64,000 bases of DNA from Cenarchaeum sp. (lineage in GTDB: Archaea > Thermoproteota > Nitrososphaeria > Nitrososphaerales > Nitrosopumilaceae). This document shows, one piece after another, positions 1-64,000 of the stretch. Under the pieces are notes generated by a model. The model was given only the letters and a program-made list of their open reading frames with translations, did not search any database and was not told the origin of the DNA. Position numbers and translations under genes: made by a program. How positions within the stretch are numbered: position 1 is the stretch's first letter; each line of letters starts with the position of its first letter. Location: the NCBI GenBank assembly GCA_965242695.1, contig CBDESU010000001.1, forward strand, positions 1,376,001 through 1,440,000, given 5' to 3'.

Positions 1-234
1 CTGCGGGCAGATGCCCCGCACTGGGCCGATCGCGCCTTGCGCCCCGTCTCAGGCGTCAGCGTAGGCCAAGCCCACGCGGCATGCGGTACACATTCAGGTC
101 TCTGGCACACGACGCGCGCGTCGGGGGCAGCTAGGGCGCGGTTGACGCTAGAGACCTGAATGTGCACGGCATGCGCCCTTTTGCGTCCGGCATGGTTAAT
201 AGCGCCTAGCGCCGCGTCCCTGTGGCGATACTGC

Positions 235-1365
235 GTGGTCACGGGCGACGGCGGACGATACTGGCTGTACGAGCACGAGCACGAGCGCCTTGACGACTTT
301 ATGAAGCACCTTGACGGGGTGCTAGCCGGCGACTCCAAGCGCACCGCCAGCGTCGCAGTCCTGGTGTCAAAGGAGGGGGTCAAGGAGGGCATTGAACATG
401 CCAGCTCCCCCCGGTTCGACGTCGGCGTGCGCGCCGGGAGGCCCGGCAGCGGCATGTTCACCGTCCGCCTTGCGCGAAAGGACGAGGAGGCGGGGCGTAT
501 CCTCGTCGCCAAGGCGCCGGGGTCGTTCGTGCACCTCGCCATTACGGACGAGCCGCGCCAGTTTGTGGAAGGCACCCTCGCCCCGTTCATCAGGTCGCTC
601 TACCCGCGCGTCTCCAGGGCGTTTCTGAGCGCAGCCGACCTGTACAGCATCCTAGAGCGCCTCGAGCGGTCGGCCGGCGGCCAGATATCGGTGGCCCGCC
701 TGACTGCGTACGGGAGGCTCAGGGCGGCGGGGAGAGGTGATCACGGCAGTGCAGGGACATCCAGGCGCGCGCGCCCAAGGAGGCGCAGGACGACCGAGGC
801 GGCCGTGACATACACCGACAAGCCGTTCAGGGAGGCGTTCAGCGCGGCAGCGGCAAACGATCAGTGGATAAGCAGGATAAACTTTGACCTGCAGTGGAGC
901 TCAACCCGCGCCCCCATGAGCGGCCACCTTGCCAGGGACGGCCTCTTCAAGTTCAGGCACGGCATATCCCCCTTTTACGGCAAGGTGCTCCCGCTGGCGG
1001 CCCGCCTTGTGGACAAGAAGACAAAGCTGTACTCGAACCGATCCAGGGAGGACAACAGAGGCGGCATCAGGCCTCTCGCCATAACGCTCGACAACACCAT
1101 GGCAAGGGATCACAGCGAAAACTCGGCGTTCATCAAGAGCATGGAAAGCATGCCCCACATAACCCTGAGCGTCTACCACTCCAACCCGTACGTGCACGTC
1201 TCGCTCGTCGACTACATGGACGGCTCGTCCTTTGACATCTGGATCCTGTCGACCCGCCAGATCCTCATCGTGCCGCAGATGCGGGCCACCCATACGTCGA
1301 TAGCGCGCCTGGCAAACCACATATTCGAGCGGTTCGGGGAGGGGAGCGTGGCCGATCATGAGTGA
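235..1365 (+). CDS. Conserved hypothetical protein (~376 aa)
   Basis: Long ORF with protein-like composition; probable GTG start at 235 downstream of a TTAATA box (~196); its stop overlaps the next ATG. No family recognised. Confidence 0.75.
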   Translation: MVTGDGGRYWLYEHEHERLDDFMKHLDGVLAGDSKRTASVAVLVSKEGVKEGIEHASSPRFDVGVRAGRPGSGMFTVRLARKDEEAGRILVAKAPGSFVHLAITDEPRQFVEGTLAPFIRSLYPRVSRAFLSAADLYSILERLERSAGGQISVARLTAYGRLRAAGRGDHGSAGTSRRARPRRRRTTEAAVTYTDKPFREAFSAAAANDQWISRINFDLQWSSTRAPMSGHLARDGLFKFRHGISPFYGKVLPLAARLVDKKTKLYSNRSREDNRGGIRPLAITLDNTMARDHSENSAFIKSMESMPHITLSVYHSNPYVHVSLVDYMDGSSFDIWILSTRQILIVPQMRATHTSIARLANHIFERFGEGSVADHE

Positions 1366-1546
1366 GGACTGCGACTCCGCGAGGGTCGATCGCATGCTCC
1401 GCGAATGCGACCCATGCAAGCAGGCGACGGGCGCGCTAGCCGTACTTGCCCACGCTCTCGAAGGGCGGCACGCCGCGACGGCCTGCATTGGCAGGAGGGT
1501 CCGCCCGCATGCGGGCGGCGGAGGCGCGGGCAACCGTGCGCGCTAG
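1358..1546 (+). pseudogene. Possible truncated downstream partner of 235..1365
   Basis: ATG overlaps the upstream stop; the ORF runs into the degenerate CFI-box copy on the other strand. Confidence 0.3.
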
Positions 1547-2190
1547 CCAGATACTCGCTCTTCTGCCCGCATGCGCGCGGCCCTGTTCGGCCGCCGATCC
1601 GTCGACACGGCCCGCGCTGCAGCCCGCGCCCCCGCCGCAGGGGCCGCGGCGTACATCCCGGCAGCCAGCAGCGCAGCGGCAGCGCCGTGCGCTGCAACGA
1701 ACCCCCCCCCCCCAGAGTCGGGGTAGGCCATCGCGGCCACCTGCGCGCGTGCAGCGGCGGCGCGAGCACGGCCGCGGCCGCATCCCGCGCGGCCGGATGC
1801 TAGCGCTCCAGGTCCGCCGCATGCGGCGAGAACGCACAGTGCGCGGCCGAGAATGTAGACATGGGCGCCTGGCCGTGCCCCGTCGCCATGAGCGTCGCAT
1901 CCCTGTACTCGCGCAGTGCCTGCACCTGCGGGGCAAGCTCGGTCCCGTACGCGGCCGTCGCGGCTAGGCATCCGCCTCCGCCCTCGGGATCGGCCACACT
2001 GACCTGCCGAACCGAGACCAGTACCGGTTGCGACCAGGCATCCGCTTCCGCCCTCGGGATCGTCCGGCTCCGGCACGGCAACCTCATCGCGCTGCCCCGC
2101 CTCTGGGGCCATGTCTCTGTCCGGCACGCACCCGCCGCCGCTCGGCGCCATGCCGTCCCTGCACGCGATCTTGACGGCCGCCGTGGCCAA
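1543..2190 (-). pseudogene. Orphan degenerate copy of the CFI-box-CTERM tail of the giant protein
   Basis: Reads GGGGCLAATAAYGTELAPQVQALREYRDATLMATGHG, matching 3956-4510; in-frame TAG at 1800-1802, frameshifts and a 70-bp insertion. Confidence 0.85.
1957..2062. repeat. 36-bp direct duplication (1957-1992, 2027-2062) flanking a 34-bp unique insert
   Basis: gtcgcggctaggcatccgcctccgccctcgggatcg / gttgcgaccaggcatccgcttccgccctcgggatcg; the paralogous site at ~4362-4394 has one copy and no insert. Confidence 0.85.
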
Positions 2191-2515
2191 TCCCCTAGAT
2201 CAGCCACATCTAACAACGTTCGGAGCGGCGTGGTCACGCAGACCACAGCACGAGTCACTGTGACAAGGTTCAGGTTCAAGATGTCTATGGCCAGCAACAA
2301 CTTTGACATATGTGATAGGGGGCACACCTGGTGCCCAACGGCCGTGCCCGTTGCGCATAATGGGGGGGATGACAGTCAAGCCCGCAAGACACATGGATGG
2401 GCATATTAGGCTCGCGCGGTGGATGATTCGCGGCATGGGCGTCTAACACTACAGGTCTAAATGCCTGCCGGCTTGGTCGCATATGGTTATTATGCACCTA
2501 TGGCGCGGCGCCCGT

Positions 2516-2731
2516 GTGGATCCGTTCAAGGACTGTGAAAGGTTCTATACCCCCCACTTCAGGGAGCGGTTGAACCAAAGGCATGTGCCATCAGGATTTG
2601 TCGAAGAGGTACTCCAGCATGGCACCCGAGCTAGGAAGGGTGATGACTATAAAATCACCTACCGTGGATACCACATAGTTCTCGTAAAGCAGACATGTAG
2701 GCTAGTCCTAGTCACCATATTTAGAGACTAG
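2516..2731 (+). CDS. DUF4258-like small putative RNase toxin (71 aa)
   Basis: YTPHFRERLNQRHV...VEEVLQHG...LVLVTIF fits the DUF4258 pattern; TTATTAT box ~23 nt before GTG. Confidence 0.65.
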   Translation: MDPFKDCERFYTPHFRERLNQRHVPSGFVEEVLQHGTRARKGDDYKITYRGYHIVLVKQTCRLVLVTIFRD

Positions 2732-2770
2732 TCCGAGGCGCCAAGAACCTACACGCAAACGCACCGCACC

Positions 2771-3289
2771 TCACGTCATGCCAGACTCGGGGACAATGTT
2801 GTCGGTGACTGCAATGCTGACGGAATGGTTGGCCGATATGCATGGATCCCCTATGGATGTTATAATATCTGGATAGTAGTAAACGTCTGTAAGTATAGCC
2901 CTTATTCGGAGCAGTTCTTTGGGCCTGTCTTGGACAACATACTCGCACCAAGGCTCGTCCGCATGTTCTTTTACACTGTATGGCAAAATGCTGACCTTTC
3001 TATGCGATGACAGCTCACCGGCAATTGTCGTGGGTGTTTTTTTCTTGCCACGATTCACAAACATGACAGTGGTATTAGTACTAACAATGTATTTGTTGTT
3101 ATCCTCAATCACAAAGCCCTGCGGCACTTTGCTTTTGTCCATGCGCAGAACATCAACCGGTATTGTTGCCAACCGCAGAACGCCCTTCACATCGGGGTGA
3201 TCGATGTGGTACCGGTTGTACTCAAAGGTCTTCGTGCGGTACAACAGCGCCTCGAGTTCCCAGAGGTTAACTGGTGCAGAAGAAGACAT
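2771..3289 (-). CDS. Hypothetical protein, lower GC (172 aa)
   Basis: Clean ORF 3 nt downstream of the zinc-finger gene; AT-richer codon use. Confidence 0.75.
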   Translation of the reverse strand: MSSSAPVNLWELEALLYRTKTFEYNRYHIDHPDVKGVLRLATIPVDVLRMDKSKVPQGFVIEDNNKYIVSTNTTVMFVNRGKKKTPTTIAGELSSHRKVSILPYSVKEHADEPWCEYVVQDRPKELLRIRAILTDVYYYPDIITSIGDPCISANHSVSIAVTDNIVPESGMT

Positions 3290-3292
3290 GGC

Positions 3293-3685
3293 CTAAGCAA
3301 ACCTCATCGGGGCAGTCTTCCTCTGCCGGGATGTTGTGACGACGGGTATTTGCAAGATGGCATCCCTTGTAGAGGGGGCGGCTTCAGACTCCAGCCGGAC
3401 ACGTGTGTTGGTTGTGGTACTGGGAATGCTCGTCACACGCGTCTCAACGACATCAACGAATCCCTCCGCATGAAACACCGTGCCAAACGCCTCGATCGCC
3501 GCTCCCGACTCGTCATACCCCTTCTCCGTCAAGAGGCCATACCCGCACATCCTGCAGACAATGCCGTCAAATGCGCCCAGCTTGTGGCCCTTGTGGTAGA
3601 ACGGCAACAGGCCCGGCTCGAGTGGGCACCTACATTCAGGACAGCCCGGTTTGCCTCCCTCCAGCTCTATGGGAACCTTGTCCAC
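3293..3685 (-). CDS. YgiT/MqsA-type zinc-finger protein (130 aa)
   Basis: CPEC...CRMCG with YgiT-like spacing; TTATATTA at 3706-3713 favours the GTG start at 3685. Confidence 0.6.
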   Translation of the reverse strand: MDKVPIELEGGKPGCPECRCPLEPGLLPFYHKGHKLGAFDGIVCRMCGYGLLTEKGYDESGAAIEAFGTVFHAEGFVDVVETRVTSIPSTTTNTRVRLESEAAPSTRDAILQIPVVTTSRQRKTAPMRFA

Positions 3686-3735
3686 GGGCGGCGTGCCAAA
3701 CCGTGTAATATAACACTTTGTCCTTCCCATTCAAC

Positions 3736-3842
3736 CCGTCGGCGAGGCTCCTGCGCCCGCGAGGGCGCAGGCCGGGGGCGGACGGTGCGAAGGCTGCATA
3801 GACCAGCCGTAGGCAAGGCTCCTGCGCCCGCGAGGGCGCAGG
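3736..3842. repeat. 36-bp direct repeat pair (3736-3771, 3807-3842) with 35-bp spacer; each repeat holds a 9-bp GNRA hairpin
   Basis: ccgt(c/a)ggc(g/a)aggctcctgcgccc-gcga-gggcgcagg twice; spacer ccgggggcggacggtgcgaaggctgcatagaccag. Confidence 0.85.
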
Positions 3843-3955
3843 GCTATCGCACTGGCGGACCAGGTTCTTACCGCCCAGAATGTGGCAGGGATGCGCCCAG
3901 CGGTGGCCCACAGTGCAACATTCGGCCGCATGCCCAGCGGCGGGCATACAAGGGA

Positions 3956-6900
3956 TCACGCGGGCCGGCCTACCCACCGGCCCGCACGCGCCGCCTGCCC
4001 GCTGCGGCCCCTCGACACCGCCCGCACTGCAACCCACGCCCCCGCTGCCGGCGCCCCGATGTACATCCCGGCCGCCAGCAGCACGGCCGCAGCGCCGTGC
4101 GCCGCAACGGACGCCTCAGAGTCGGGGTCGGCCATCGCCGCCACCTGCAGTGCATGCAGCAGCGGCGCAAGCAGGGCCGCGGTCGCCTCCCTTACCGCGG
4201 GATGCTCGCGCTCTAGGTCGGCCACGTGCGGCGAGAACGCATAGTATACGGCCGAGAACGCCGACATTGCGGCCTTGCCGTGCCCCGTCGCCATGAGCGT
4301 CGCATCCCTGTACTCGCGCAGCGCCTGCACCTGCGGGGCAAGCTCGGTCCCGTACGCGGCAGTCGCGACCAGGCAGCCTCCGCCCTCTGGGTCGTCCGGC
4401 TCTGGCGCGGCATCCGCATCGCGCGGCTCCGCGCCGGGCGCCGCGTCTGCATCCGGCACGCACCTGCCGCCGCTCAGCACCATGCCGTCCCTGCATACGA
4501 TCTCGGCTGGCTCCCCCGCGGATCCCGCTGCCGCCGCCTCTAGGTGCGCCTCTACGCAGCCGGCGGCCGCCCCCACGGCCTCGCACACGTCCGCGTACTG
4601 GGGGTACGCCGCCCCGAACCACTCGCGGTACTCGGCCTGCTCTGCGTACCGCTTGACATAGTACGCCGCGCCCCTGCCCTCTTCCATCTCGAACGCCGGG
4701 CGGCCGCCAACGTCGCCCGCCCCGGGCTCGGCCTCGGCTGCCGGCTGCCGCGGCTCTGCGGCGGCGCCGCCGTCTCCGGCGTCCGCCCCGGGCTCCGCAT
4801 CCGGCTCTGGCTCGGCCACGGCCGCCCCCGGCGCGGCGGACGGTGCGGCGCCCGTCCCGGCGCCAGCATCGCCGATGCCCGCGGCCGCATCAGGCGCGGC
4901 CGCGCCCGCGCCCATGCCGCCGCCATCCTCCTGCCCAAAGGCGGCCTCGCCCGCGCAGGCGCCGCCCGTGCGCACGACCTCGGACGCCGTAGAGACGGCC
5001 CTGCCGTCGGCCGAGACGGCCCTGATCGACAGTATCAGGTCCTCGGGCAATGCGGCCTCGTATACGGCCATGCCGGATGCGCCGCGCTCCAGGACCAGCT
5101 CGGCCTCTTCCGACCCGCCCGACGAGAGGACCGTAACCGTCGGGTCCGGCGCCGCGCCGCCGACGACTATCCGCACCGTCCCCTCGGTGCAGTCCCAGGT
5201 GGCCGAGTGCAGCACTACGGCCGACGGGCCGGCCGGCAGGGGCGATCCGCCGCCTCCGCCGCCTCCGCCTCCGCCGCCCCTGCCGCCGCCTCCGCCCCCG
5301 CCGCCAAAGAACGGCACGCCGCCCGGCGGCTGCTGCCCGCCCGGCGGCTGCTGCCCGCCCGGCGGGACGACCACCACGACGGGCGGCTGCGGCGGGGGCG
5401 GCGGCGCGCTCGCGTCCCGCACCGTCCCGAACAGAGTCAGGTGGTACGTGTGGATGACCTTGTCCCTGTTGTCGGCAGAGTCGATCTGGCACTCGCCCGA
5501 CCCGCCAAGCTGCGCGTGCACCGCACCCGTGTCGTCCGCATCGCATCGTGCGCCGATCGGCGTCACCGTCGCGTTCCCGCCCGTCGTATTCACGTAGAAC
5601 GCGTGGCCGCCGGCCTGGCCCGACAGCAGTATGCGGACTGGCAGGTCGAATACGATGTGGGTGCCCGGGTCGCCGACCTCGACGACCCTGCCGACCGATA
5701 TGCGTGTAGTGTCGTTGTGGCCGAACGCGCCGGCGAACGCGTTTGCCACCCCCGTCGCGTTGACCGGCTCGGGCGCGACGTACAGCTCTAGCACGCCGTC
5801 GGCAGGCAGCGCCGTTGCCGTCACGTTCGGCGGGAACGAGACCTCGGCGAACGAGGCGACGACGGCGACGGGCGCGCCGGCCGGGAACATTGCCGTTCCT
5901 CCTTCTCCCGGCGGGGCGCCCGCCGGCGGCGCCAGGCCCGTCACGTTGATCGCCGGGCGCGCCGACTCGCCCGAAGAGGTCGCGTCCACTATCCTCTCGA
6001 ACCTGTCGGGGTCGATCTCTACGACCCTTACGGGCTCGGACGGCGGGACGACGACCCTGTCTAGGCCCTCGGCGGCCGCATCCACGGGTATCGTGTCGTT
6101 GTCGAACACGGCAAGCGTGTTGTTTGCGCCGATGACGGACGCCTCTAGCGCGGCGAGCAGGTTGATCGACCCGCCCTGGCCGGGGCCGACCGGGGCGCCG
6201 GCGAACCGCACCGTGTGCTCGGCAGTCCCGATGCCCGACTCCGAGATCGCATCCCGGACAGACTGCACCGACCCGTTCGGATACTCTACGACTATTCCTC
6301 CGTACACCGGCCCCGAGTGCCCGCGCGGCGCGCCGAGGGCGGCCGAGTATTCCACGGTCACCTCGTTTGGCGAGGTAAACGAGGCGCTCGCCGACGCCTG
6401 TACGCGCGTCGGCGGCGCCTGCCCGTCGTCAAGCTGCTGCGCTATCCGCCCGCCCGGCATGGCGTTGCCGGCCCTGTCGAGGACCAGGGCGCCGTCGATC
6501 GCGACCGTGCCGGTCGTGCCCGGCAGGGCCGGCGCGCCGGCGAACTCGATGGCGTGATCCTCCGCGGCGCCAGCGGTAAAGTCGGTTATGGCGCGGGCTC
6601 CGCCCGGCTCCAGCACGAGATCGGCGTACGCGGGCGGGTCGGCCCCCGCACTCACGGGCTCTGTATACCGCACGGTGGCGCTGTTCGGCCCCGTGACCGC
6701 CGCCGAGATAATTCCGGGGGCGATGCCGTCGGCGACGGCGACCTGCGTGTCGGGCCGCGGCTCGTTGCCGCCCGCGTCCAGGACGAGCAGGCCGCCGTCG
6801 TACGACAGCACGACGCCGTCGGGTCTCGTGTCGGGTAGGCTCCCGTCCAGCGCGAGGACGAGGACGGCCGATCCCCCCGATATGTCAGACCGCGACTCCA

Positions 6901-9900
6901 CGGACAGGCCCGCCGCATCCCCGCCCGACACGGACCAGCCGCCGGCGCCGTCCGTGCCGGCCGCGCTGACCGGCTCGTCAAACTCTACGCGTATCGTATC
7001 CAGCGATACGGCCGCGGCGGCCGATATGGACGGGTTCTGGCCGTCCGCCAGGGTCTCCGTCCGCTGCCCGGTGCCAAGGTGCCCGCCGAGGTCGTTCAGG
7101 ACGGCAGTCTCGTCGATCCGCACCGAGCCTGTCGCGTTCGGCGGCGCGCCTGCCGGGTCAAAGTTGAGGAGGTGCCTGGCCATGCCGCTCCCCTCGAGCG
7201 TCCCGATGGTCCTGTTCGCGCCGTCGACGACGAGCATCGAGTATGCAGACTGCGGCGCCGTGACGGGCCGGTCGTACTTTATGGTCGCCGTGCCCGGGCC
7301 GGTGACTCTGGCCCACTCGATCGACGGATTCCTTTCGTCCACAAGTTCCTCCATACGGTTGGCGTTGGTGCCGAGGCTGTTGGCCGGCGGCGCGGCCAAG
7401 TCCAGCACGGCCGTCGCATCTATCGTGATCGTGCCGTTGGCGTCGGGCGGGGCGGGATCTCCGCCGAACGTCACAACGTGGGTCGGCGTCGAGCTGCCGT
7501 CTAGCGAGGTGAATGTACGGGTGCCGCCCGGCGAGAAGGCCAGCCCCTTGTATGCGCCCACCTCGGCGGCGACCGGCTCGTCGTACATGACGGTCACGCT
7601 GTTGCCGCCCGCTATGATGGCCCTCACGATATCCGGTCGCTGGCCGTCGTCCAACCGCTGCGTGTACGAGGCCTCGGTACCGAGCGCATTGCCGGAGCCA
7701 TCGACCAGTACGGTCTGGTCGATGTCTATGGTTCCGGTGGCGTTTGTCGCCGACACGGCGCTGAATGTCATCTCGTGCGTTGCAGATGGGGCGCCCGTGG
7801 GGCCTGTTGGCGTGCGGGCCCCGCCCGGCGAGAGGACCAGGTTCGAGTACGCGGATGCGACGCGGACTACCGGCTCGCTGTACGTGATGGTGATGGTGCC
7901 GCTTCCCGTGATGCGCGCAGACGCCACATTCGGCCGCTGGTTGTCTTCCAGATCCTGCGGGTAGGAGGGGTTGTTTCCGAGGGGGTTGCCGAACGCGTCG
8001 AGCAGCGCTGTCTGGTCGACGGTTAGGGTGCCCGTCGCGCTGGTGGCTGCGGGCTCGCCGTCGAACGTGATCACGTGCGCCGCGTCGGCCGCGCCCGTGG
8101 GGCCCGTGACTGTGCGGGCCCCGCCCGGTGTAAGGACTAGGTTCGTGTACGCGGATGCGACGCGGACTACCGGCTCGCTGTATATTATGGTGATGGTGTT
8201 TCCGGCCGTGATGTTTGCAGAGAGGACGGTTGGCGCCCTGGCGTTGGACAGCGGCTGCGGGAAGGCGGTGGAGGTGCCGAGGGCGTTACCGGCCGCGTCG
8301 GCCAATATTGTCTGGTCGACTTGTATGGTGCCCGTCGCGCTGGTGGCTGCGGGCTCGCCGTCGAACGTGATCACGTGCGTCGTATCGGCCGCGCCCGTGG
8401 GGCCCGTGGCCGCGCGGGGCCCGCCCGGCGTGAGCACGAGGTTCGAGTACGCGCCCGCCACCCTAGTGACCGGTTCGCTGTACGTGATCGTCAGCTCCCT
8501 GCCCGCCGTGATGCGCGCCGAGTCGACATCCGGCCTCTGGCCGTCGTCCAGGGCCTGCGAAAAGGTCGCAGAGGTGCCGAGGGTGTTGCCGGCCGCGTCG
8601 GCCATGGCGGTCTGATCGACGGTTATGGTGCCCGTCGCGCTGGTGGCCGCGTCTGCTGTGGTGAATGTGATCACGTGCGTCGTATCGGCCGCGCCCGAGG
8701 GGCCCGTGGCCGCGCGGGGCCCGCCCGGCGTTAGGGCCAAGTTTGTGTACGCGGAGGCGACTCGGGTGACCGGCTCGGTGTACTCTATGGTGACGTTGCC
8801 GCTTCCCGTGACCTTGGCGGAATTGACGGCCGGCCTCTGGCCGTCGTCCAGGGCCTGCGAAAAGGTCGCAGAGGTGCCGAGGGTGTTGCCGGCCGCGTCG
8901 GCCATGGCGGTCTGATCGACGGTTATGGTGCCCGTCGCGCTAGTGGCCGCGTCTGCTGTGGTGAATGTGATCACGTGCGTCGTATCGGCCGCGCCCGTGG
9001 GGCCCGTGGCCGCGCGGGGCCCGCCTGGCGTTAGGGCCAAGTTTGTGTACGCGGAGGCGACTTGGGTGACCGGCTCGGTGTACTCTATGGTGACGTTGCC
9101 GCTTCCCGTGACCTTGGCGGAATTGACGGCCGGCCTCTGGCCGTCGTCCAGGGCCTGCGAAAAGGTCGCAGAGGTGCCGAGGGTGTTGCCGGCCGCGTCG
9201 GCCATGGCGGTCTGATCGACGGTTATGGTGCCCGTCGCGCTGGTGGCCGCGTCTGCTGTGGTGAATGTGATCACGTGCGTCGTATCGGCCGCGCCCGTGG
9301 GGCCCGTGGCCGCGCGGGGCCCGCCTGGCGTTAGGGCCAAGTTTGTGTACGCGGAGGCGACTTGGGTGACCGGCTCGGTGTACTCTATGGTGACGTTGCC
9401 GCTTCCCGTGACCTTGGCCGACTTTACCGCCGGCTTGATCTCGTCGGCGACCCCTACCATTCCGCTAGTGTCCAGCCTGTTGCCGGCCTCGTCCACGAAC
9501 CGGATCGTTGTGGGGGTGCCCCAGGTGTAGGACACCGAGACCCCGGTCGGATCGGTGTCGCTCAGGTTCCCGCTCAGCGTAAGGTCCAGGACGGTTGATC
9601 TCGACGATATGTCCGCCCTAAACGACACAGACAGGCCGCCCGCGTCGTCGCCCTGTACGAACCAGCCGCCGTCGCCGGAGGTGCCCGACGCGTTGACCGG
9701 CTCGTCGAACGTGATGCGTATTGTGTTTAGCGATATGGCCGTGGCGGCGGAGACTGAGGGGGCCTGGCCGTCGGTCAGCGGCCGGCCCAGCGGGGCAGTT
9801 CCCAGCGGGCTGTTGTTCTCGTCCAAGATGTTTTGCGCCGCGATCCTGATCGAGCCCGTCGCGCCAGAGGTCGCATTGGCATCCGTAAAGTGGATCACGT

Positions 9901-12900
9901 GCGCCTCTGCGCCGGCTCCGCCGTCCAATCCCGTCACTGCGCGCGCCGCGCCGTCGATCACGAGCGACGAGTAGTCGCTTTGCTGCGCCGTGACCGTCCT
10001 GCTGTACGTGATCGTCACGTTGCCGCTTCCCGTGACCTCTGCGGAGATGATCGACGGCGCCCTGTAGTCGGTTAGGGTGAACATCTCCGTGCCGGCCCCC
10101 ATGCTGTTGGGATACGGCGAGGCGCGATCCAGCACGGCCGCCCCGTCTATTGTGAGGGAGCCGGTCACGCGGAGGGGGGCAGGATCCCCGTCGAATGTCA
10201 CTACGTGCGTGTCCGTCGTGTTGCCCGTGAATCCCGTGACCCTGGGGTTTGTGGTGCCGATCACAAGGCCCGAGTACGCCCCCTCCGACGCATTAACCGC
10301 CTCGCTGTACCGGACGGTGAGGTTGTTGCCTCCTGTGACGGCAGTGCGCTCTACCGTGGGCCTCTGGGAGTCGAGCAGGGTCTGCGGCAGCGTGCCCGTT
10401 CCCAGTGCGATGCCGGCCGCGTCGGCCAGGGCGCCCCCGTCCACGTCCATGGTGCCCGTGGCGTTTGTCGGCACAGAGTTGCCGTGGAACGTGATCGAGT
10501 GGGACTCGTGGATGGGTCCCGGGAGGCCGGTAAGCATGCGAGGTCCGCCAGGCGAGAGGACTAGGTTTGTGTACGCGGACTGTACCTTCTTTACCGGCTC
10601 GCTGTACGTTATGGTCAGGGTATTGCCGCCCGTGACGTTGGCAGACAGGATTTCCGGCGCCTGGCCGTCGGCCAGGGTCCGGGAATAGGACGAGTCGGTG
10701 CCAAGGGCGTTGCCGACCGCGTCGGCCAGGGCGGTCTGGTCAATGTCTATGGTCCCCTCCGCGCTGGTGGCCGCCTCGGCGCCCGTGAACGTGATCACGT
10801 GCGCCGCGTCGGCCGCGCCCGTGGGGCCCGTGGCCGCGCGGGATCCGCCGGGCGAGAGGACTAGGTTAGAGTACGCGCCAGAGGGTCGGGTGACCGGCTC
10901 GCTGTACGTGATGGTCAGGTTGTTGCCGCCCGTGACGTTGGCAGACAGGATTTCCGGCGCCTGGCCGTCGGCCAGGGTCCGGGAATAGGACGAGTCGGTG
11001 CCAAGGGCGTTGCCGACCGCGTCGGCCAGGGCGGTCTGGTCAATGTCTATGGTCCCCTCCGCGCTGGTGGCCGCCTCGGCGCCCGTGAACGTGATCACGT
11101 GCGTCGTATCGGCCGCGCCCGTGGGGCCCGTGGCCGCGCGGGATCCGCCGGGCGAGAGGACTAGGTTAGAGTACGCGCCAGAGGGTCGGGTGACCGGCTC
11201 GCTGTACGTGATGGTCAGGTTGTTGCCGCCCGTGACGTTGGCAGACAGGATTTCCGGCGCCTGGCCGTCGGCCAGGGTCCGGGAATAGGACGAGTCGGTG
11301 CCAAGGGCGTTGCCGACCGCGTCGGCCAGGGCGGTCTGGTCAATGTCTATGGTCCCCTCCGCGCTGGTGGCCGCCTCGGCGCCCGTGAACGTGATCACGT
11401 GCGTCGTATCGGCCGCGCCCGTGGGGCCCGTGGCCGCGCGGGATCCGCCGGGCGAGAGGACTAGGTTAGAGTACGCGCCAGAGGGTCGGGTGACCGGCTC
11501 GCTGTACGTGATGGTCAGGTTGTTGCCGCCCGTGACGTTGGCAGACAGGATTTCCGGCGCCTGGCCGTCGGCCAGGGTCCGGGAATAGGACGAGTCGGTG
11601 CCAAGGGCGTTGCCGACCGCGTCGGCCAGGGCGGTCTGGTCAATGTCTATGGTCCCCTCCGCGCTGGTGGCCGCCTCGGCGCCCGTGAACGTGATCACGT
11701 GCGTCGTATCGGCCGCGCCCGTGGGGCCCGTGGCCGCGCGGGATCCGCCGGGCGAGAGGACTAGGTTAGAGTACGCGCCAGAGGGTCGGGTGACCGGCTC
11801 GCTGTACGTGATGGTCAGGTTGTTGCCGCCCGTGACGTTGGCAGACAGGATTTCCGGCGCCTGGCCGTCGGCCAGGGTCCGGGAATAGGACGAGTCGGTG
11901 CCAAGGGCGTTGCCGACCGCGTCGGCCAGGGCGGTCTGGTCAATGTCTATGGTCCCCTCCGCGCTGGTGGCCGCCTCGGCGCCCGTGAACGTGATCACGT
12001 GCGTTGTATCGGCGGCGCCCGTGGGGCCCGTGGCCGCGCGGGATCCGCCGGGCGAGAGGACTAGGTTAGAGTACGCGCCAGAGGGTCGGGTGACCGGCTC
12101 GCTGTACGTGATGGTCAGGTTGTTGCCGCCCGTGACGTTGGCAGACAGGATTTCCGGCGCCTGGCCGTCGGCCAGGGTCCGGGAATAGGACGAGTCGGTG
12201 CCAAGGGCGTTGCCGACCGCGTCGGCCAGGGCGGTCTGGTCAATGTCTATGGTCCCCTCCGCGCTGGTGGCCGCCTCGGCGCCCGTGAACGTGATCACGT
12301 GCGTTGTATCGGCGGCGCCCGTGGGGCCCGTGGCCGCGCGGGATCCGCCGGGCGAGAGGACTAGGTTAGAGTACGCGCCAGAGGGTCGGGTGACCGGCTC
12401 GCTGTACGTGATGGTCAGGTTGTTGCCGCCCGTGACGTTGGCAGACAGGATTTCCGGCGCCTGGCCGTCGGCCAGGGTCCGGGAATAGGACGAGTCGGTG
12501 CCAAGGGCGTTGCCGACCGCGTCGGCCAGGGCGGTCTGGTCAATGTCTATGGTCCCCTCCGCGCTGGTGGCCGCCTCGGCGCCCGTGAACGTGATCACGT
12601 GCGTCGTATCGGCCGCGCCCGTGGGGCCCGTGGCCGCGCGGGATCCGCCGGGCGAGAGGACTAGGTTAGAGTACGCGCCAGAGGGTCGGGTGACCGGCTC
12701 GCTGTACGTGATGGTCAGGTTGTTGCCTCCCGTGATGCGCGCCGAGACGACCTCGGGCGCCATCCCGTCGGCCACGCCCACCGCAGTCGAGTTCAGCTCG
12801 TTGCCGGCCGTGTCTAGGGCAGAGCCAGAGTCTTGGTCGTACGACACCTCTACCGCATCGGGCACGGTGTCCCTCAGGTTCCCGCTGAGTGCGAGCACGA

Positions 12901-15900
12901 CCGTGCGCGGATCGCCCGGCAGGGCCGCCCTTGACAATACCATCAGGCCGGCGGTCCCCGTGTCGGCTCCCGACACCGACCAGCCGCCGGCGCCGCCGCC
13001 CGAGTCGGACACATCCTCGTCGAAGAGCACGCGTATCTCACCGCGCGAGACGGCCGTCGCGCTCTCGATGCCCGGCGCCTGGCCGTCGGTGAGCGTCAGG
13101 TTTTCCCTGCCGACAAGAGTGCCGAGCGGGTCGATTACGAACCAGCCTGCCGCGTTCGGCGGCGCATCGTCTCCGTCGAACAGGATCACGTGGCGATCCG
13201 TCCCGCCCCCTGTGTAGTCCGTAACGTTCCTGATCGTGCCGTCGATGCTGAGCTCGCCGTGCTCGAGCTGCACCGCAGCGGCGCTGAACCGCACGGTCAG
13301 GTTGCCCGGCCCCGTGACCATGGACGCGAGGACAGAGATGGAGCGGCTGTCCGAGACGGCCTCTACGCTGTAGCCGACTCCCATCCGGTTGGGCGGGTCG
13401 GCGTAGTCTGCCACGGCCGATGCGTTTATCGTCACGTTTCCCTGCGAGCCGCGCGGGACGGCCGCATCCCCGTCGAGTGTAAGCACGTGCTCTGCCGTGG
13501 TGTTGGCGGCAATCGAGGCGATCTCAAGGGTCGTGCCGCCGGCCAGCGAGACGTTGGCGTACGCCTCGCGCGGGGCCCCGACCGGCTCGTTGTACGTTAT
13601 AGTCACCTCCCTGTCCCCAGTGAGGTTGGCCGACTTTACGAACGGGACGATCCCGTCGGCCACGCCCCGCGACGCCACGCTTGCCAGCTCGTTCTCCGAC
13701 AGGTCGGTGACGGGGTGCATGCCGGCCTTTGCGTACGACAACTGCACTCCCGTCGGGTTGTCGCCTGGCAGCGCCCCGGTGAGCGTGAGGGTGAGCTGCG
13801 GCGCCGGGTAGTCGCCGATGTTCGTCCTGCTTTCCACGTCAACTCCGGCCGTGGCGGCATCGCCGCCGCTCACGGACCACCCATCTGCCCCCGTTCCGCC
13901 GCCGCTGTCGCGATCCCTGACCGGCTCGTCGAATTCAACAAGTATTCTCGCCTTGTCATCCTCCGCACTGCGCGACACGACCGAGGCGCGCACGATCGTA
14001 GGCGGCTGCCCGTCGGCGAGGTTCCACCCTGCAAGCCCCGGGCCGGGCCCGACGGCCCCGCCGCCCATGCTCTGTATGGCCGCCTCGTCGACGTCCATGG
14101 TGCCCGTCGCGTTCGCAGCCGCGCCGCCCGGCCTGAATGTTATCGTGTGCGTGGCCGAGCCGTCGCCGTCGCCGCCGGCCAGTCCATAGACGGTGCGCCC
14201 CACGCCGCCGACCACGACGTTCGTATAGTGCGAGTCGAGCGCCGTGACGGCCCTAGTGTACCTTATGGTGATCTCGTCGCCCCCCGTGACCCTGGCCGAG
14301 ACCATGGCCGGCATGCGGGTGTCGTTCTCAAGATTGATTCTCTTCGCTTCAACGTCTCCCAGTCCGATTGGCGGCATGGCCAGGTCGAATACGGCGGTCT
14401 CGTCTATCACCATCGAGCCCATCGAGTCGGCGGGGGCATCTGCCCCCGCAAACACGACCACGTGGCTGGATGTCCTGTTGTCCTCTAGGTCTGTAAACGT
14501 GCGGGTGGTGCCGTCGTTGAATCTCAGATCCGAGTACGCAGATGCATCGGCCGTAACGGGCTCGCTGTAGTTGACCAGCACGCTCGTCGCGTTCCGCACG
14601 GCGGCCCAGTTAAACACGGGCGGCTGGCCGTCGGCAAGAGGATATTCCAGGCGGCCCGCGCCCAGCGCGTTGCCGGCGGCGTCGACGATCAAGGCCCTAT
14701 TGGTAATGGGAAGCCGTCCGGTCTCTCCGGTGTACGAGGCGGCGCCGGGAGTAGCGAACGGGATCGTGTGCACATCGCTCCGGCCGGTGGCGGGGGGGTT
14801 TACTGTCTGGAGCCCACCCCGATCCAGTGTGACGGTGCTGTATGCGCCACCGGTGTCCTCAACCGGCTCGCTGTACTCGACCGTGATGTAGTCGGGGTCA
14901 GTGATGACGGCGCGCACGAGCACTGGCGCAATGCCGTCGAGCACATCCTCCGCCGATGCGAGGACGAGCGCGTTGCCGGCGGCGTCGGTCAGACCGGCCG
15001 TATCGTCGTACGACAGCTCTGCGTCGCCGGGGGCCGTGGTGGAAAAGTTGCCGTCGAGCGCGATCTCCAGCTCGTCCGTCCCGTCGGCCAGGTCCGAGGA
15101 CACGGACAGTACGGAGAGGCCCGCCGGGTCGGTTCTGTCGACCGACCAGCCGCCGGCGCCCGTGACACCCGTGGCGTTGACCGGCTCGTTGAACCTGACG
15201 AGTATCCTGTCGAGGCCTACGGCAGTGGCATCCACGACGAGCGGATCCTGCCCGTCGGCCAGGTCCCGGGTCTTGGTCGAGTTGCCAAGCGCCTCTCCCG
15301 TCCTGTCAAGGACGGCGGCCTCGGCGATCCGGATCGTTCCCGTCGAGTTCGGCTGCGCATCGGCCGGCGTGAACGATATGATGTGCTCCCTCGACCCGTT
15401 CACGCTGAGCGGCTTTTGTATCGTCCTGCCAGAGCCGTCGATGCTGAGCATGTCGTACGCCGTGTCGGGAACCGTGACGGACTTGGTGTACCTGATCTCC
15501 ACCGTCCCGTTCCCCGTGATGCGGGCCGATATGATCTCGGGCACGTGGCCGAACGGTATGTCCAGCTCCTGCACATCGTCGTCGAGTGGGTTGGGCGCGG
15601 CGGCCAGGTCGAAGACGCGCGACCCGTTTATCGCTACGCTGCCGGTGGCGTTGGCGGGGACTACTGCGCTCCCGTTGAACGTGATGCGGTGCGTGTCCGT
15701 CCTATCGCCGTCAAGCCCGTCGTTGCTGCGGGCGGTGCCGTTTACCACAATGTCAAAGTACGCCGACTGCGGGGCCTCGACGGGCTCGCTGTACCCGACC
15801 GTAAGGGTGTTGCCGGCCGTGACGTTGGCCGAGACCACCTCGGGCGGGCGCCCGTCCTCGAGGTCGACGGTCGGGCCGCCGGCTAGCTCGTTCCGGGAGT

Positions 15901-18900
15901 CGTCAAGGAGCAGCGCCGCGTCGAGCGTAAGCATCCCTGTCGCGTCGGTATCCTCGATGCGATCGCCGGCAAACGAGATCACGTGCCTTTCCGTTCCGTC
16001 ACCATCCCGCACCGAGGCGGAGGGGCGGCTGGCGGCCTCGCCGTCCACATCCACCGTATACGCGCCAGGCTGCGCCGAGACGTCCTCGCTGTACCATACG
16101 GTCGCCTCGCTGCCGCCCGTGATGCGCGCATCCTCTATTCTGGGCGCAATCCCGTCGGCTACCGCGATTTCGTCGCTGGCGGGCCTGTCTTCCAGCGCGT
16201 TGGTGGCCTGGTCGACGATCGGATCGCCTGCCTCGTACCTCAGCGCAGCCATTGGGCTGTCGCTTGCCAGGCCGCCCCCGCCCAGGGTCAGGACAAGCTC
16301 GGTCGGGGCCGCCGAGTCGATCGTGCGATAGGTTACCGCACTGCCTCCCGAGTCCGCGCCGGATACCGTCCAGCCGCCATCGCCGCCTGCGTTCAGCGGT
16401 AAAAGGGGCTCGTCGAATGCGACCCGTATCGCATTGCGGGACTCGGCAGTGGCGCCTAAGGCCGACGGAGACTGGCCGTCGATCACGGTGTGGTTTTGGC
16501 CGTCGATCACGATCCAGCCGGTAGAGTTGGGGCTCACGGCGGAAGGTCTGAACCCCAGCACCACCGTCCCCGGCACAGTGGTATCGTACGACTCGATGGT
16601 CTGCTCTCCTCCGTCGATCGAAAAGCCGGTGTATTGATTCGGGAAGTTGCCGTGGTACTCGTACAGCACGGTCACGACACCTGGCCCCGTGACCCTTGCC
16701 GAGGTGACGACGACGGGCCGGTCGTCGGATGTGGTATAGTTTTGCGGGCCGTCGCCGAGCGGGTTGGGCGGCTCGGCGGCCAGGTCGGACACGCGCGCCC
16801 CGTCTATCGTGACGTTGCCGGCTCCGCTGCCCGGCGGAACCGCAGTCCCGTCGAACGTGACCGTGTGCAGGGGCGTCCCGTCGCCTACAATGTTCCTTCC
16901 GGTTCGGTCTGTGCTGCCGATCCAGATCGTGTACACATTAGCCTCCTGGGCCGAGACGGGCTCGGTGTAGTTGACGGCCAGGACGTTGCCGTCCGTGATG
17001 CGGGCCCAGTGGACGCCCGGCGGGCGCCCGTCCTCCAGCACGCGCGTTCCGGGGCCGACGAGATCGTTGCCGCCGGCGTCCTCGATATCGGCAGTCTCGA
17101 GCACGACGGTTCCGGTCGCGTTGGGCGCCTGGGCCGCTGCGTGGTAGTCGCCGCCGATCGTGATCGTGTGCCTGGCGGTTCCGTTCCCCGAATCCACCGC
17201 GGACGGCCGGGCCGGAGCCTCCGCGCCGATGCCCATGGGGCCGTACGCCGCATGCGGTGCCGTGACGGGCTCGCTGTACCGTATCGTTGCATACGGCCCC
17301 TCCGTTATGCGCGCCGACACGATGTACGGAGCCTGGCCGTCGGTCAGGCTTCTGGGCAGCGAGCTTGGGCCCAGCGAGTTGCCGGCCGCGTCGGTTAGTG
17401 CGGATGCGATGCCGGAGAGCGTGCCCGTCGCGTTCGGTGCGGCGCTACCGGACTCGATATCGAAGTAGAGCGTGTGCGTGTCTGTCGACGAGCCCGATAC
17501 GGTGTCCACGTTTCGCGCCGACCCGGCTTGTAGCATGACGTCGACGTACGCGCCCAGCCCAGCCGTGACCGGCTCGTCGTACCGGATCGTGGCGTTGTTG
17601 GGGCCCGTGATCATTGCCGAGACGATCTTGGGCCTCTGCCCGTCGGACAGCGTAATGTTCGAGGAGCCGCCGCCGAGGTTCTGTATCCAGTCGAACTCGA
17701 TCCAGCCGGTCGCGTTGGGCGGCGCGGGCGGATCGAACGAGAACGTCCAAGTGTCCGCCGCGGGGCCACGGTGGGGGTCAGAGGTGTCCCGCGCGCTGCC
17801 GCCGATGTTCAGGGTGGGGGAGGAGCCTTCGACGTAGGCATCCTTCCCGGGAAGCTCGACCGGCGCGACGAACCGTATCGTCACATTGCTCGGCCCCGTG
17901 ATCTCTGCCGACTGCGGCGCGACGAGGTAGGGCAGGGCGTTGGCGAGGCCCTCTCGCTTCTCCGTGGCGCGCCCGCGGGGGTTCGAGACGTCGTCTAGCA
18001 CCAGCGTGTCGTTTATGTGTATCCAGGCGCTGGCGGTCGGGGCCGGGGCAGGCCCGCGGAAGTTGATCGTGTGCGTCTCCGTCCCGCTGCCGTCCACCGT
18101 CAGGATCTCCCTGATGCCGCCCGGGTCCAGCTCGACGCGCAGGTACGCCGAGTCGGGGGCAAAGGTCGGATCCTCGTAGATCAGGGTGACGTTGTTGCCA
18201 AGCACTAGGGCCTTTGACGAGAGGTACGGCCCCTGCCCGTCGCCGGCCTCTATCACGACGGACTCGCCGGTGCCGAGCTTGTTGCCGTCCAGGTCCTCGA
18301 TCTCTCTCGGATCGGCCAAGAGGCTGGCGGTGCTCGCCACATCGGGCGAGTAGGCGCAGGTGAGATCGACCACGTGCCGCTCCGACCCGTCGCCCGACAG
18401 TCCGTTGAAGGTCCCGATGTGGGTGTTTCCGCCAAACGCGATCGGGTAGACTATCGTTGCGTTCTTGTAGGCGCCCTGGCCGGTCCGCACGCCCTCGCTG
18501 TACGTGACGACCACGGCGCAGTCGCTGGGCGAGTCGTCGTTGACGACGGCCCGCACGACGACGGGGGCGATCCCGTCGGAGACGGGCACTGCAGTGCCGT
18601 CGACCTCGACGCCGTTGCCGTCCACAATGTCGCCGACCTCGGGGTTGTACGTCAGCGTGATGTCCGGCCTCGTGCTAGACAGGTTTCCCGAGAGTCCGAG
18701 CACGACGGATGCGGCGTTGTTTACGGCGCCGAACGAGGATACGGTCAGCCCCTCCGCGTCGGGCCCGCCGAGCGTCCATGTGGTGCCCGGATTGGTACCT
18801 GCAGAGGTGACGCGGGCGCCGAACAAGACCCGAATGGCGTCCGGCGCGACCGCATGCGCCGAGAATCCAGGCACGCCCCCCGCCAGCGATACCGCGATCT

Positions 18901-21900
18901 CCACGCTTCCGATCCCGCGGCCCGAGAGGTCCTGCACAGCGCTGAGCGTATCATGGCTGAAGCTCATGCTGAGCACCGGATTGGAGTACAGGGCCGCGGT
19001 GCCGGCCTGCGTGGAGTTGAGCCGCACAACCACGTGCGTGCCGTTGACGGTCGTCGACACGCTGGCGCCGGCCAGAGAGAACCCGGCCCCTCCGGCGCGG
19101 TCGCGCAGGCGCATCTGATCCAGCTTGAACGCAGAGGCATCCACGTTGACATGCTCGCTGAACGCGAGCGTCAGGGCGTCGCCTGCCAGCACGGCGGAGA
19201 GCAGTACCGGGTCGACCCTGTCCGGCACCAGTGCATAGAGAGGGCTGGCGCGGTACTCTTCGGACGGGCGGCCCGTCACCGAGCTGTTCACGGCCCCGTC
19301 AAGGACATCGACTAGCGGCGAGGCGGCAAACGCGATCGCAGCTTGGCGCGCCCCCTCGCCAAGCACCACGACAACCTCCGAGTCGGACTCCTGCCGCAGG
19401 AGTGCAGAGGATGGGCCGTACTGCACTCGCGGCGCGTCAGGCGAGTAGACTGCAATCTTGGAGAGGTTCGCGGTCGCAGGGTCGACGGGCTCGGTGAACG
19501 CAAGCTCGAGCTCGCCCGTGCCCAGGTCCAGCCTCGCCTCTAGCAGCGCCGGGCGGCTCGTGACGATCTCGGGGGCCACGCTGCCGGCCAGTCTGTTGGA
19601 ATTGCCCGAGACGTCGTCAAATGCCCCGTCGCCAAAGGTGAGCCTCAGCGTCTGCTGGTTGAGGACGGCGGCCAGCTGGTCGCCGGTCAGCGCAATCTCG
19701 ACCGTCCGCGGCCTAGTCGTTCCGTCCACCTGCGCTCCGGTCAGCGGAACGGGGGTGTCGCCGGCGCTCCCGTTGTGCACCGTGATCAGGGAGAGGTCTG
19801 CAGAGCTCTTGTCCACCCGCTCGCTGAACGTGACGTACAGTATGCCGCGCTCTGTGTTGACCTGCACCCCCACTACGCTCGGCTTTGCAGCGTCCGTAAA
19901 GGTCGTAAGCCGCATGAACTCGGTGGCATTCTCCTCGTACCCGGTGACGGCCATGTGTACCGAGCCGTCGACGGTGAATGTGGCGATGCCGCGCGCGCCT
20001 GCGATGTTTGAGGCTCCGTGCAGTCCGTCCCAGATGTGCGTCGGGGTCGTTATCCGGCCAGGATCGTCCATGTTGATGATCTGCACGCCGTTGCAGGGAG
20101 GGACAGAGGAGTGGCATGTCGATGCCGCGTATGGCACGCCCTCTAGCGTGAACGTGTCGACGTCGTACGCGCCGCGCAGCTCGGTGAACTCCCGGCCAGC
20201 GCCGTGATTAACATCATCCGTCACCTTTTCAAGCGGCACTGGGGCCACCGTCGGGTCTGTAATGTTGAGCATCTGCAGGGAGTGTCCTATCTTGGCAGTC
20301 ACTATGGCGTACGTCCCGTCCCCGTGCTTGAACGCCTTGATCCTGTGGGCCCCCGTCAGCTCGACCTTTGGGTCGCCGCTTTCGACTATGGAAAAGGTCG
20401 CGCTAGGCGAGTACGGGTTCGTAATGTTGATCACCTGCACGCCGTTGTCCCGTATAGCGGCCACGAGCGCGTACCACCCCGTCCCAATCTGCACGATGTC
20501 GACGCCGAGGGCGCGCTCCAGCGTGGTGTAGCCTCCCGTGCCCCCGTGCTCGTCGTCGACGATCGAGGCGGCCACAAGGGGCGATGCGGGGTTGGTCACG
20601 TCGACGATCTGCACTCCGTGCTTGTTGTTCTCGTACGGCCCGCGCGCGGCAATGACGGCGTACGTGCGGCCGTCGATCACGGCCGTCTCGACGCCGGCCG
20701 GCGCGTTGAGCATGTCGAACCTGTTTCCCCTTGCGTCCGGCTCGCCGTCTCGCATGCCGGACACGTACCGCGGCCTCTCGGGGTTCGAGATGTCGGCAAT
20801 CAGAAACGCCCCCCGGTCGTCGGACAGCGTGTGGCCGTGCACGTCATCGGCCGTGATTATTGCGTACGTGCGGCCCCCGATGGCAAAGGTGTCGATGTAC
20901 CTCACGCCGACGAGCAGGGACGTCAGCTTTGACCTGTCCGAGTGTTGCAGGGCGGCGGTCGGAAGCGGCTGCGACGGGTCGGTGACCTCGATTATCTGCA
21001 CGCCTCCCTCGTAGCCCTTCGTCTGCGTCCCGCTGCCGTCCCACGGCCCCTCGTACTCGTAGTACGATGCGACCAGGACGTACGTGCGGCCGCGGATCTC
21101 GACGGCCTCGGCCGATATCGGCTTGTGCAGCTCGGAAAAGCCGCCCCGCTCGTCCGAGGCAGTGCCGAGCGCGACCAGCCTGTCGGGGTCTGTAATGTCG
21201 ACTACCTGTATGCCGTCGTCGTCCACGGCGGCCGCGACCGCGTACAGCCGGCCGCCGAACGCGAGCGTGTCCGTCGCGATCGTTCCGCCGAGCGAGCGGT
21301 ACTTGGCGGCCGTCGAGCACTGGCTGCCGTCGTGCCCGCGGTCGGCAGGGCCAGGGCTCGAGGGGTCCGTAATGTCGATTATCTGGAAGCCGTCGTCGCC
21401 CGTGGCCGAGACTACCGCGTACGTCTTTTGGCCCTGGACAAAGGTGTCGACCGCCCTCGCGCCGCCGAGCATTGAAAACTCGGTCCGCTTGCGGCCGTCG
21501 GCATCGGCGATCGATGCGGTGCGGGCAGGGCGGGCCGGATCGGTCACGTCTATAATCTGCACGCCGTCGTCGCCGAGGGCGCTCTTGTAGGGCGCCGCGT
21601 CGGACGAGACGACCGCGTACGTGCGGCCGCCTACGGACGCGGTCTTGACCGCGGTCGCCCCCTCTAGCCGGTCGAACACGGGGCCGTCCACTGCAGTGGA
21701 TGCGACGGTCGGCGAGTAGGGGTCGGTCACGTTGATTATTGTCACGGCGTTGGACAACGGGGCCGCCACGACGGCGTACGTGTTGCCACTGCCGTCCGTA
21801 AAAGTGTCGACCGAGCGGGCACCCTCGAGCGACTCGAACAGGTTGCCGTCGGCGTCGACGCCCCGCATTGCGAGCGGTGCCTCGCCGACCCCGACGGCGA

Positions 21901-24900
21901 GCAGCTTGCCGCCGATCATCTTTGCGATCGGGTACGAGTAGGCGCCGTGGAAGGCATCCCTGTACACCGTGTCGATATAGTCGTCCGACGTGTCAGCGAG
22001 CGTGTCGTTGTTGTTCACCACCACGAGCAGGTACTGCCCGCCGCACACGATCGGAATCGGCGCCGACGGGTCGGGTTCGGGCGGGCAGTCGTCGGGGCTG
22101 TGGATTGTGACGGGCCCCGCGCCGCTGCTGTTGGTCAGGCTGACCGTCCGGTTCGTGCTGTTGGCAACCTGTACGATTGTAAAGGGCGGGATGCGCCACG
22201 GGTTCAAGTCCTCCCCGGCTCCCCAGAGGCCTTCCGTGGGGAGTGCGAACTTGCGTCCCTCGTACCCGGGCAGCGTGACGTTGACCGCGACCGCGACGGG
22301 GTCGCCGGCGCTGTCAAAGCGCGCCACAACGTCGGACCGCACCGTGTTCAGGTCGTAGCGCGAGCCCGGCGTCATCCACGGTATGGACTCGGCGGGCCTG
22401 GTGGCGACATGCGCCCCATTCTCATCCCTGACTATCCCGTGGTTGGACGATATGGAGGCAGGTGCGGCCGGCGTCGTCACGTCGATTATCTGGAAGCCTC
22501 CAGGGTGCTCGCGCACCGGGCCGTAGTCCGAGACGACGATCAGGTAGGTGCGCTCCTGCCCGTTGACGGTTCTGGTGAATACTGATGCGTCGCGCGCGCC
22601 CAAGAGCTCGGGGTACTTTAGCGATGTGTTTTCCGTGTATGTTTGGCCGTACTTTGGATGCTCTGCGTTATTGACGAATGACGGGCTGGCTGGATTGCTG
22701 AGGTCGACTAGTTCCACACCTCCGGGGGATCCCGGTGCGCCCGACGTGACGGCGGCCAGCCTCGCTCCCCCGGCCGTGAATATCTCAATGTCGACCGACT
22801 GGCCGTACCCTCGGGTCGACTCGAGTAGTGCGACCGGCACGGGCTTGTACGGGTCGGTAAAGTCCACAACTTGTATGCCGGGGCCGAGGCCCGAGGCCAC
22901 CACGGCGTAGGCCTTTCCGTTATGCTCAAACGTCTTTACGTCCCGGGGCTGCAGGAGAGAAGCCTTGCCGTCATCGTCGTTGACATCAGATATCACCTTG
23001 GGCGGCACCTCCAGCGTTTTGGTGGGGGGCGGCCCGGTCGGCCCCGACACCGACAGCGTCGCGTACCCCGACGGGTTGCCGAGGGCGTCGACCGTCCTGG
23101 CGGTGATTGTGTTTGCGCCCGGCGCTAGCAGCACCTGTATGAACCAGTGGCCCGACGAGTAGTGGGCCGGCGCGGCCCGGGCCAGCTCGCCTCCGACGTA
23201 GACCTCTACGAGCACGCCCGGCTCGGCCGTCCCCCGTATGACATGCATGCGCGACGGCGCCGTCTCGCCGTTTGGGTTCAGTATTGTCGGGACGGGGGGG
23301 GGCGTCGTGTCGAGCGTGATCGTCACGGGCGACGAGTGGGACTCGGCCCCGCCGGGCGCCGAGACCGACGCGGTGAACGTGTTGGTGCCGTTGCTCAGGA
23401 CCTCGGACGAGTTCCACCAGCCGCTCACGGGGTCGGCCCGCACGGTCGCAGCCCCGCGAATGCCGTTGTTGTAGAGCGTGACGTCGCTGCCCGGGGCGGC
23501 CACCCCCTCTATGACGTGCGGCGTGGCGGCGACCGTCGCCGGCGGCGTGAGGATTACGGGCGCGGCAAGCCTTCCCGCGCCGGGCCCCACCGGATCGGAC
23601 GCGTCGATTGCAATGTTGGACGAGTGCGAGAGCGACCCCTCCGAGCCCGGCACGGGCAGTGTACGCGAGACGGGGTTGCCGAGGGAGTCCAGGATCGAGT
23701 CCGCGTTGTCGTCGGGCAGCGACAGGGCCCCCGTCCCGTTGTAGGCCAGACGGGCGGCCGTCTCGCCGTGATCCCCCACCGTATACGTGAAGTTGAGGAC
23801 GGCGGTCGGGGATCCTGTAGGCCCCGTGTACACAGCATAGGCCTTGGGATCCGTCGCAAGGACCAGCTCGGGCGCGCCCGATACGGTGACGGGATCTTCG
23901 TACGCGATGCGTATGATAATCTCCGAGTTTTCGCCGTACGTGCCGTTGGCGCTAGTCGTGGTCACTCCGGTGACGCGCACGGCATCCCTGAGCCGGATGT
24001 CCGACGTCTGGCCTAGCGAGCCGGCCGTGCCCGGGTGCGGCAGGACGGGGCTGGCCGCGCCGGCCGCATCGCCCGCGGGCCAGATGTCTGCAAGGCCGCC
24101 GTCGAGCAGTAGCGATGCCATGCCCGCGTACTCTAGGCCGGCCGCCGAGTCGCCCGGTTCGACGGCGTACGTAAAGTGGAGCATATTTGTCCCGTTGCCG
24201 CCCGCATACGTCGCGTTGCGCGGCGGCGACGTCGACAGGGCAAGGGCCGGCGTCCCGGCGACCGCCACGGACGCGTTGAACGAGACCGTTATGTTGATGT
24301 TTGAGCCGGGGGTGTAGGCCGCGTCGGCGTCGGGCGAGGATACGCCCGTGACGATTGCGGTCGCGAGGTGGGCGTCGGCGGGGGCGAATGCGACGCCCTG
24401 GGGGAGGGTGAACGCCCCTGGGAGGCCCGAGGCGTGCTGGATCTTGTACACAAGGTTGTTGCCCGAGTCGAACACCTGGATGCGGTTATTCTCCTTGTCG
24501 GCCACTGCAAGGAGGCCGCCCGGCCCGGCAGCGACGCCCTCGGGGTTGCGGAACTGCCCGTCATTGCTGCCGGGCGCCCTGAAACTATGCCCGATGCTGT
24601 TCACGTGTGTGCGTCCAGAATCAAAGATATGGACCTGGTGGGCACCCCTGTCTACCACGGCAAAGCCTCCGTTGGGCAAGAAGGCCACGTCGAAGGGTGC
24701 CGAGAATTCTCCGATGCGAGGTCCAGCTGTCCCGAACCTGAATGCGAACGTGCCGTCGGAATGAAAGACTTGGACGCGGTCGCTGCGGCTTTGGGCTACG
24801 GCTAGCATCCCGTTGGGGCCAAAGTCGACGCCGTGGACCCTGTCGAACCTCCCGTTGGCGGGGGAGGCGGCAGGAGTGCCGAGGGTGAACGCATGCGTGC

Positions 24901-25381
24901 CGTTGGGATGGAAGACCTGGACCGTGTTGCAGGTACTGTCGCCGCTGCCGACTGCGATCATCCCGTCCGACGCGATGGCGACGCCCTCGGGGCGGTTGAA
25001 CTGCCCGGTGCCGCAGCCCGCCGTATCCCCACCGATCTTGAAGGCGAACGTCCCGTTGGGGTAGAACACCTGGACGCGGTGGAGCTCGTCGTCGGCGGCG
25101 ACGATTATCCCGTACGGGTGTATGTCGACGGCCCGCGCGTCGTTGAACTGCCCGTCTCCGGTGCCGGTTCCCCCGACCGTGAAGTTGTACGTGTCGCGCG
25201 GGTGGAAGACTAGGATGTCATCTGTGTTGACCGAGGTCACCGCAATGGCCTCGCCGGCGGCATGCGCGGCCGGGACGGCGGCAACGGCAACGGCGCAGGC
25301 CAGCACGGCCAGCGCGGCAGCGGCGGCAAGCGAGGGCCGGCGGGCCGGCGGGGCCCGCAGGGGCCGCGAGGACGCCGTCAT
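3956..25381 (-). CDS. Giant secreted/surface protein (~7,141 aa): signal peptide, NHL beta-propeller, Ig-like domains, LVIVD-like propeller repeats, ~100-aa beta-sandwich repeats, Pro/Gly linker, CFI-box-CTERM anchor
   Basis: Uninterrupted ORF; NHL motifs (GQFNRPEGVAI, VADKENNRIQVF); GVQIIDVTDP repeats; C-terminal GGCLVATAAYGTELAPQVQALREYRD; ATG at 25381 preceded by GGAGGAGG. Confidence 0.92.
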   Translation of the reverse strand: MTASSRPLRAPPARRPSLAAAAALAVLACAVAVAAVPAAHAAGEAIAVTSVNTDDILVFHPRDTYNFTVGGTGTGDGQFNDARAVDIHPYGIIVAADDELHRVQVFYPNGTFAFKIGGDTAGCGTGQFNRPEGVAIASDGMIAVGSGDSTCNTVQVFHPNGTHAFTLGTPAASPANGRFDRVHGVDFGPNGMLAVAQSRSDRVQVFHSDGTFAFRFGTAGPRIGEFSAPFDVAFLPNGGFAVVDRGAHQVHIFDSGRTHVNSIGHSFRAPGSNDGQFRNPEGVAAGPGGLLAVADKENNRIQVFDSGNNLVYKIQHASGLPGAFTLPQGVAFAPADAHLATAIVTGVSSPDADAAYTPGSNINITVSFNASVAVAGTPALALSTSPPRNATYAGGNGTNMLHFTYAVEPGDSAAGLEYAGMASLLLDGGLADIWPAGDAAGAASPVLPHPGTAGSLGQTSDIRLRDAVRVTGVTTTSANGTYGENSEIIIRIAYEDPVTVSGAPELVLATDPKAYAVYTGPTGSPTAVLNFTYTVGDHGETAARLAYNGTGALSLPDDNADSILDSLGNPVSRTLPVPGSEGSLSHSSNIAIDASDPVGPGAGRLAAPVILTPPATVAATPHVIEGVAAPGSDVTLYNNGIRGAATVRADPVSGWWNSSEVLSNGTNTFTASVSAPGGAESHSSPVTITLDTTPPPVPTILNPNGETAPSRMHVIRGTAEPGVLVEVYVGGELARAAPAHYSSGHWFIQVLLAPGANTITARTVDALGNPSGYATLSVSGPTGPPPTKTLEVPPKVISDVNDDDGKASLLQPRDVKTFEHNGKAYAVVASGLGPGIQVVDFTDPYKPVPVALLESTRGYGQSVDIEIFTAGGARLAAVTSGAPGSPGGVELVDLSNPASPSFVNNAEHPKYGQTYTENTSLKYPELLGARDASVFTRTVNGQERTYLIVVSDYGPVREHPGGFQIIDVTTPAAPASISSNHGIVRDENGAHVATRPAESIPWMTPGSRYDLNTVRSDVVARFDSAGDPVAVAVNVTLPGYEGRKFALPTEGLWGAGEDLNPWRIPPFTIVQVANSTNRTVSLTNSSGAGPVTIHSPDDCPPEPDPSAPIPIVCGGQYLLVVVNNNDTLADTSDDYIDTVYRDAFHGAYSYPIAKMIGGKLLAVGVGEAPLAMRGVDADGNLFESLEGARSVDTFTDGSGNTYAVVAAPLSNAVTIINVTDPYSPTVASTAVDGPVFDRLEGATAVKTASVGGRTYAVVSSDAAPYKSALGDDGVQIIDVTDPARPARTASIADADGRKRTEFSMLGGARAVDTFVQGQKTYAVVSATGDDGFQIIDITDPSSPGPADRGHDGSQCSTAAKYRSLGGTIATDTLAFGGRLYAVAAAVDDDGIQVVDITDPDRLVALGTASDERGGFSELHKPISAEAVEIRGRTYVLVASYYEYEGPWDGSGTQTKGYEGGVQIIEVTDPSQPLPTAALQHSDRSKLTSLLVGVRYIDTFAIGGRTYAIITADDVHGHTLSDDRGAFLIADISNPERPRYVSGMRDGEPDARGNRFDMLNAPAGVETAVIDGRTYAVIAARGPYENNKHGVQIVDVTNPASPLVAASIVDDEHGGTGGYTTLERALGVDIVQIGTGWYALVAAIRDNGVQVINITNPYSPSATFSIVESGDPKVELTGAHRIKAFKHGDGTYAIVTAKIGHSLQMLNITDPTVAPVPLEKVTDDVNHGAGREFTELRGAYDVDTFTLEGVPYAASTCHSSVPPCNGVQIINMDDPGRITTPTHIWDGLHGASNIAGARGIATFTVDGSVHMAVTGYEENATEFMRLTTFTDAAKPSVVGVQVNTERGILYVTFSERVDKSSADLSLITVHNGSAGDTPVPLTGAQVDGTTRPRTVEIALTGDQLAAVLNQQTLRLTFGDGAFDDVSGNSNRLAGSVAPEIVTSRPALLEARLDLGTGELELAFTEPVDPATANLSKIAVYSPDAPRVQYGPSSALLRQESDSEVVVVLGEGARQAAIAFAASPLVDVLDGAVNSSVTGRPSEEYRASPLYALVPDRVDPVLLSAVLAGDALTLAFSEHVNVDASAFKLDQMRLRDRAGGAGFSLAGASVSTTVNGTHVVVRLNSTQAGTAALYSNPVLSMSFSHDTLSAVQDLSGRGIGSVEIAVSLAGGVPGFSAHAVAPDAIRVLFGARVTSAGTNPGTTWTLGGPDAEGLTVSSFGAVNNAASVVLGLSGNLSSTRPDITLTYNPEVGDIVDGNGVEVDGTAVPVSDGIAPVVVRAVVNDDSPSDCAVVVTYSEGVRTGQGAYKNATIVYPIAFGGNTHIGTFNGLSGDGSERHVVDLTCAYSPDVASTASLLADPREIEDLDGNKLGTGESVVIEAGDGQGPYLSSKALVLGNNVTLIYEDPTFAPDSAYLRVELDPGGIREILTVDGSGTETHTINFRGPAPAPTASAWIHINDTLVLDDVSNPRGRATEKREGLANALPYLVAPQSAEITGPSNVTIRFVAPVELPGKDAYVEGSSPTLNIGGSARDTSDPHRGPAADTWTFSFDPPAPPNATGWIEFDWIQNLGGGSSNITLSDGQRPKIVSAMITGPNNATIRYDEPVTAGLGAYVDVMLQAGSARNVDTVSGSSTDTHTLYFDIESGSAAPNATGTLSGIASALTDAAGNSLGPSSLPRSLTDGQAPYIVSARITEGPYATIRYSEPVTAPHAAYGPMGIGAEAPARPSAVDSGNGTARHTITIGGDYHAAAQAPNATGTVVLETADIEDAGGNDLVGPGTRVLEDGRPPGVHWARITDGNVLAVNYTEPVSAQEANVYTIWIGSTDRTGRNIVGDGTPLHTVTFDGTAVPPGSGAGNVTIDGARVSDLAAEPPNPLGDGPQNYTTSDDRPVVVTSARVTGPGVVTVLYEYHGNFPNQYTGFSIDGGEQTIESYDTTVPGTVVLGFRPSAVSPNSTGWIVIDGQNHTVIDGQSPSALGATAESRNAIRVAFDEPLLPLNAGGDGGWTVSGADSGGSAVTYRTIDSAAPTELVLTLGGGGLASDSPMAALRYEAGDPIVDQATNALEDRPASDEIAVADGIAPRIEDARITGGSEATVWYSEDVSAQPGAYTVDVDGEAASRPSASVRDGDGTERHVISFAGDRIEDTDATGMLTLDAALLLDDSRNELAGGPTVDLEDGRPPEVVSANVTAGNTLTVGYSEPVEAPQSAYFDIVVNGTARSNDGLDGDRTDTHRITFNGSAVVPANATGSVAINGSRVFDLAAAPNPLDDDVQELDIPFGHVPEIISARITGNGTVEIRYTKSVTVPDTAYDMLSIDGSGRTIQKPLSVNGSREHIISFTPADAQPNSTGTIRIAEAAVLDRTGEALGNSTKTRDLADGQDPLVVDATAVGLDRILVRFNEPVNATGVTGAGGWSVDRTDPAGLSVLSVSSDLADGTDELEIALDGNFSTTAPGDAELSYDDTAGLTDAAGNALVLASAEDVLDGIAPVLVRAVITDPDYITVEYSEPVEDTGGAYSTVTLDRGGLQTVNPPATGRSDVHTIPFATPGAASYTGETGRLPITNRALIVDAAGNALGAGRLEYPLADGQPPVFNWAAVRNATSVLVNYSEPVTADASAYSDLRFNDGTTRTFTDLEDNRTSSHVVVFAGADAPADSMGSMVIDETAVFDLAMPPIGLGDVEAKRINLENDTRMPAMVSARVTGGDEITIRYTRAVTALDSHYTNVVVGGVGRTVYGLAGGDGDGSATHTITFRPGGAAANATGTMDVDEAAIQSMGGGAVGPGPGLAGWNLADGQPPTIVRASVVSRSAEDDKARILVEFDEPVRDRDSGGGTGADGWSVSGGDAATAGVDVESRTNIGDYPAPQLTLTLTGALPGDNPTGVQLSYAKAGMHPVTDLSENELASVASRGVADGIVPFVKSANLTGDREVTITYNEPVGAPREAYANVSLAGGTTLEIASIAANTTAEHVLTLDGDAAVPRGSQGNVTINASAVADYADPPNRMGVGYSVEAVSDSRSISVLASMVTGPGNLTVRFSAAAVQLEHGELSIDGTIRNVTDYTGGGTDRHVILFDGDDAPPNAAGWFVIDPLGTLVGRENLTLTDGQAPGIESATAVSRGEIRVLFDEDVSDSGGGAGGWSVSGADTGTAGLMVLSRAALPGDPRTVVLALSGNLRDTVPDAVEVSYDQDSGSALDTAGNELNSTAVGVADGMAPEVVSARITGGNNLTITYSEPVTRPSGAYSNLVLSPGGSRAATGPTGAADTTHVITFTGAEAATSAEGTIDIDQTALADAVGNALGTDSSYSRTLADGQAPEILSANVTGGNNLTITYSEPVTRPSGAYSNLVLSPGGSRAATGPTGAADTTHVITFTGAEAATSAEGTIDIDQTALADAVGNALGTDSSYSRTLADGQAPEILSANVTGGNNLTITYSEPVTRPSGAYSNLVLSPGGSRAATGPTGAADTTHVITFTGAEAATSAEGTIDIDQTALADAVGNALGTDSSYSRTLADGQAPEILSANVTGGNNLTITYSEPVTRPSGAYSNLVLSPGGSRAATGPTGAADTTHVITFTGAEAATSAEGTIDIDQTALADAVGNALGTDSSYSRTLADGQAPEILSANVTGGNNLTITYSEPVTRPSGAYSNLVLSPGGSRAATGPTGAADTTHVITFTGAEAATSAEGTIDIDQTALADAVGNALGTDSSYSRTLADGQAPEILSANVTGGNNLTITYSEPVTRPSGAYSNLVLSPGGSRAATGPTGAADTTHVITFTGAEAATSAEGTIDIDQTALADAVGNALGTDSSYSRTLADGQAPEILSANVTGGNNLTITYSEPVTRPSGAYSNLVLSPGGSRAATGPTGAADAAHVITFTGAEAATSAEGTIDIDQTALADAVGNALGTDSSYSRTLADGQAPEILSANVTGGNTLTITYSEPVKKVQSAYTNLVLSPGGPRMLTGLPGPIHESHSITFHGNSVPTNATGTMDVDGGALADAAGIALGTGTLPQTLLDSQRPTVERTAVTGGNNLTVRYSEAVNASEGAYSGLVIGTTNPRVTGFTGNTTDTHVVTFDGDPAPLRVTGSLTIDGAAVLDRASPYPNSMGAGTEMFTLTDYRAPSIISAEVTGSGNVTITYSRTVTAQQSDYSSLVIDGAARAVTGLDGGAGAEAHVIHFTDANATSGATGSIRIAAQNILDENNSPLGTAPLGRPLTDGQAPSVSAATAISLNTIRITFDEPVNASGTSGDGGWFVQGDDAGGLSVSFRADISSRSTVLDLTLSGNLSDTDPTGVSVSYTWGTPTTIRFVDEAGNRLDTSGMVGVADEIKPAVKSAKVTGSGNVTIEYTEPVTQVASAYTNLALTPGGPRAATGPTGAADTTHVITFTTADAATSATGTITVDQTAMADAAGNTLGTSATFSQALDDGQRPAVNSAKVTGSGNVTIEYTEPVTQVASAYTNLALTPGGPRAATGPTGAADTTHVITFTTADAATSATGTITVDQTAMADAAGNTLGTSATFSQALDDGQRPAVNSAKVTGSGNVTIEYTEPVTRVASAYTNLALTPGGPRAATGPSGAADTTHVITFTTADAATSATGTITVDQTAMADAAGNTLGTSATFSQALDDGQRPDVDSARITAGRELTITYSEPVTRVAGAYSNLVLTPGGPRAATGPTGAADTTHVITFDGEPAATSATGTIQVDQTILADAAGNALGTSTAFPQPLSNARAPTVLSANITAGNTITIIYSEPVVRVASAYTNLVLTPGGARTVTGPTGAADAAHVITFDGEPAATSATGTLTVDQTALLDAFGNPLGNNPSYPQDLEDNQRPNVASARITGSGTITITYSEPVVRVASAYSNLVLSPGGARTPTGPTGAPSATHEMTFSAVSATNATGTIDIDQTVLVDGSGNALGTEASYTQRLDDGQRPDIVRAIIAGGNSVTVMYDEPVAAEVGAYKGLAFSPGGTRTFTSLDGSSTPTHVVTFGGDPAPPDANGTITIDATAVLDLAAPPANSLGTNANRMEELVDERNPSIEWARVTGPGTATIKYDRPVTAPQSAYSMLVVDGANRTIGTLEGSGMARHLLNFDPAGAPPNATGSVRIDETAVLNDLGGHLGTGQRTETLADGQNPSISAAAAVSLDTIRVEFDEPVSAAGTDGAGGWSVSGGDAAGLSVESRSDISGGSAVLVLALDGSLPDTRPDGVVLSYDGGLLVLDAGGNEPRPDTQVAVADGIAPGIISAAVTGPNSATVRYTEPVSAGADPPAYADLVLEPGGARAITDFTAGAAEDHAIEFAGAPALPGTTGTVAIDGALVLDRAGNAMPGGRIAQQLDDGQAPPTRVQASASASFTSPNEVTVEYSAALGAPRGHSGPVYGGIVVEYPNGSVQSVRDAISESGIGTAEHTVRFAGAPVGPGQGGSINLLAALEASVIGANNTLAVFDNDTIPVDAAAEGLDRVVVPPSEPVRVVEIDPDRFERIVDATSSGESARPAINVTGLAPPAGAPPGEGGTAMFPAGAPVAVVASFAEVSFPPNVTATALPADGVLELYVAPEPVNATGVANAFAGAFGHNDTTRISVGRVVEVGDPGTHIVFDLPVRILLSGQAGGHAFYVNTTGGNATVTPIGARCDADDTGAVHAQLGGSGECQIDSADNRDKVIHTYHLTLFGTVRDASAPPPPPQPPVVVVVPPGGQQPPGGQQPPGGVPFFGGGGGGGGRGGGGGGGGGGGSPLPAGPSAVVLHSATWDCTEGTVRIVVGGAAPDPTVTVLSSGGSEEAELVLERGASGMAVYEAALPEDLILSIRAVSADGRAVSTASEVVRTGGACAGEAAFGQEDGGGMGAGAAAPDAAAGIGDAGAGTGAAPSAAPGAAVAEPEPDAEPGADAGDGGAAAEPRQPAAEAEPGAGDVGGRPAFEMEEGRGAAYYVKRYAEQAEYREWFGAAYPQYADVCEAVGAAAGCVEAHLEAAAAGSAGEPAEIVCRDGMVLSGGRCVPDADAAPGAEPRDADAAPEPDDPEGGGCLVATAAYGTELAPQVQALREYRDATLMATGHGKAAMSAFSAVYYAFSPHVADLEREHPAVREATAALLAPLLHALQVAAMADPDSEASVAAHGAAAVLLAAGMYIGAPAAGAWVAVRAVSRGRSGQAARAGRWVGRPA
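8530..9420. repeat. Three near-identical 300-bp tandem units inside the giant gene
   Basis: Identical antisense 96-aa ORF starts at 8625, 8925 and 9225; related degenerate units at ~7700-8530. Confidence 0.9.
10596..12735. repeat. Seven near-identical 300-bp tandem units inside the giant gene
   Basis: Exact 300-bp periodicity (antisense ORF starts 10698 to 12498); only a few SNPs between units. Confidence 0.95.
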
Positions 25382-25526
25382 ACCCCCTCCTCCCCCGCCG
25401 CCGCGCGCGGCCCGGCCGCCTCCCGGGGAGCGCCGCACGGGCGCATCACCGCGCCTCGCACGGCCGGCGGCATGCCGCCCCCCCCCCCCTAGACAGAGAG
25501 TTCACGGCGCGGCGTGGCCGCCCCCT

Positions 25527-25536
25527 GTTATATAAG
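25527..25536 (-). promoter_or_regulatory. Candidate TATA box for the giant gene
   Basis: TTATATAAC on the minus strand, the most AT-rich motif in this GC-rich intergenic region. Confidence 0.45.
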
Positions 25537-26297
25537 AAAATGGCAGGGTCTCACGCCTGCGGGCCGCACCAGGGCGGGTCCGGAACGGCTGTACGGGGGC
25601 CACCCGGGGAGGGAGGAGGGCAGGGCAGGAAGGAGGGGCACACACCCCCGCGCGCCGCCCGCGGCGGGCGGGCGGACGTGGAGGAGGGACGCCGGCGGAC
25701 GGGCGGGCAGGCATGCGGGCCCTCTTCCCGCCGCCGCCGGCGCCCCCGGGATCGCCCGGTGCGGCAGGGTGCCCGAAGGGGGGCCGGTGCGCGAGGGGCT
25801 GCGGGCGGAGCAGAGGCCGCATCGATCAGCGCTGCATCCACAGGGCAGGGCATGCGGAGCGCGGGGACAAGCGTGCCAGGGGGATGCGCGGCGCGCAGGG
25901 GCGCGGGCGGAGCAGAGGCCGCGCCGCGGGATGCCCCGGCCGGGGCCCGGCCGCGCGGGGCACGAATGCCCGGCGCGCGGCCCGGAGCGCCGGGGAGGGC
26001 GCAGGGCCGCGGCGCTTGGCCACGGCGGCTTGCCAGTACCGGCCCCGACATCGCGCTGCCATGCAGGAAGGCGCAGAGCGGCAGCGCGCGGGCGCGGCGG
26101 CCCTTTCCAGCCCCCCACTTGCAGGCCGGCGGGCGGCCGTGCGGGCAATCTTGCGCGGGGCGCGCGGAACGGGGCGCGGCCAAGAGACGCGAGGGCAGAA
26201 CCGGCGCGGCTGCCCGCGGCCCCGCCCTGCGCGGCGGCCCGCCCCTCCGGTTTCGCGCCCCGCTAGATTTACATGGCAGGGGCATCCGGCGCCGGCC

Positions 26298-27266
26298 ATG
26301 AGCCATGTGCGCATCGCCGCCTGCATCGCGGCGGTGGCGGCGGTTGTCGCGGCCGCAATTCCGCTCCTGGCCGAAGAGGCGCATGCGCAGCAGGAGGGCG
26401 AGCGGGTGCCGGCGTGGGTAAAGCAGGTCTTTGGGTTCTACGTCGACGGGCAGATATCCGAGGGCGAGCTCCTCGGCGCCCTAAAGTACCTCATAGAGAA
26501 CGGCATCATGGAGGTCGCAGAGCCCGGGGACCGCGGCATTGCCGACAGGGGCGACTTTTACGTAGAGTACGGCCCCAACCCGAACTCGCCGTACGTGGAG
26601 AGCGACACGGCCGCGGCGTGGCTAAAGGACACGCGCCTGTTCGACGACAATGCGGAGTGGCTCAACTCCGTATACAGGCTCCCGTACGACGTCAGGGTCA
26701 GAGGGGAGGAGTGCGGCACGGAGAACGCGTTCTACATCCCGGGCAAAAAGGCGATTAGAATGTGCTACGAGCTCGTCGATGCCGCCTTTAGGGCCGGCGA
26801 TGCCGTGTACGGCGGCGATCCAGAGGCGGCCGACGAGTTCGCCTACAACGTCGTAGACGGCATCATGATGCACGAGGTCGGGCATGCACTCGTCGACGTG
26901 TACGACCTTCCGACGACCGGCATGGAGGAGGATGCGGTCGACCAGTTCAGCGCCCTCATACAGTCGCGGACGTACGGCGACTACGATCCCTACTACGAGA
27001 CGGGGCGGAACATGATGCTCGACATGGCCGGATGGTGGGACTACATGTCGCAGTATACGGAGGCCCCATACTGGGCAGTCCACTCGCTCAACGAGCAGAG
27101 GTTCTACAACCTTGCATGCTACGTGTACGGGGCCGACCCAGAGTACAACCGGGACCTGCTCGGCTTCGACTACCTCCCGCACAGCAGGGCAAAGACCTGC
27201 CCCGGCGAGTACGAGCGGATGTCGTCGAGCTGGGATCGGCTCCTGGACGGGTACCTGGTCGAGTAG
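26298..27266 (+). CDS. Secreted DUF4344-like zinc metallopeptidase, copy 1 (322 aa)
   Basis: Signal peptide; VPAWVK..GQISE motif; ECGTENAFY; HEVGH; EEDAVD; HSLNEQRFYNLAC. Confidence 0.85.
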   Translation: MSHVRIAACIAAVAAVVAAAIPLLAEEAHAQQEGERVPAWVKQVFGFYVDGQISEGELLGALKYLIENGIMEVAEPGDRGIADRGDFYVEYGPNPNSPYVESDTAAAWLKDTRLFDDNAEWLNSVYRLPYDVRVRGEECGTENAFYIPGKKAIRMCYELVDAAFRAGDAVYGGDPEAADEFAYNVVDGIMMHEVGHALVDVYDLPTTGMEEDAVDQFSALIQSRTYGDYDPYYETGRNMMLDMAGWWDYMSQYTEAPYWAVHSLNEQRFYNLACYVYGADPEYNRDLLGFDYLPHSRAKTCPGEYERMSSSWDRLLDGYLVE

Positions 27267-27738
27267 GGGCAGTGTGCGGACGGCCCTACTCCATGGCCCC
27301 GACGAGTGCAAGCGCACAAGGGAGCCTGCCGCGGCTCCCACCCGCACGGCCGCTGCAACAGCTGAGAGGGGCGCTGCGGGGGCCGGCAGCGGATCACAGG
27401 CCGCGGATCCGCCGCCCCGGCAGGCTCCGCCCGCGCCTCAAGCGCAGAGCGGCGGCGGCCGCCCGCGGCCCGCACAGGGGGCGGATGCCGCTGCGCGGGC
27501 GCGCTGCCCTGCGGCGCACGGCATGGAGGGAGGGGCCCGCGCCGCGCGCCGCATGCCCGCTCCATCCCCGGCGGCCTACCGCGCGCATGCGCAGCCCGCC
27601 CCGGCCATGACGGCGGGATCCGCGGCCAAGGCAGTCGGCAACCCATGCGGCGGCGCAAGAGCCCGCCCGGCGATGCCGGAATGTAGGTAAAAAAGAGAGG
27701 CGGCGGCGCGGGCGCGAGGCCCGGCCGCCGCGGTGCGG

Positions 27739-27861
27739 CTAGTCCTTGCCCTTGGATCCGCCCCCGGAACGGGAGCTCTTGTAGGCGCTGCTCGTCGGGT
27801 TGAGCTGGTTGGAGTGGTTGACCAAGTCGGCTCGGTCGCCCTTGCCCTGGTATTTCGCCAT
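27739..27861 (-). CDS. Basic microprotein (40 aa) with NH-x-x-QLNP motif
   Basis: MAKYQGKGDRADLVNHSNQLNPTSSAYKSSRSGGGSKGKD; TTTAAA box ~25 nt upstream; T-run ~27689-27699; adjacent paralogue. Confidence 0.75.
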   Translation of the reverse strand: MAKYQGKGDRADLVNHSNQLNPTSSAYKSSRSGGGSKGKD

Positions 27862-28126
27862 TGGCTCTAGTGCCCCCCTGCCCCCTTTAAACCGTGCCCG
27901 CCGCGCTGTCGACGCCTGCGGCGCGGGCGCGCGCGGGCGCCGGAATGGACCCTGCGCAGCGCGGCACGCCTCGAAGCCCCGGGATCGCCCCGGGCCGATC
28001 CGGGCTGCAGTGCAGGTGCGGCGGCGAGTTGGGCAGTAGCCTGCGAGGAGTATCCCGGTGCGGTGCGCGCGAGTCGAACAAGAGAAAAAAGGGCGCGGCG
28101 CCGCAGCGCCGCGCAGGGGACGGGGC

Positions 28127-28246
28127 CTAGTCCTCGTCCCCGTCGTCGCCCGAGCGCGAGCTCTCATAGGCGTCGCTGTTCGGGTTGAGCTGGTCTGCAT
28201 GGTTGTCAAGGTCGGCCTTGTCGCCCGTGCCGCTGTATTTCCCCAT
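28127..28246 (-). CDS. Acidic microprotein (39 aa), paralogue of 27739..27861
   Basis: MGKYSGTGDKADLDNHADQLNPNSDAYESSRSGDDGDED; TTTATA box at ~28270-28275; T-run at 28085-28090. Confidence 0.75.
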   Translation of the reverse strand: MGKYSGTGDKADLDNHADQLNPNSDAYESSRSGDDGDED

Positions 28247-28408
28247 GCGAGCGCCACGCCCATACCCCGTATAAACCGTGCCCGATCGCCTGCGCCGGCC
28301 GCGGCCATGTCACCCGGCGGTCGCTAGGGCGCGCGCAGGTGCAAGGCGGCACGAAGGTTTCAAGGAGGCGCATGCGCACGGCTACCGCAGATCCACTTGC
28401 CGCCGCCG

Positions 28409-30838
28409 TCAAAAGCCGCTATGCACGCGCTTCGGCGGCTTCCACGACGCCCTATCCTTCGCGGCAGGGGGCGCCCGAGCCGCGACAAGCAGGCGCTTCC
28501 AGAACGCGGCAAAGTCCTTGCCCTTGCCCGACTCGATCCGCTCCGCTATCAGCTTGACTGCGTTCGCGAGGGCCTCGGCTGTCTCGATGTCGGGAGGCGA
28601 CGGCACGGCCAGCACGTATGTCCCGTGCCTTTTGGCCGCCTCGAGGGCGTCGGGGCCGGCAATCCCGCCCGGCGCGGCGCGTCCCGGGCGGACGGCAATG
28701 GCGGCACGCTGGTCGTCCGGCACATCCACGCCGTCCAGCAGCGCGACCACGATCTCATGGGCGGGGCGCCTGAGCTTTTTTGCCTCGCCGTGAATTTTGG
28801 ATATCAGTGCCGGATCCTGCGCGTGCACTATGGCGACTGCGGGGTGAGCCTCGCCGCCGTCATCGTCGCCGTCGGGGTGGCGCCACACCGCGTTGCGGAT
28901 ATCGTCATCCTCCGCAAAGCGAAGTGAGCGCAGGTCGTCGCCGATCGTATCGGATACGTCCATGTCAAACCCGTCCTTCTCGAGGACCGCCGAGAGCAGA
29001 TCGACCGCGTGGCGGCGCAGCTCGCCGAGCGTGCTCCTTGCGTTAGACGTGTACTCCCTCAGCTTGTCGGGTTCGATGATTGGCGGGCCCTGCCGCCGCA
29101 GCGACGCACGGCACTGCCGCTCCTCCTCCGATACGCCGATCCTCACGACGGACCCGACGGCGTCGACCATGTCGTCTAGGCGCGAGTCGGCCGTGCCTAC
29201 CATGTACGGCGCCGCGCCGCCATCGACAAGATGGGTTTGCACGTTGGCAAAGTTGACCAGGGCCGCAATCATGCCGTCGTACGCGCGCTTGAACTCACTC
29301 TCTTCCTCCACGAACATCCCCTCTCCGGTGAACGACGGAAGCCTTCCGATCACCCGGTACGACTCGTCGTCCTCTGCCTTCAAGTAGCCCTCCCTTGCGA
29401 GCAGACGGAAGAGATCCTGCGCGGCGGATATCCCGTGTGCGCCAAGGGATTCCTTGTTCTCGCCAAGGGCGGCCACAATGTCCTTGACGACTATCGTCTC
29501 GCCGCGCAACGTCTGGGCCACTTCGGCTACGGCGTACATAGCATCGAGCATCTCGTCGTTGGCCATCTGCATGGACTGCGCGCCGTACGCCTTGCGCTTG
29601 TACACGGCCTCTATTGCCCGCTGCAGGTTGGCCTCTGTCCTCTCAGAGTCGTCTAGCGCGATCCGGACGAGCGGCCTGTCATCCCCGTCGGCGCCGACCC
29701 GGCGGTCTCGCAGGGCACCGTAGAGGCTGAAAAAATCCGTCTTCGACTTGTACCGCAGGCAGAGCTTGAAGTCGCTGTACGCCGCGCCGGCCGGCGCCCC
29801 GCCGTCGACTATGTCGTCTAGGAACCTGTCCATCTCGGAGAACAGGGGGCGCTTTATGAACAGTATTTCCGAGAACAGCGTGTGTTCGCGGCTACTCCTC
29901 TCCATCGCGCTACCTGCGTTGTCCGGCGCCGTGATGATCACGTACAGTGCGCTGCCCTGGTTGAGCAGCATCTTGAGGGGCTTTAGCACGTCGTAAAAGT
30001 CGCCGGCCTTGTCGAACTCGTCGAGTATGAAGACGATCTTGTGCCGCTTGCCCATCCTGCGCAGTAGATTCTCAAAGTCGTGCTGTACGTCGGCAGGGCC
30101 GTACACGCGCTTCCGGGTGCGGGTCGACGATGCGACTGTCCTCCTGTCCCACCCAAACTTGAAGGCGAACGGGAGCATGGAGGCCGGGGCGGCCGCCCAC
30201 GCGGGGTGGAGCGCATCCTGAAGGGCCCAGGCGGCCAGGGCCAGGGCCGACGCGGCTAGGGCCGACGCCGCGATTGGCACCGCATTGACGGAGAGCCAAC
30301 CCGTCCGGGTCTCGCTTCGCGAGGTCTCGGTGCTCTGCTCGGCAGCCGTCGCATTCTGGTGTAGATCGTCAGCCATGCGGCGCAGATCCCCGCCCATGCC
30401 GCCATTGGACTTTATCCGGGCGCGAAGCGCCCAGATCAGGTCCTGTATCAGGGCCCTGCCGGGCCGCTGCTCCTCCGTGTCCAGCGACGTGGCCCTGACC
30501 ATGATCGGCACGATCGCCCTGCCGTCCGCCGCCCGCCTCCGCGCCGCCCCGTTGGCCGCGTCGATTACGGAGCTTGTCTTGCCCGAGCCCCGGCGGCCGA
30601 CGACGAGCAGGGCGCCCGCATCGCGCCTGCCGATAAAGTCGGCAAGGGCCCTGCCGGCGTCCTCCCTGGCCACATGATGGCCGGCGCCGCCCTCTGTGCC
30701 GCCTCCGCCGTCGCCGTCGACTAGGCTCGGCTGGCGATCCCAGTCGATCTTGAGCGGGACGGCATCGGGTGCCCCTCCCGCCTCGGCGCCGGGCGCAGAA
30801 TCAGCGGGCAATGCAGGTCCGCCCCCCGAGCCGCGCAT
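28409..30838 (-). CDS. KAP-family-like P-loop NTPase with membrane insert, copy 1
   Basis: Walker A GRRGSGKT, hydrophobic segments between the Walker motifs, Walker B IVFILDEFDK; exact start uncertain. Confidence 0.8.
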   Translation of the reverse strand: MRGSGGGPALPADSAPGAEAGGAPDAVPLKIDWDRQPSLVDGDGGGGTEGGAGHHVAREDAGRALADFIGRRDAGALLVVGRRGSGKTSSVIDAANGAARRRAADGRAIVPIMVRATSLDTEEQRPGRALIQDLIWALRARIKSNGGMGGDLRRMADDLHQNATAAEQSTETSRSETRTGWLSVNAVPIAASALAASALALAAWALQDALHPAWAAAPASMLPFAFKFGWDRRTVASSTRTRKRVYGPADVQHDFENLLRRMGKRHKIVFILDEFDKAGDFYDVLKPLKMLLNQGSALYVIITAPDNAGSAMERSSREHTLFSEILFIKRPLFSEMDRFLDDIVDGGAPAGAAYSDFKLCLRYKSKTDFFSLYGALRDRRVGADGDDRPLVRIALDDSERTEANLQRAIEAVYKRKAYGAQSMQMANDEMLDAMYAVAEVAQTLRGETIVVKDIVAALGENKESLGAHGISAAQDLFRLLAREGYLKAEDDESYRVIGRLPSFTGEGMFVEEESEFKRAYDGMIAALVNFANVQTHLVDGGAAPYMVGTADSRLDDMVDAVGSVVRIGVSEEERQCRASLRRQGPPIIEPDKLREYTSNARSTLGELRRHAVDLLSAVLEKDGFDMDVSDTIGDDLRSLRFAEDDDIRNAVWRHPDGDDDGGEAHPAVAIVHAQDPALISKIHGEAKKLRRPAHEIVVALLDGVDVPDDQRAAIAVRPGRAAPGGIAGPDALEAAKRHGTYVLAVPSPPDIETAEALANAVKLIAERIESGKGKDFAAFWKRLLVAARAPPAAKDRASWKPPKRVHSGF

Positions 30839-31439
30839 CTACGCACGCGATCATTATGCCTGCGGGGCGCTGCGGCGCTTTTTTGAGTGTTGGGAGCTCG
30901 ACGTAACCGGCAGGCGGCGTCAGGGGCTCGACGCGAATTGGGAGGCAGGGCGGGCAGAGTGCTCAAGACGTACCCGGACGCTCCCCATACGGCATGTGTG
31001 GCCGGCGCCCGCCACGGGCCGCCTGCGCGCCGCCGCCTGCATTGCGGGTGCGGCGGCGGGCCCGAGTGGACCAGGGCCTGCGACGAGCGGCTCGGGAAGG
31101 GTCGGCGCATCGCTCCCTGCAGGAGGTCGCATCGGGGCGCCCCGCCGCGGCACGGGCAGTCCGAACGCCGCCCTGCGCGGGCGGCAGATGCAGGCGGGTC
31201 GTGGACGTGTGGTGGGGGGGACGGCGGCGGGCTGTCCCCCTCCTCCGCTACCGGACGGGCGGGGCGAAGACGCCTCCCCCAATCCCGCCTAGGCTGGCAA
31301 GGGGGGATCGGAAAAGGCAGCAGGTGCAAGGTCCGGGCCCGAACCCTGCCGCGGGCGGGGGCATCGCGACAGGCTGCAGCCTGGTGGGCAGATCTGCACG
31401 GATCAAAAAATCGGGGGCGGCGGGGCGCGGGCAGCGCTG

Positions 31440-31697
31440 TCAGCACTGGAGCGTCCCGGCTTGCCTCTTTGCGTTGTTTTCCCACTGGAGCGGGCGCAGG
31501 TTGGGCAGATCGTCGCCGCCTCCCCTAGATACTGGCGTGATGTGGTCAATGTTCCACCCATACTCTGTTTGCTTGCCATATGCGGCCCTGTTGATGAACG
31601 ACCCGCAGGCGTCCCTGCGCCAGACGGCAGGGTCGTTCTGACTGTCCTTGCTTCCCTTTTCCCAGACTTGCTGGATGACGGTCTCTGAAAATACCAT
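31440..31697 (-). CDS. Stand-alone HNH endonuclease (85 aa), copy 1
   Basis: GWNIDHITPVSRGGGDDLPNLRPLQWENN; TTATAG box upstream; T-run after stop (~31405-31410). Confidence 0.85.
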   Translation of the reverse strand: MVFSETVIQQVWEKGSKDSQNDPAVWRRDACGSFINRAAYGKQTEYGWNIDHITPVSRGGGDDLPNLRPLQWENNAKRQAGTLQC

Positions 31698-32357
31698 GTC
31701 GGTGGCGGGCCGGGCGGGCGGCTATAACTGTTCCGCGGCGCCGCTCGGCACGCGCACACCCGAGAATGCCATGCAGATGCAGGGGCCACGCGCGATCTCG
31801 GGTAGCATTGCCAACCTGCGTGCCGCTCCTTGCGCCGGGGCTTGCTTGGGGGCCTCCACGCCCGCATTCAAGGCCGGGACGACAGCCGCATGCGCGGCTT
31901 GCCGGAGAGGGCCGGCATGCGCGGCTGACAGGCCGCATGCGCGGCGGCATCTTACAAAATCCGCACGCGGTGTCCCGCAGCAGCAGGCGGCCCTACGGAG
32001 AGGCCCGTCACACTGGACGGGATTTGGCGCAGGGCGGGGGAGGGAAGGGCGTAGCATGTCGCGGCACGGCGCAGGAAGGGGAAATGAAGTCGCATAGGCC
32101 TCGCATCGGCCGGCGCCGGCGGCGCGGCCACGCGATGCGGCCGCCCGTCCCACATGGCGCGTGCAGCCTGCGGAGATCTGGTGCTGGAAAAATGGGGGAG
32201 GGGCCGAGGGAGGGTGTTTGCGCCGCCCTCGGGCCGCCTTGGGTCGCCGCCCCCGCCGCTGGCAACAGGGGAGGCGCGCGCTCAGAAGAGGGGCCGGGTC
32301 GTGGCGGGCGCGCCGGCTACGCCGCCGCCTGCGCCATGACGCATCTCCGCGCTCTTC

Positions 32358-32453
32358 TCAGCATCGCTGTTCCCTTGTGGACAGCCACTCGCATAGCCCG
32401 AATGCGGCTACCTTGATGGCGATACAAAGGATTGCTATGTGCAACTTCTTCAT
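32358..32453 (-). CDS. 31-aa hydrophobic peptide, copy 1
   Basis: MKKLHIAILCIAIKVAAFGLCEWLSTREQRC; GGAGGTGA 10 nt before ATG; ATAAATA box ~32497-32503; identical second copy. Confidence 0.65.
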   Translation of the reverse strand: MKKLHIAILCIAIKVAAFGLCEWLSTREQRC

Positions 32454-32552
32454 GCTCTGAGTTTCACCTCCTTGGAATTTAGAATTTGTATGCAGTATTT
32501 ATGCATTTTGCGTGCCCACAACGTACATATAGGTATCCACGGGCGCCGGCCC

Positions 32553-32840
32553 GTGGGACGGGACGCGTCCAGGGACGGCGACAAGGGCGATCGCGCCGGC
32601 CGCGGGCGGCCCCGCAAGGCAGCAGGGGACGGCGAAGAGGAGGACGGCGAGCCGAGGTACGTCAGCCTGCGCGTCCCCAAGTCCGAGTACGACAAGCTCA
32701 AGGACCTGAGGGGAAGGATGGAGAAAAAGCCAGACTATTCCTGGGTCGGCAGCCTCGCCCTCGGCGCCTTTGTTGGGCTGGCGGCGGGGCTCGCACTCGA
32801 GCGGCTGACCCGGTCGGACGATGGCGACAACGGCGAGTGA
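32553..32840 (+). CDS. AT-hook + ribbon-helix-helix-like regulator, copy 1
   Basis: GRGRPRK followed by YVSLRVPKSEYDKLKDL and a hydrophobic C-terminal helix; CATATAG box ~25 nt before GTG. Confidence 0.6.
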   Translation: MGRDASRDGDKGDRAGRGRPRKAAGDGEEEDGEPRYVSLRVPKSEYDKLKDLRGRMEKKPDYSWVGSLALGAFVGLAAGLALERLTRSDDGDNGE

Positions 32841-33014
32841 CTCGCCCCGGCGCGGCCGGAGCATCGGATGCACCTGTCCGGACGCCCACGTCGGCCCCAG
32901 GCCGTGCCCTGATGGTCCCGCCCGGCCGCGGCCCGCACCCGTGGCCGGCGCCGCCGATCGCCGCCAGCGCCGCCTCCCAGTGCCTTTATATGAAAAGGGC
33001 TGCCGGCTCCGGCC

Positions 33015-33983
33015 ATGAACCGCCTGCTCGGCGCCGCCTCCTGCATCGCAGTCGCAGTGGCGGTTGCCGCGGGCGCCCCCCCCCCCCTAGCGGGTGAGGC
33101 ATGCGCCCAGGAGGAGGACGGGCAGGTGCCGGCGTGGGTAAAGCAGGTCTTTGGGTTCTACGTCGACGGGCAGATATCCGAGGCAGAGCTCTTGAACGCC
33201 CTAAAGTACCTCATAGAGAACGGCATCATGGAGGTCGAGGCGCCTGCAGACCTGGGCATAGCAGACGAGGGCGACTTTTACGTCGTACACGGGCCAAACC
33301 CGAACTCGGCGTATCCCGACTACACGGCGGCCGAGTGGCTCCAGGACGTGCGCCTGCTCGAGGACAATGCGGAGTGGCTCAGCGACAACTACAGGCTCCC
33401 GTACGACGTCGAGGTTGCGGGCGCCGAGTGCGGCGAGGAGAATGCGTTCTACAGCCCGGGCGAAAAGGCGGTTACGATGTGCTACGAGTTCGTCGAGTAC
33501 ATCCTCGGCATAGGGTACGAGCTGTACGGCGACGACCCAGACATGGCAGAGGACTTTGCCTACAACGTCCTTGACGGCATCGTGTTGCACGAGGTCGGGC
33601 ATGCGCTGGTCGACGTGTACGATCTGCCGGTGACGGGGCTCGAGGAGGATGCCGTCGACCAGTTCGCCGCCCTCATACAGTCGCGCACGTATGGCGACTA
33701 CGATCCCTACTACGAGACGGGGCAGATCATGATGCTCGACGTGGCGCAATGGTGGGACTATGCGTCGCAGGACGAGACGCACTACTACTGGGACGTCCAC
33801 TCCCTGAGCATACAGCGGTTCTACAACATTGCATGCTACGCGTACGGCGCCGACCCAGAGTACAACGCCGGCATGGTCGGCGCGTGGTACCTGCCCGAGG
33901 AGAGGGCAGTGACCTGCCCGGACGAGTACGAGCAGATGTCGTCGAGCTGGGATCGGCTCTTGGAAGGGTACCTGGTCGAGTAG
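33015..33983 (+). CDS. Secreted DUF4344-like metallopeptidase, copy 2 (322 aa)
   Basis: Same motifs as copy 1 (HEVGH, EEDAVD); TTTATAT box at ~32985. Confidence 0.85.
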   Translation: MNRLLGAASCIAVAVAVAAGAPPPLAGEACAQEEDGQVPAWVKQVFGFYVDGQISEAELLNALKYLIENGIMEVEAPADLGIADEGDFYVVHGPNPNSAYPDYTAAEWLQDVRLLEDNAEWLSDNYRLPYDVEVAGAECGEENAFYSPGEKAVTMCYEFVEYILGIGYELYGDDPDMAEDFAYNVLDGIVLHEVGHALVDVYDLPVTGLEEDAVDQFAALIQSRTYGDYDPYYETGQIMMLDVAQWWDYASQDETHYYWDVHSLSIQRFYNIACYAYGADPEYNAGMVGAWYLPEERAVTCPDEYEQMSSSWDRLLEGYLVE

Positions 33984-34685
33984 TAGCCATGCCAGAGGCA
34001 GGCATGGGCAGCTTCGGATACTGCGGCAGGGGGCAGTATTGTAGGGGCGCCGCGGTTCAAGGCCAGTGGGCGCGGCGCGGCAGGCACATCCGCCGCCGCA
34101 TACGGTAGAATGCGGCCGCTTCCTGCACAACCACCGCCCTACCACAGCACCCATGTGACACCAAGGGCGGCCTCCACGTGATTGCAGATTGGAGGCACGC
34201 CGCAGCGGCAGGAGCCGTAGCCGCCACCACTGCCCGCGCAGGGCGCACAGTCAGGGGCGTCAACACATCAGATTCGTCCCCGACAGGCTCGGACGATTCG
34301 CCATTAGGGCACCTCAATCCCGATTCCAGCTACAGGGAGGCACGGTGCGGCACCCGCGGTCAGTCTTGGTGCCATCGCCAAGGCCGATCCCGCCGCCCAT
34401 GCCCCGCACTACGCCAACCAGGCCTGCCACTGCCGGTCCCGACTCACCCCTCCACTCCCCGCCGCTCATGTCGCGGCCGCCCCTGAGCATGGCACATGGC
34501 CACCCCTGCTAACGCCCCCCCCCCACCTGCGACATGCACAACTGTCATGTCCGTCTAGGGCGCCACCGTGCAACCTGTTCGCGCCGATCCACGCCTAGAC
34601 AGCGGGGTCGTCATGAGCACATACGACCAGCTGCGATCGGCCAAGAGGGATGGTTCATATAGGGCCCGTAGGCGCCGGCTCCCGT

Positions 34686-34722
34686 GGGGGTGTCGCCTCT
34701 CCAGGCGGCATCACCGAGCGTC
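34686..34722 (+). ncRNA. Candidate small RNA convergent with 34723..35886
   Basis: TTCATATAG at 34654-34662, then stem ggtgtcgcct-ctcc-aggcggcatc (34689-34712); equivalent arrangement after the paralogue. Confidence 0.4.
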
Positions 34723-35886
34723 CTAAGTAACTAATTTGTTGCTTTTTATTGATCGTCGGAGTTCCAAGCCAGATACCACCTCTATGTCAGCCGAGTGCCG
34801 GAGTGTCTCTCCCACCAGCCTAGACTTGTCCCCGACATAGACAAAAGCGTCATTGTCACGGACAGACTGGACATCCTCGTCAAGCTTGAAGATCTTGGGC
34901 GATCCCGACAGCTCGAACGCCTTGCGCACAACGGCGGAGTATGTGGCGGACTGCTTTATGGCCATGGGAAACGAAACCGGCTTGGGCCCTGCATCGTCCA
35001 GCACCCCGTCTTTGCCCCCTGACTCATCACCCCGTCCCCAGTCCATGCTAGGGGGAGCAGGATCACCAAGACTGTCAATGGAGAGGAACACGGTCGGCTT
35101 TGCGATGTATGGGACTATGTTGATGGGCTTGTTCGAATACCACGCATAGCTCCACAGGTTGCCGTGCCCGTAGACGGAGACGTTGACGTCAAACGAGTAC
35201 GGCTCCCACACCTTGCGAACATTGTCCGGCTCGAGTTTAAGGTACGCAGAATACAGCTTTGCGTCAGTGAGGAAGGCAAGCAGGTCCGCGCAGGCTATGG
35301 TTGCATCGCACTCGTCGCCCTTCCAGTACACCTTGGGCCTGTGCTTTACCAGCATGTCCCATGCACGGGTCTGCTTTGACGTGAACGAGTCGATCCTTAT
35401 GTCCATGTCGTCCGGGATTTTCTTGGCAGTGTGAACGTAACTCTGGGCCGTCAGGTATGAGAACATTGGCCCAAGTCTGTCGATGAACGACCTAGTCCGT
35501 ATGCTACGGGCAGAGCCTCCACTACCACCCACTGAAACAGTCGGGTGCGTGATAGGCGAAAGGCCGACGAACGAACAGTGAATGCACTCGATCGTGTCCT
35601 GGATCGAAGACACCAGCTTGTCGGCAAGCGCTATCGCCTTACGCCTCCCGTGTTTGAGCAGGCCGTTCGTAGACATGAACGGCAGACTGGTGTCAATGTC
35701 AAACCTGCCCTTGAGCCGGTCAAATTCCGCGACAAAGGCCCTCGTGAATGCATCCTCGTCGGGTATGACGACCCCGATGCCCAGCTGCGTGCTGTGACCC
35801 GTATACTTTTCCTCGCCCGGCGCCCCCCGCGCCTCAGCCACCGTACCCCTGTTGAAGGGCTTTGAGTCAAACGCGGCAACCCGCAC
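34723..35886 (-). CDS. Putative RNase H-fold (DUF3800-like) protein, copy 1
   Basis: MRVAAFDSKPF at the N-terminus, IRIDSF, GDEC..IACADLLAF; TTATAG box supports GTG 35886; paralogue at 57321. Fold call is inference. Confidence 0.6.
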   Translation of the reverse strand: MRVAAFDSKPFNRGTVAEARGAPGEEKYTGHSTQLGIGVVIPDEDAFTRAFVAEFDRLKGRFDIDTSLPFMSTNGLLKHGRRKAIALADKLVSSIQDTIECIHCSFVGLSPITHPTVSVGGSGGSARSIRTRSFIDRLGPMFSYLTAQSYVHTAKKIPDDMDIRIDSFTSKQTRAWDMLVKHRPKVYWKGDECDATIACADLLAFLTDAKLYSAYLKLEPDNVRKVWEPYSFDVNVSVYGHGNLWSYAWYSNKPINIVPYIAKPTVFLSIDSLGDPAPPSMDWGRGDESGGKDGVLDDAGPKPVSFPMAIKQSATYSAVVRKAFELSGSPKIFKLDEDVQSVRDNDAFVYVGDKSRLVGETLRHSADIEVVSGLELRRSIKSNKLVT

Positions 35887-36332
35887 AGCGGCCTTCATTC
35901 CGCCTTCTATAACAGTGTTTAGCATGGCACGCAGGGTGTGTTTGGGCCGCCGCGAGCGTCAATCTGCCCCCGTGTGGCATACGAGTACAAGGATGTCAAT
36001 GCCTGCCACTGTCGCACATTGTCCCGTGCATGCACGGCAGTCCATGGATCAAGTCAGGCAGCAGCTGCGCGGTCTTGCGATCCCAAGCGGCGGGCCGTGC
36101 ACAATCACCTACGGGGATCGTGTGCAATCGGGGGTCGATATCCGCCGATGATGCCAGCCGTGGAGCCTAGGCCGGCGGCAGGGAGCGCATCCCGGGGGCT
36201 TGTGCCCACTGCGCTCGAAGGCTTTGGAGGTGGCGCGTCCGGCAGCCTGCGGCGCCGCGCTCGATTCCCGGGGCACAGAGGCGCCGTCATGGCGCCCCCT
36301 GCGCCCCCGCCTCGTGCAGGGAGTGCGCCCGG

Positions 36333-36437
36333 GGCGCACCATCGCGCCGCACTAGCCCTGCAACACACCCGCCTGTCGGCGGGGCCGGCGGCGATCTCGC
36401 GGTGGCGCACCATCGCGCCGCACTAGCCCTGCAACAC
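36333..36437. repeat. 34-bp perfect direct repeat (36333-36366, 36404-36437) with 37-bp spacer
   Basis: ggcgcaccatcgcgccgcactagccctgcaacac twice. Confidence 0.9.
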
Positions 36438-36776
36438 GCCCTCTCCCCCCCTGTCAGGGGTCCCACGCGGCTCAACGGAGTGCGACGGTTACTTAAGAGG
36501 CCTTCAGAAGGGTTGGAGTCTACTCAGCCCACCCGTCCGCGGCCCGACGCCCGGACGTGACGCTCAGAGATCCCGCCAGGGCATGCGAAGGCTCGACAGG
36601 GATGCCAGCAGTGGCACGCAGGCGCCTGCCGCTCGCCCGCGGGCGCCAGGACCGGCGATGTCCAAGGCCGCACGAAACCGTGGCTACAACATCTCCTAGG
36701 CCACCCCCCCCCCCTCCCGAGCCGCGCCAAGATGTCCGCTCCAAACGGATAATAGGCGGGGTGCCAAGGATCTCGC

Positions 36777-39251
36777 ATGCGGGACGCCTACAGCCTGTTC
36801 GAGACCGTGTGCTCCAAGGGCACAAGCGAGGAATATGGGCAGTGGGAGGTAAAGCGGGCGGCAAAGCCGTACATAGACTACCTCAAGGAGGTGCAGGAAT
36901 GGCACATGGACAGGTCCGTGTCATGGAAGGTCAGGCGCCCGGGCGAGGGCAGGGGGAGGGGAGCCGGAGGCAGGCCGAATGCGCCAAGCGGGCAGAGGCG
37001 GCAGAAGGGCACTCCCATCAGCCTAGAGGGAGTGGACGATGCCGATCTGCGGCGCATCGTCGACGCCGCACGGACGCTAGGCCACGTGTACGAGTACGAC
37101 CCCGACGACGGTCCAAGGGTGAGCAGGGACGACATGATAGGCGTCACGGGAATCGACGAGGATGAGCTGCTCATCTGGCTTGAGCGCAGCCCCACCAAGC
37201 CCTGCCTCAAGGCGGAGCGGAGCACGTACCAGGAGGCGATGGCCGTCAGGGCGATGGAGGAGATGCTGTACAGGCCGAGCAGGGCCCACATGCCGCTGCG
37301 CAGGCTGTTCCGCAGGAAGAGCGGCGCGGCATGGCCGCGCTTCAAGGGGCGGCGGGTCGACAGGTGGTTCTTCCTGAGCGGCGACGTCGACGGGGCCGAC
37401 GAGCAGAGGCGGTTCGTGCGGATCGCCCTGGGCACGCCGGACTTTGCGTTCCTAGAGGGGCCGCCGGGCTCGGGCAAGACTGCCGTCCTGTGCGAGCTGG
37501 CCGTGCAGATGGCGGTGCGCGGCAAGCGCGTCCTGTTCTGCGCATCGACGAACGTCGCAGTCGACAACCTGATCGAGCGCATGGTCGAAAAGGGCGGCGA
37601 CGTTATGAGGCACGTGGCGCCGGTCAGGATAGGCAGGTCGGACAAGGTCTCGGAGGCGGCGTCCCGCTACGAGTACGGCAGGTTCGCGCGAACCGTCGGG
37701 GAGAAGATGCATGCTGCCATCTCGGGGCGCAAGTCCAGGAGCGGGGCGCAGGAGGCGATGCTCAAGGTGCTGGAAGGAGGGGACGAGGAGGCGCTCGGAG
37801 GCATGGTGCGCGACCACGCCAACCTGGTGTGCGGAACGACCATTGGCATGCTGTCCCATCCGGACATACGGAACAGGACGCTGCGCCGGTTCGACATGAT
37901 GATCCTCGACGAGGCGTCCAAGACGACGCTGCAGGAGTTCCTCGTGCCCGCCGTGCATGCAGACAGGTGGATCATAGCCGGCGACACGCGGCAGCTGGTC
38001 CCGTACACCGACAGTGCCGACATGGCCGTGCACGTGGGCGCATGCATCGAGCCCGAGGAGGGGGAGGCATGCCTTGACGCATTCATGGCCAAGAAGCGCG
38101 GGCAGACGACCGTGCTGGTCGGCATCGGGCCGGCGGCGGAAGCGGCGTACAGGGCGCAGTGCGAAAGGCTTGGCGTGAAGATTCAACGTGGCAGCGCAGG
38201 CGGCATCGAAAGGGGGGAGGTCGTGATCTGGGGCGGGGCGGCAGGGGATGCGCCGAAGAGGCCCGGCGTCGTGCTGAGGGGCGCGGCAGGGGATGCGGCA
38301 GATCCGCGCCGCGGCAGGGGAGGAGGGGGAGAGCGGACATGGTCCGAAGAGGTGGCGTGGCGCATAGGAATCCACTGGCACGGCATGCAGGGCGCAAAGG
38401 GCGGGCGCGGCGAGGGCCTTGGCGAAGAGATCGACATGCTCATGCCAGCGCGCGACGGCGGGGACGAGGTGCGCCAGCAGGTCGACAGGGTCAGGCGGAT
38501 CGCAGTCCCGTCGGTGCTAGAGGTCATTCAGGACGGCTTCCCCGGCGGCCACGTCGACGGCGACACGCTCTTGGAGCACGGCATGCCGTGCGACGACTTT
38601 GGCAGGAGGCATGCGCTGCTCGAGTGGCAGCACAGGATGCACCCCGATATTGCGGCGTTCTCCCACCGGCACGTGTACGGGGGGCTCGCCCTCAGGACTC
38701 CGGACGGCATGGCGGAGAGGCGCGCCTGGATCTACGGCAGGTACAGCCACAGGGCGGTGTGGATCGACGTGAGGGGAAGGGGCTCGGACGGGGCCGGATC
38801 GGTATCGAACGAGGACGAGGCGAGGCTCATGGCCGGCGAGGTCGGGGCGTTTGCGGAGTTTGCCAAGAAGAACCGGCGCCCCGGCGGCGGGCCGTGGGAG
38901 GTCGCCGTGCTGCCGTTCTATGCGGGCCAGCTGAGGCTGCTGCAGAGGCACATGCGCAGGCTCGCGCAGGGCGGCGGGCCGCACACGTTCCGCATCCCGC
39001 CCGAAAGGCCTTGCGTCCTGGTGGGGCTTCACACGGTCGACTCGTTCCAGGGCCACGAGGCGGACTTTGTCCTGATCGGGCTGACCAACTCCCACCCGAC
39101 CCTGTTCCTGGGCAACCCGAACCGCCTCAACGTGGCCCTGACGCGGGCGCGCTACCAGTGCGCGATCTTCGGCGACAGGGCCGCCATGTCCAGGGAGCCG
39201 CTCCTTGCGGACCTTGTGCGCGAGACCCGGCACTGGAAGGGGGTGGCGTAG
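36777..39251 (+). CDS. SF1B (Upf1/DNA2-like) helicase
   Basis: GPPGSGKT, ILDEASK, AGDTRQL, QHRMHPDI, TVDSFQGHEAD, NRLNVALTRAR. Confidence 0.92.
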   Translation: MRDAYSLFETVCSKGTSEEYGQWEVKRAAKPYIDYLKEVQEWHMDRSVSWKVRRPGEGRGRGAGGRPNAPSGQRRQKGTPISLEGVDDADLRRIVDAARTLGHVYEYDPDDGPRVSRDDMIGVTGIDEDELLIWLERSPTKPCLKAERSTYQEAMAVRAMEEMLYRPSRAHMPLRRLFRRKSGAAWPRFKGRRVDRWFFLSGDVDGADEQRRFVRIALGTPDFAFLEGPPGSGKTAVLCELAVQMAVRGKRVLFCASTNVAVDNLIERMVEKGGDVMRHVAPVRIGRSDKVSEAASRYEYGRFARTVGEKMHAAISGRKSRSGAQEAMLKVLEGGDEEALGGMVRDHANLVCGTTIGMLSHPDIRNRTLRRFDMMILDEASKTTLQEFLVPAVHADRWIIAGDTRQLVPYTDSADMAVHVGACIEPEEGEACLDAFMAKKRGQTTVLVGIGPAAEAAYRAQCERLGVKIQRGSAGGIERGEVVIWGGAAGDAPKRPGVVLRGAAGDAADPRRGRGGGGERTWSEEVAWRIGIHWHGMQGAKGGRGEGLGEEIDMLMPARDGGDEVRQQVDRVRRIAVPSVLEVIQDGFPGGHVDGDTLLEHGMPCDDFGRRHALLEWQHRMHPDIAAFSHRHVYGGLALRTPDGMAERRAWIYGRYSHRAVWIDVRGRGSDGAGSVSNEDEARLMAGEVGAFAEFAKKNRRPGGGPWEVAVLPFYAGQLRLLQRHMRRLAQGGGPHTFRIPPERPCVLVGLHTVDSFQGHEADFVLIGLTNSHPTLFLGNPNRLNVALTRARYQCAIFGDRAAMSREPLLADLVRETRHWKGVA

Positions 39252-39272
39252 TCGATCGTCCTCGAGGCCAGC

Positions 39273-40376
39273 GTGCAGGTCGAGTGCCATGTGATCCACG
39301 CCGACATGGCCCTGTCGGCCGACGTGCCGCACAATGTGCCCATCCTGGAGCATCTGAGGGAGCGCGGCGGAGGGGCGACCGCGGCGTCCCTGTCGGAGGA
39401 GCTGTTCCTGATCGAGCCGGTGTGCAGGAGCCTGCTCGCCTTTTGCGGCGAGAACGGGCTGGCGGAGGAGGCCGGAGGGGGGCGCTACGCGATCACGCCC
39501 GAAGGGACGGCCGCGCTCGGGAGCGGCAGGGCATTCACGCGCAGGGAGGGCATGTGGAAGGTGTACGTCGCCAGCCACGGGGCGATCCCCGAGGGTGCCG
39601 AGGTGGTGAGGATCGAAGACGGCTCGACGGAGGCAGGATACATGCCGTGGATGGGGGACAGGCAGCCCGCGGCCAAGAGGCTGGGGCCGGCTGCGCGGGC
39701 CCTGGAGGGGGCCACGCTGCGCCCCGCGCTCGGGACGGCAAGGGAGGCGGTCGTGCGCGACATCCACGGGAACGAGAAGGAGATCGAGGCGGACATGTCG
39801 CTGAGGCTTCGCATCAGGCTGGACGGAGGAGGCGGGGCGGGGGCGACCCTGCTGGCGTCGAGGGACGGGGGAGTGGCGGGGCGGGGGCGCACACCCGGCT
39901 TGCCGGGCGAGGCGGCCCTGCCCTGCGCGCCAGTAACGGAGGACATGGCCATGGAGTCGCTGCTGGACGGCGAGCGCGGCATGGAATGGGACGCCAAAAA
40001 CGGGCGCATTGCGGCGGACTACGACTGCCTGTCCGACGAGGAACGGTCGAGCATGCGAAAGACGATGCGGTTCGAGGACGTCGAGATAGGAGGGATGAGG
40101 TTCGAGGCCGCGCTGGTGACGGCCGGCGTGTTCCCGCAAAACGAGGCGGACGCCAGAAAGTGGGCCCGCCACCTGTTTGCCGACATGGCCGCGGACTATG
40201 TGACGCGCGAGGAGTACGAGCGCCTGGCAGGCTCGATCGAGAAGCGGCTCGAGTACTTTGACGCAGGAATGGGGGACCGCGCCGGCCACGTGCCCAAAGG
40301 TGGCGGCGGGCGCGGAGCCCGGCGCCGCCCGCGCCTGTTCTGGCTTGTGCAGGCGATGGAGGACTGGGACCTGTGA
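39273..40376 (+). CDS. Uncharacterised protein with probable N-terminal winged helix
   Basis: Operonic between helicase and PLD; ...ENGLAEEAGGGRYAITPEG is wHTH-like; start uncertain (frame open from 39252). Confidence 0.75.
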   Translation: MQVECHVIHADMALSADVPHNVPILEHLRERGGGATAASLSEELFLIEPVCRSLLAFCGENGLAEEAGGGRYAITPEGTAALGSGRAFTRREGMWKVYVASHGAIPEGAEVVRIEDGSTEAGYMPWMGDRQPAAKRLGPAARALEGATLRPALGTAREAVVRDIHGNEKEIEADMSLRLRIRLDGGGGAGATLLASRDGGVAGRGRTPGLPGEAALPCAPVTEDMAMESLLDGERGMEWDAKNGRIAADYDCLSDEERSSMRKTMRFEDVEIGGMRFEAALVTAGVFPQNEADARKWARHLFADMAADYVTREEYERLAGSIEKRLEYFDAGMGDRAGHVPKGGGGRGARRRPRLFWLVQAMEDWDL

Positions 40377-41425
40377 CCGGCGCGGGCGCGGGAAGGACCC
40401 CGGGCAGAGAGTTCGAGTGGGCAGGCAATCCGCGGTACAGGACGAGTAGGAAAGATTCGACGAAAAGAGTGACCGGGATCATCGACGGGGCCCGCGAGGT
40501 CCTGGTCGCATCGACCTTTCTGCTGGCCGACGACAGGGTGGCCGATGCCCTGCTCAGGGCGGCGGACAGGGGTGCTAGGTGCTACCTGCTGATGGCCGCA
40601 GAGGCGCGCCTGAGGAGGGACGAGGGGACCGAGTTTGAGCAGAGGGCGCACCGCAACCACGTCGGGACGCTGCGCAGGCTCGGCGACGGGAACGCCGTAC
40701 TGGTCCGCTCGGCCGACGAGTTCCACGCAAAGGCCGTCGTGGCCGACCCCATGTCGGACAGGCCGAGCGGCATTGTAATGACGGCCAACCTTACGCGCGA
40801 GGCGCTCTCCCGCAACCAGGAGCTGTTCGTCGACCTGACCGAGGGCGAGGCGCGGGAGGCAGGGAGGGTCCTGCGCGAGGCGCTCTGGGAGCGGGCCACG
40901 CACGAGCTGGCTGACGGCGACCTGCGCAGCTGCAAGCCGCTCGGCAAGGTCGGGCCCGCGGCCACGGGCAGGGTGCTGCAGGGCGGCTCGAACCCGCAGC
41001 TGCGCGAGAGGCTGTACGGGATGCTCGATGCTGGGCCGAAAAAAGTCGCCGCCTCGAGCTTTGGGTGGGACGAGTCGCACCCCGTCGTCGACCGCCTCTG
41101 CCGGCTGGCCGAGGGAGGGACGGACGTGACGATCCTGGCGCGCGCGGGCAGGCCGGCCGCAATGGGAGCCCTAGAGAGGCTGCGGGTGGCAGGGGCACGG
41201 GTCGCGGGGTTTTCGTGGCTGCACGCAAAGGCCGTGGCGACCGAGTCCGAGGCGGTCGTAATGTCGGCGAACATCGAGCCGCAGGGCCTCGAGAGGGGGT
41301 TCGAGATGGGCATTGCGCTCGGCGGCAGGAGGGCGGCCGACGTCAGGGGCGCGCTGGACAGGTGGGCATCGAACCCGGAGTTTGTGCTGTTCAAGAGGCA
41401 GGGCGGCGCGCGTCCAGCCAAGTGA
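40373..41425 (+). CDS. Double PLD-domain (HKD) nuclease-like protein
   Basis: FHAKAVVAD...MTANLT and LHAKAVATE...MSANI; GTGA overlap with the upstream stop. Confidence 0.88.
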   Translation: MTGAGAGRTPGREFEWAGNPRYRTSRKDSTKRVTGIIDGAREVLVASTFLLADDRVADALLRAADRGARCYLLMAAEARLRRDEGTEFEQRAHRNHVGTLRRLGDGNAVLVRSADEFHAKAVVADPMSDRPSGIVMTANLTREALSRNQELFVDLTEGEAREAGRVLREALWERATHELADGDLRSCKPLGKVGPAATGRVLQGGSNPQLRERLYGMLDAGPKKVAASSFGWDESHPVVDRLCRLAEGGTDVTILARAGRPAAMGALERLRVAGARVAGFSWLHAKAVATESEAVVMSANIEPQGLERGFEMGIALGGRRAADVRGALDRWASNPEFVLFKRQGGARPAK

Positions 41426-41708
41426 TCTGGCCAGGGCGGTCGAAGATGCACGGCGCGGGCGCGGGCGGCGGCATCTAGGGCGGCCTGTTCCTTTGTGCAT
41501 GGGCGCCGCTTCAATGCCCGCCCGCCGCCGCCGCCGCTGCGCCGGGCAGTCGGGGGCCAGCCTGCCGCTTTTTGCATCGCCAAGTATCCAAGCCAGGCGG
41601 CGCCGCAGTCACGACGGCGCAGGATGACGCATTCTGCGCGCGGCATTCGCGCACCTCCGACTCCATGCCCCGCCATCTTTGCATGGCAGGTGCATCGGGC
41701 ACCTGCCA

Positions 41709-42671
41709 TTGAGCCAGCTGCGCGGCGCCGCCTCCATCGCGGCAGTAGTGGCCGTTCTGGCCGCGTGTGCACCACTCCAGGCCGACGAGGTGCACACCCA
41801 ACAGGGCGATCGGGTGCCGGCGTGGGTAAAGCAGGTCTGGGTTCTATGTCGACGAGCAGAGATCCGAGGCGAGTCCCTCGGCGCCCTGGCACACCTCATA
41901 GAGAACGGCATCATGAAGGTATCAGAGCCCGATGAACGCGGCATTGCGGACAGGGGCGACTTTTGCGTAGTGTACGAGGTAAATCCAAACTCGGCGCGCA
42001 TGGAGCGCGGCACGGCCGCGTCATGGCTAGAGGGCACGCGCCTGCTCGACGACAACGTAGAGTGGCTCAACTCCGTCTACAGGCTCCCGCAAGACGTCGA
42101 GGTCAGGGCGGCCGAGTGCGGCACGGTCAACGCGTTCTACAGCCCGGGCGAAAGGGCGATCATCATGTGCTACGAGCTTGTGACGCACCTCCTTGACGCG
42201 GGGTACGAGATGTACGGCGGCGACCCCGACGCGGCCGAGGACTTTGCCTACAACGTCCTTGACGGCGTCATGCTGCACGAGGTCGGGCACGCCCTCGTCG
42301 ACGTGTACGACCTTCCGACGACCGGCATGGAAGAGGACGCCGTCGACCAGTTTAGCGCCATGATCCAGTCGCGCACGTACGACGAGCACGATCCCACCTA
42401 CGACGTGGGGCGGATAATGATGCTCGACGTGAGCGACTGGTGGGACTACGAGTCGCAGTACGGGCCGTCCCGCTACTGGGACGTCCACTCGCTCGACGAG
42501 CAGCGGTTCTACAACATTGCCTGCTACGCGTACGGGTCGGATCCCGTCGGCAACGCCGACCTGGTCGGCATCGACTACCTGCATCCTAGCAGGGCAAAGA
42601 CCTGCCCACAAGAGTACAAGCAGATGTCGTCGAGCTGGGATCGGCTCTTGGACGGGTACCTGGTCGAGTAG
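41709..42671 (+). CDS. DUF4344-like metallopeptidase, copy 3 (compensated frameshift in N-terminal motif)
   Basis: HEVGH and EEDAVD intact; FGFYVDGQISEGEL replaced by its alternative-frame reading WVLCRRAEIRGES. Confidence 0.8.
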   Translation: MSQLRGAASIAAVVAVLAACAPLQADEVHTQQGDRVPAWVKQVWVLCRRAEIRGESLGALAHLIENGIMKVSEPDERGIADRGDFCVVYEVNPNSARMERGTAASWLEGTRLLDDNVEWLNSVYRLPQDVEVRAAECGTVNAFYSPGERAIIMCYELVTHLLDAGYEMYGGDPDAAEDFAYNVLDGVMLHEVGHALVDVYDLPTTGMEEDAVDQFSAMIQSRTYDEHDPTYDVGRIMMLDVSDWWDYESQYGPSRYWDVHSLDEQRFYNIACYAYGSDPVGNADLVGIDYLHPSRAKTCPQEYKQMSSSWDRLLDGYLVE

Positions 42672-42990
42672 GGGCGGCAGTAGCGGACGGGGCCAGGCGC
42701 GCGCATGCGGGCGCATCAGCCTGTCGCGCGGCGCATCCAGGCATTTTGCACGTTTATAGCACTGGCCCGGCGGCCAGCGGGCATGCCTAGGCAGAGCAGG
42801 GGCCCGGCTGAAAGTCCGACAGGCGCAGGCGCCTGCGCGGGTAGGCCGATTGCCGGCGCTCCCGCAGCGCGATCTGCGCTGCCCCGCATCCCGCAGGAAC
42901 GGGGCCGGCGCGAAGGGGGCGCCCGGAGGCACGCCAGATCCCGCATGTGGCCGGCGGCGCCGGCGCGGGGCCGCGTGGGGTGACGGCGGC

Positions 42991-44139
42991 ATGAAGATCG
43001 CGCTGTTCCTAGGGGCAGGCGCATCCACGCCGTACGGCATGCCGACGACGAGTGAGCTGCTGGAGAGGATCCGGCGCGGCGCGGCGGACATTCCGCTCAA
43101 GGGCCTCTTGGACAGCCCCGACGTCTCCGACATCGAGCATGTCCTGGCCGCGCTCAACGATGTGGGGCAGTTTGCGGGGTCGCCCGGCGGCAGGGCCTAC
43201 GCCAAGTCGGCCAAAGACGAATTCCCCAGCTATGCCGCCGCCGCGGCTCAAGCCAAAAGGGCCATAGAAGAGTGCATGTACGCCAGCTACCGGTGGGATC
43301 CAGATCACAACCACACCGCAGAGTCGGTGCTGGGCATGCTTTTCAGGTTCGTCCGGGAGAGCGGGGGCCGTGCCACGGTCTTTACCACCAACTTTGACAC
43401 CGCCGTAGAGGAGTACTGCAAGAGCTCCCCCGAGAACGTCGGCGAGATCATCCGGTACGTCGACGGATTCGCCCCCAACGGGGCGAGAAACATGATCGTG
43501 TGGAAGAACGACTTTTCCGGCGGCGGCGGCGGCGGCGGCGGACAGGAGGTGCTCCTGTACAAGCTGCACGGATCGCTGAGCTGGTCGTCTAGGCGCAACT
43601 CCGACATGTACCTCATCGGCTCCCGCATTCCGGATGCCATAGTCCAAAAGCCCGACACGAGCCCGTCGGACGACACGAGCCGTGACGTGTACATACGGCC
43701 GCTGCTCGACGTCAAGGACGAGGCCACGCGGAAGAGCCCGTACTCCGAGATAAACAGAGCGTTCAGGAAGGCGCTCCCGTCGTTCGACGCGTGCGTTGCG
43801 ATCGGGTACTCGTTCAGGGATCGGCACATGCGCGAAACGTTCCTGCGCTTCGTCGAAAGGGGCAAGAAGCTGATCGTGGTGAGCCCCACCGCCGCGGCCG
43901 ACGTCCACAAAAACATCGTAGGGTGGGATCCCAAGGAAGGCGATCCGGAAGAGTGGGCAGGGCATCCGGTGTGCCACCTCTCGTACAGGGGGCCGCGCGG
44001 CGAGGGGGAGGTCTACGCCGTCCACCGCAAGATCGGCGCGGACGAAATGAACGACGTGCTGAACGCCGTGGAGTCGATCATCAAGGAGGAAGCCTCGCCC
44101 CACCGCATCGAGCCGCTGGCGCTCAACCCCGACTGCTGA
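42991..44139 (+). CDS. SIR2-family (SIR2_2-like) NADase-type protein
   Basis: LFLGAGAS..GMPT, FTTNFD, YKLHGSL, IGYSFRD. Confidence 0.9.
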   Translation: MKIALFLGAGASTPYGMPTTSELLERIRRGAADIPLKGLLDSPDVSDIEHVLAALNDVGQFAGSPGGRAYAKSAKDEFPSYAAAAAQAKRAIEECMYASYRWDPDHNHTAESVLGMLFRFVRESGGRATVFTTNFDTAVEEYCKSSPENVGEIIRYVDGFAPNGARNMIVWKNDFSGGGGGGGGQEVLLYKLHGSLSWSSRRNSDMYLIGSRIPDAIVQKPDTSPSDDTSRDVYIRPLLDVKDEATRKSPYSEINRAFRKALPSFDACVAIGYSFRDRHMRETFLRFVERGKKLIVVSPTAAADVHKNIVGWDPKEGDPEEWAGHPVCHLSYRGPRGEGEVYAVHRKIGADEMNDVLNAVESIIKEEASPHRIEPLALNPDC

Positions 44140-44226
44140 CCGCGGCTCGTCGCGGCCTACGCCAGGCACCGCCCCCCGCCCCCGCACCCCGCTAGCCTTA
44201 CATGGCAGGGGCATCCGGCGCCGGCC

Positions 44227-45192
44227 ATGAGGCGCCTTCATGTCGCCGCCTGCATCGCGGCGGTGGCGGCGGTTGTCGCGGCCGCAATTCCGCTCCTGGC
44301 CGAAGAGGCGCACGCGCAGCAGGAGGGCGATCGGGTGCCGGCGTGGGTAAAGCAGGTGTTCGGGTACTACGTGAACGGGCAGATATCCGAGGACGAGATC
44401 CTCGGCGCCCTAAAGTACCTCATAGAGAACGGCATCATGGAGGTCGCAGAGCCCGAGGATCGCGGCATTGCCGACAGGGGCGACTTTTACGTAGAGTACG
44501 GCCCAAACCCGAGCTCGCCGTACCCCGACTACACGGCGGCCGAGTGGCTCCAGGACATGCGCCTGCTCGACGACAATGCGGGGTGGCTCAACGACAACTA
44601 CAGGCTCCCGTACGACGTCAAGGTCGAGGGCGCCGAGTGCGGCACGGAGAACGCGTTCTACATCCCGGGCAAAAAGGCGATTAGAATGTGCTACGAGCTC
44701 GTCGATGCCGCCTTCAGGGCCGGCGATGCCGTGTACGGCGGCGATCCAGAGGCGGCCGTCGAGTTCGCCTACAACGTCGTAGACGGCATCATGATGCACG
44801 AGGTAGGGCATGCACTCGTCGACGTGTACGACCTTCCGACGACCGGCATGGAGGAGGATGCGGTCGACCAGTTCAGCGCCCTCATACAGTCGCGGACGTA
44901 CGGCGACTACGATCCCTACTACGAGACGGGGCGGAACATGATGCTCGACATGGCCGGATGGTGGGACTACATGTCGCAGTATACGGAGGCCCCATACAGG
45001 GCTGTCCACTCGCTCAACGAGTAGAGGTTCTACAACCTTGCATGCTACGTGTACGGGGCCGACCCAGAGTACAACCGGGACCTGCTTGGCTTCGACTACC
45101 TCCCCCAGTCGAGGGCAAAGACCTGCCCCGGCGAGTACGAGCGGATGTCGTCGAGCTGGGACAGGCTCTTGGACGGGTACCTGGTCGGGTAG
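44227..45192 (+). pseudogene. DUF4344-like metallopeptidase, copy 4, with premature TAG
   Basis: CAG->TAG at 45022-45024 versus copy 1; the frame continues to the usual end; promoter region shared with copy 1. Confidence 0.85.
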
Positions 45193-45297
45193 GGGCGGCG
45201 GCCGACAGGACCGGCGCAGGTGGTCCCACTTTGCAAGGAAAGATATGCGCGCGGCGATCTTCGGGCGGCGGCCGACAGGACCGGCGCAGGTGGTCCC
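45193..45297. repeat. 35-bp perfect direct repeat (45193-45227, 45263-45297) with 35-bp spacer
   Basis: gggcggcggccgacaggaccggcgcaggtggtccc twice; spacer actttgcaaggaaagatatgcgcgcggcgatcttc. Confidence 0.9.
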
Positions 45298-45634
45298 GCC
45301 CCAAGGCCACAACGCTGGCTAGCATACCAGAGCTCCTGCCGCGGCTCCCTCCTGCACAGCCGCCGAGGTTGGAGTCTGAGGCGCCGCGGCGGATCGGGCG
45401 GCGGCCCCTTGCACAGGCGGCGCCCTGAGGCGCCGCGGAACCCTCTTGTGTCGGGCCGACGGCGCGAGTGGCCACCCTGCACAGGCGGCGCCCGCAGGCA
45501 TGCACGGGCGGCAGGCGGCACAGATCGCGCGGTGGCCCCGATCGGGGCCTACGAGGGCGCCAAAGCCGCGAAGTCGGCCCAAATCTCCTTAAAAGGGAGT
45601 AGGTTTATATCCCCACCGTGGCCGCTCGCCCGGC

Positions 45635-45850
45635 ATGGCAGAAGCATTGTGGACAGCCGAAGACACAAAAATCTGCGAGGAGGGCATCGCCAGCGGCCAA
45701 GCGGTGCACAGGGCAACCGGCAAGCCGGTGACCTTTGAGGACCTTCAAAAGTTGCATACGGAGTACGGCAAGGTAAGGGACACGGTAGACGGCGAGGCCT
45801 TTTTCAAGGAAAAGGTGCGCAGCGTGCCATTCGGGTCCGTTGCCCTATAG
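45635..45850 (+). CDS. Putative antitoxin (71 aa)
   Basis: TTTATAT box at 45604-45610; small ORF overlapping a toxin-like ORF; G..VTFEDL resembles RelB-type C-termini. Confidence 0.5.
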   Translation: MAEALWTAEDTKICEEGIASGQAVHRATGKPVTFEDLQKLHTEYGKVRDTVDGEAFFKEKVRSVPFGSVAL

Positions 45851-46067
45851 GACATCCGATGCCTTCGACAAGGCATACCTGCTAACTTTTTATAACCGCC
45901 GCCTCCTTATCGACAGCTGCATCAAGGCCCTAGAGGAGGGCAGGGCCTGCATAGTCGAGTGCGGCACCGGGGACGATCTGCGCTATGCGGAGTACGGCAT
46001 ATGCCGCGTGTACTTTAGGGGCGATATGCTCGTCAGCGCAAAGTTCATAGTGCGTGGATCGTCCTAG
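45840..46067 (+). CDS. Putative RelE-like toxin (75 aa)
   Basis: YRTSDAFDKAY at the N-terminus and LRY...CRVYF; overlapping bicistron. Confidence 0.45.
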   Translation: MPYRTSDAFDKAYLLTFYNRRLLIDSCIKALEEGRACIVECGTGDDLRYAEYGICRVYFRGDMLVSAKFIVRGSS

Positions 46068-46110
46068 CCAAGCGGCGGGGGACTCCCCGGCAGGACTAGT
46101 GCACTCACTC

Positions 46111-48480
46111 TCAGGGGGCATGCTGGGGGGCCGCGGCCCCTCGCGCGGAAGCGACGGAGGACAGGTCGCTCCAGAACCCCTTGAAGCTTGGCCGCCCCTT
46201 TCCTAGGCGGTACTCGACGATCTTTGCGACCGCTGCAAGGCAGGAGTCGAGCTGCCCCGGGCTCGGAGGAGAATTTAGGGACAGTGCGAATGCGCCGCAC
46301 CTCCGTGCCCGGCCCACGGCGGCAGGAGAGACCGCGCCGGCAGGGTCGGCCGAGCCCACCGCAAGGCACTCCCGGTCCAGGCCCGGAGGGGCATCGCCGC
46401 CGACGAGCAGTATTGCGGCCCCGTTGAAGCCCGGCTCGGCGCCCGACATGGCGCTTATGATCGACATGGCCACCGCCGGATCCTGGGCGTCGACCGCGAC
46501 GAGGTAGAATCTGTCGTCGCTCGACTCAACTGCGGCGGCGGCGATGCGCACGCTCCGATCGCCCAGATCCGCATCAAAGGGGGCATCCAGTTGCGTCGCA
46601 TCGCCCACGCCGAAGCTTATTCCCTTGCGCTCCTTGAATGCCCGCGCCAGCAGATCGATGGAGACGGTACGGACCATGGCTAGGTTGTTCCTTGAGGCGT
46701 CCGTGTGGCCCCGCAAAACGTCGGGAGAGGCCGACGGCTGGCCGGGCCGTCCCACATCCGCGCGGCACTGTGCCATGCCGTCGGGCAGCGAGACGGGGAC
46801 AATGTCCCCGATTGCGGAGATCAGAAGGTCGGGCCGGTCATCGGCCGCGTCCCGTCCAAAGCCCCCGCCGTGCCCGTCCAGCACGCTGCGGCAGTCGGCA
46901 AGGTCGGCCATCGCGGCCAGCAGCGAGTCGTACGCGCCGGCAAACGCGCGCTCCTCCTCCACGTGCGTCCCCCCCTTGAACGAGGAAAGCCTGCCCTGCG
47001 CCACGTATGCATCGCCGCTCCTCTTCAGGTACCCCTCGGCGATGAGCGCATCCAAGAGATCCCGCGCCGCCGACGCCTCGTGGGGCTTGAGATCCCTCCT
47101 CTCGCCGCCGATGCTGATGTGCGACTCGCCCGCCTCTACCGGGACGCCCGGGGTCGACTCCAGCGCTGCGGCCACATCGTACATCGCATCCAGCATGCCG
47201 TCGTTCTTCTCCTGCATCGATGGCAGGTCGAAGGCCTTTCGATCGTATACGTACCTGATCGCCCTCTGCAGGTTGGCCGCGGTCGCCTCGGCGTCGCCCA
47301 GGGCCGCCCTTATGACCGGTCGCCCCCGCCCGTCCGTCTCCGCCCTGCGGTCGCGTATGGCCCTGTACAGGTCGAAAAAGTCGGCCCTTGACCTGTAGCA
47401 AAGGTAGCAGCGCAGGTCGTCGTACTGTTCGTCCGTCAACCCGCCGCCACGCTCCTCGGCGATCTCGTCGATGAACGCATCCATTTCCCCGAACAGCGAG
47501 CGCCGAACATACAGGCGCTCGGAGAACACGGTGTAGTTTGGGCCCTGCCTGTCGTCTAGGTCGCCCTCCCTGTCGGGGGACGTGATGAATACGTAGAGCG
47601 CGCCGCCCTGGTTGATGAGCATCTTGAGCGGGGCCATGACGGCGGCGATGCCCCCAGTGTGATCGGCCTTGTCGAACTCGTCGAGTATGAACACGATCTT
47701 GTGCCGCCCGGCGTGCCTCTGCAACATCCGCTCAAAGTCGCACTGCGTGTCGGCAAGGCCGTACTCGTGGCGCAGCATGTCCGTGGCCGCGCTGCGCCTC
47801 GCGCCGCGGTAGTTCGCCGTAGCCATGGCCGAGAGCGCGGCAGCGGCAGCGGCGCCGAGCGCGGCCGGCGCCCACGCATGCTCGTCGAGGAGCGCGTATC
47901 CGAGCAGGAGTAGGACCGGGGCCGCCACGCACGAGAGGCATGCGCCGACGGCAAGCGACCGCGTCCATTCCGTGGACGAGGTGCGCACGCTGGTCTTTTT
48001 TGCCGCGGTGGCGCTCTCGTAGATGCGGTCGAGATCGCCGCGCATGCCGCCGTCGATGGGATCGCGCGTACGGCTGCGGCTGCAACGCAGCAGCCTGCGG
48101 ACTCGGCCCAGGCGCCCCCGCATGCCGCCGCCGGCCGGGCCGTCGCGCGCGGCCTCGCGCCGCAGGGATCGGATGAGCGCCTCCAGGAACGACCTTGCGT
48201 CGACGGAGCCGTCCGGGTTTATCGACGTGGCCCGGATAAGGACGGGGACGAGCGTCCTGCCGTCTGGGCTGCGGCGCACTGCCTCGTTGACCGCCGCGAC
48301 GACCAGGCTGGTCTTGCCCGAGCCGCGCCGCCCGACCACGAGCAGGGACCCCTCGTCGCGCCTCTCGACAAAGTCGGCAACGGCCCCCAGCTCGCCGCTC
48401 CTGCTGATGTGGTGGCCCCGGGTCTGGCCGAGCCGCGGCTGGTAGTCCCAGTCGCCGCTTATGGCAAGGGTCGGGGGCAC
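46111..48480 (-). CDS. KAP-family-like P-loop NTPase, copy 2
   Basis: GRRGSGKT, two TM-like segments, IVFILDEFDK; clear paralogue of 28409..30838; TTAAAT box ~48503. Confidence 0.8.
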   Translation of the reverse strand: MPPTLAISGDWDYQPRLGQTRGHHISRSGELGAVADFVERRDEGSLLVVGRRGSGKTSLVVAAVNEAVRRSPDGRTLVPVLIRATSINPDGSVDARSFLEALIRSLRREAARDGPAGGGMRGRLGRVRRLLRCSRSRTRDPIDGGMRGDLDRIYESATAAKKTSVRTSSTEWTRSLAVGACLSCVAAPVLLLLGYALLDEHAWAPAALGAAAAAALSAMATANYRGARRSAATDMLRHEYGLADTQCDFERMLQRHAGRHKIVFILDEFDKADHTGGIAAVMAPLKMLINQGGALYVFITSPDREGDLDDRQGPNYTVFSERLYVRRSLFGEMDAFIDEIAEERGGGLTDEQYDDLRCYLCYRSRADFFDLYRAIRDRRAETDGRGRPVIRAALGDAEATAANLQRAIRYVYDRKAFDLPSMQEKNDGMLDAMYDVAAALESTPGVPVEAGESHISIGGERRDLKPHEASAARDLLDALIAEGYLKRSGDAYVAQGRLSSFKGGTHVEEERAFAGAYDSLLAAMADLADCRSVLDGHGGGFGRDAADDRPDLLISAIGDIVPVSLPDGMAQCRADVGRPGQPSASPDVLRGHTDASRNNLAMVRTVSIDLLARAFKERKGISFGVGDATQLDAPFDADLGDRSVRIAAAAVESSDDRFYLVAVDAQDPAVAMSIISAMSGAEPGFNGAAILLVGGDAPPGLDRECLAVGSADPAGAVSPAAVGRARRCGAFALSLNSPPSPGQLDSCLAAVAKIVEYRLGKGRPSFKGFWSDLSSVASARGAAAPQHAP

Positions 48481-48784
48481 GGCGCGCGGGTACCGGCGGG
48501 GAATTTAACCGGCGCGCGGGAGGCACGATCGGCGGCCGAAGGGGACTTTTCGTTGCCGCTTGTCCGCCAAAGGGGCAGAGCCGCCTAGGGGCGCTGCGGT
48601 CGATCCGCAGATCGCTAGGAGAACGGCCACATTCCCGCCCGTGTCGCGGCCGCTTTTGGTGCAGGAAACGCCGCTATCTCGGGCCGCATGCGGCGGGCGC
48701 AGCAGGCGCAGGGCCCGCCATGCAGGGCAACGACCACATTCGCACGCGCACGAGCCACGTCAGGGGCCGATGCGGGGCCGGCCG

Positions 48785-49306
48785 CTAGTGCTTGGGAAAC
48801 CTCTTGACGTGCCACCTGCCGGCCCGCTTGGTGGCAATGTAGTACGGGACCCTGTTCCTGACCAGCGTGCCGGCCGCGGCCCCTACGGCCGCGCCGATCA
48901 GCGTGCCGGCAAGCACGGCCAGCGCGGCGCGCCCGCCGCCGTCTTTGGATCCTCCGGAAGCCGCGCCGCTCGCAGTCGCCCCCGCCCCCGCCCCCGCGAT
49001 TATCGCCTTCGCCGCGTGCGAGACGACGCTGGACACGATCGCCTTGAACGCCACGACGCCGATGTCCAGCAGCGCCCTGTCGATCCTCGGTATGATGTCC
49101 TTGCAGTCGCCTCCCGTGTACACCAGCTCGACGGTGGCCTGCACGACGCCGTCGCCCATGTCGACCTCCCTCATGGTGGCCGACTCGAGCCTGCACGCCT
49201 TCCCGATGCGCCCCATCACATGCTCCTCGACTGCCTTGCACCGCTCGTACGAGGGCCGTGCGCGGTAGCAGTTGCACTCGAGCAGTATGGAGCGGACATT
49301 CTTCAC
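48785..49306 (-). CDS. Glycine-zipper membrane protein, copy 1
   Basis: AGAGAGA...LAGTLIGAAVGAAAG; paralogue of 53176..53715; GTGA-coupled to the upstream gene. Confidence 0.75.
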   Translation of the reverse strand: MKNVRSILLECNCYRARPSYERCKAVEEHVMGRIGKACRLESATMREVDMGDGVVQATVELVYTGGDCKDIIPRIDRALLDIGVVAFKAIVSSVVSHAAKAIIAGAGAGATASGAASGGSKDGGGRAALAVLAGTLIGAAVGAAAGTLVRNRVPYYIATKRAGRWHVKRFPKH

Positions 49307-49866
49307 GGTGCCCGCACCTCCCTTTGCGCCAGGGCCGGCGCGGGCGGCAGCATGCCGACGGCCGCCCCGACCAGCTCGCGCGCCCTGCGCCGGCCTCTCC
49401 CGGGCCGCGCGAACGAGGCCCAGTCGATCTCGGGGTACGATGCCAGGACCTACCTGGCCAGCATGGGGCCGTCGGCAGTCAGGTAGAACCTGCCGTCGGC
49501 AGTCCTGCATGCGCAGCCCGACCCGACAAGGTCGCGCACGGCTCGATCCTCCGGCACGGTCACGGCAGAGCCCGGCCCCACCGCCCCCTCGCCCAGCAGG
49601 CGCGCCATGATCCACGCGTCCTTTGTCGGGACGGGGTAGCACTCGGACTTTATGAGCGAGAACTGCGCATCGCTCGGGAGCGACGCCCATCCCCTCTCCG
49701 CCGCAGCGCCGCGCCACGACACGGCGTCGGCCACGATCCCGACCGCCCCGGCGCTCAGGCCGGTGCGCGCCGACACCTCGGCGTGCGACATCCCGCCCGC
49801 CTCGAGGAGCCGCATGGCCTCGCCGCAGGCGGCCGCCACATCGATCCCGCCGTCGGGCGCCTCCAT
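49303..49866 (-). pseudogene. HTH protein, copy 1, with in-frame TAG
   Basis: SHAEVSARTGLSAGAV HTH; TAG at 49450-49452, after which VLASYPEIDW... continues in frame as in 53712..54275. Confidence 0.75.
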
Positions 49867-49914
49867 GCAGGTGCGCCGAAAAACCTAGTCATAAAGGTTG
49901 TCCGCGACGCGCGG

Positions 49915-50238
49915 GTAGAGCCCGATGATGTCGAAACGGCCGTGCTGGTGTGCATGCGCCTGAACGGGCTAGTCGGGAACGCGTACAGAAGCATCCAAAT
50001 CGTCGAGCGGAGCATCGGCTGGAAAAGGCTGGCGTCGCACTACCGCACAAGGGCCAGGTTTTCCGCCGTGGCGAAGAGGCTTGTCAAGAAGGGCATGCTG
50101 GACGACCACGGCAAGAGCATGCGGGTGCTGTCCCTGAGCATGAGGGGGTTCATGGACGTGAACGCGTACCTGAAGGACAACCCCGATGCCGAGGATTCCC
50201 TCACCCTGATTTTTGAGGGGCGGGCCGGCTCGACGTGA
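49915..50238 (+). CDS. Winged-helix protein, copy 1 (start codon appears mutated to GTA)
   Basis: Same length as and collinear with 54326..54649; AKRLVKKGMLDDHGKSMRVLSLS. Confidence 0.6.
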   Translation, partial: VEPDDVETAVLVCMRLNGLVGNAYRSIQIVERSIGWKRLASHYRTRARFSAVAKRLVKKGMLDDHGKSMRVLSLSMRGFMDVNAYLKDNPDAEDSLTLIFEGRAGST

Positions 50239-51205
50239 CGAGGGCGGGCCGTGCGCGGCGCAGCCCGCATTGCGGCTGCGACGGCGGCCGCGGGCGCGCC
50301 CCTCTTGGCCGGAGAGTCGCACGGCAAGCGGGACTAACGGGCGCCGGCGTGGGTAAGGCAGGCGCTCGGATTCGACGTCGATGCCCAGATATCGAGTCCG
50401 AGATTCTTATCGCATTGGCGTGCCTCATAGAGAATGGCATCGTGTAGGTGTTGGAGCCGGCCGACTGCGGCATTGTGGGCAGGGGAGGCCTTTGCGGACG
50501 TGCGGGGCCAACCCGAGCTCGTTGCACCCCGACAGCACGGCCGCCGAGTGGCTCAAGGACATGTGCCTGCTCGAGGACAACGTGGAGTGGCTCAACTCGG
50601 TCCACAGACGCCCGCGCGATGTAGAGGTCGGGGGGGGGCGGGGGCCGGCAGAGTACGGCGTGGAGAATGCGTTCTACAGCAAGGACAAAAAGTCGACTGC
50701 GATGTGTTGTGAGTACGTGGATGCATCCATGAGAGGAGGCGCCGGCAAGTACGACGACCCCGATGCGGCAGGCGAGTTCGCCTACAGCGTCCTTGACTGC
50801 ACCATGCCGCACGAGGTCGGGCACGCCCTCATCGATGTGTACGGCCTTCCGACGACCGGCATGGAGGAGTATGCAGACGACCAGTTCAGCGCCCTCATCC
50901 AGTCGCGCACGTACGGCGACTACGACCCGTACTTCGAGACGGGGCAGGTCATGATGCTCGACATGTCCGAATGGTGGAGGTACGTGTCGGAGTACAGGGA
51001 GGCGAGCCACTGGGTCGTCCACTCGCTCAACGAGCGGCGGTTCTACAACATTGCATGCTACGCGTACGGGGCAGACCCAGAGTACAACGCCGATCTGGTC
51101 GGCCTCGACTACCTGCCCCACAGCAGGGCAAAGACGTGCCCCGGCGAGTACGAGAAGATGTCGTCGAGCTGGGACAGGCTCTTGGACGGGTACCTTGTGG
51201 AGTAG
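50235..51205 (+). pseudogene. DUF4344-like metallopeptidase, copy 5, decayed at the 5' end
   Basis: Frameshifts and TAG (50445-50447) in the N-terminal part; C-terminal HEVGH region open. Confidence 0.8.
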
Positions 51206-51570
51206 GGGCCGCGGCGGCGACAATGGCGCAGAATTGCAAGGACATCCGCAGCCCAAGGCCCTGACGGGAGAGGCATATCGGGTTCCGCCCCCCCCCCTCC
51301 CCCGATCGCCGCGCCGCGCCGCCTCCGGTACAGGCGCGGCCGGGCCGGCGCGGCTCCACCGATGTGGCATCCCAATGGCGGCCAGCCCCCCGGACTCGCG
51401 GGCGCAGTATGGGCGGCAGCAGTGGTCGCACTGGCTGCAAGGGAGTGGACGGCGGTGCGGGGGGCAAGGGCGGCGGACCACCTCGAGTCCGCCACAATGA
51501 CGGATGCGCGCGCGCGAGGAGCCCCGATGTGCGTGCAGGACTTAAAGCGTCCCGGCCCCGAGCCGCCGCG

Positions 51571-51885
51571 GTGAAGATAGGGGGAGTAGAGTTCGCAGGG
51601 CCGTACGAGGAGGAAAGGCTGCAGGGCAGGCCCGGCGTCTATGTCGTGCTGGACGAGAGGTACCACAACGGCGAGCCCTGGCACAATCCGGTCTACGTGG
51701 GCGAGGCAGAGCTAGTGCATAGGGAGGTCTGGGAGCACCCCGACAGGGAGTGCTGGGACGAGAACGTGGAGGGGATGATCGTCTTTGCGGTCCTGTACAT
51801 GGACGGCCTCAACGTGGCACACAGAAGGCGCATTGCGACAGAGGTGGAGGCCGAGTGCGGCGAGATTCCGTGCGGCGATCCCTGA
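51571..51885 (+). CDS. GIY-YIG-like small protein (104 aa)
   Basis: PGVYVVL...VYVGEA; TTAAA box at 51542, ~29 nt before GTG. Confidence 0.7.
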   Translation: MKIGGVEFAGPYEEERLQGRPGVYVVLDERYHNGEPWHNPVYVGEAELVHREVWEHPDRECWDENVEGMIVFAVLYMDGLNVAHRRRIATEVEAECGEIPCGDP

Positions 51886-52004
51886 TCGTCGCCCCGACGG
51901 GACGGCTGCGGGGGCAACGGCGCCGCATGTCGGGGGATCACCGCCGTACAATCTGTCCATCAAGGTCCCGCATGCCTTCACCCCGGGCCCCGACACGGGT
52001 GCCA

Positions 52005-52766
52005 TTATGCCCCGGGCCAGGCATCCGTGTAGGCAGACATGTCGGCCCGCTGGGCCCCGAGCGAGACGGTGCTCAGCCGCATCTTGATCATGTACTTCCC
52101 GTCCTTGAGCGTGATGTTGCCGACGTTGATCTGCTTTTGGATTTCCCCGTATGGAACCACCACGAACACGCTGTCACGATCCGTCCTCAGGACGAACACA
52201 TAGTGTGCTTCCGCCCCCGCAATTTTTTCGTGGGAGTCTTTGGGGAGATGGAATGTGTAGGAGTTGCCCCTCCTCTTTGACGACTTGACCTGTAACGGGT
52301 ATCTGATTCCGTCTCGGGTTGCCACTATGTCGATGCCCTCGTCAGGATCGGGCACGGTAGTGGCATATCCGAGGATGTTGAGGTGGCCCTCGACCAGGCG
52401 CTCGGCGCCAGTGCCAACAAGATGGACGGGGGACATCTTGGCCTTGGCCTTTGTCTTGGTCTTGGCGGCGGGAGGGGTGCCAGTCTCCGGCGCCGTGTTC
52501 CTTGGCACACCTGCCTTCCCGCCGAATGCGGCCCCGCGTCCGCGCAGATCGAACCTGCCGTCTTCAAGGGCCTCAAAGTGCGACTCGGCGCCCTTTTGCC
52601 GGGTGTTGTTTGTGAGCACGCCCTTCATCGTGGCCGAGGCGGCGTCGGTCGCATCGCATTCGAGAAGGCCGCGCTTGACCGCCCTCGCGACGATCTCATC
52701 GGCCGCAAGCGGCCCGCGGGACGCCTCCAGCACGGCAAGTGCCGACTTTAGGAACGGAAGTCCCAT
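52005..52766 (-). CDS. HARE-HTH + PD-(D/E)xK restriction-endonuclease-like protein
   Basis: N-terminal FLKSALAVLEASRGPL..EIV..A..RGL; C-terminal GAE..V...PDEGIDIVA...LQVKSS. Confidence 0.8.
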   Translation of the reverse strand: MGLPFLKSALAVLEASRGPLAADEIVARAVKRGLLECDATDAASATMKGVLTNNTRQKGAESHFEALEDGRFDLRGRGAAFGGKAGVPRNTAPETGTPPAAKTKTKAKAKMSPVHLVGTGAERLVEGHLNILGYATTVPDPDEGIDIVATRDGIRYPLQVKSSKRRGNSYTFHLPKDSHEKIAGAEAHYVFVLRTDRDSVFVVVPYGEIQKQINVGNITLKDGKYMIKMRLSTVSLGAQRADMSAYTDAWPGA

Positions 52767-53175
52767 GCGCGGAAGGCGGACTGCGCCGCTTTAAGTTCCC
52801 TGCGGGCCACAGGTGAGGGCGGGAGGCGTGCGGAGTGGCGGAGCAGTGCAGGGGCGGGAGGGGCACGGCGCTGCCGCCGAGCCACCTGCGGAACGAAGCC
52901 GCGTTGAAGAAAGGCCGCCGGACGCTGCTCCAAAGCCGATTGTCGCTAGACCGGCCCAGGGATCGCATCGCACCGAGGCATCCGGCAGGGCGCCGCAGTC
53001 GCTCTCGGCGGGGGCAATCGAGGCCGCCCGCAGTTTGCCGCACCGCATCGCCCCGATTCCTCCTAGTGGACTGCGGGAGGCGGATCGTGCTGTACGCGCT
53101 GCAGACGGGCAGGGCGCAAGACGACAAGTCCGCAACGGTAGGCACGCGGCTTACGCCGCGGCCCGGGGCCGGCCG

Positions 53176-53715
53176 CTAGCGATGCTTGGGAAGCCCCTTG
53201 AACTGCCACCTGCCGGACCGCTTGGCGGCGATGCAGTACGGCGCCCTGTCGTCGACGAGCTTTTCCACGGCCGCGCCGACGGCCGCGCCGACGGCGGCTC
53301 CGACCAGCGCGCCTGCAAGCGCGGTAAACGCAGTGCGCCTGCCCCCGTTTTTGGCTCCTCCGCCCGCCGCAGTGCCGCCCGCAAGCGCGCCCGTTCCCGC
53401 CCCCGCGATGATGGCCTCGGCCGCATGCGAGGCCACGGTGGACACGAGTGCCTTGAACGCCACGATTCCCGCGTCCAAGAGCGCCTTGTCGATCTGGGGG
53501 ATGATCTCCTTGCAGTCGCCCATCGTGTACACCAGCTCGAACGTGGCCTGCACGACGCCGCCGCCCATGTCGATCTCCCTCATGGTGGCAGACTCCAGCC
53601 CGCACAGATCCCCGACGGACACCATTACGTGGTCCTCCACCGCCCTGCACCGCTCGTGCGAGGGCTTTCCGCGGTAGCAGTTGCAGTCTAGCAGTATGGA
53701 GTGGACTTTCCTCAC
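53176..53715 (-). CDS. Glycine-zipper membrane protein, copy 2 (179 aa)
   Basis: LAGALVGAAVGAAVGAAV; CNC and other Cys conserved with copy 1. Confidence 0.78.
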   Translation of the reverse strand: MRKVHSILLDCNCYRGKPSHERCRAVEDHVMVSVGDLCGLESATMREIDMGGGVVQATFELVYTMGDCKEIIPQIDKALLDAGIVAFKALVSTVASHAAEAIIAGAGTGALAGGTAAGGGAKNGGRRTAFTALAGALVGAAVGAAVGAAVEKLVDDRAPYCIAAKRSGRWQFKGLPKHR

Positions 53716-54275
53716 GGTGCCGACACCCCCTCTTGCTCAAGAGGCGGCGCGGCGGGCGGCCGCATGGCGGAGGCCGTCCCGACCAGCTTGCGGGCTCTGC
53801 GCCTGGTGCCCCCGGTCCCCGAGTATGCAGCCCAGTCGATCTCTGGATACATCTCTTGGATGTCCTCTGCCAGCGGCGGGCCGTTGCCGGTAAGGTAGAA
53901 CGCACCGCCTGCCGCCTTGCAGGCGTGGCCCGACCTGACAAGGCCGCGCATGGACCGGTCCTCGAACGTGCGCACGGCCGAGCCTGGGCCTACCGCCCCC
54001 TGCCCTAGCAGGCGCGCCATTGTCCACGCCTTCCTTGTGGGGGAGGGATAGCACTCGGACTTTATAAGTGAGAATTTTGCGTCGTCCGGGAGCGACTCCC
54101 ATCCTCGCTCCGATGCGGCCCCGCGCCGCAACACGGCATCGGCGACGATTTTGACGGCCCCGACGCTCAGGCCGGTACGCGCGGACACCTCGGCGTGCGA
54201 CCGGCCGCCCTCAAGAAGGCCCATGGCCCTGCCGCAGGCGGTGGGCACGCCGATCTTGCCGGTGGGGATCTCCAC
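53712..54275 (-). CDS. HTH protein, copy 2 (187 aa)
   Basis: SHAEVSARTGLSVGAV; C-terminal wHTH-like LVRSG...FYLTGNG. Confidence 0.75.
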   Translation of the reverse strand: MEIPTGKIGVPTACGRAMGLLEGGRSHAEVSARTGLSVGAVKIVADAVLRRGAASERGWESLPDDAKFSLIKSECYPSPTRKAWTMARLLGQGAVGPGSAVRTFEDRSMRGLVRSGHACKAAGGAFYLTGNGPPLAEDIQEMYPEIDWAAYSGTGGTRRRARKLVGTASAMRPPAAPPLEQEGVSAP

Positions 54276-54325
54276 GCAGGGGCCCCGAACAATCTAGATA
54301 TAATAGTTGCCCCCTACGCGCGATC

Positions 54326-54649
54326 GTGGAGCCCAAGGACGTGGAGACGGCCGTGCTCGTACGCATGTACGAGAAGGGGCTGGTCGGCGGCGAGTACAGG
54401 AGCCGGCAGATGGTGGAGCGGAGCATCGGCTGGAGCAGGCTGGCGTCGCACTACCGCGCAAGGCCCAGGTTCACCGCCTTGGCCAAGAGGCTCGTCAAGG
54501 GCGGACTCCTCGACGACCACGGCAAGAGCATGCGTGTGCTGTCCCTTACCGCGGAGGGGGCCGCGCACGTGGGGAGGTACCTGAGGGGCAACCCAGATGC
54601 GTCGGCATCCCTTGAGCGGGTACTGGAGGGCCGGGCAGGCTCGGCGTAG
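54326..54649 (+). CDS. Winged-helix protein, copy 2 (107 aa)
   Basis: Divergent from 54275 across a 50-bp spacer containing ATATAATA; paralogue at 49915. Confidence 0.75.
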   Translation: MEPKDVETAVLVRMYEKGLVGGEYRSRQMVERSIGWSRLASHYRARPRFTALAKRLVKGGLLDDHGKSMRVLSLTAEGAAHVGRYLRGNPDASASLERVLEGRAGSA

Positions 54650-54707
54650 CGCCTGGCAGTCCAGCCGCGCGCGGCGGCAGGCGGGTCACCGGCTGGCTGG
54701 CAGGCGG

Positions 54708-55190
54708 CTACGATCGGCGCCAGTGCTTGACAGCTGCCGCGGTCCCCAGTCCCGCCACGAATCCCAGTCCCGCGTAAGCTAGCGACTCCAAGGCGGTGGG
54801 ATTCTCGGGGTGCACGACCACCGGGCGCCGGCAGGTCGAGGGCACGTCCCGCACCCTTTGGAACGGGATGCGCAGGCTGCGGAGGATGCGCAGGACGTGG
54901 CGGTGCGAAGAGTAGCTGTGCTCGGGGTTCAGGTGCGCAAACGGGTACTCGGGCGGCGGCTCCGCCTCGGACTCGATCACGCCGTTTGGCATGGCCTTGA
55001 TGTGGATCTGCTCGTACTCGGACGTCCTGAGCCTCAGGCCCCAGGCCTGGCCGTGGTCCTCCTCGAGTGTCTGCGGCTTAAAGCCGAGGCCGGCCAGTTT
55101 TTTCTTGAGCAGTCGAAGCATGCCCGCATCGATGCTAAAGCACCTGCAGTGGTGCCGGTCGTGGCGCTTGCGGCCGCCTGAACTGGCCAT
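54708..55190 (-). CDS. Hypothetical protein with C-terminal TM anchor (160 aa)
   Basis: TTATAAT box ~25 nt upstream; C-terminal LAYAGLGFVAGLGTAAAV followed by basic residues. Confidence 0.7.
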   Translation of the reverse strand: MASSGGRKRHDRHHCRCFSIDAGMLRLLKKKLAGLGFKPQTLEEDHGQAWGLRLRTSEYEQIHIKAMPNGVIESEAEPPPEYPFAHLNPEHSYSSHRHVLRILRSLRIPFQRVRDVPSTCRRPVVVHPENPTALESLAYAGLGFVAGLGTAAAVKHWRRS

Positions 55191-55664
55191 GGCCGGCGGA
55201 CGGCAGGCCCCATTATAAGGCTTGCGGATCGCTTGTCCGCGGCGTGGCAGGCATCCTGCGAGGCGCGGCGAACGGGGCAGGATGCGGCTGGGGGAGGGGG
55301 GCGGATTCGGTGCGCGCATCCATGGCGAAAAAAAGGGGCGCGGCGCCGCGGCATGGGCAGTCCGAACGCCGCCCTGCGCGGGCGGCTGATGCAGGCGGAT
55401 CGTGGACGGGTGGCAGGAGGGGGACGGCGGCGGGCTGTCCCCACCCCCCCCCCCCCTCTCCGCTACCGGACGGGCTGGGCGGAGACGTCCCCCAATCCCG
55501 CCCGGGCTGGCAAGAAAGGGATCGGAAAAGGCAGCAGGTGCAGTGTCCTGGCCCGAACCCTGCCGCGGGAGGGGGCACCGCGACAGGCTCCAGCTCAGGG
55601 AGGGGGAAGATCTGCACGGATCAAAAAATCTGAGGGGGCTGGACGCCGGCCGGCACCATCAGCA

Positions 55665-55916
55665 CTAGAGCGTGCCATCCTGCCTCTTTGCGTTGTTTTC
55701 CCACTGGAGGGGGCGCAGGTTGGACAGATCCTCTCCACCTCCTTTTGATTCGGGGAGGATGTGATCTACGTTCCAACCATTCTGCGTCTGCTGTCCATAC
55801 TCGGGCCACTTCATGGCAGTGCCGTATGCGTCGCGGCGCCATATGCCAGCATCGTAGCCTTGAATCGGCGTGCCCTTGTCCCAGATCTTTTGCAGTTTTT
55901 CTAGCGTGTATCCCAT
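55665..55916 (-). CDS. Stand-alone HNH endonuclease, copy 2 (83 aa)
   Basis: GWNVDHILPESKGGGEDLSNLRPLQWENN. Confidence 0.85.
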   Translation of the reverse strand: MGYTLEKLQKIWDKGTPIQGYDAGIWRRDAYGTAMKWPEYGQQTQNGWNVDHILPESKGGGEDLSNLRPLQWENNAKRQDGTL

Positions 55917-56555
55917 GTCGGCGGCTGGCAAAGCGGGCGGCTATAACTGTTCCGCGGCGCCGCCCGGCGTACGAGCGCGGCCCGCAAGTCCCCGCGGGCG
56001 CAGGACGCCACACGCGATCCATGGCGGCATCGGCCAACCTGCGCGCCGCCCCCTACATCGGGGCTTGCGGCAGGGCCTCCGCGCCCGCATTCCTGACCTG
56101 AGAGCTCGCAGCATGCGCTACGGCGCTGGAAGAGGTCAGGGATGCCAGGACGGGCAGGCCGCATGCGTTGCGACATCCTTCAACGCCCGCCTGGGCGCCC
56201 CGTGTGCCGGCGGCCCTGAGGAATGGCCCGACACATCGGGCAGAATTCGACACAGGGGCGAGGGAAAAGGCGGCCGGCCGCGACATGGCGTAGGAAGAAG
56301 AAAACTGAAGTTGTGTAGACCCCACAACGGCCGGCGCAGGCGGCGCGGCCACGCGGCGCGTCCCGCCTGCTGGGATCAGGTGCTGGAAAAATGGGGGAGG
56401 GGCCGAGGAGGGGCGTTTGCGCCGCCCTCGGGCCGCCTTGGACGCCGCCCCCGCCGCTAGCGGTAGGGGAGGCGCGCGCTCAGAAGAGGGGCCGGGTCGT
56501 GGCGGGCGCGCCGGCTACGCCGCCGCCTGCGCCATGACGCATCTCCGCGCTCTTC

Positions 56556-56651
56556 TCAGCATCGCTGTTCCCTTGTGGACAGCCACTCGCATAGCCCGAA
56601 TGCGGCTACCTTGATGGCGATACAAAGGATTGCTATGTGCAACTTCTTCAT
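56556..56651 (-). CDS. 31-aa hydrophobic peptide, copy 2
   Basis: Identical to 32358..32453 including the GGAGGTGA site. Confidence 0.65.
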   Translation of the reverse strand: MKKLHIAILCIAIKVAAFGLCEWLSTREQRC

Positions 56652-56750
56652 GCTCTGAGTTTCACCTCCTTGGAATTTAGAATTTGTATGCAGTATTTAT
56701 GCATTTTGCGCGCCCACAACGTACATATAGGTATCCACGGGCGCCGGCCC

Positions 56751-57035
56751 GTGGGGCGGGACGCGTCCAGGGACGGCGACAAGGGCGATCGCGCCGGCCG
56801 CGGGCGGCCCCGCAAGGCAGCAGGGGACGGCGAAGAGGAGGACGGCGAGCCGAGGTACGTCAGCCTGCGCGTCCCCAAGTCCGAGTACGACAAGCTCAAG
56901 GACCTGAGGGGAAGGATGGAGAAAAAGCCAGACTATTCCTGGGTCGGCAGCCTCGCCCTCGGCGCCTTTGTTGGGCTGGCGGCGGGGCTCGCACTCGAGC
57001 GGCTGACCCGGTCGGACAAAGACGACGGAGAGTGA
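56751..57035 (+). CDS. AT-hook + RHH-like regulator, copy 2
   Basis: Identical to copy 1 except the last few residues. Confidence 0.6.
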   Translation: MGRDASRDGDKGDRAGRGRPRKAAGDGEEEDGEPRYVSLRVPKSEYDKLKDLRGRMEKKPDYSWVGSLALGAFVGLAAGLALERLTRSDKDDGE

Positions 57036-57320
57036 CCCGCCCACGGCTAGCGCCGCCTCTTGACGTGGCTGCGGCGCTTTGGCGCTGCGACCCGCCCAAG
57101 GCGGCGCCGCCGTAGGCAGGCAAGGGGCCGTAGGATCAGGCTACGCTGGCCGGCCCCAGTCCCGCGGGCCGCCGGCCGGTACCTAGCCAACGCGTATCAG
57201 CAGACGGCCGCCGCCAGCCCCGGAAGCCATGCGGTACAGAGCGCGCCGGTTGCACCCCACGCCCCCAAACGCGCATCAAATCAGGGCAACTTATACATAC
57301 CCACGCCCATGCCCCGCACC

Positions 57321-58484
57321 GTGAAGGTCGTAGCGTTTGACGCCAAGCCGTTCGAGAGGGGCAGCCTGCGCAAGAGCGAGCAATCGGGCGATCGCAGTAG
57401 CGCGGGGACGTTCAAGACACAGATGGGCATCGGCGTCTCTATCAGCGACAAGGAGGCGTTCAAGGACAGGTTCACGGCCAAGTTTGCCGAGATCCGCCGC
57501 AGCCTCAAGCTCGGCGAGCAGCTTCCCATATGCCCGAGCAGCCGCCTGCGAAGCTTTGGGGACGAAAAGGCCGCAGAACTCGGCGGTCAGCTCGTAGATT
57601 CCGTGCAGGACCTGATCGAAGACGTGCACTGCTTCTTTGTGATTTTGCCGCCGGACAACCCCAGTACGGTTCGCGTCGGAGGGGCCGGAGGCGCGACCAT
57701 GGAGATTCCCACCTGGCTTTTTGTGAAAAACCTCGGGCCGATGCTCTCATATATGACGGCACAAGACTACCTGTACAAGCGCAGCGGCATGGGCATGAAG
57801 GACACGGAATTCCACATCGATGCGTTCATCTCAAAGCGCACCAAGTCGTGGGATATCCTTGTCGACAAAGTCGACCCCAAGGTGTTCTGGAGGGGCGACG
57901 AGTGCAACCCGTTCATAGCATGCGCCGACATATTGACTTTTCTCACGGACGCCAAGCTGCGCCGCCAGCACCTCAAGCTGAACCGCCAGAACGTAACCAA
58001 GGTTTGGAAGGGCCACGAGTTCGAGACGACGGCCCACTATGTGACGCGCAATGCCCTCGCCATCCACGCATGGTACACCAACGAGGCGATCGATGCGTGG
58101 CCGTACGTGGCGAGGCCGACCGTCTTCCTCGCAGTCGACAGCATGGCGCGCGATCGCCAAGCGGGGAGCGGCGGCGGCGATGCAGCGCCGGACCCGGCGG
58201 CCGCCGGCCCAGAGGGCGCAGAGCAGCCCAAGACGGCCTCGAAGGTCTTTGCCAAGTCCGCCGTCTATGCAGCGGCCGTACGGTACGCTTTCAACCACTC
58301 CGGCTCGTTCAAGCTCTTCAACCGCTACGAGGACAGCGCCCATGTCCACGACCACGACGTCTTCGTCTACGCCGGCCCCGAGTCGGAGAGGATCGGCAGG
58401 GTGCTACAAGACACGTCCCGCGTCAAGGTCATGTCCGGCCTCGAGCTAAGGGACAAAGTAGAAAAAGTAGAAAAACAGAGTTAA
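57321..58484 (+). CDS. Putative RNase H-fold (DUF3800-like) protein, copy 2
   Basis: MKVVAFDAKPF, FHIDAF, GDECNPFIACADILTFLTD; TTATACATA at 57291-57299 supports GTG 57321. Confidence 0.6.
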   Translation: MKVVAFDAKPFERGSLRKSEQSGDRSSAGTFKTQMGIGVSISDKEAFKDRFTAKFAEIRRSLKLGEQLPICPSSRLRSFGDEKAAELGGQLVDSVQDLIEDVHCFFVILPPDNPSTVRVGGAGGATMEIPTWLFVKNLGPMLSYMTAQDYLYKRSGMGMKDTEFHIDAFISKRTKSWDILVDKVDPKVFWRGDECNPFIACADILTFLTDAKLRRQHLKLNRQNVTKVWKGHEFETTAHYVTRNALAIHAWYTNEAIDAWPYVARPTVFLAVDSMARDRQAGSGGGDAAPDPAAAGPEGAEQPKTASKVFAKSAVYAAAVRYAFNHSGSFKLFNRYEDSAHVHDHDVFVYAGPESERIGRVLQDTSRVKVMSGLELRDKVEKVEKQS

Positions 58485-58527
58485 CCTACATCGAATGAGG
58501 ACGTCCCCTGGGAAAGCGGCGCCCTCG
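58485..58527 (-). ncRNA. Candidate small RNA convergent with 57321..58484
   Basis: TTATATA (minus strand, 58549-58555) then stem gagggcg...cgtcctc (58526-58497). Confidence 0.4.
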
Positions 58528-58782
58528 GCATGGCTTCCCCGCGGCGCGTATATAAGGATATCTCGCGCACGGGGCGGATCCTAGGCGTGGCCGTTCCCTA
58601 CCACCAGGATCCTGACCGCCCAAACGAGTCCCCGGCCCGATCCGGCGTCGACAGGGTGCCGTCGGGCAGGCGGTCAGCAGGCCGAGTCGGATGAGCCGCA
58701 GGTAGCGGCCGCTGCGGCTGCCTGCCGCCCCCCTCTTCTCCGCCCCGCCTCCGCTGCCTGGCGAGCCTCCGCCGCGGCCGCC

Positions 58783-59675
58783 CTAGTCGGGCTTCTCCAT
58801 CGCGCGGAGAAGATCAAGGGCGGGTGACCACCCCGCCGCGGCGAACCGGTCCAGGACTGAGAGGCACCTGCGCCCGTCGCCCTCCCCCGGCAGGGTCCAG
58901 GGCAGTCCGTCTAGCGCCTCGACGGAGTCCGTCATGACAAGGGGCAGGTGCGGCGACTCGTGCAGGGCCGCGACCCGCTCCAGGCGTCCCAGCGCCTGCT
59001 CCGGCATTTGATGCCAGTGGTCCCTCAGGAAGGCCGTCAGCATCTCCAGCGTACGGGAGCCGCCCTCGCGATCGCTGCGCGCCATCTTGTCCAGGTGGTC
59101 GCGGATACCCCCGCCAGGGCGCCCGGATCGGCGTCGGCGACCGAGTGCGTCAGGCAGCGCGCCGCGACGTCCCTGGTCTCGGGATCGCCGCTGTCGAGCA
59201 GGAGCGAGTAGAGATCTAGGGCTCCGGCCCGCGCGTCCGGAACTGACAGGCACGGCCCGAGCAGGCGCGCGGCCATCAGCCGGATCTCCCGCGGCAGTCC
59301 CGCGTCGGCCAGCGCGCCGCGCAGCGTCCCGAGGGCCGGGCGGCTTTGCCCATGCAGGGACAGGGAGAGGAGCGCAGGGACGGCCTCCGCGGCCTCGTCG
59401 GGGGCGTCCCCGCACAGCGAGAGCACGTTCTCGGCGGCTGCAAGGGCGGCCGGCCCGTCGGCCTCTGCAAGGCGGAGCAGGGGGTGCCGCATCCAAGACA
59501 GGACGCGGAGGTTCTGGTCAGAGCTGTACCTGGCCGTTATCCTGCCGGCCACGGCCGGATCGGCGTCGAACAGCAGTTCCAGCTCGCATGCCACGCTGGC
59601 CCGCACCCTGCCAATTCCGTCGGCGGAGAGCCCCTCGATGGCGGCCGGCAGCAGGAATCCCGCGTGCGGGCGCAC
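58783..59675 (-). pseudogene. C-terminal fragment of a HEAT-repeat-like protein, frameshifted
   Basis: Helical repeats (LLLDSGDPETRDVAA; GRVRASVA) split over two frames; 5' end lost at the IS remnant. Confidence 0.55.
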
Positions 59676-59732
59676 AGCCGGATCAGCCCCGTTGCGGCCA
59701 GCCCCCTTGTGTTGTCGCGCGGGAGGTATACA

Positions 59733-60810
59733 ATGCCCGGGCCAACGGGCGGATCCTCGCGCGGATCAGGGCGGGTCGCCATGCGCAGAAGCAGGTTCCT
59801 GGCGCCCTCGGATGCCGCTGCGCCCAGGGGCGTTTTGCCGTCCCCCAGGCGGTCTACAATACTGTCAAGCAGGCCGTAGTCGTCCCTGTGGGCCGGGCCT
59901 GGCCTCGAGAGTCGGTCGATCGCGTCCCCAATCGGGTCTGCCCTGTTTGGATCGTCAGGCGGCTCGTCGGGCTCGGCGCGGCGCGGTCTCGTCGGGCTCG
60001 GCTCGGGCGGTACCTGTCCCGCGACTGCGGCAAGTCGTTCTCGGCCAACCTCGGGTTTGAGAAGCGCAAGTACGATCCCGCGGTAGTGACCAGGGCCCTC
60101 GGCATGCGGTTCTCGGGCACGTCCCTGAGGGCCATCTGCTGCAACCTAGCGCAGGACGGCATCTTCGTGCGCCCCCGCACCGTGCTCAACTAGGTCGAGA
60201 GATGCGTCTTCCTGGCGGAGCCGTACGTCGAGACGCTCCGGCCGGCCGTCTCTCGAGTGTGGCGCATCGACGAGCTGGTCGTCGGGGTCGGGGAAAAGGG
60301 GCACGTCGAGTAAGTCGTCTCGATGCTCGACTCGCTCACGCTGCACAACCTTGCGCTGCAGGGTGCCGCCTGCAGGGGAACGTCCGACATGGCCCCGCTG
60401 TTCGAGCCGGCCGCCGGCCTGTCTGGCTTCGTCCCGACGGTCCTCGCGTCCGACAAGGCCGGCAACTTCCACGCCGCGTGGAAGGACCCGTACCGCGCCA
60501 AGAACTTCATGCAGCCGCCCACCTTCCACGTGTGGGACATACACGCCGGCAGGACGGACCGAAACAACAGCCCAGATGTAGCGGTTCAACAGGGAGCTGC
60601 GGGCGTTCGAGATGTGCGCAGGGGGCATCAAGGCCATGCGGACCTCGCCGTTCCGCGGGATGGGATACACCACAACTTTGTGCGCCCCCGCATGGGGCTG
60701 GGCAGCGGCGGGGACGGGCACGATGGCCTGACGCCGGCCAGGGCCGCGCGCATATTCGTGCAGGGGCAGAACGTGTGGATGACGCTGGTCCAGAACGCCC
60801 GGCTGCACCA
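59733..60810 (+). mobile_element. Decayed IS6-family-like DDE transposase (thaumarchaeal type)
   Basis: Zn-ribbon remnant DCGKSFSANLGFEK, HTH SLRAI..TVLN*, WRIDE, LASDK, HNFVRPRMGL, TPA..A; internal stops and frameshifts; no IRs identified. Confidence 0.8.
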
Positions 60811-61298
60811 GCGGCGGCGTGGCCGACTCGGCACCAGGGGCGGCGGCAGTGCCGTGGCCGCGGCATTGGTTGCCGGGCAGACCCAGGGCCGCCCAGACGC
60901 TCATTCGCACTGCCGCGGCGCCCGCAGGCAGGCGGCCTCCAGACGGCCAGGGCGCCGATTCGCGCAGAGTTGCGTTGGGAGGCGGATGATCGCCCCCGTG
61001 CGGCGCCCTCAGACCGCCGGGCGATCCGTATCCTGCGCCTCAAGTGCGGCGGAGGCAAGGCGCCACGATCCGCCCGCCCCCCGCCCGCCCGTCCCCTTCG
61101 GCCCGCTCGGGCCCCTCGGCAGGCGCCATCGCGGATATCGACCGCAGATTGCACACAATCGTCATCTCGGCCTAGTGCGCGGCCAATGGTGACAGGTGTG
61201 GCGAGGACGCATCCCAGCGGCCCCGAATCGCTTTTGCCGAGCCTAGCCCACCCCCGCGATCTACTTGTGTCGAGCATTGCCGCTGCTCCAAGTTGTGT

Positions 61299-61793
61299 TT
61301 AGTGCCCTGTAGAATCTGCCACGATGTCGTCCGGGCGCCCGAGTGCCGCTTCAAATGCACCTAGCACCTGCTTGGCATGTCCGTGCCACAAAATAATCTC
61401 GTCAAGCGATACGTCGATAGACTCGCCGTGCGCGCTGAGGTTTCGGTTGTCAATGAGGCTGTCATAGCCATTCTTGGCGATGGCGGTGACGTTGGCGATG
61501 AACCATTTGCGATGCCCGGCTCCAAAGCTTTGTAATATGTCGTTTTGAAGGTGCCTCGATCGGGGCTCCCTACGCATCTTGTACGCCTTCTTGACGTAGG
61601 ATGCAAGGGACTTGTCCCCCGATCGTTGTGCACGCTCAGCGATCAGCTCATCTACGACCTTTTCGTACCGACCGCAGATGTGAACTAGTAGGAACCTAAC
61701 AAGTTGAGACTCGTACGGCGTTGCGCGCAAGTTATTGTCTTCTAGGAGTTTTTTCCACTGCCCAATGTCACGATCGATGTCAGATAGATCCAT
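61299..61793 (-). CDS. HEPN-domain RNase (RiboL-PSP/MAE_28990-like)
   Basis: ICGRYEK and LIDNRNLSAHG (RxxxxH); directly downstream of DUF262. Confidence 0.8.
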   Translation of the reverse strand: MDLSDIDRDIGQWKKLLEDNNLRATPYESQLVRFLLVHICGRYEKVVDELIAERAQRSGDKSLASYVKKAYKMRREPRSRHLQNDILQSFGAGHRKWFIANVTAIAKNGYDSLIDNRNLSAHGESIDVSLDEIILWHGHAKQVLGAFEAALGRPDDIVADSTGH

Positions 61794-61798
61794 GTGCC

Positions 61799-62956
61799 TC
61801 ACTCAAACATGATTTCCCGTGCCAGGCGTAGTCGGCCCTTAACTGCCGCAACAGACGTTGTCGTTTTTGCCACATATTTTGCAAATTCTTCGCTGTTGCG
61901 CAGGCGCGCTAATCGCTCCTTTATGTCTGTCGGACACTGGCCGGCATTGCGAGCAAATGCGACAAATACTGAATCAAACAGTGGCATGCGTAACTGCCCG
62001 TATTCATTGTTAAACGGTTTGTCGCCAAGTGTGTTGCGCACCTCCCTGCAAACCTCCGCAAAGCGCGCCTTCTCAGTATCGATAAATACCGCGTCTGGAG
62101 TCTTGTTCTTTGCCATAAAGTTGGACAGGAAGGTCTTCATCGGCGCAGAATATTCGTTTTCCGCATGAAAGAGCGCCATATAGCGGAGTATCATCTCGAT
62201 ATCCTTCATGCGGGGATCACGGCGGGGCCTTCCCAGTATGGCGCGCCAGTCCTTGTCGGAATTTAGATTTCGAAGCATGTCGTTGAGGCCCCCGGCGTAG
62301 AGGCAGTTGCGCACTTCCTGCGGTTCTAGTGACGTGCCGCCGGTGTTAAGCCGCTCGAATATTTCATAGATGCCCGAGTCGTCGTCCCGGGGCTCATTTT
62401 GCATGACTATTGTTGCCCTGAGCACTGCGTTTTTTAGTCTGCGCTGGTCATCGTCCCCAAGATCCCAAAAGGTCTTGCCGTAGAGCCGGCTTCTTTCGTT
62501 GATTCCAGTAATTTGGAACTTTCTGCCCTTGTAGGCGCTGTCGTCAGGGTACTTGCCGTCCAAGTAGGAAAACACCGTCATGAGACGTTGCATGCCGTCT
62601 ATGACGATCGACCGTTCGTCCTCGCCCGTTGCCAGAAACACCGGCGGGACCGGCAGGCCCATCATAAACGACTCTATCAGCTTCGACGCCTGCGGTGGCT
62701 TCCAGACGTATCCCCGCTGGAACTTTGGGACTACAATGTCGCCGTTGCGCCACTTTTGGTGAAGAGTCTCTAGCGTAAAGTCTGCAGGCATTGCGAAGAT
62801 GTTGTACTCGAGGGGCGTCGACACAGCCACATCGTCGTCCTGAACTACCTCTACGGACTGACCGGCGCCGCCACCGTTCCGCGCTAGCTCGTCCTTGCCG
62901 ATGGTGACAGCCACCTGCCTGCGCACTACTTTTTTTGCGGCCTTCGTCTCGCTCAC
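61799..62956 (-). CDS. DUF262 (GmrS/ParB-like) protein
   Basis: VPKFQRGYVW, LIESFMMGLPVP, VIDGMQRL, IFERLNTGG. Confidence 0.9.
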   Translation of the reverse strand: MSETKAAKKVVRRQVAVTIGKDELARNGGGAGQSVEVVQDDDVAVSTPLEYNIFAMPADFTLETLHQKWRNGDIVVPKFQRGYVWKPPQASKLIESFMMGLPVPPVFLATGEDERSIVIDGMQRLMTVFSYLDGKYPDDSAYKGRKFQITGINERSRLYGKTFWDLGDDDQRRLKNAVLRATIVMQNEPRDDDSGIYEIFERLNTGGTSLEPQEVRNCLYAGGLNDMLRNLNSDKDWRAILGRPRRDPRMKDIEMILRYMALFHAENEYSAPMKTFLSNFMAKNKTPDAVFIDTEKARFAEVCREVRNTLGDKPFNNEYGQLRMPLFDSVFVAFARNAGQCPTDIKERLARLRNSEEFAKYVAKTTTSVAAVKGRLRLAREIMFE

Positions 62957-63086
62957 GAGCGGCGGCCGTCTAGCCGCCTTTAAAAACGATGGTGTTTATG
63001 GGTGCGCAGGGGGCATGCACATTCATCTATGATCTGTTGTACAAAAAGCATCCCTATGGGGAGGGGTCACCGAGAGGGGAGTTCAG

Positions 63087-63337
63087 ATGGCGGGGATGAT
63101 CGCGCCCGATCGCCCCGGCGTTCCGGCCGCGCGGCTTCACCGCCCCGGCGTTCCGGCCGCTCGCCACGCCGGAGCAGAAGAGGCGCCTGGAGGGGTTCGT
63201 CAGGACCCACCACGGCGAGGCGGGCGTCGCACTGGTCGCAATTGGACTGGCCCTCAAGTCCCCCGGCCCTCGTGGGAATCGGGACGGGCCTTGCGCTCCA
63301 CGACATAGACGACGCCGCAGAGTGGTTCGGGGACTGA
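63087..63337 (+). pseudogene. Small membrane protein with frameshifts
   Basis: Across frames reads ATPEQKRRLEGFVRTHHGEAGVALVAIGLALKS/PALVGIGTGLALHDIDDAAEWFGD; shifts in C-runs; T-run follows. Confidence 0.5.
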
Positions 63338-63674
63338 TGCGGGCGGCAGCCTGCTCGTCCCCATCCCCCTCTTTTTTCTTTATGCCGTCGTCAAGTGCAG
63401 TGCAAGGACGGGAGGTAGGGGGCCGCACCGCGCCCGCGCCAGGCGTCGCTGTCGCGTGTCCATGTCCCCGCCAGTAGCCGCCTCCACCCCACCGCCTTGC
63501 CACGCGGTCACTTTGCTTGTACAAAAGGCAGCACTGTGTGGACGGTCGCCGAGAGGAGGCCAGACGGTACGATGATCGCCCCTATCGCCTCGGCGTTCCG
63601 GCGCGCAGCTTCACCCCTTGGCGTTCTGGCCACGCATCCCCAAGGCAGAAATACACTGCGGGCGTGCCTGATGG

Positions 63675-64000
63675 GTGAGCGGTGCGGCATCGTCGCCGGG
63701 CGGCGCCAGGAAGGGGCAGCGCGCATACGACGTGTTCATATCGTACGCGCACAAGGACGGAAGGAGCATTGCGGTGCGGACAGAGGACGGCCTCCGCGAG
63801 CGGGGCCTCAGGGTGTGGCGCGACGAGATCGGCCTATCCATGGGAGACTCGATGTCTGAGGGAATCAGGAAAGGCCTGGTCGGCTCGTCGCACATGGTAG
63901 CCGTAGTCACCCCCGGCTACCTTGAAAGCGAGTGGGCTCGGATGGAGATTGGCGGCATGCTGCTTGGCAGGCACGGTGGCAGGGTACTCGCAGTCCTAGA
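63675..64000 (+). CDS. TIR-domain protein (runs off the window end)
   Basis: YDVFISYAHKD...GLRVWRDE...VVTPGYLESEWARMEI with the catalytic-type Glu; GTG at 63675; absent from the ORF track because it is open-ended. Confidence 0.88.
   Translation, partial: MSGAASSPGGARKGQRAYDVFISYAHKDGRSIAVRTEDGLRERGLRVWRDEIGLSMGDSMSEGIRKGLVGSSHMVAVVTPGYLESEWARMEIGGMLLGRHGGRVLAVL

Follow-up and report, generated by a model that had tools for sequence, protein, structure and literature searches.

Insertion sequences and casposons both leave target site duplications made by an integrase, and the casposase is a homologue of Cas1; their duplications are much shorter than those considered here and enclose kilobase-scale cargo bounded by terminal inverted repeats. 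Off-target spacer integration by the type I-E Cas1-Cas2 of E. coli, which gives rise to 'neo-CRISPR' loci, was reportedly described by Nivala, Shipman and Church in 2018 (Nat Microbiol), and the off-target sites used by over-expressed Cas1-Cas2 in E. coli are said to carry a leader-repeat-like motif. An excerpt from a paper citing the E. coli work calls natural occurrence unclear, with circumstantial evidence only, from two other species. For type I-G adaptation in Geobacter sulfurreducens and Methanosarcina barkeri, published work (PMC6547450, PMC10504553) describes Cas4/1-Cas2 and a leader downstream of cas2, predominant spacers of 36 bp, a TTN PAM and a repeat ending in AGC. According to the same work, the Cas1 domain can trim non-PAM ends without sequence preference, and the products of some substrates in a plasmid assay suggest non-specific integration. 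In Haloarcula hispanica, a repeat-length ruler is anchored by motifs within the repeat (PMC4872114), and in Streptococcus thermophilus ectopic spacer acquisition takes place inside arrays (PMC7999890).

The window analysed here is a stretch of 64,000 nucleotides from a Cenarchaeum sp. genome. All four repeat-insert-repeat loci that the original prediction had placed in it are present in the sequence, with periods of 70-71. Their repeats had been called mutually unrelated, and indeed no kinship was found among the four repeat sequences. The features are as follows (no strand is assigned to any of them).

1957-1995, no strand: locus 1, copy 1 of the duplicated target, paired with 2027-2065 at period 70
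1996-2026, no strand: locus 1, spacer-like insert of 31-34 nt (length varies with the boundary chosen)
2027-2065, no strand: locus 1, copy 2 of the duplicated target
3736-3771, no strand: locus 2, copy 1 of the duplicated target, 36 nt, paired with 3807-3842
3772-3806, no strand: locus 2, inserted fragment, 35 nt
3807-3842, no strand: locus 2, copy 2 of the duplicated target
36333-36366, no strand: locus 3, copy 1 of the duplicated target, 34 nt when the source delimits the insert
36367-36403, no strand: locus 3, inserted fragment, 37 nt
36404-36437, no strand: locus 3, copy 2 of the duplicated target
45193-45227, no strand: locus 4, copy 1 of the duplicated target, 35 nt, paired with 45263-45297
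45228-45262, no strand: locus 4, inserted fragment, 35 nt, 51% GC
45263-45297, no strand: locus 4, copy 2 of the duplicated target
45407-45499, no strand: candidate fifth, older and weaker locus, 25-nt copies, period 68, 88%

The copies of locus 1 are 87% identical over 39 nt and 96% identical over a best-conserved 27-nt core (1966-1992), with boundaries that are uncertain by ~3 nt. Locus 2 (period 71, 94% identity) is flanked by a 145-aa ORF and by the end of a 7160-aa ORF, and its duplicated target includes a CTGCGCCC..GGGCGCAG hairpin. When locus 3 is delimited as a repeat pair, it comprises 36333-36370 and 36404-36441 (period 71, 97%). Its insert is identical in 36/37 positions (33 nt perfect, one mismatch, three matches) to C2:706045-706081 of the same genome (G000), a source ~5 kb away from the genome's single orc1/cdc6 gene. 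Locus 4 (period 70, 100% identity) begins directly after the TAG that closes the homology of a DUF4344 paralogue; this paralogue is without the insertion and has diverged too far for a clean test. The inserts of loci 1, 2 and 4 have no match elsewhere in the genome, and neither a 28-nt core of the locus 2 insert nor a 27-nt core of the locus 4 insert has an exact match in viral_contigs. The copies of the candidate fifth locus (45407-45431 and 45475-45499) are under the threshold of the genome scan, and the locus was left out of the counts. The window had been said to contain no cas gene. For cas1 this is correct (the sole copy is found ~279 kb upstream), and no cas family was detected in the 11 window ORFs scanned with Pfam.

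The 3.89-Mb genome was scanned for direct repeats at periods of 30-160, with the canonical CRISPR array excluded. Periods of 67-74 account for 104/266 isolated two-copy repeats, i.e. 13 pairs per period, whereas other periods average 0.98. A looser scan yielded 127 loci at 67-74, compared with 29 at periods 50-66 and 33 at 75-100. The period profile is thus not flat, and it shows a sharp peak at 70-73, as the original prediction had anticipated. The loci of the window are far beyond chance and are members of a genome-wide class, which is distributed evenly along both contigs (chi-square p = 0.50). A perfect 34-nt core is present in 42/127 loci of the looser scan, which indicates recent events. 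Among the 16 perfect ectopic pairs (length 34-38, period 69-74), the copies are 34-38 nt long (35-38 in 15/16) and the inserts 33-38 nt. One ectopic site has been used twice (C2:173431-173609; three 36-nt copies, inserts of 36 and 35 nt), and all other ectopic loci found have two copies only. The earlier suggestion that arrays are seeded de novo is borne out by this one three-repeat locus, and such seeding is rare.

The only cas1 in the genome (C1:1096922-1098883) encodes a type I-G Cas4/Cas1 fusion, which matches NF049935 cas4g_cas1g with 688 bits (cut-off 560) over the full model length. It is adjoined by cas2, the product of which matches PF09827 (E = 3.5e-17) and TIGR01573. About 200 nt past cas2 starts the sole canonical array of the genome, with 330 repeats of 36 nt and spacers of 34-38 nt; its periods (70:30, 71:77, 72:121, 73:66, 74:28) have their mode at 72. 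On the other side of the array, open frames encode Cas3g (603 bits, cut-off 400), Cas7g (Csb1; 142, cut-off 38) and Csb2 (219, cut-off 45); a Cas8g2 match of 111 bits is under the cut-off of 125. In the comparison with a resident array that had been proposed, the ectopic peak matches the 36-nt repeat and the periods of 70-74. We consider it highly probable that the loci arose when the resident type I-G Cas4/1-Cas2 integrated spacers off-target (ectopically) in full-site reactions, and that they are the scars of such events. Geometry and co-occurrence in a few related genomes point to this complex as the likely catalyst. The ruler-based integrase of the original prediction is supported by the geometry, and the "unknown" enzyme that it also considered is not needed, because the resident I-G adaptation module explains this geometry.

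The match between ectopic loci and array has one deviation. The mean ectopic period is 70.85, compared with 71.98 in the canonical array, i.e. 1.1 nt shorter (p = 2e-9), and a short-period tail at 67-69 comprises 21/104 ectopic loci but only 2/329 canonical spacers. We can explain the shorter periods only by assuming that the ruler is looser at non-cognate sites. The shift would also fit scars made by another Cas1-Cas2 of the same geometry, which could have come with a mobile element or from a second system since lost. At C2:312248-312348 there is an orphan mini-array of two repeats, variant but I-G-like, so that the genome may formerly have had a further I-G array or system. We nevertheless judge such a source to be very unlikely, since the genome has only one cas1, the loci with perfect cores are recent, and the same peak is seen in two sister species whose 36-nt repeat is identical or similar.

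These two species (G004 and G002), which are congeners, have I-G and a 36-nt repeat, and in 400-kb samples 14/23 and 26/46 of their isolated pairs, respectively, are at periods 67-74. G017, which also has I-G, gave a weak signal (2/6 pairs in a 400-kb sample). In G004 and G017 the layout is the same, with cas2 beside Cas4/1 and the leader and array downstream. Two congeners with no Cas1g match (G001 and G003) had 0/4 pairs each at these periods in 400-kb samples, and two with other Cas1 types (G026 and G013) had 0/0 and 0/1 in 200 kb; the genomes compared are few, related and not independent, and differ also in GC content and size. Taken as a tally, scars occur in 3/3 sampled I-G genomes and in 0/4 sampled genomes without Cas1g. 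This distribution, and the fact that duplication and insert have the lengths of the canonical repeat and spacer, make it very unlikely that a non-Cas1 integrase or mobile element with a stagger of ~36 bp inserted the 35-nt fragments, even though such an enzyme would agree with target sites that have no motif tied to the CRISPR leader or repeat and with insert sources that have no PAM. We know of no transposon that combines a 36-bp duplication with sequence-variable 35-bp cargo.

The inserts had originally been described as foreign. At least 13% come from the own genome: 14/108 match other sites of it (30-38 nt, 89-100% identity), compared with 2/329 canonical spacers (0.6%; Fisher p = 1e-7), and the remaining 94/108 are without a self match. 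Since these 14 are near-full-length copies of distant sequences, tandem duplications with diverged halves, the case that had been named as speaking against integration, do not explain the inserts. Around the sole orc1/cdc6 gene, 5/16 self protospacers lie within 33 kb (Poisson p = 3e-7, which is post hoc because the region was chosen after the fact); PolD and GINS are encoded in the same neighbourhood, where the cumulative GC skew also reaches an extremum. A PAM shared by the insert sources had been proposed as a further check, and no PAM selection is apparent: a TTN flank is present at only about 1/14 self protospacers, and the normal Cas4-dependent route thus apparently was not used.

GC-rich genomes often contain short direct repeats, and in the public contigs of four runs, which were inspected for empty alleles, none was seen; these contigs break inside the repeats and thus give no independent confirmation of the junctions. 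Both observations could be taken to mean that the loci arose by replication slippage or tandem duplication or are assembly artefacts. Slippage would not be expected to prefer a period, yet the peak is sharp. This reading is further contradicted by the inserts copied from distant loci, by the recurrence of the pattern in three separately assembled species and by the signature of selection described below, and we give it hardly any credence.

With a crude gene caller, 58/108 loci are intergenic, compared with ~24% of the genome (p = 4e-11), and the same caller places 16/35 period-72 loci in genes, compared with 5/26 period-71 loci. In 2/2 alignable in-frame genic cases, the homologues of the sister species G004 are without 22-24 residues that correspond to repeat-insert-repeat. 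The empty alleles sought by the original prediction are thus represented by these two genic cases, in contrast to the public contigs. Two further genes were uninformative as to the absence of the insertion in homologues.

An orientation-aware motif search at the targets found no leader-like or repeat-like motif. The targets share 14.2/36 matches with the canonical repeat, compared with 13.8/36 in GC-matched random controls (p = 0.035), and are no more like it than GC-matched sites. The only target signals are a high GC content (77%) and a 5'-terminal G on each duplicated strand (59%). An array of two repeats has the same geometry, and decayed remnants of ordinary CRISPR arrays or horizontally acquired mini-arrays could account for it. 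However, the repeats are unrelated between loci and resemble the canonical repeat no more than those control sites do, and the duplicated sequence is ordinary local DNA, including coding sequence that is single-copy in homologues. An origin from arrays is contradicted by these data and is exceedingly improbable.

Ectopic integration by Cas4/1-Cas2 could proceed as follows. The complex would load a processed prespacer of ~35 nt. Both of its 3' ends would attack ordinary chromosomal DNA, one on each strand, at points ~36 bp from each other, this distance being fixed by the complex itself. Gap repair would then duplicate 36 bp on each side of the insert. Target choice at these sites is nearly sequence-free, GC-rich DNA and a 5' G on each duplicated strand being all that is preferred. 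The fragments integrated show no TTN PAM, and many are chromosomal, notably from around the replication origin. Selection would purge most genic insertions, and intergenic and in-frame ones (69 or 72 nt) would remain. Parts of this scheme are inferred, namely the role of Cas4/1-Cas2 as catalyst, the sequence of chemical steps and a route independent of the PAM. What the data themselves show is the geometry and its agreement with the array, the copying of inserts from other sites, the mark of selection, homologues that are without the insertions, and the joint occurrence with I-G.

Going further, the I-G integrase may be a standing, nearly sequence-blind mutator, which writes PAM-less fragments chromosome-wide, many of them shed around the replication origin, leaves 100 or more visible scars per genome, adds 23-24-residue segments to proteins and occasionally founds new arrays. 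We put this forward tentatively, as a serious possibility that still falls somewhat short of being probable. If it is true, whatever the adaptation machinery captures is recorded in these genomes naturally and without filtering, and they are also a live example of CRISPR array birth and of the host cost of adaptive immunity.

The mechanism as such is already known from E. coli, mainly in the laboratory, and it is the natural scale that looks new. Our literature search on ectopic or off-target integration found no account of a natural genome-wide pattern, which is not proof that none exists, nor any of this scale in nature for archaea or for type I-G. More than 100 off-target integrations per genome, in several species, are apparently the work of a native archaeal I-G system, and the mutational cost of CRISPR adaptation thereby may become measurable from sequence alone. 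The ectopic loci would constitute a record of capture that is unfiltered by autoimmunity, with a hotspot at the replication origin. They would show the 36-bp ruler at work without any cognate repeat, and exemplify, in nature, how arrays are born and how proteins gain short in-frame insertions. The enzyme is also a candidate for a DNA writer of relaxed specificity.

The E. coli I-E neo-CRISPR loci reportedly share with the present loci a spacer-length insert outside the array, a repeat-length target duplication and the possible seeding of arrays. In contrast to them, the system here is native rather than over-expressed, archaeal and of type I-G, with ~36 + 35 nt; no leader-like target motif was detected, and 100 or more fixed scars per genome have been left in at least three species, with a selection signature and in-frame protein insertions. 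The Cas4/Cas1 fusion with Cas2, the leader downstream of cas2, the predominant spacer length of 36 bp and the repeat ending in AGC are shared with the published I-G systems cited above. Canonical I-G integration targets the leader-repeat junction and selects TTN-flanked fragments, whereas the ectopic loci have neither feature. As in Haloarcula hispanica, integrase and site together determine how long the duplication is; the ectopic sites differ from that case in being without cognate mid-repeat motifs, and this may be why ectopic periods are broader and shorter. Integration away from the leader-proximal repeat is also described for Streptococcus thermophilus, but there it occurs at genuine repeats within arrays, and here in unrelated chromosomal sequence. 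Finally, unlike in casposons and insertion sequences, the 'cargo' here is a different 33-38-nt fragment each time.

The four repeat-insert-repeat loci of the original prediction were found in the window at the positions claimed, and their repeat sequences are indeed mutually unrelated. The two target copies of each locus and a fifth, weaker pair are as follows.

Target duplications in the window (target copies; period in nt; identity of the copies)
Locus 1: 1957-1995 and 2027-2065; period 70; 87%
Locus 2: 3736-3771 and 3807-3842; period 71; 94%
Locus 3: 36333-36370 and 36404-36441; period 71; 97%
Locus 4: 45193-45227 and 45263-45297; period 70; 100%
Fifth, weaker pair: 45407-45499; 25-nt copies; period 68; 88%

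The neighbouring genes include a 7160-residue open frame (3956-25438, minus strand), probably a giant repetitive surface protein, with two runs of 300-nt tandem repeats at 7791-9434 and 10593-12735, the second 97-99% identical. At 33015-48480, paralogues of a DUF4344 putative metallopeptidase (at 33015, 41679 and 44227, with further copies nearby in the genome) are interspersed with an SF1 helicase, a SIR2-like protein and AAA ATPases. The paralogue whose end lies at 45192 is apparently frameshifted.

The window corresponds to C1:1376001-1440000. Both contigs (C1 and C2) of the genome, which comprises 3.89 Mb at 67.5% GC and carries an archaeal small-subunit rRNA, were scanned for direct repeats over all periods between 30 and 160, with a seed of at least 23 matches in 24. 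The canonical CRISPR array, tandem arrays and places matched at several periods were excluded. After filtering, 266 isolated two-copy repeats remained, 104 of which had a period of 67-74 nt. The sharp peak near 70 nt that the original prediction anticipated is therefore present: counts at periods 67 to 74 were 5, 8, 8, 12, 26, 35, 9 and 1, against a mean of 0.98 loci per period (maximum 10) outside this range, period 102 being set aside. That second spike (40-57 loci, e.g. C1:610373 and C1:612338) consists of 34-residue TPR units in many TPR-repeat genes and is unrelated to the scars. A looser scan (27/34 matches) gave 127 loci at 67-74, compared with 29 at 50-66 and 33 at 75-100. Loci are evenly distributed across both contigs (p = 0.50). 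In the 16 perfect pairs listed, copies measure 34-38 nt (35-38 in 15 of them) and inserts 33-38 nt. Sorted by mismatches in the best 34-nt window, from 0 to 7, the 127 loci number 42, 14, 18, 15, 12, 8, 12 and 6; as many have zero or few mismatches, many events are recent. Older loci thin out, probably by decay below detection or by direct-repeat deletion, which would restore the original site. One scar is found in two places 1.4 kb from each other, between the same flanking sequences (C2:21121-21227 and C2:22582); a segmental duplication has copied it after its formation.

The sole CRISPR array of the genome (C1:1072688-1096404) contains 330 copies of a 36-nt repeat, with periods of 70 (30 cases), 71 (77), 72 (121), 73 (66) and 74 (28). 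The geometry of the scars matches this repeat length and these periods. The sole cas1 adjoins the array and encodes a 653-residue Cas4/Cas1 fusion, which scores above the cut-off of the curated type I-G model (688 bits against 560) and is followed by cas2. Open frames for Cas3g, Cas7g and Csb2 lie at the opposite side of the array, together with a Cas8g2 match slightly under its cut-off. The scars are very probably the product of off-target, full-site spacer integration by the resident type I-G Cas4/1-Cas2. It is very improbable that an integrase other than this module wrote them, and just as hard to credit that a second Cas1-Cas2, since lost, did so. In the orientation of the cas genes, the canonical repeat ends in ...CCCCATTGAAGC, degenerate repeats are found at the array end far from cas2, and the same array/cas layout occurs in two relatives, which together place the leader adjacent to cas2. 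Within the array (C1:1076528-1077866), a block of seven spacers (54-60) recurs exactly as spacers 66-72, which is an internal duplication. An orphan two-repeat mini-array (C2:312248-312348, period 68) has a variant of the I-G repeat that shares the ...CCCCATTGAAG end but has a different stem. Just past the interference genes are two ISH3-like transposase genes (C1:1057810-1059216 and C1:1064464-1065819).

Samples of seven comparison genomes were scanned alongside two samples of the present genome.

Isolated pairs at periods 67-74 in sampled genomes (relatives are few, mutually related, sampled at 200-400 kb each, and of differing GC content and genome size)
Present genome, two samples: I-G yes; 400 kb each; 8/31 and 18/41; 68% GC
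G002, same genus: I-G Cas4/Cas1 match; 400 kb; 26/46; 67% GC
G004, same genus: I-G Cas4/Cas1 match; 400 kb; 14/23; 69% GC
G017, another genus: I-G Cas4/Cas1 match; 400 kb; 2/6; 38% GC
G001, same genus: no I-G Cas4/Cas1 match; 400 kb; 0/4; 57% GC
G003, same genus: no I-G Cas4/Cas1 match; 400 kb; 0/4; 51% GC
G013: no I-G, weaker match to another Cas1 type; 200 kb; 0/1; 36% GC
G026: no I-G, weaker match to another Cas1 type; 200 kb; 0/0; 40% GC

The scar peak and the I-G module co-occur, which is not proof of a causal relationship. All three I-G relatives (G002, G004 and G017) have 36-nt repeats. The genus members searched measure 3.2-3.9 Mb at 67-69% GC with I-G, and 1.8-2.0 Mb at 51-57% GC in the two without it; since the scars that can be recognised total only about 8 kb, they do not explain this size difference.

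The inserts are captured DNA. When 108 inserts from loci with periods of 66-75 were compared with the whole genome, 14 had near-full-length matches elsewhere (30-38 nt, 89-100% identity), as opposed to 2 of the 329 canonical spacers (Fisher p = 1e-7). Two further apparent matches, a local collagen-like repeat and the whole-locus duplicate with its flanks (C2:21121, C2:22582), were set aside. The insert of locus 3 is identical to C2:706045-706081 in 36 of 37 positions. The prediction of foreign inserts thus fails for these 14 of 108, locus 3 included. For the insert cores of loci 4 and 2, an exact scan of viral_contigs produced no match. Of the 16 self protospacers, five (four from ectopic inserts and one from a canonical spacer) are situated in C2:673297-706077, where 0.13 would be expected by chance (Poisson p = 3e-7, for a region picked after the data had been seen). 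This region contains the genome's single orc1/cdc6 gene as well as GINS and both subunits of PolD, and cumulative GC skew along C2 reaches its maximum near 680 kb. This suggests that the adaptation machinery draws on DNA around the replication origin, which would feed the pool of fragments.

A shared PAM at the insert sources, which the original prediction proposed to look for, was not found: a TTN flank on either side occurred in about 1 of 14 ectopic sources, which is roughly chance level. Canonical spacers showed no terminal-base bias that could be used for orienting ectopic inserts. Only two canonical spacers, 246 (C1:1090347) and 320 (C1:1095675), match the chromosome, both perfectly and both with TTA on the leader-distal side. 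Given that the rule published for I-G puts TTN upstream (PMC6547450), these two cases would be in flipped orientation and would not target the chromosome, so that their self-matches would be tolerated; the PAM inference draws on 14 ectopic sources and 2 canonical ones. Ectopic loci may make no working guide RNA and so escape selection against autoimmunity, which would fit their excess of self inserts.

An orientation-aware search of 62 duplication-centred sites revealed no target motif (no position exceeded 0.31 bits), and likeness of the targets to the canonical repeat is marginal only. Ectopic targets have 77% GC, compared with 67.5% for the genome, and G is the 5' nucleotide of each duplicated strand in 59%, against about 41% expected from boundary effects alone (p = 7e-5). 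Folding was more stable for intergenic targets (-11.7 kcal/mol) than for random intergenic 36-mers (-8.7 kcal/mol; p = 2e-6), but with targets at 77% GC and a control that was not GC-matched, we make no claim for a hairpin preference. The mean ectopic period lies 1.1 nt below the canonical one, and periods of 69 or less account for 21/104 ectopic but 2/329 canonical cases. These shorter periods may reflect the intrinsic spacing of the complex when it works without repeat-internal anchors, such as are described for other systems (PMC4872114). At C2:173431-173609, an ordinary 36-nt chromosomal sequence is present in three copies with two inserts (a "neo-array"); the two identical copies are both at one end, a placement that reuse of the new repeat would predict.

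According to a crude GC3-based gene caller, 58 of the 108 loci are intergenic, compared with about 24% of the genome (p = 4e-11). The caller placed 16/35 period-72 and 5/26 period-71 loci in genes, but many of the 37 loci that it called genic appear to lie in spurious frames, and all these counts are approximate. The genic cases that proved convincing when inspected have a period of either 69 or 72. For two genic loci, empty sites could be identified in a sister genome: the best G004 homologues (53% and 55% identity) have a single copy of the duplicated segment and lack the 22-24 residues of the insertion. Two further genes were uninformative in this respect: at C1:1455385 the homologue aligns solely downstream of the locus, and the locus at C1:1262756 is upstream of the likely true start. 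A paralogue considered as an empty site for window locus 4 lacks 84 nt, but was rejected because the region has diverged. Five public runs from two studies, one possibly the source sample, contain 0.80-0.98 of the words sampled from window 36001-46000; no RNA datasets were among the runs listed. No joint skipping 70-71 nt was listed in the contigs of four runs across window 35501-46500. These contigs end inside repeat copies (36362, 36408, 45268), as short-word assemblies do, and thus neither show polymorphism nor bridge the junctions.

Slippage, assembly error and decayed arrays were considered as other sources of such repeats. They are contradicted by the sharp period and the distant origin of inserts, by the selection signature and the single-copy homologues, and by the recurrence of the pattern in separately assembled species.

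Our literature searches on ectopic and off-target integration uncovered no earlier description of such a natural pattern on a genome-wide scale. Off-target integration and the formation of new arrays have been demonstrated for over-expressed E. coli I-E Cas1-Cas2; a preprint citing that work calls the natural frequency unclear and mentions circumstantial evidence from two other species. The position of the leader beside cas2 corresponds to that in the published Geobacter I-G system, whose spacers are predominantly 36 bp long and whose repeat has the same AGC end (PMC6547450). For one I-G Cas4/1 in vitro, it is described that the Cas1 domain trims without sequence dependence, and that some substrates yield a smear of products suggesting non-specific integration sites (PMC10504553).
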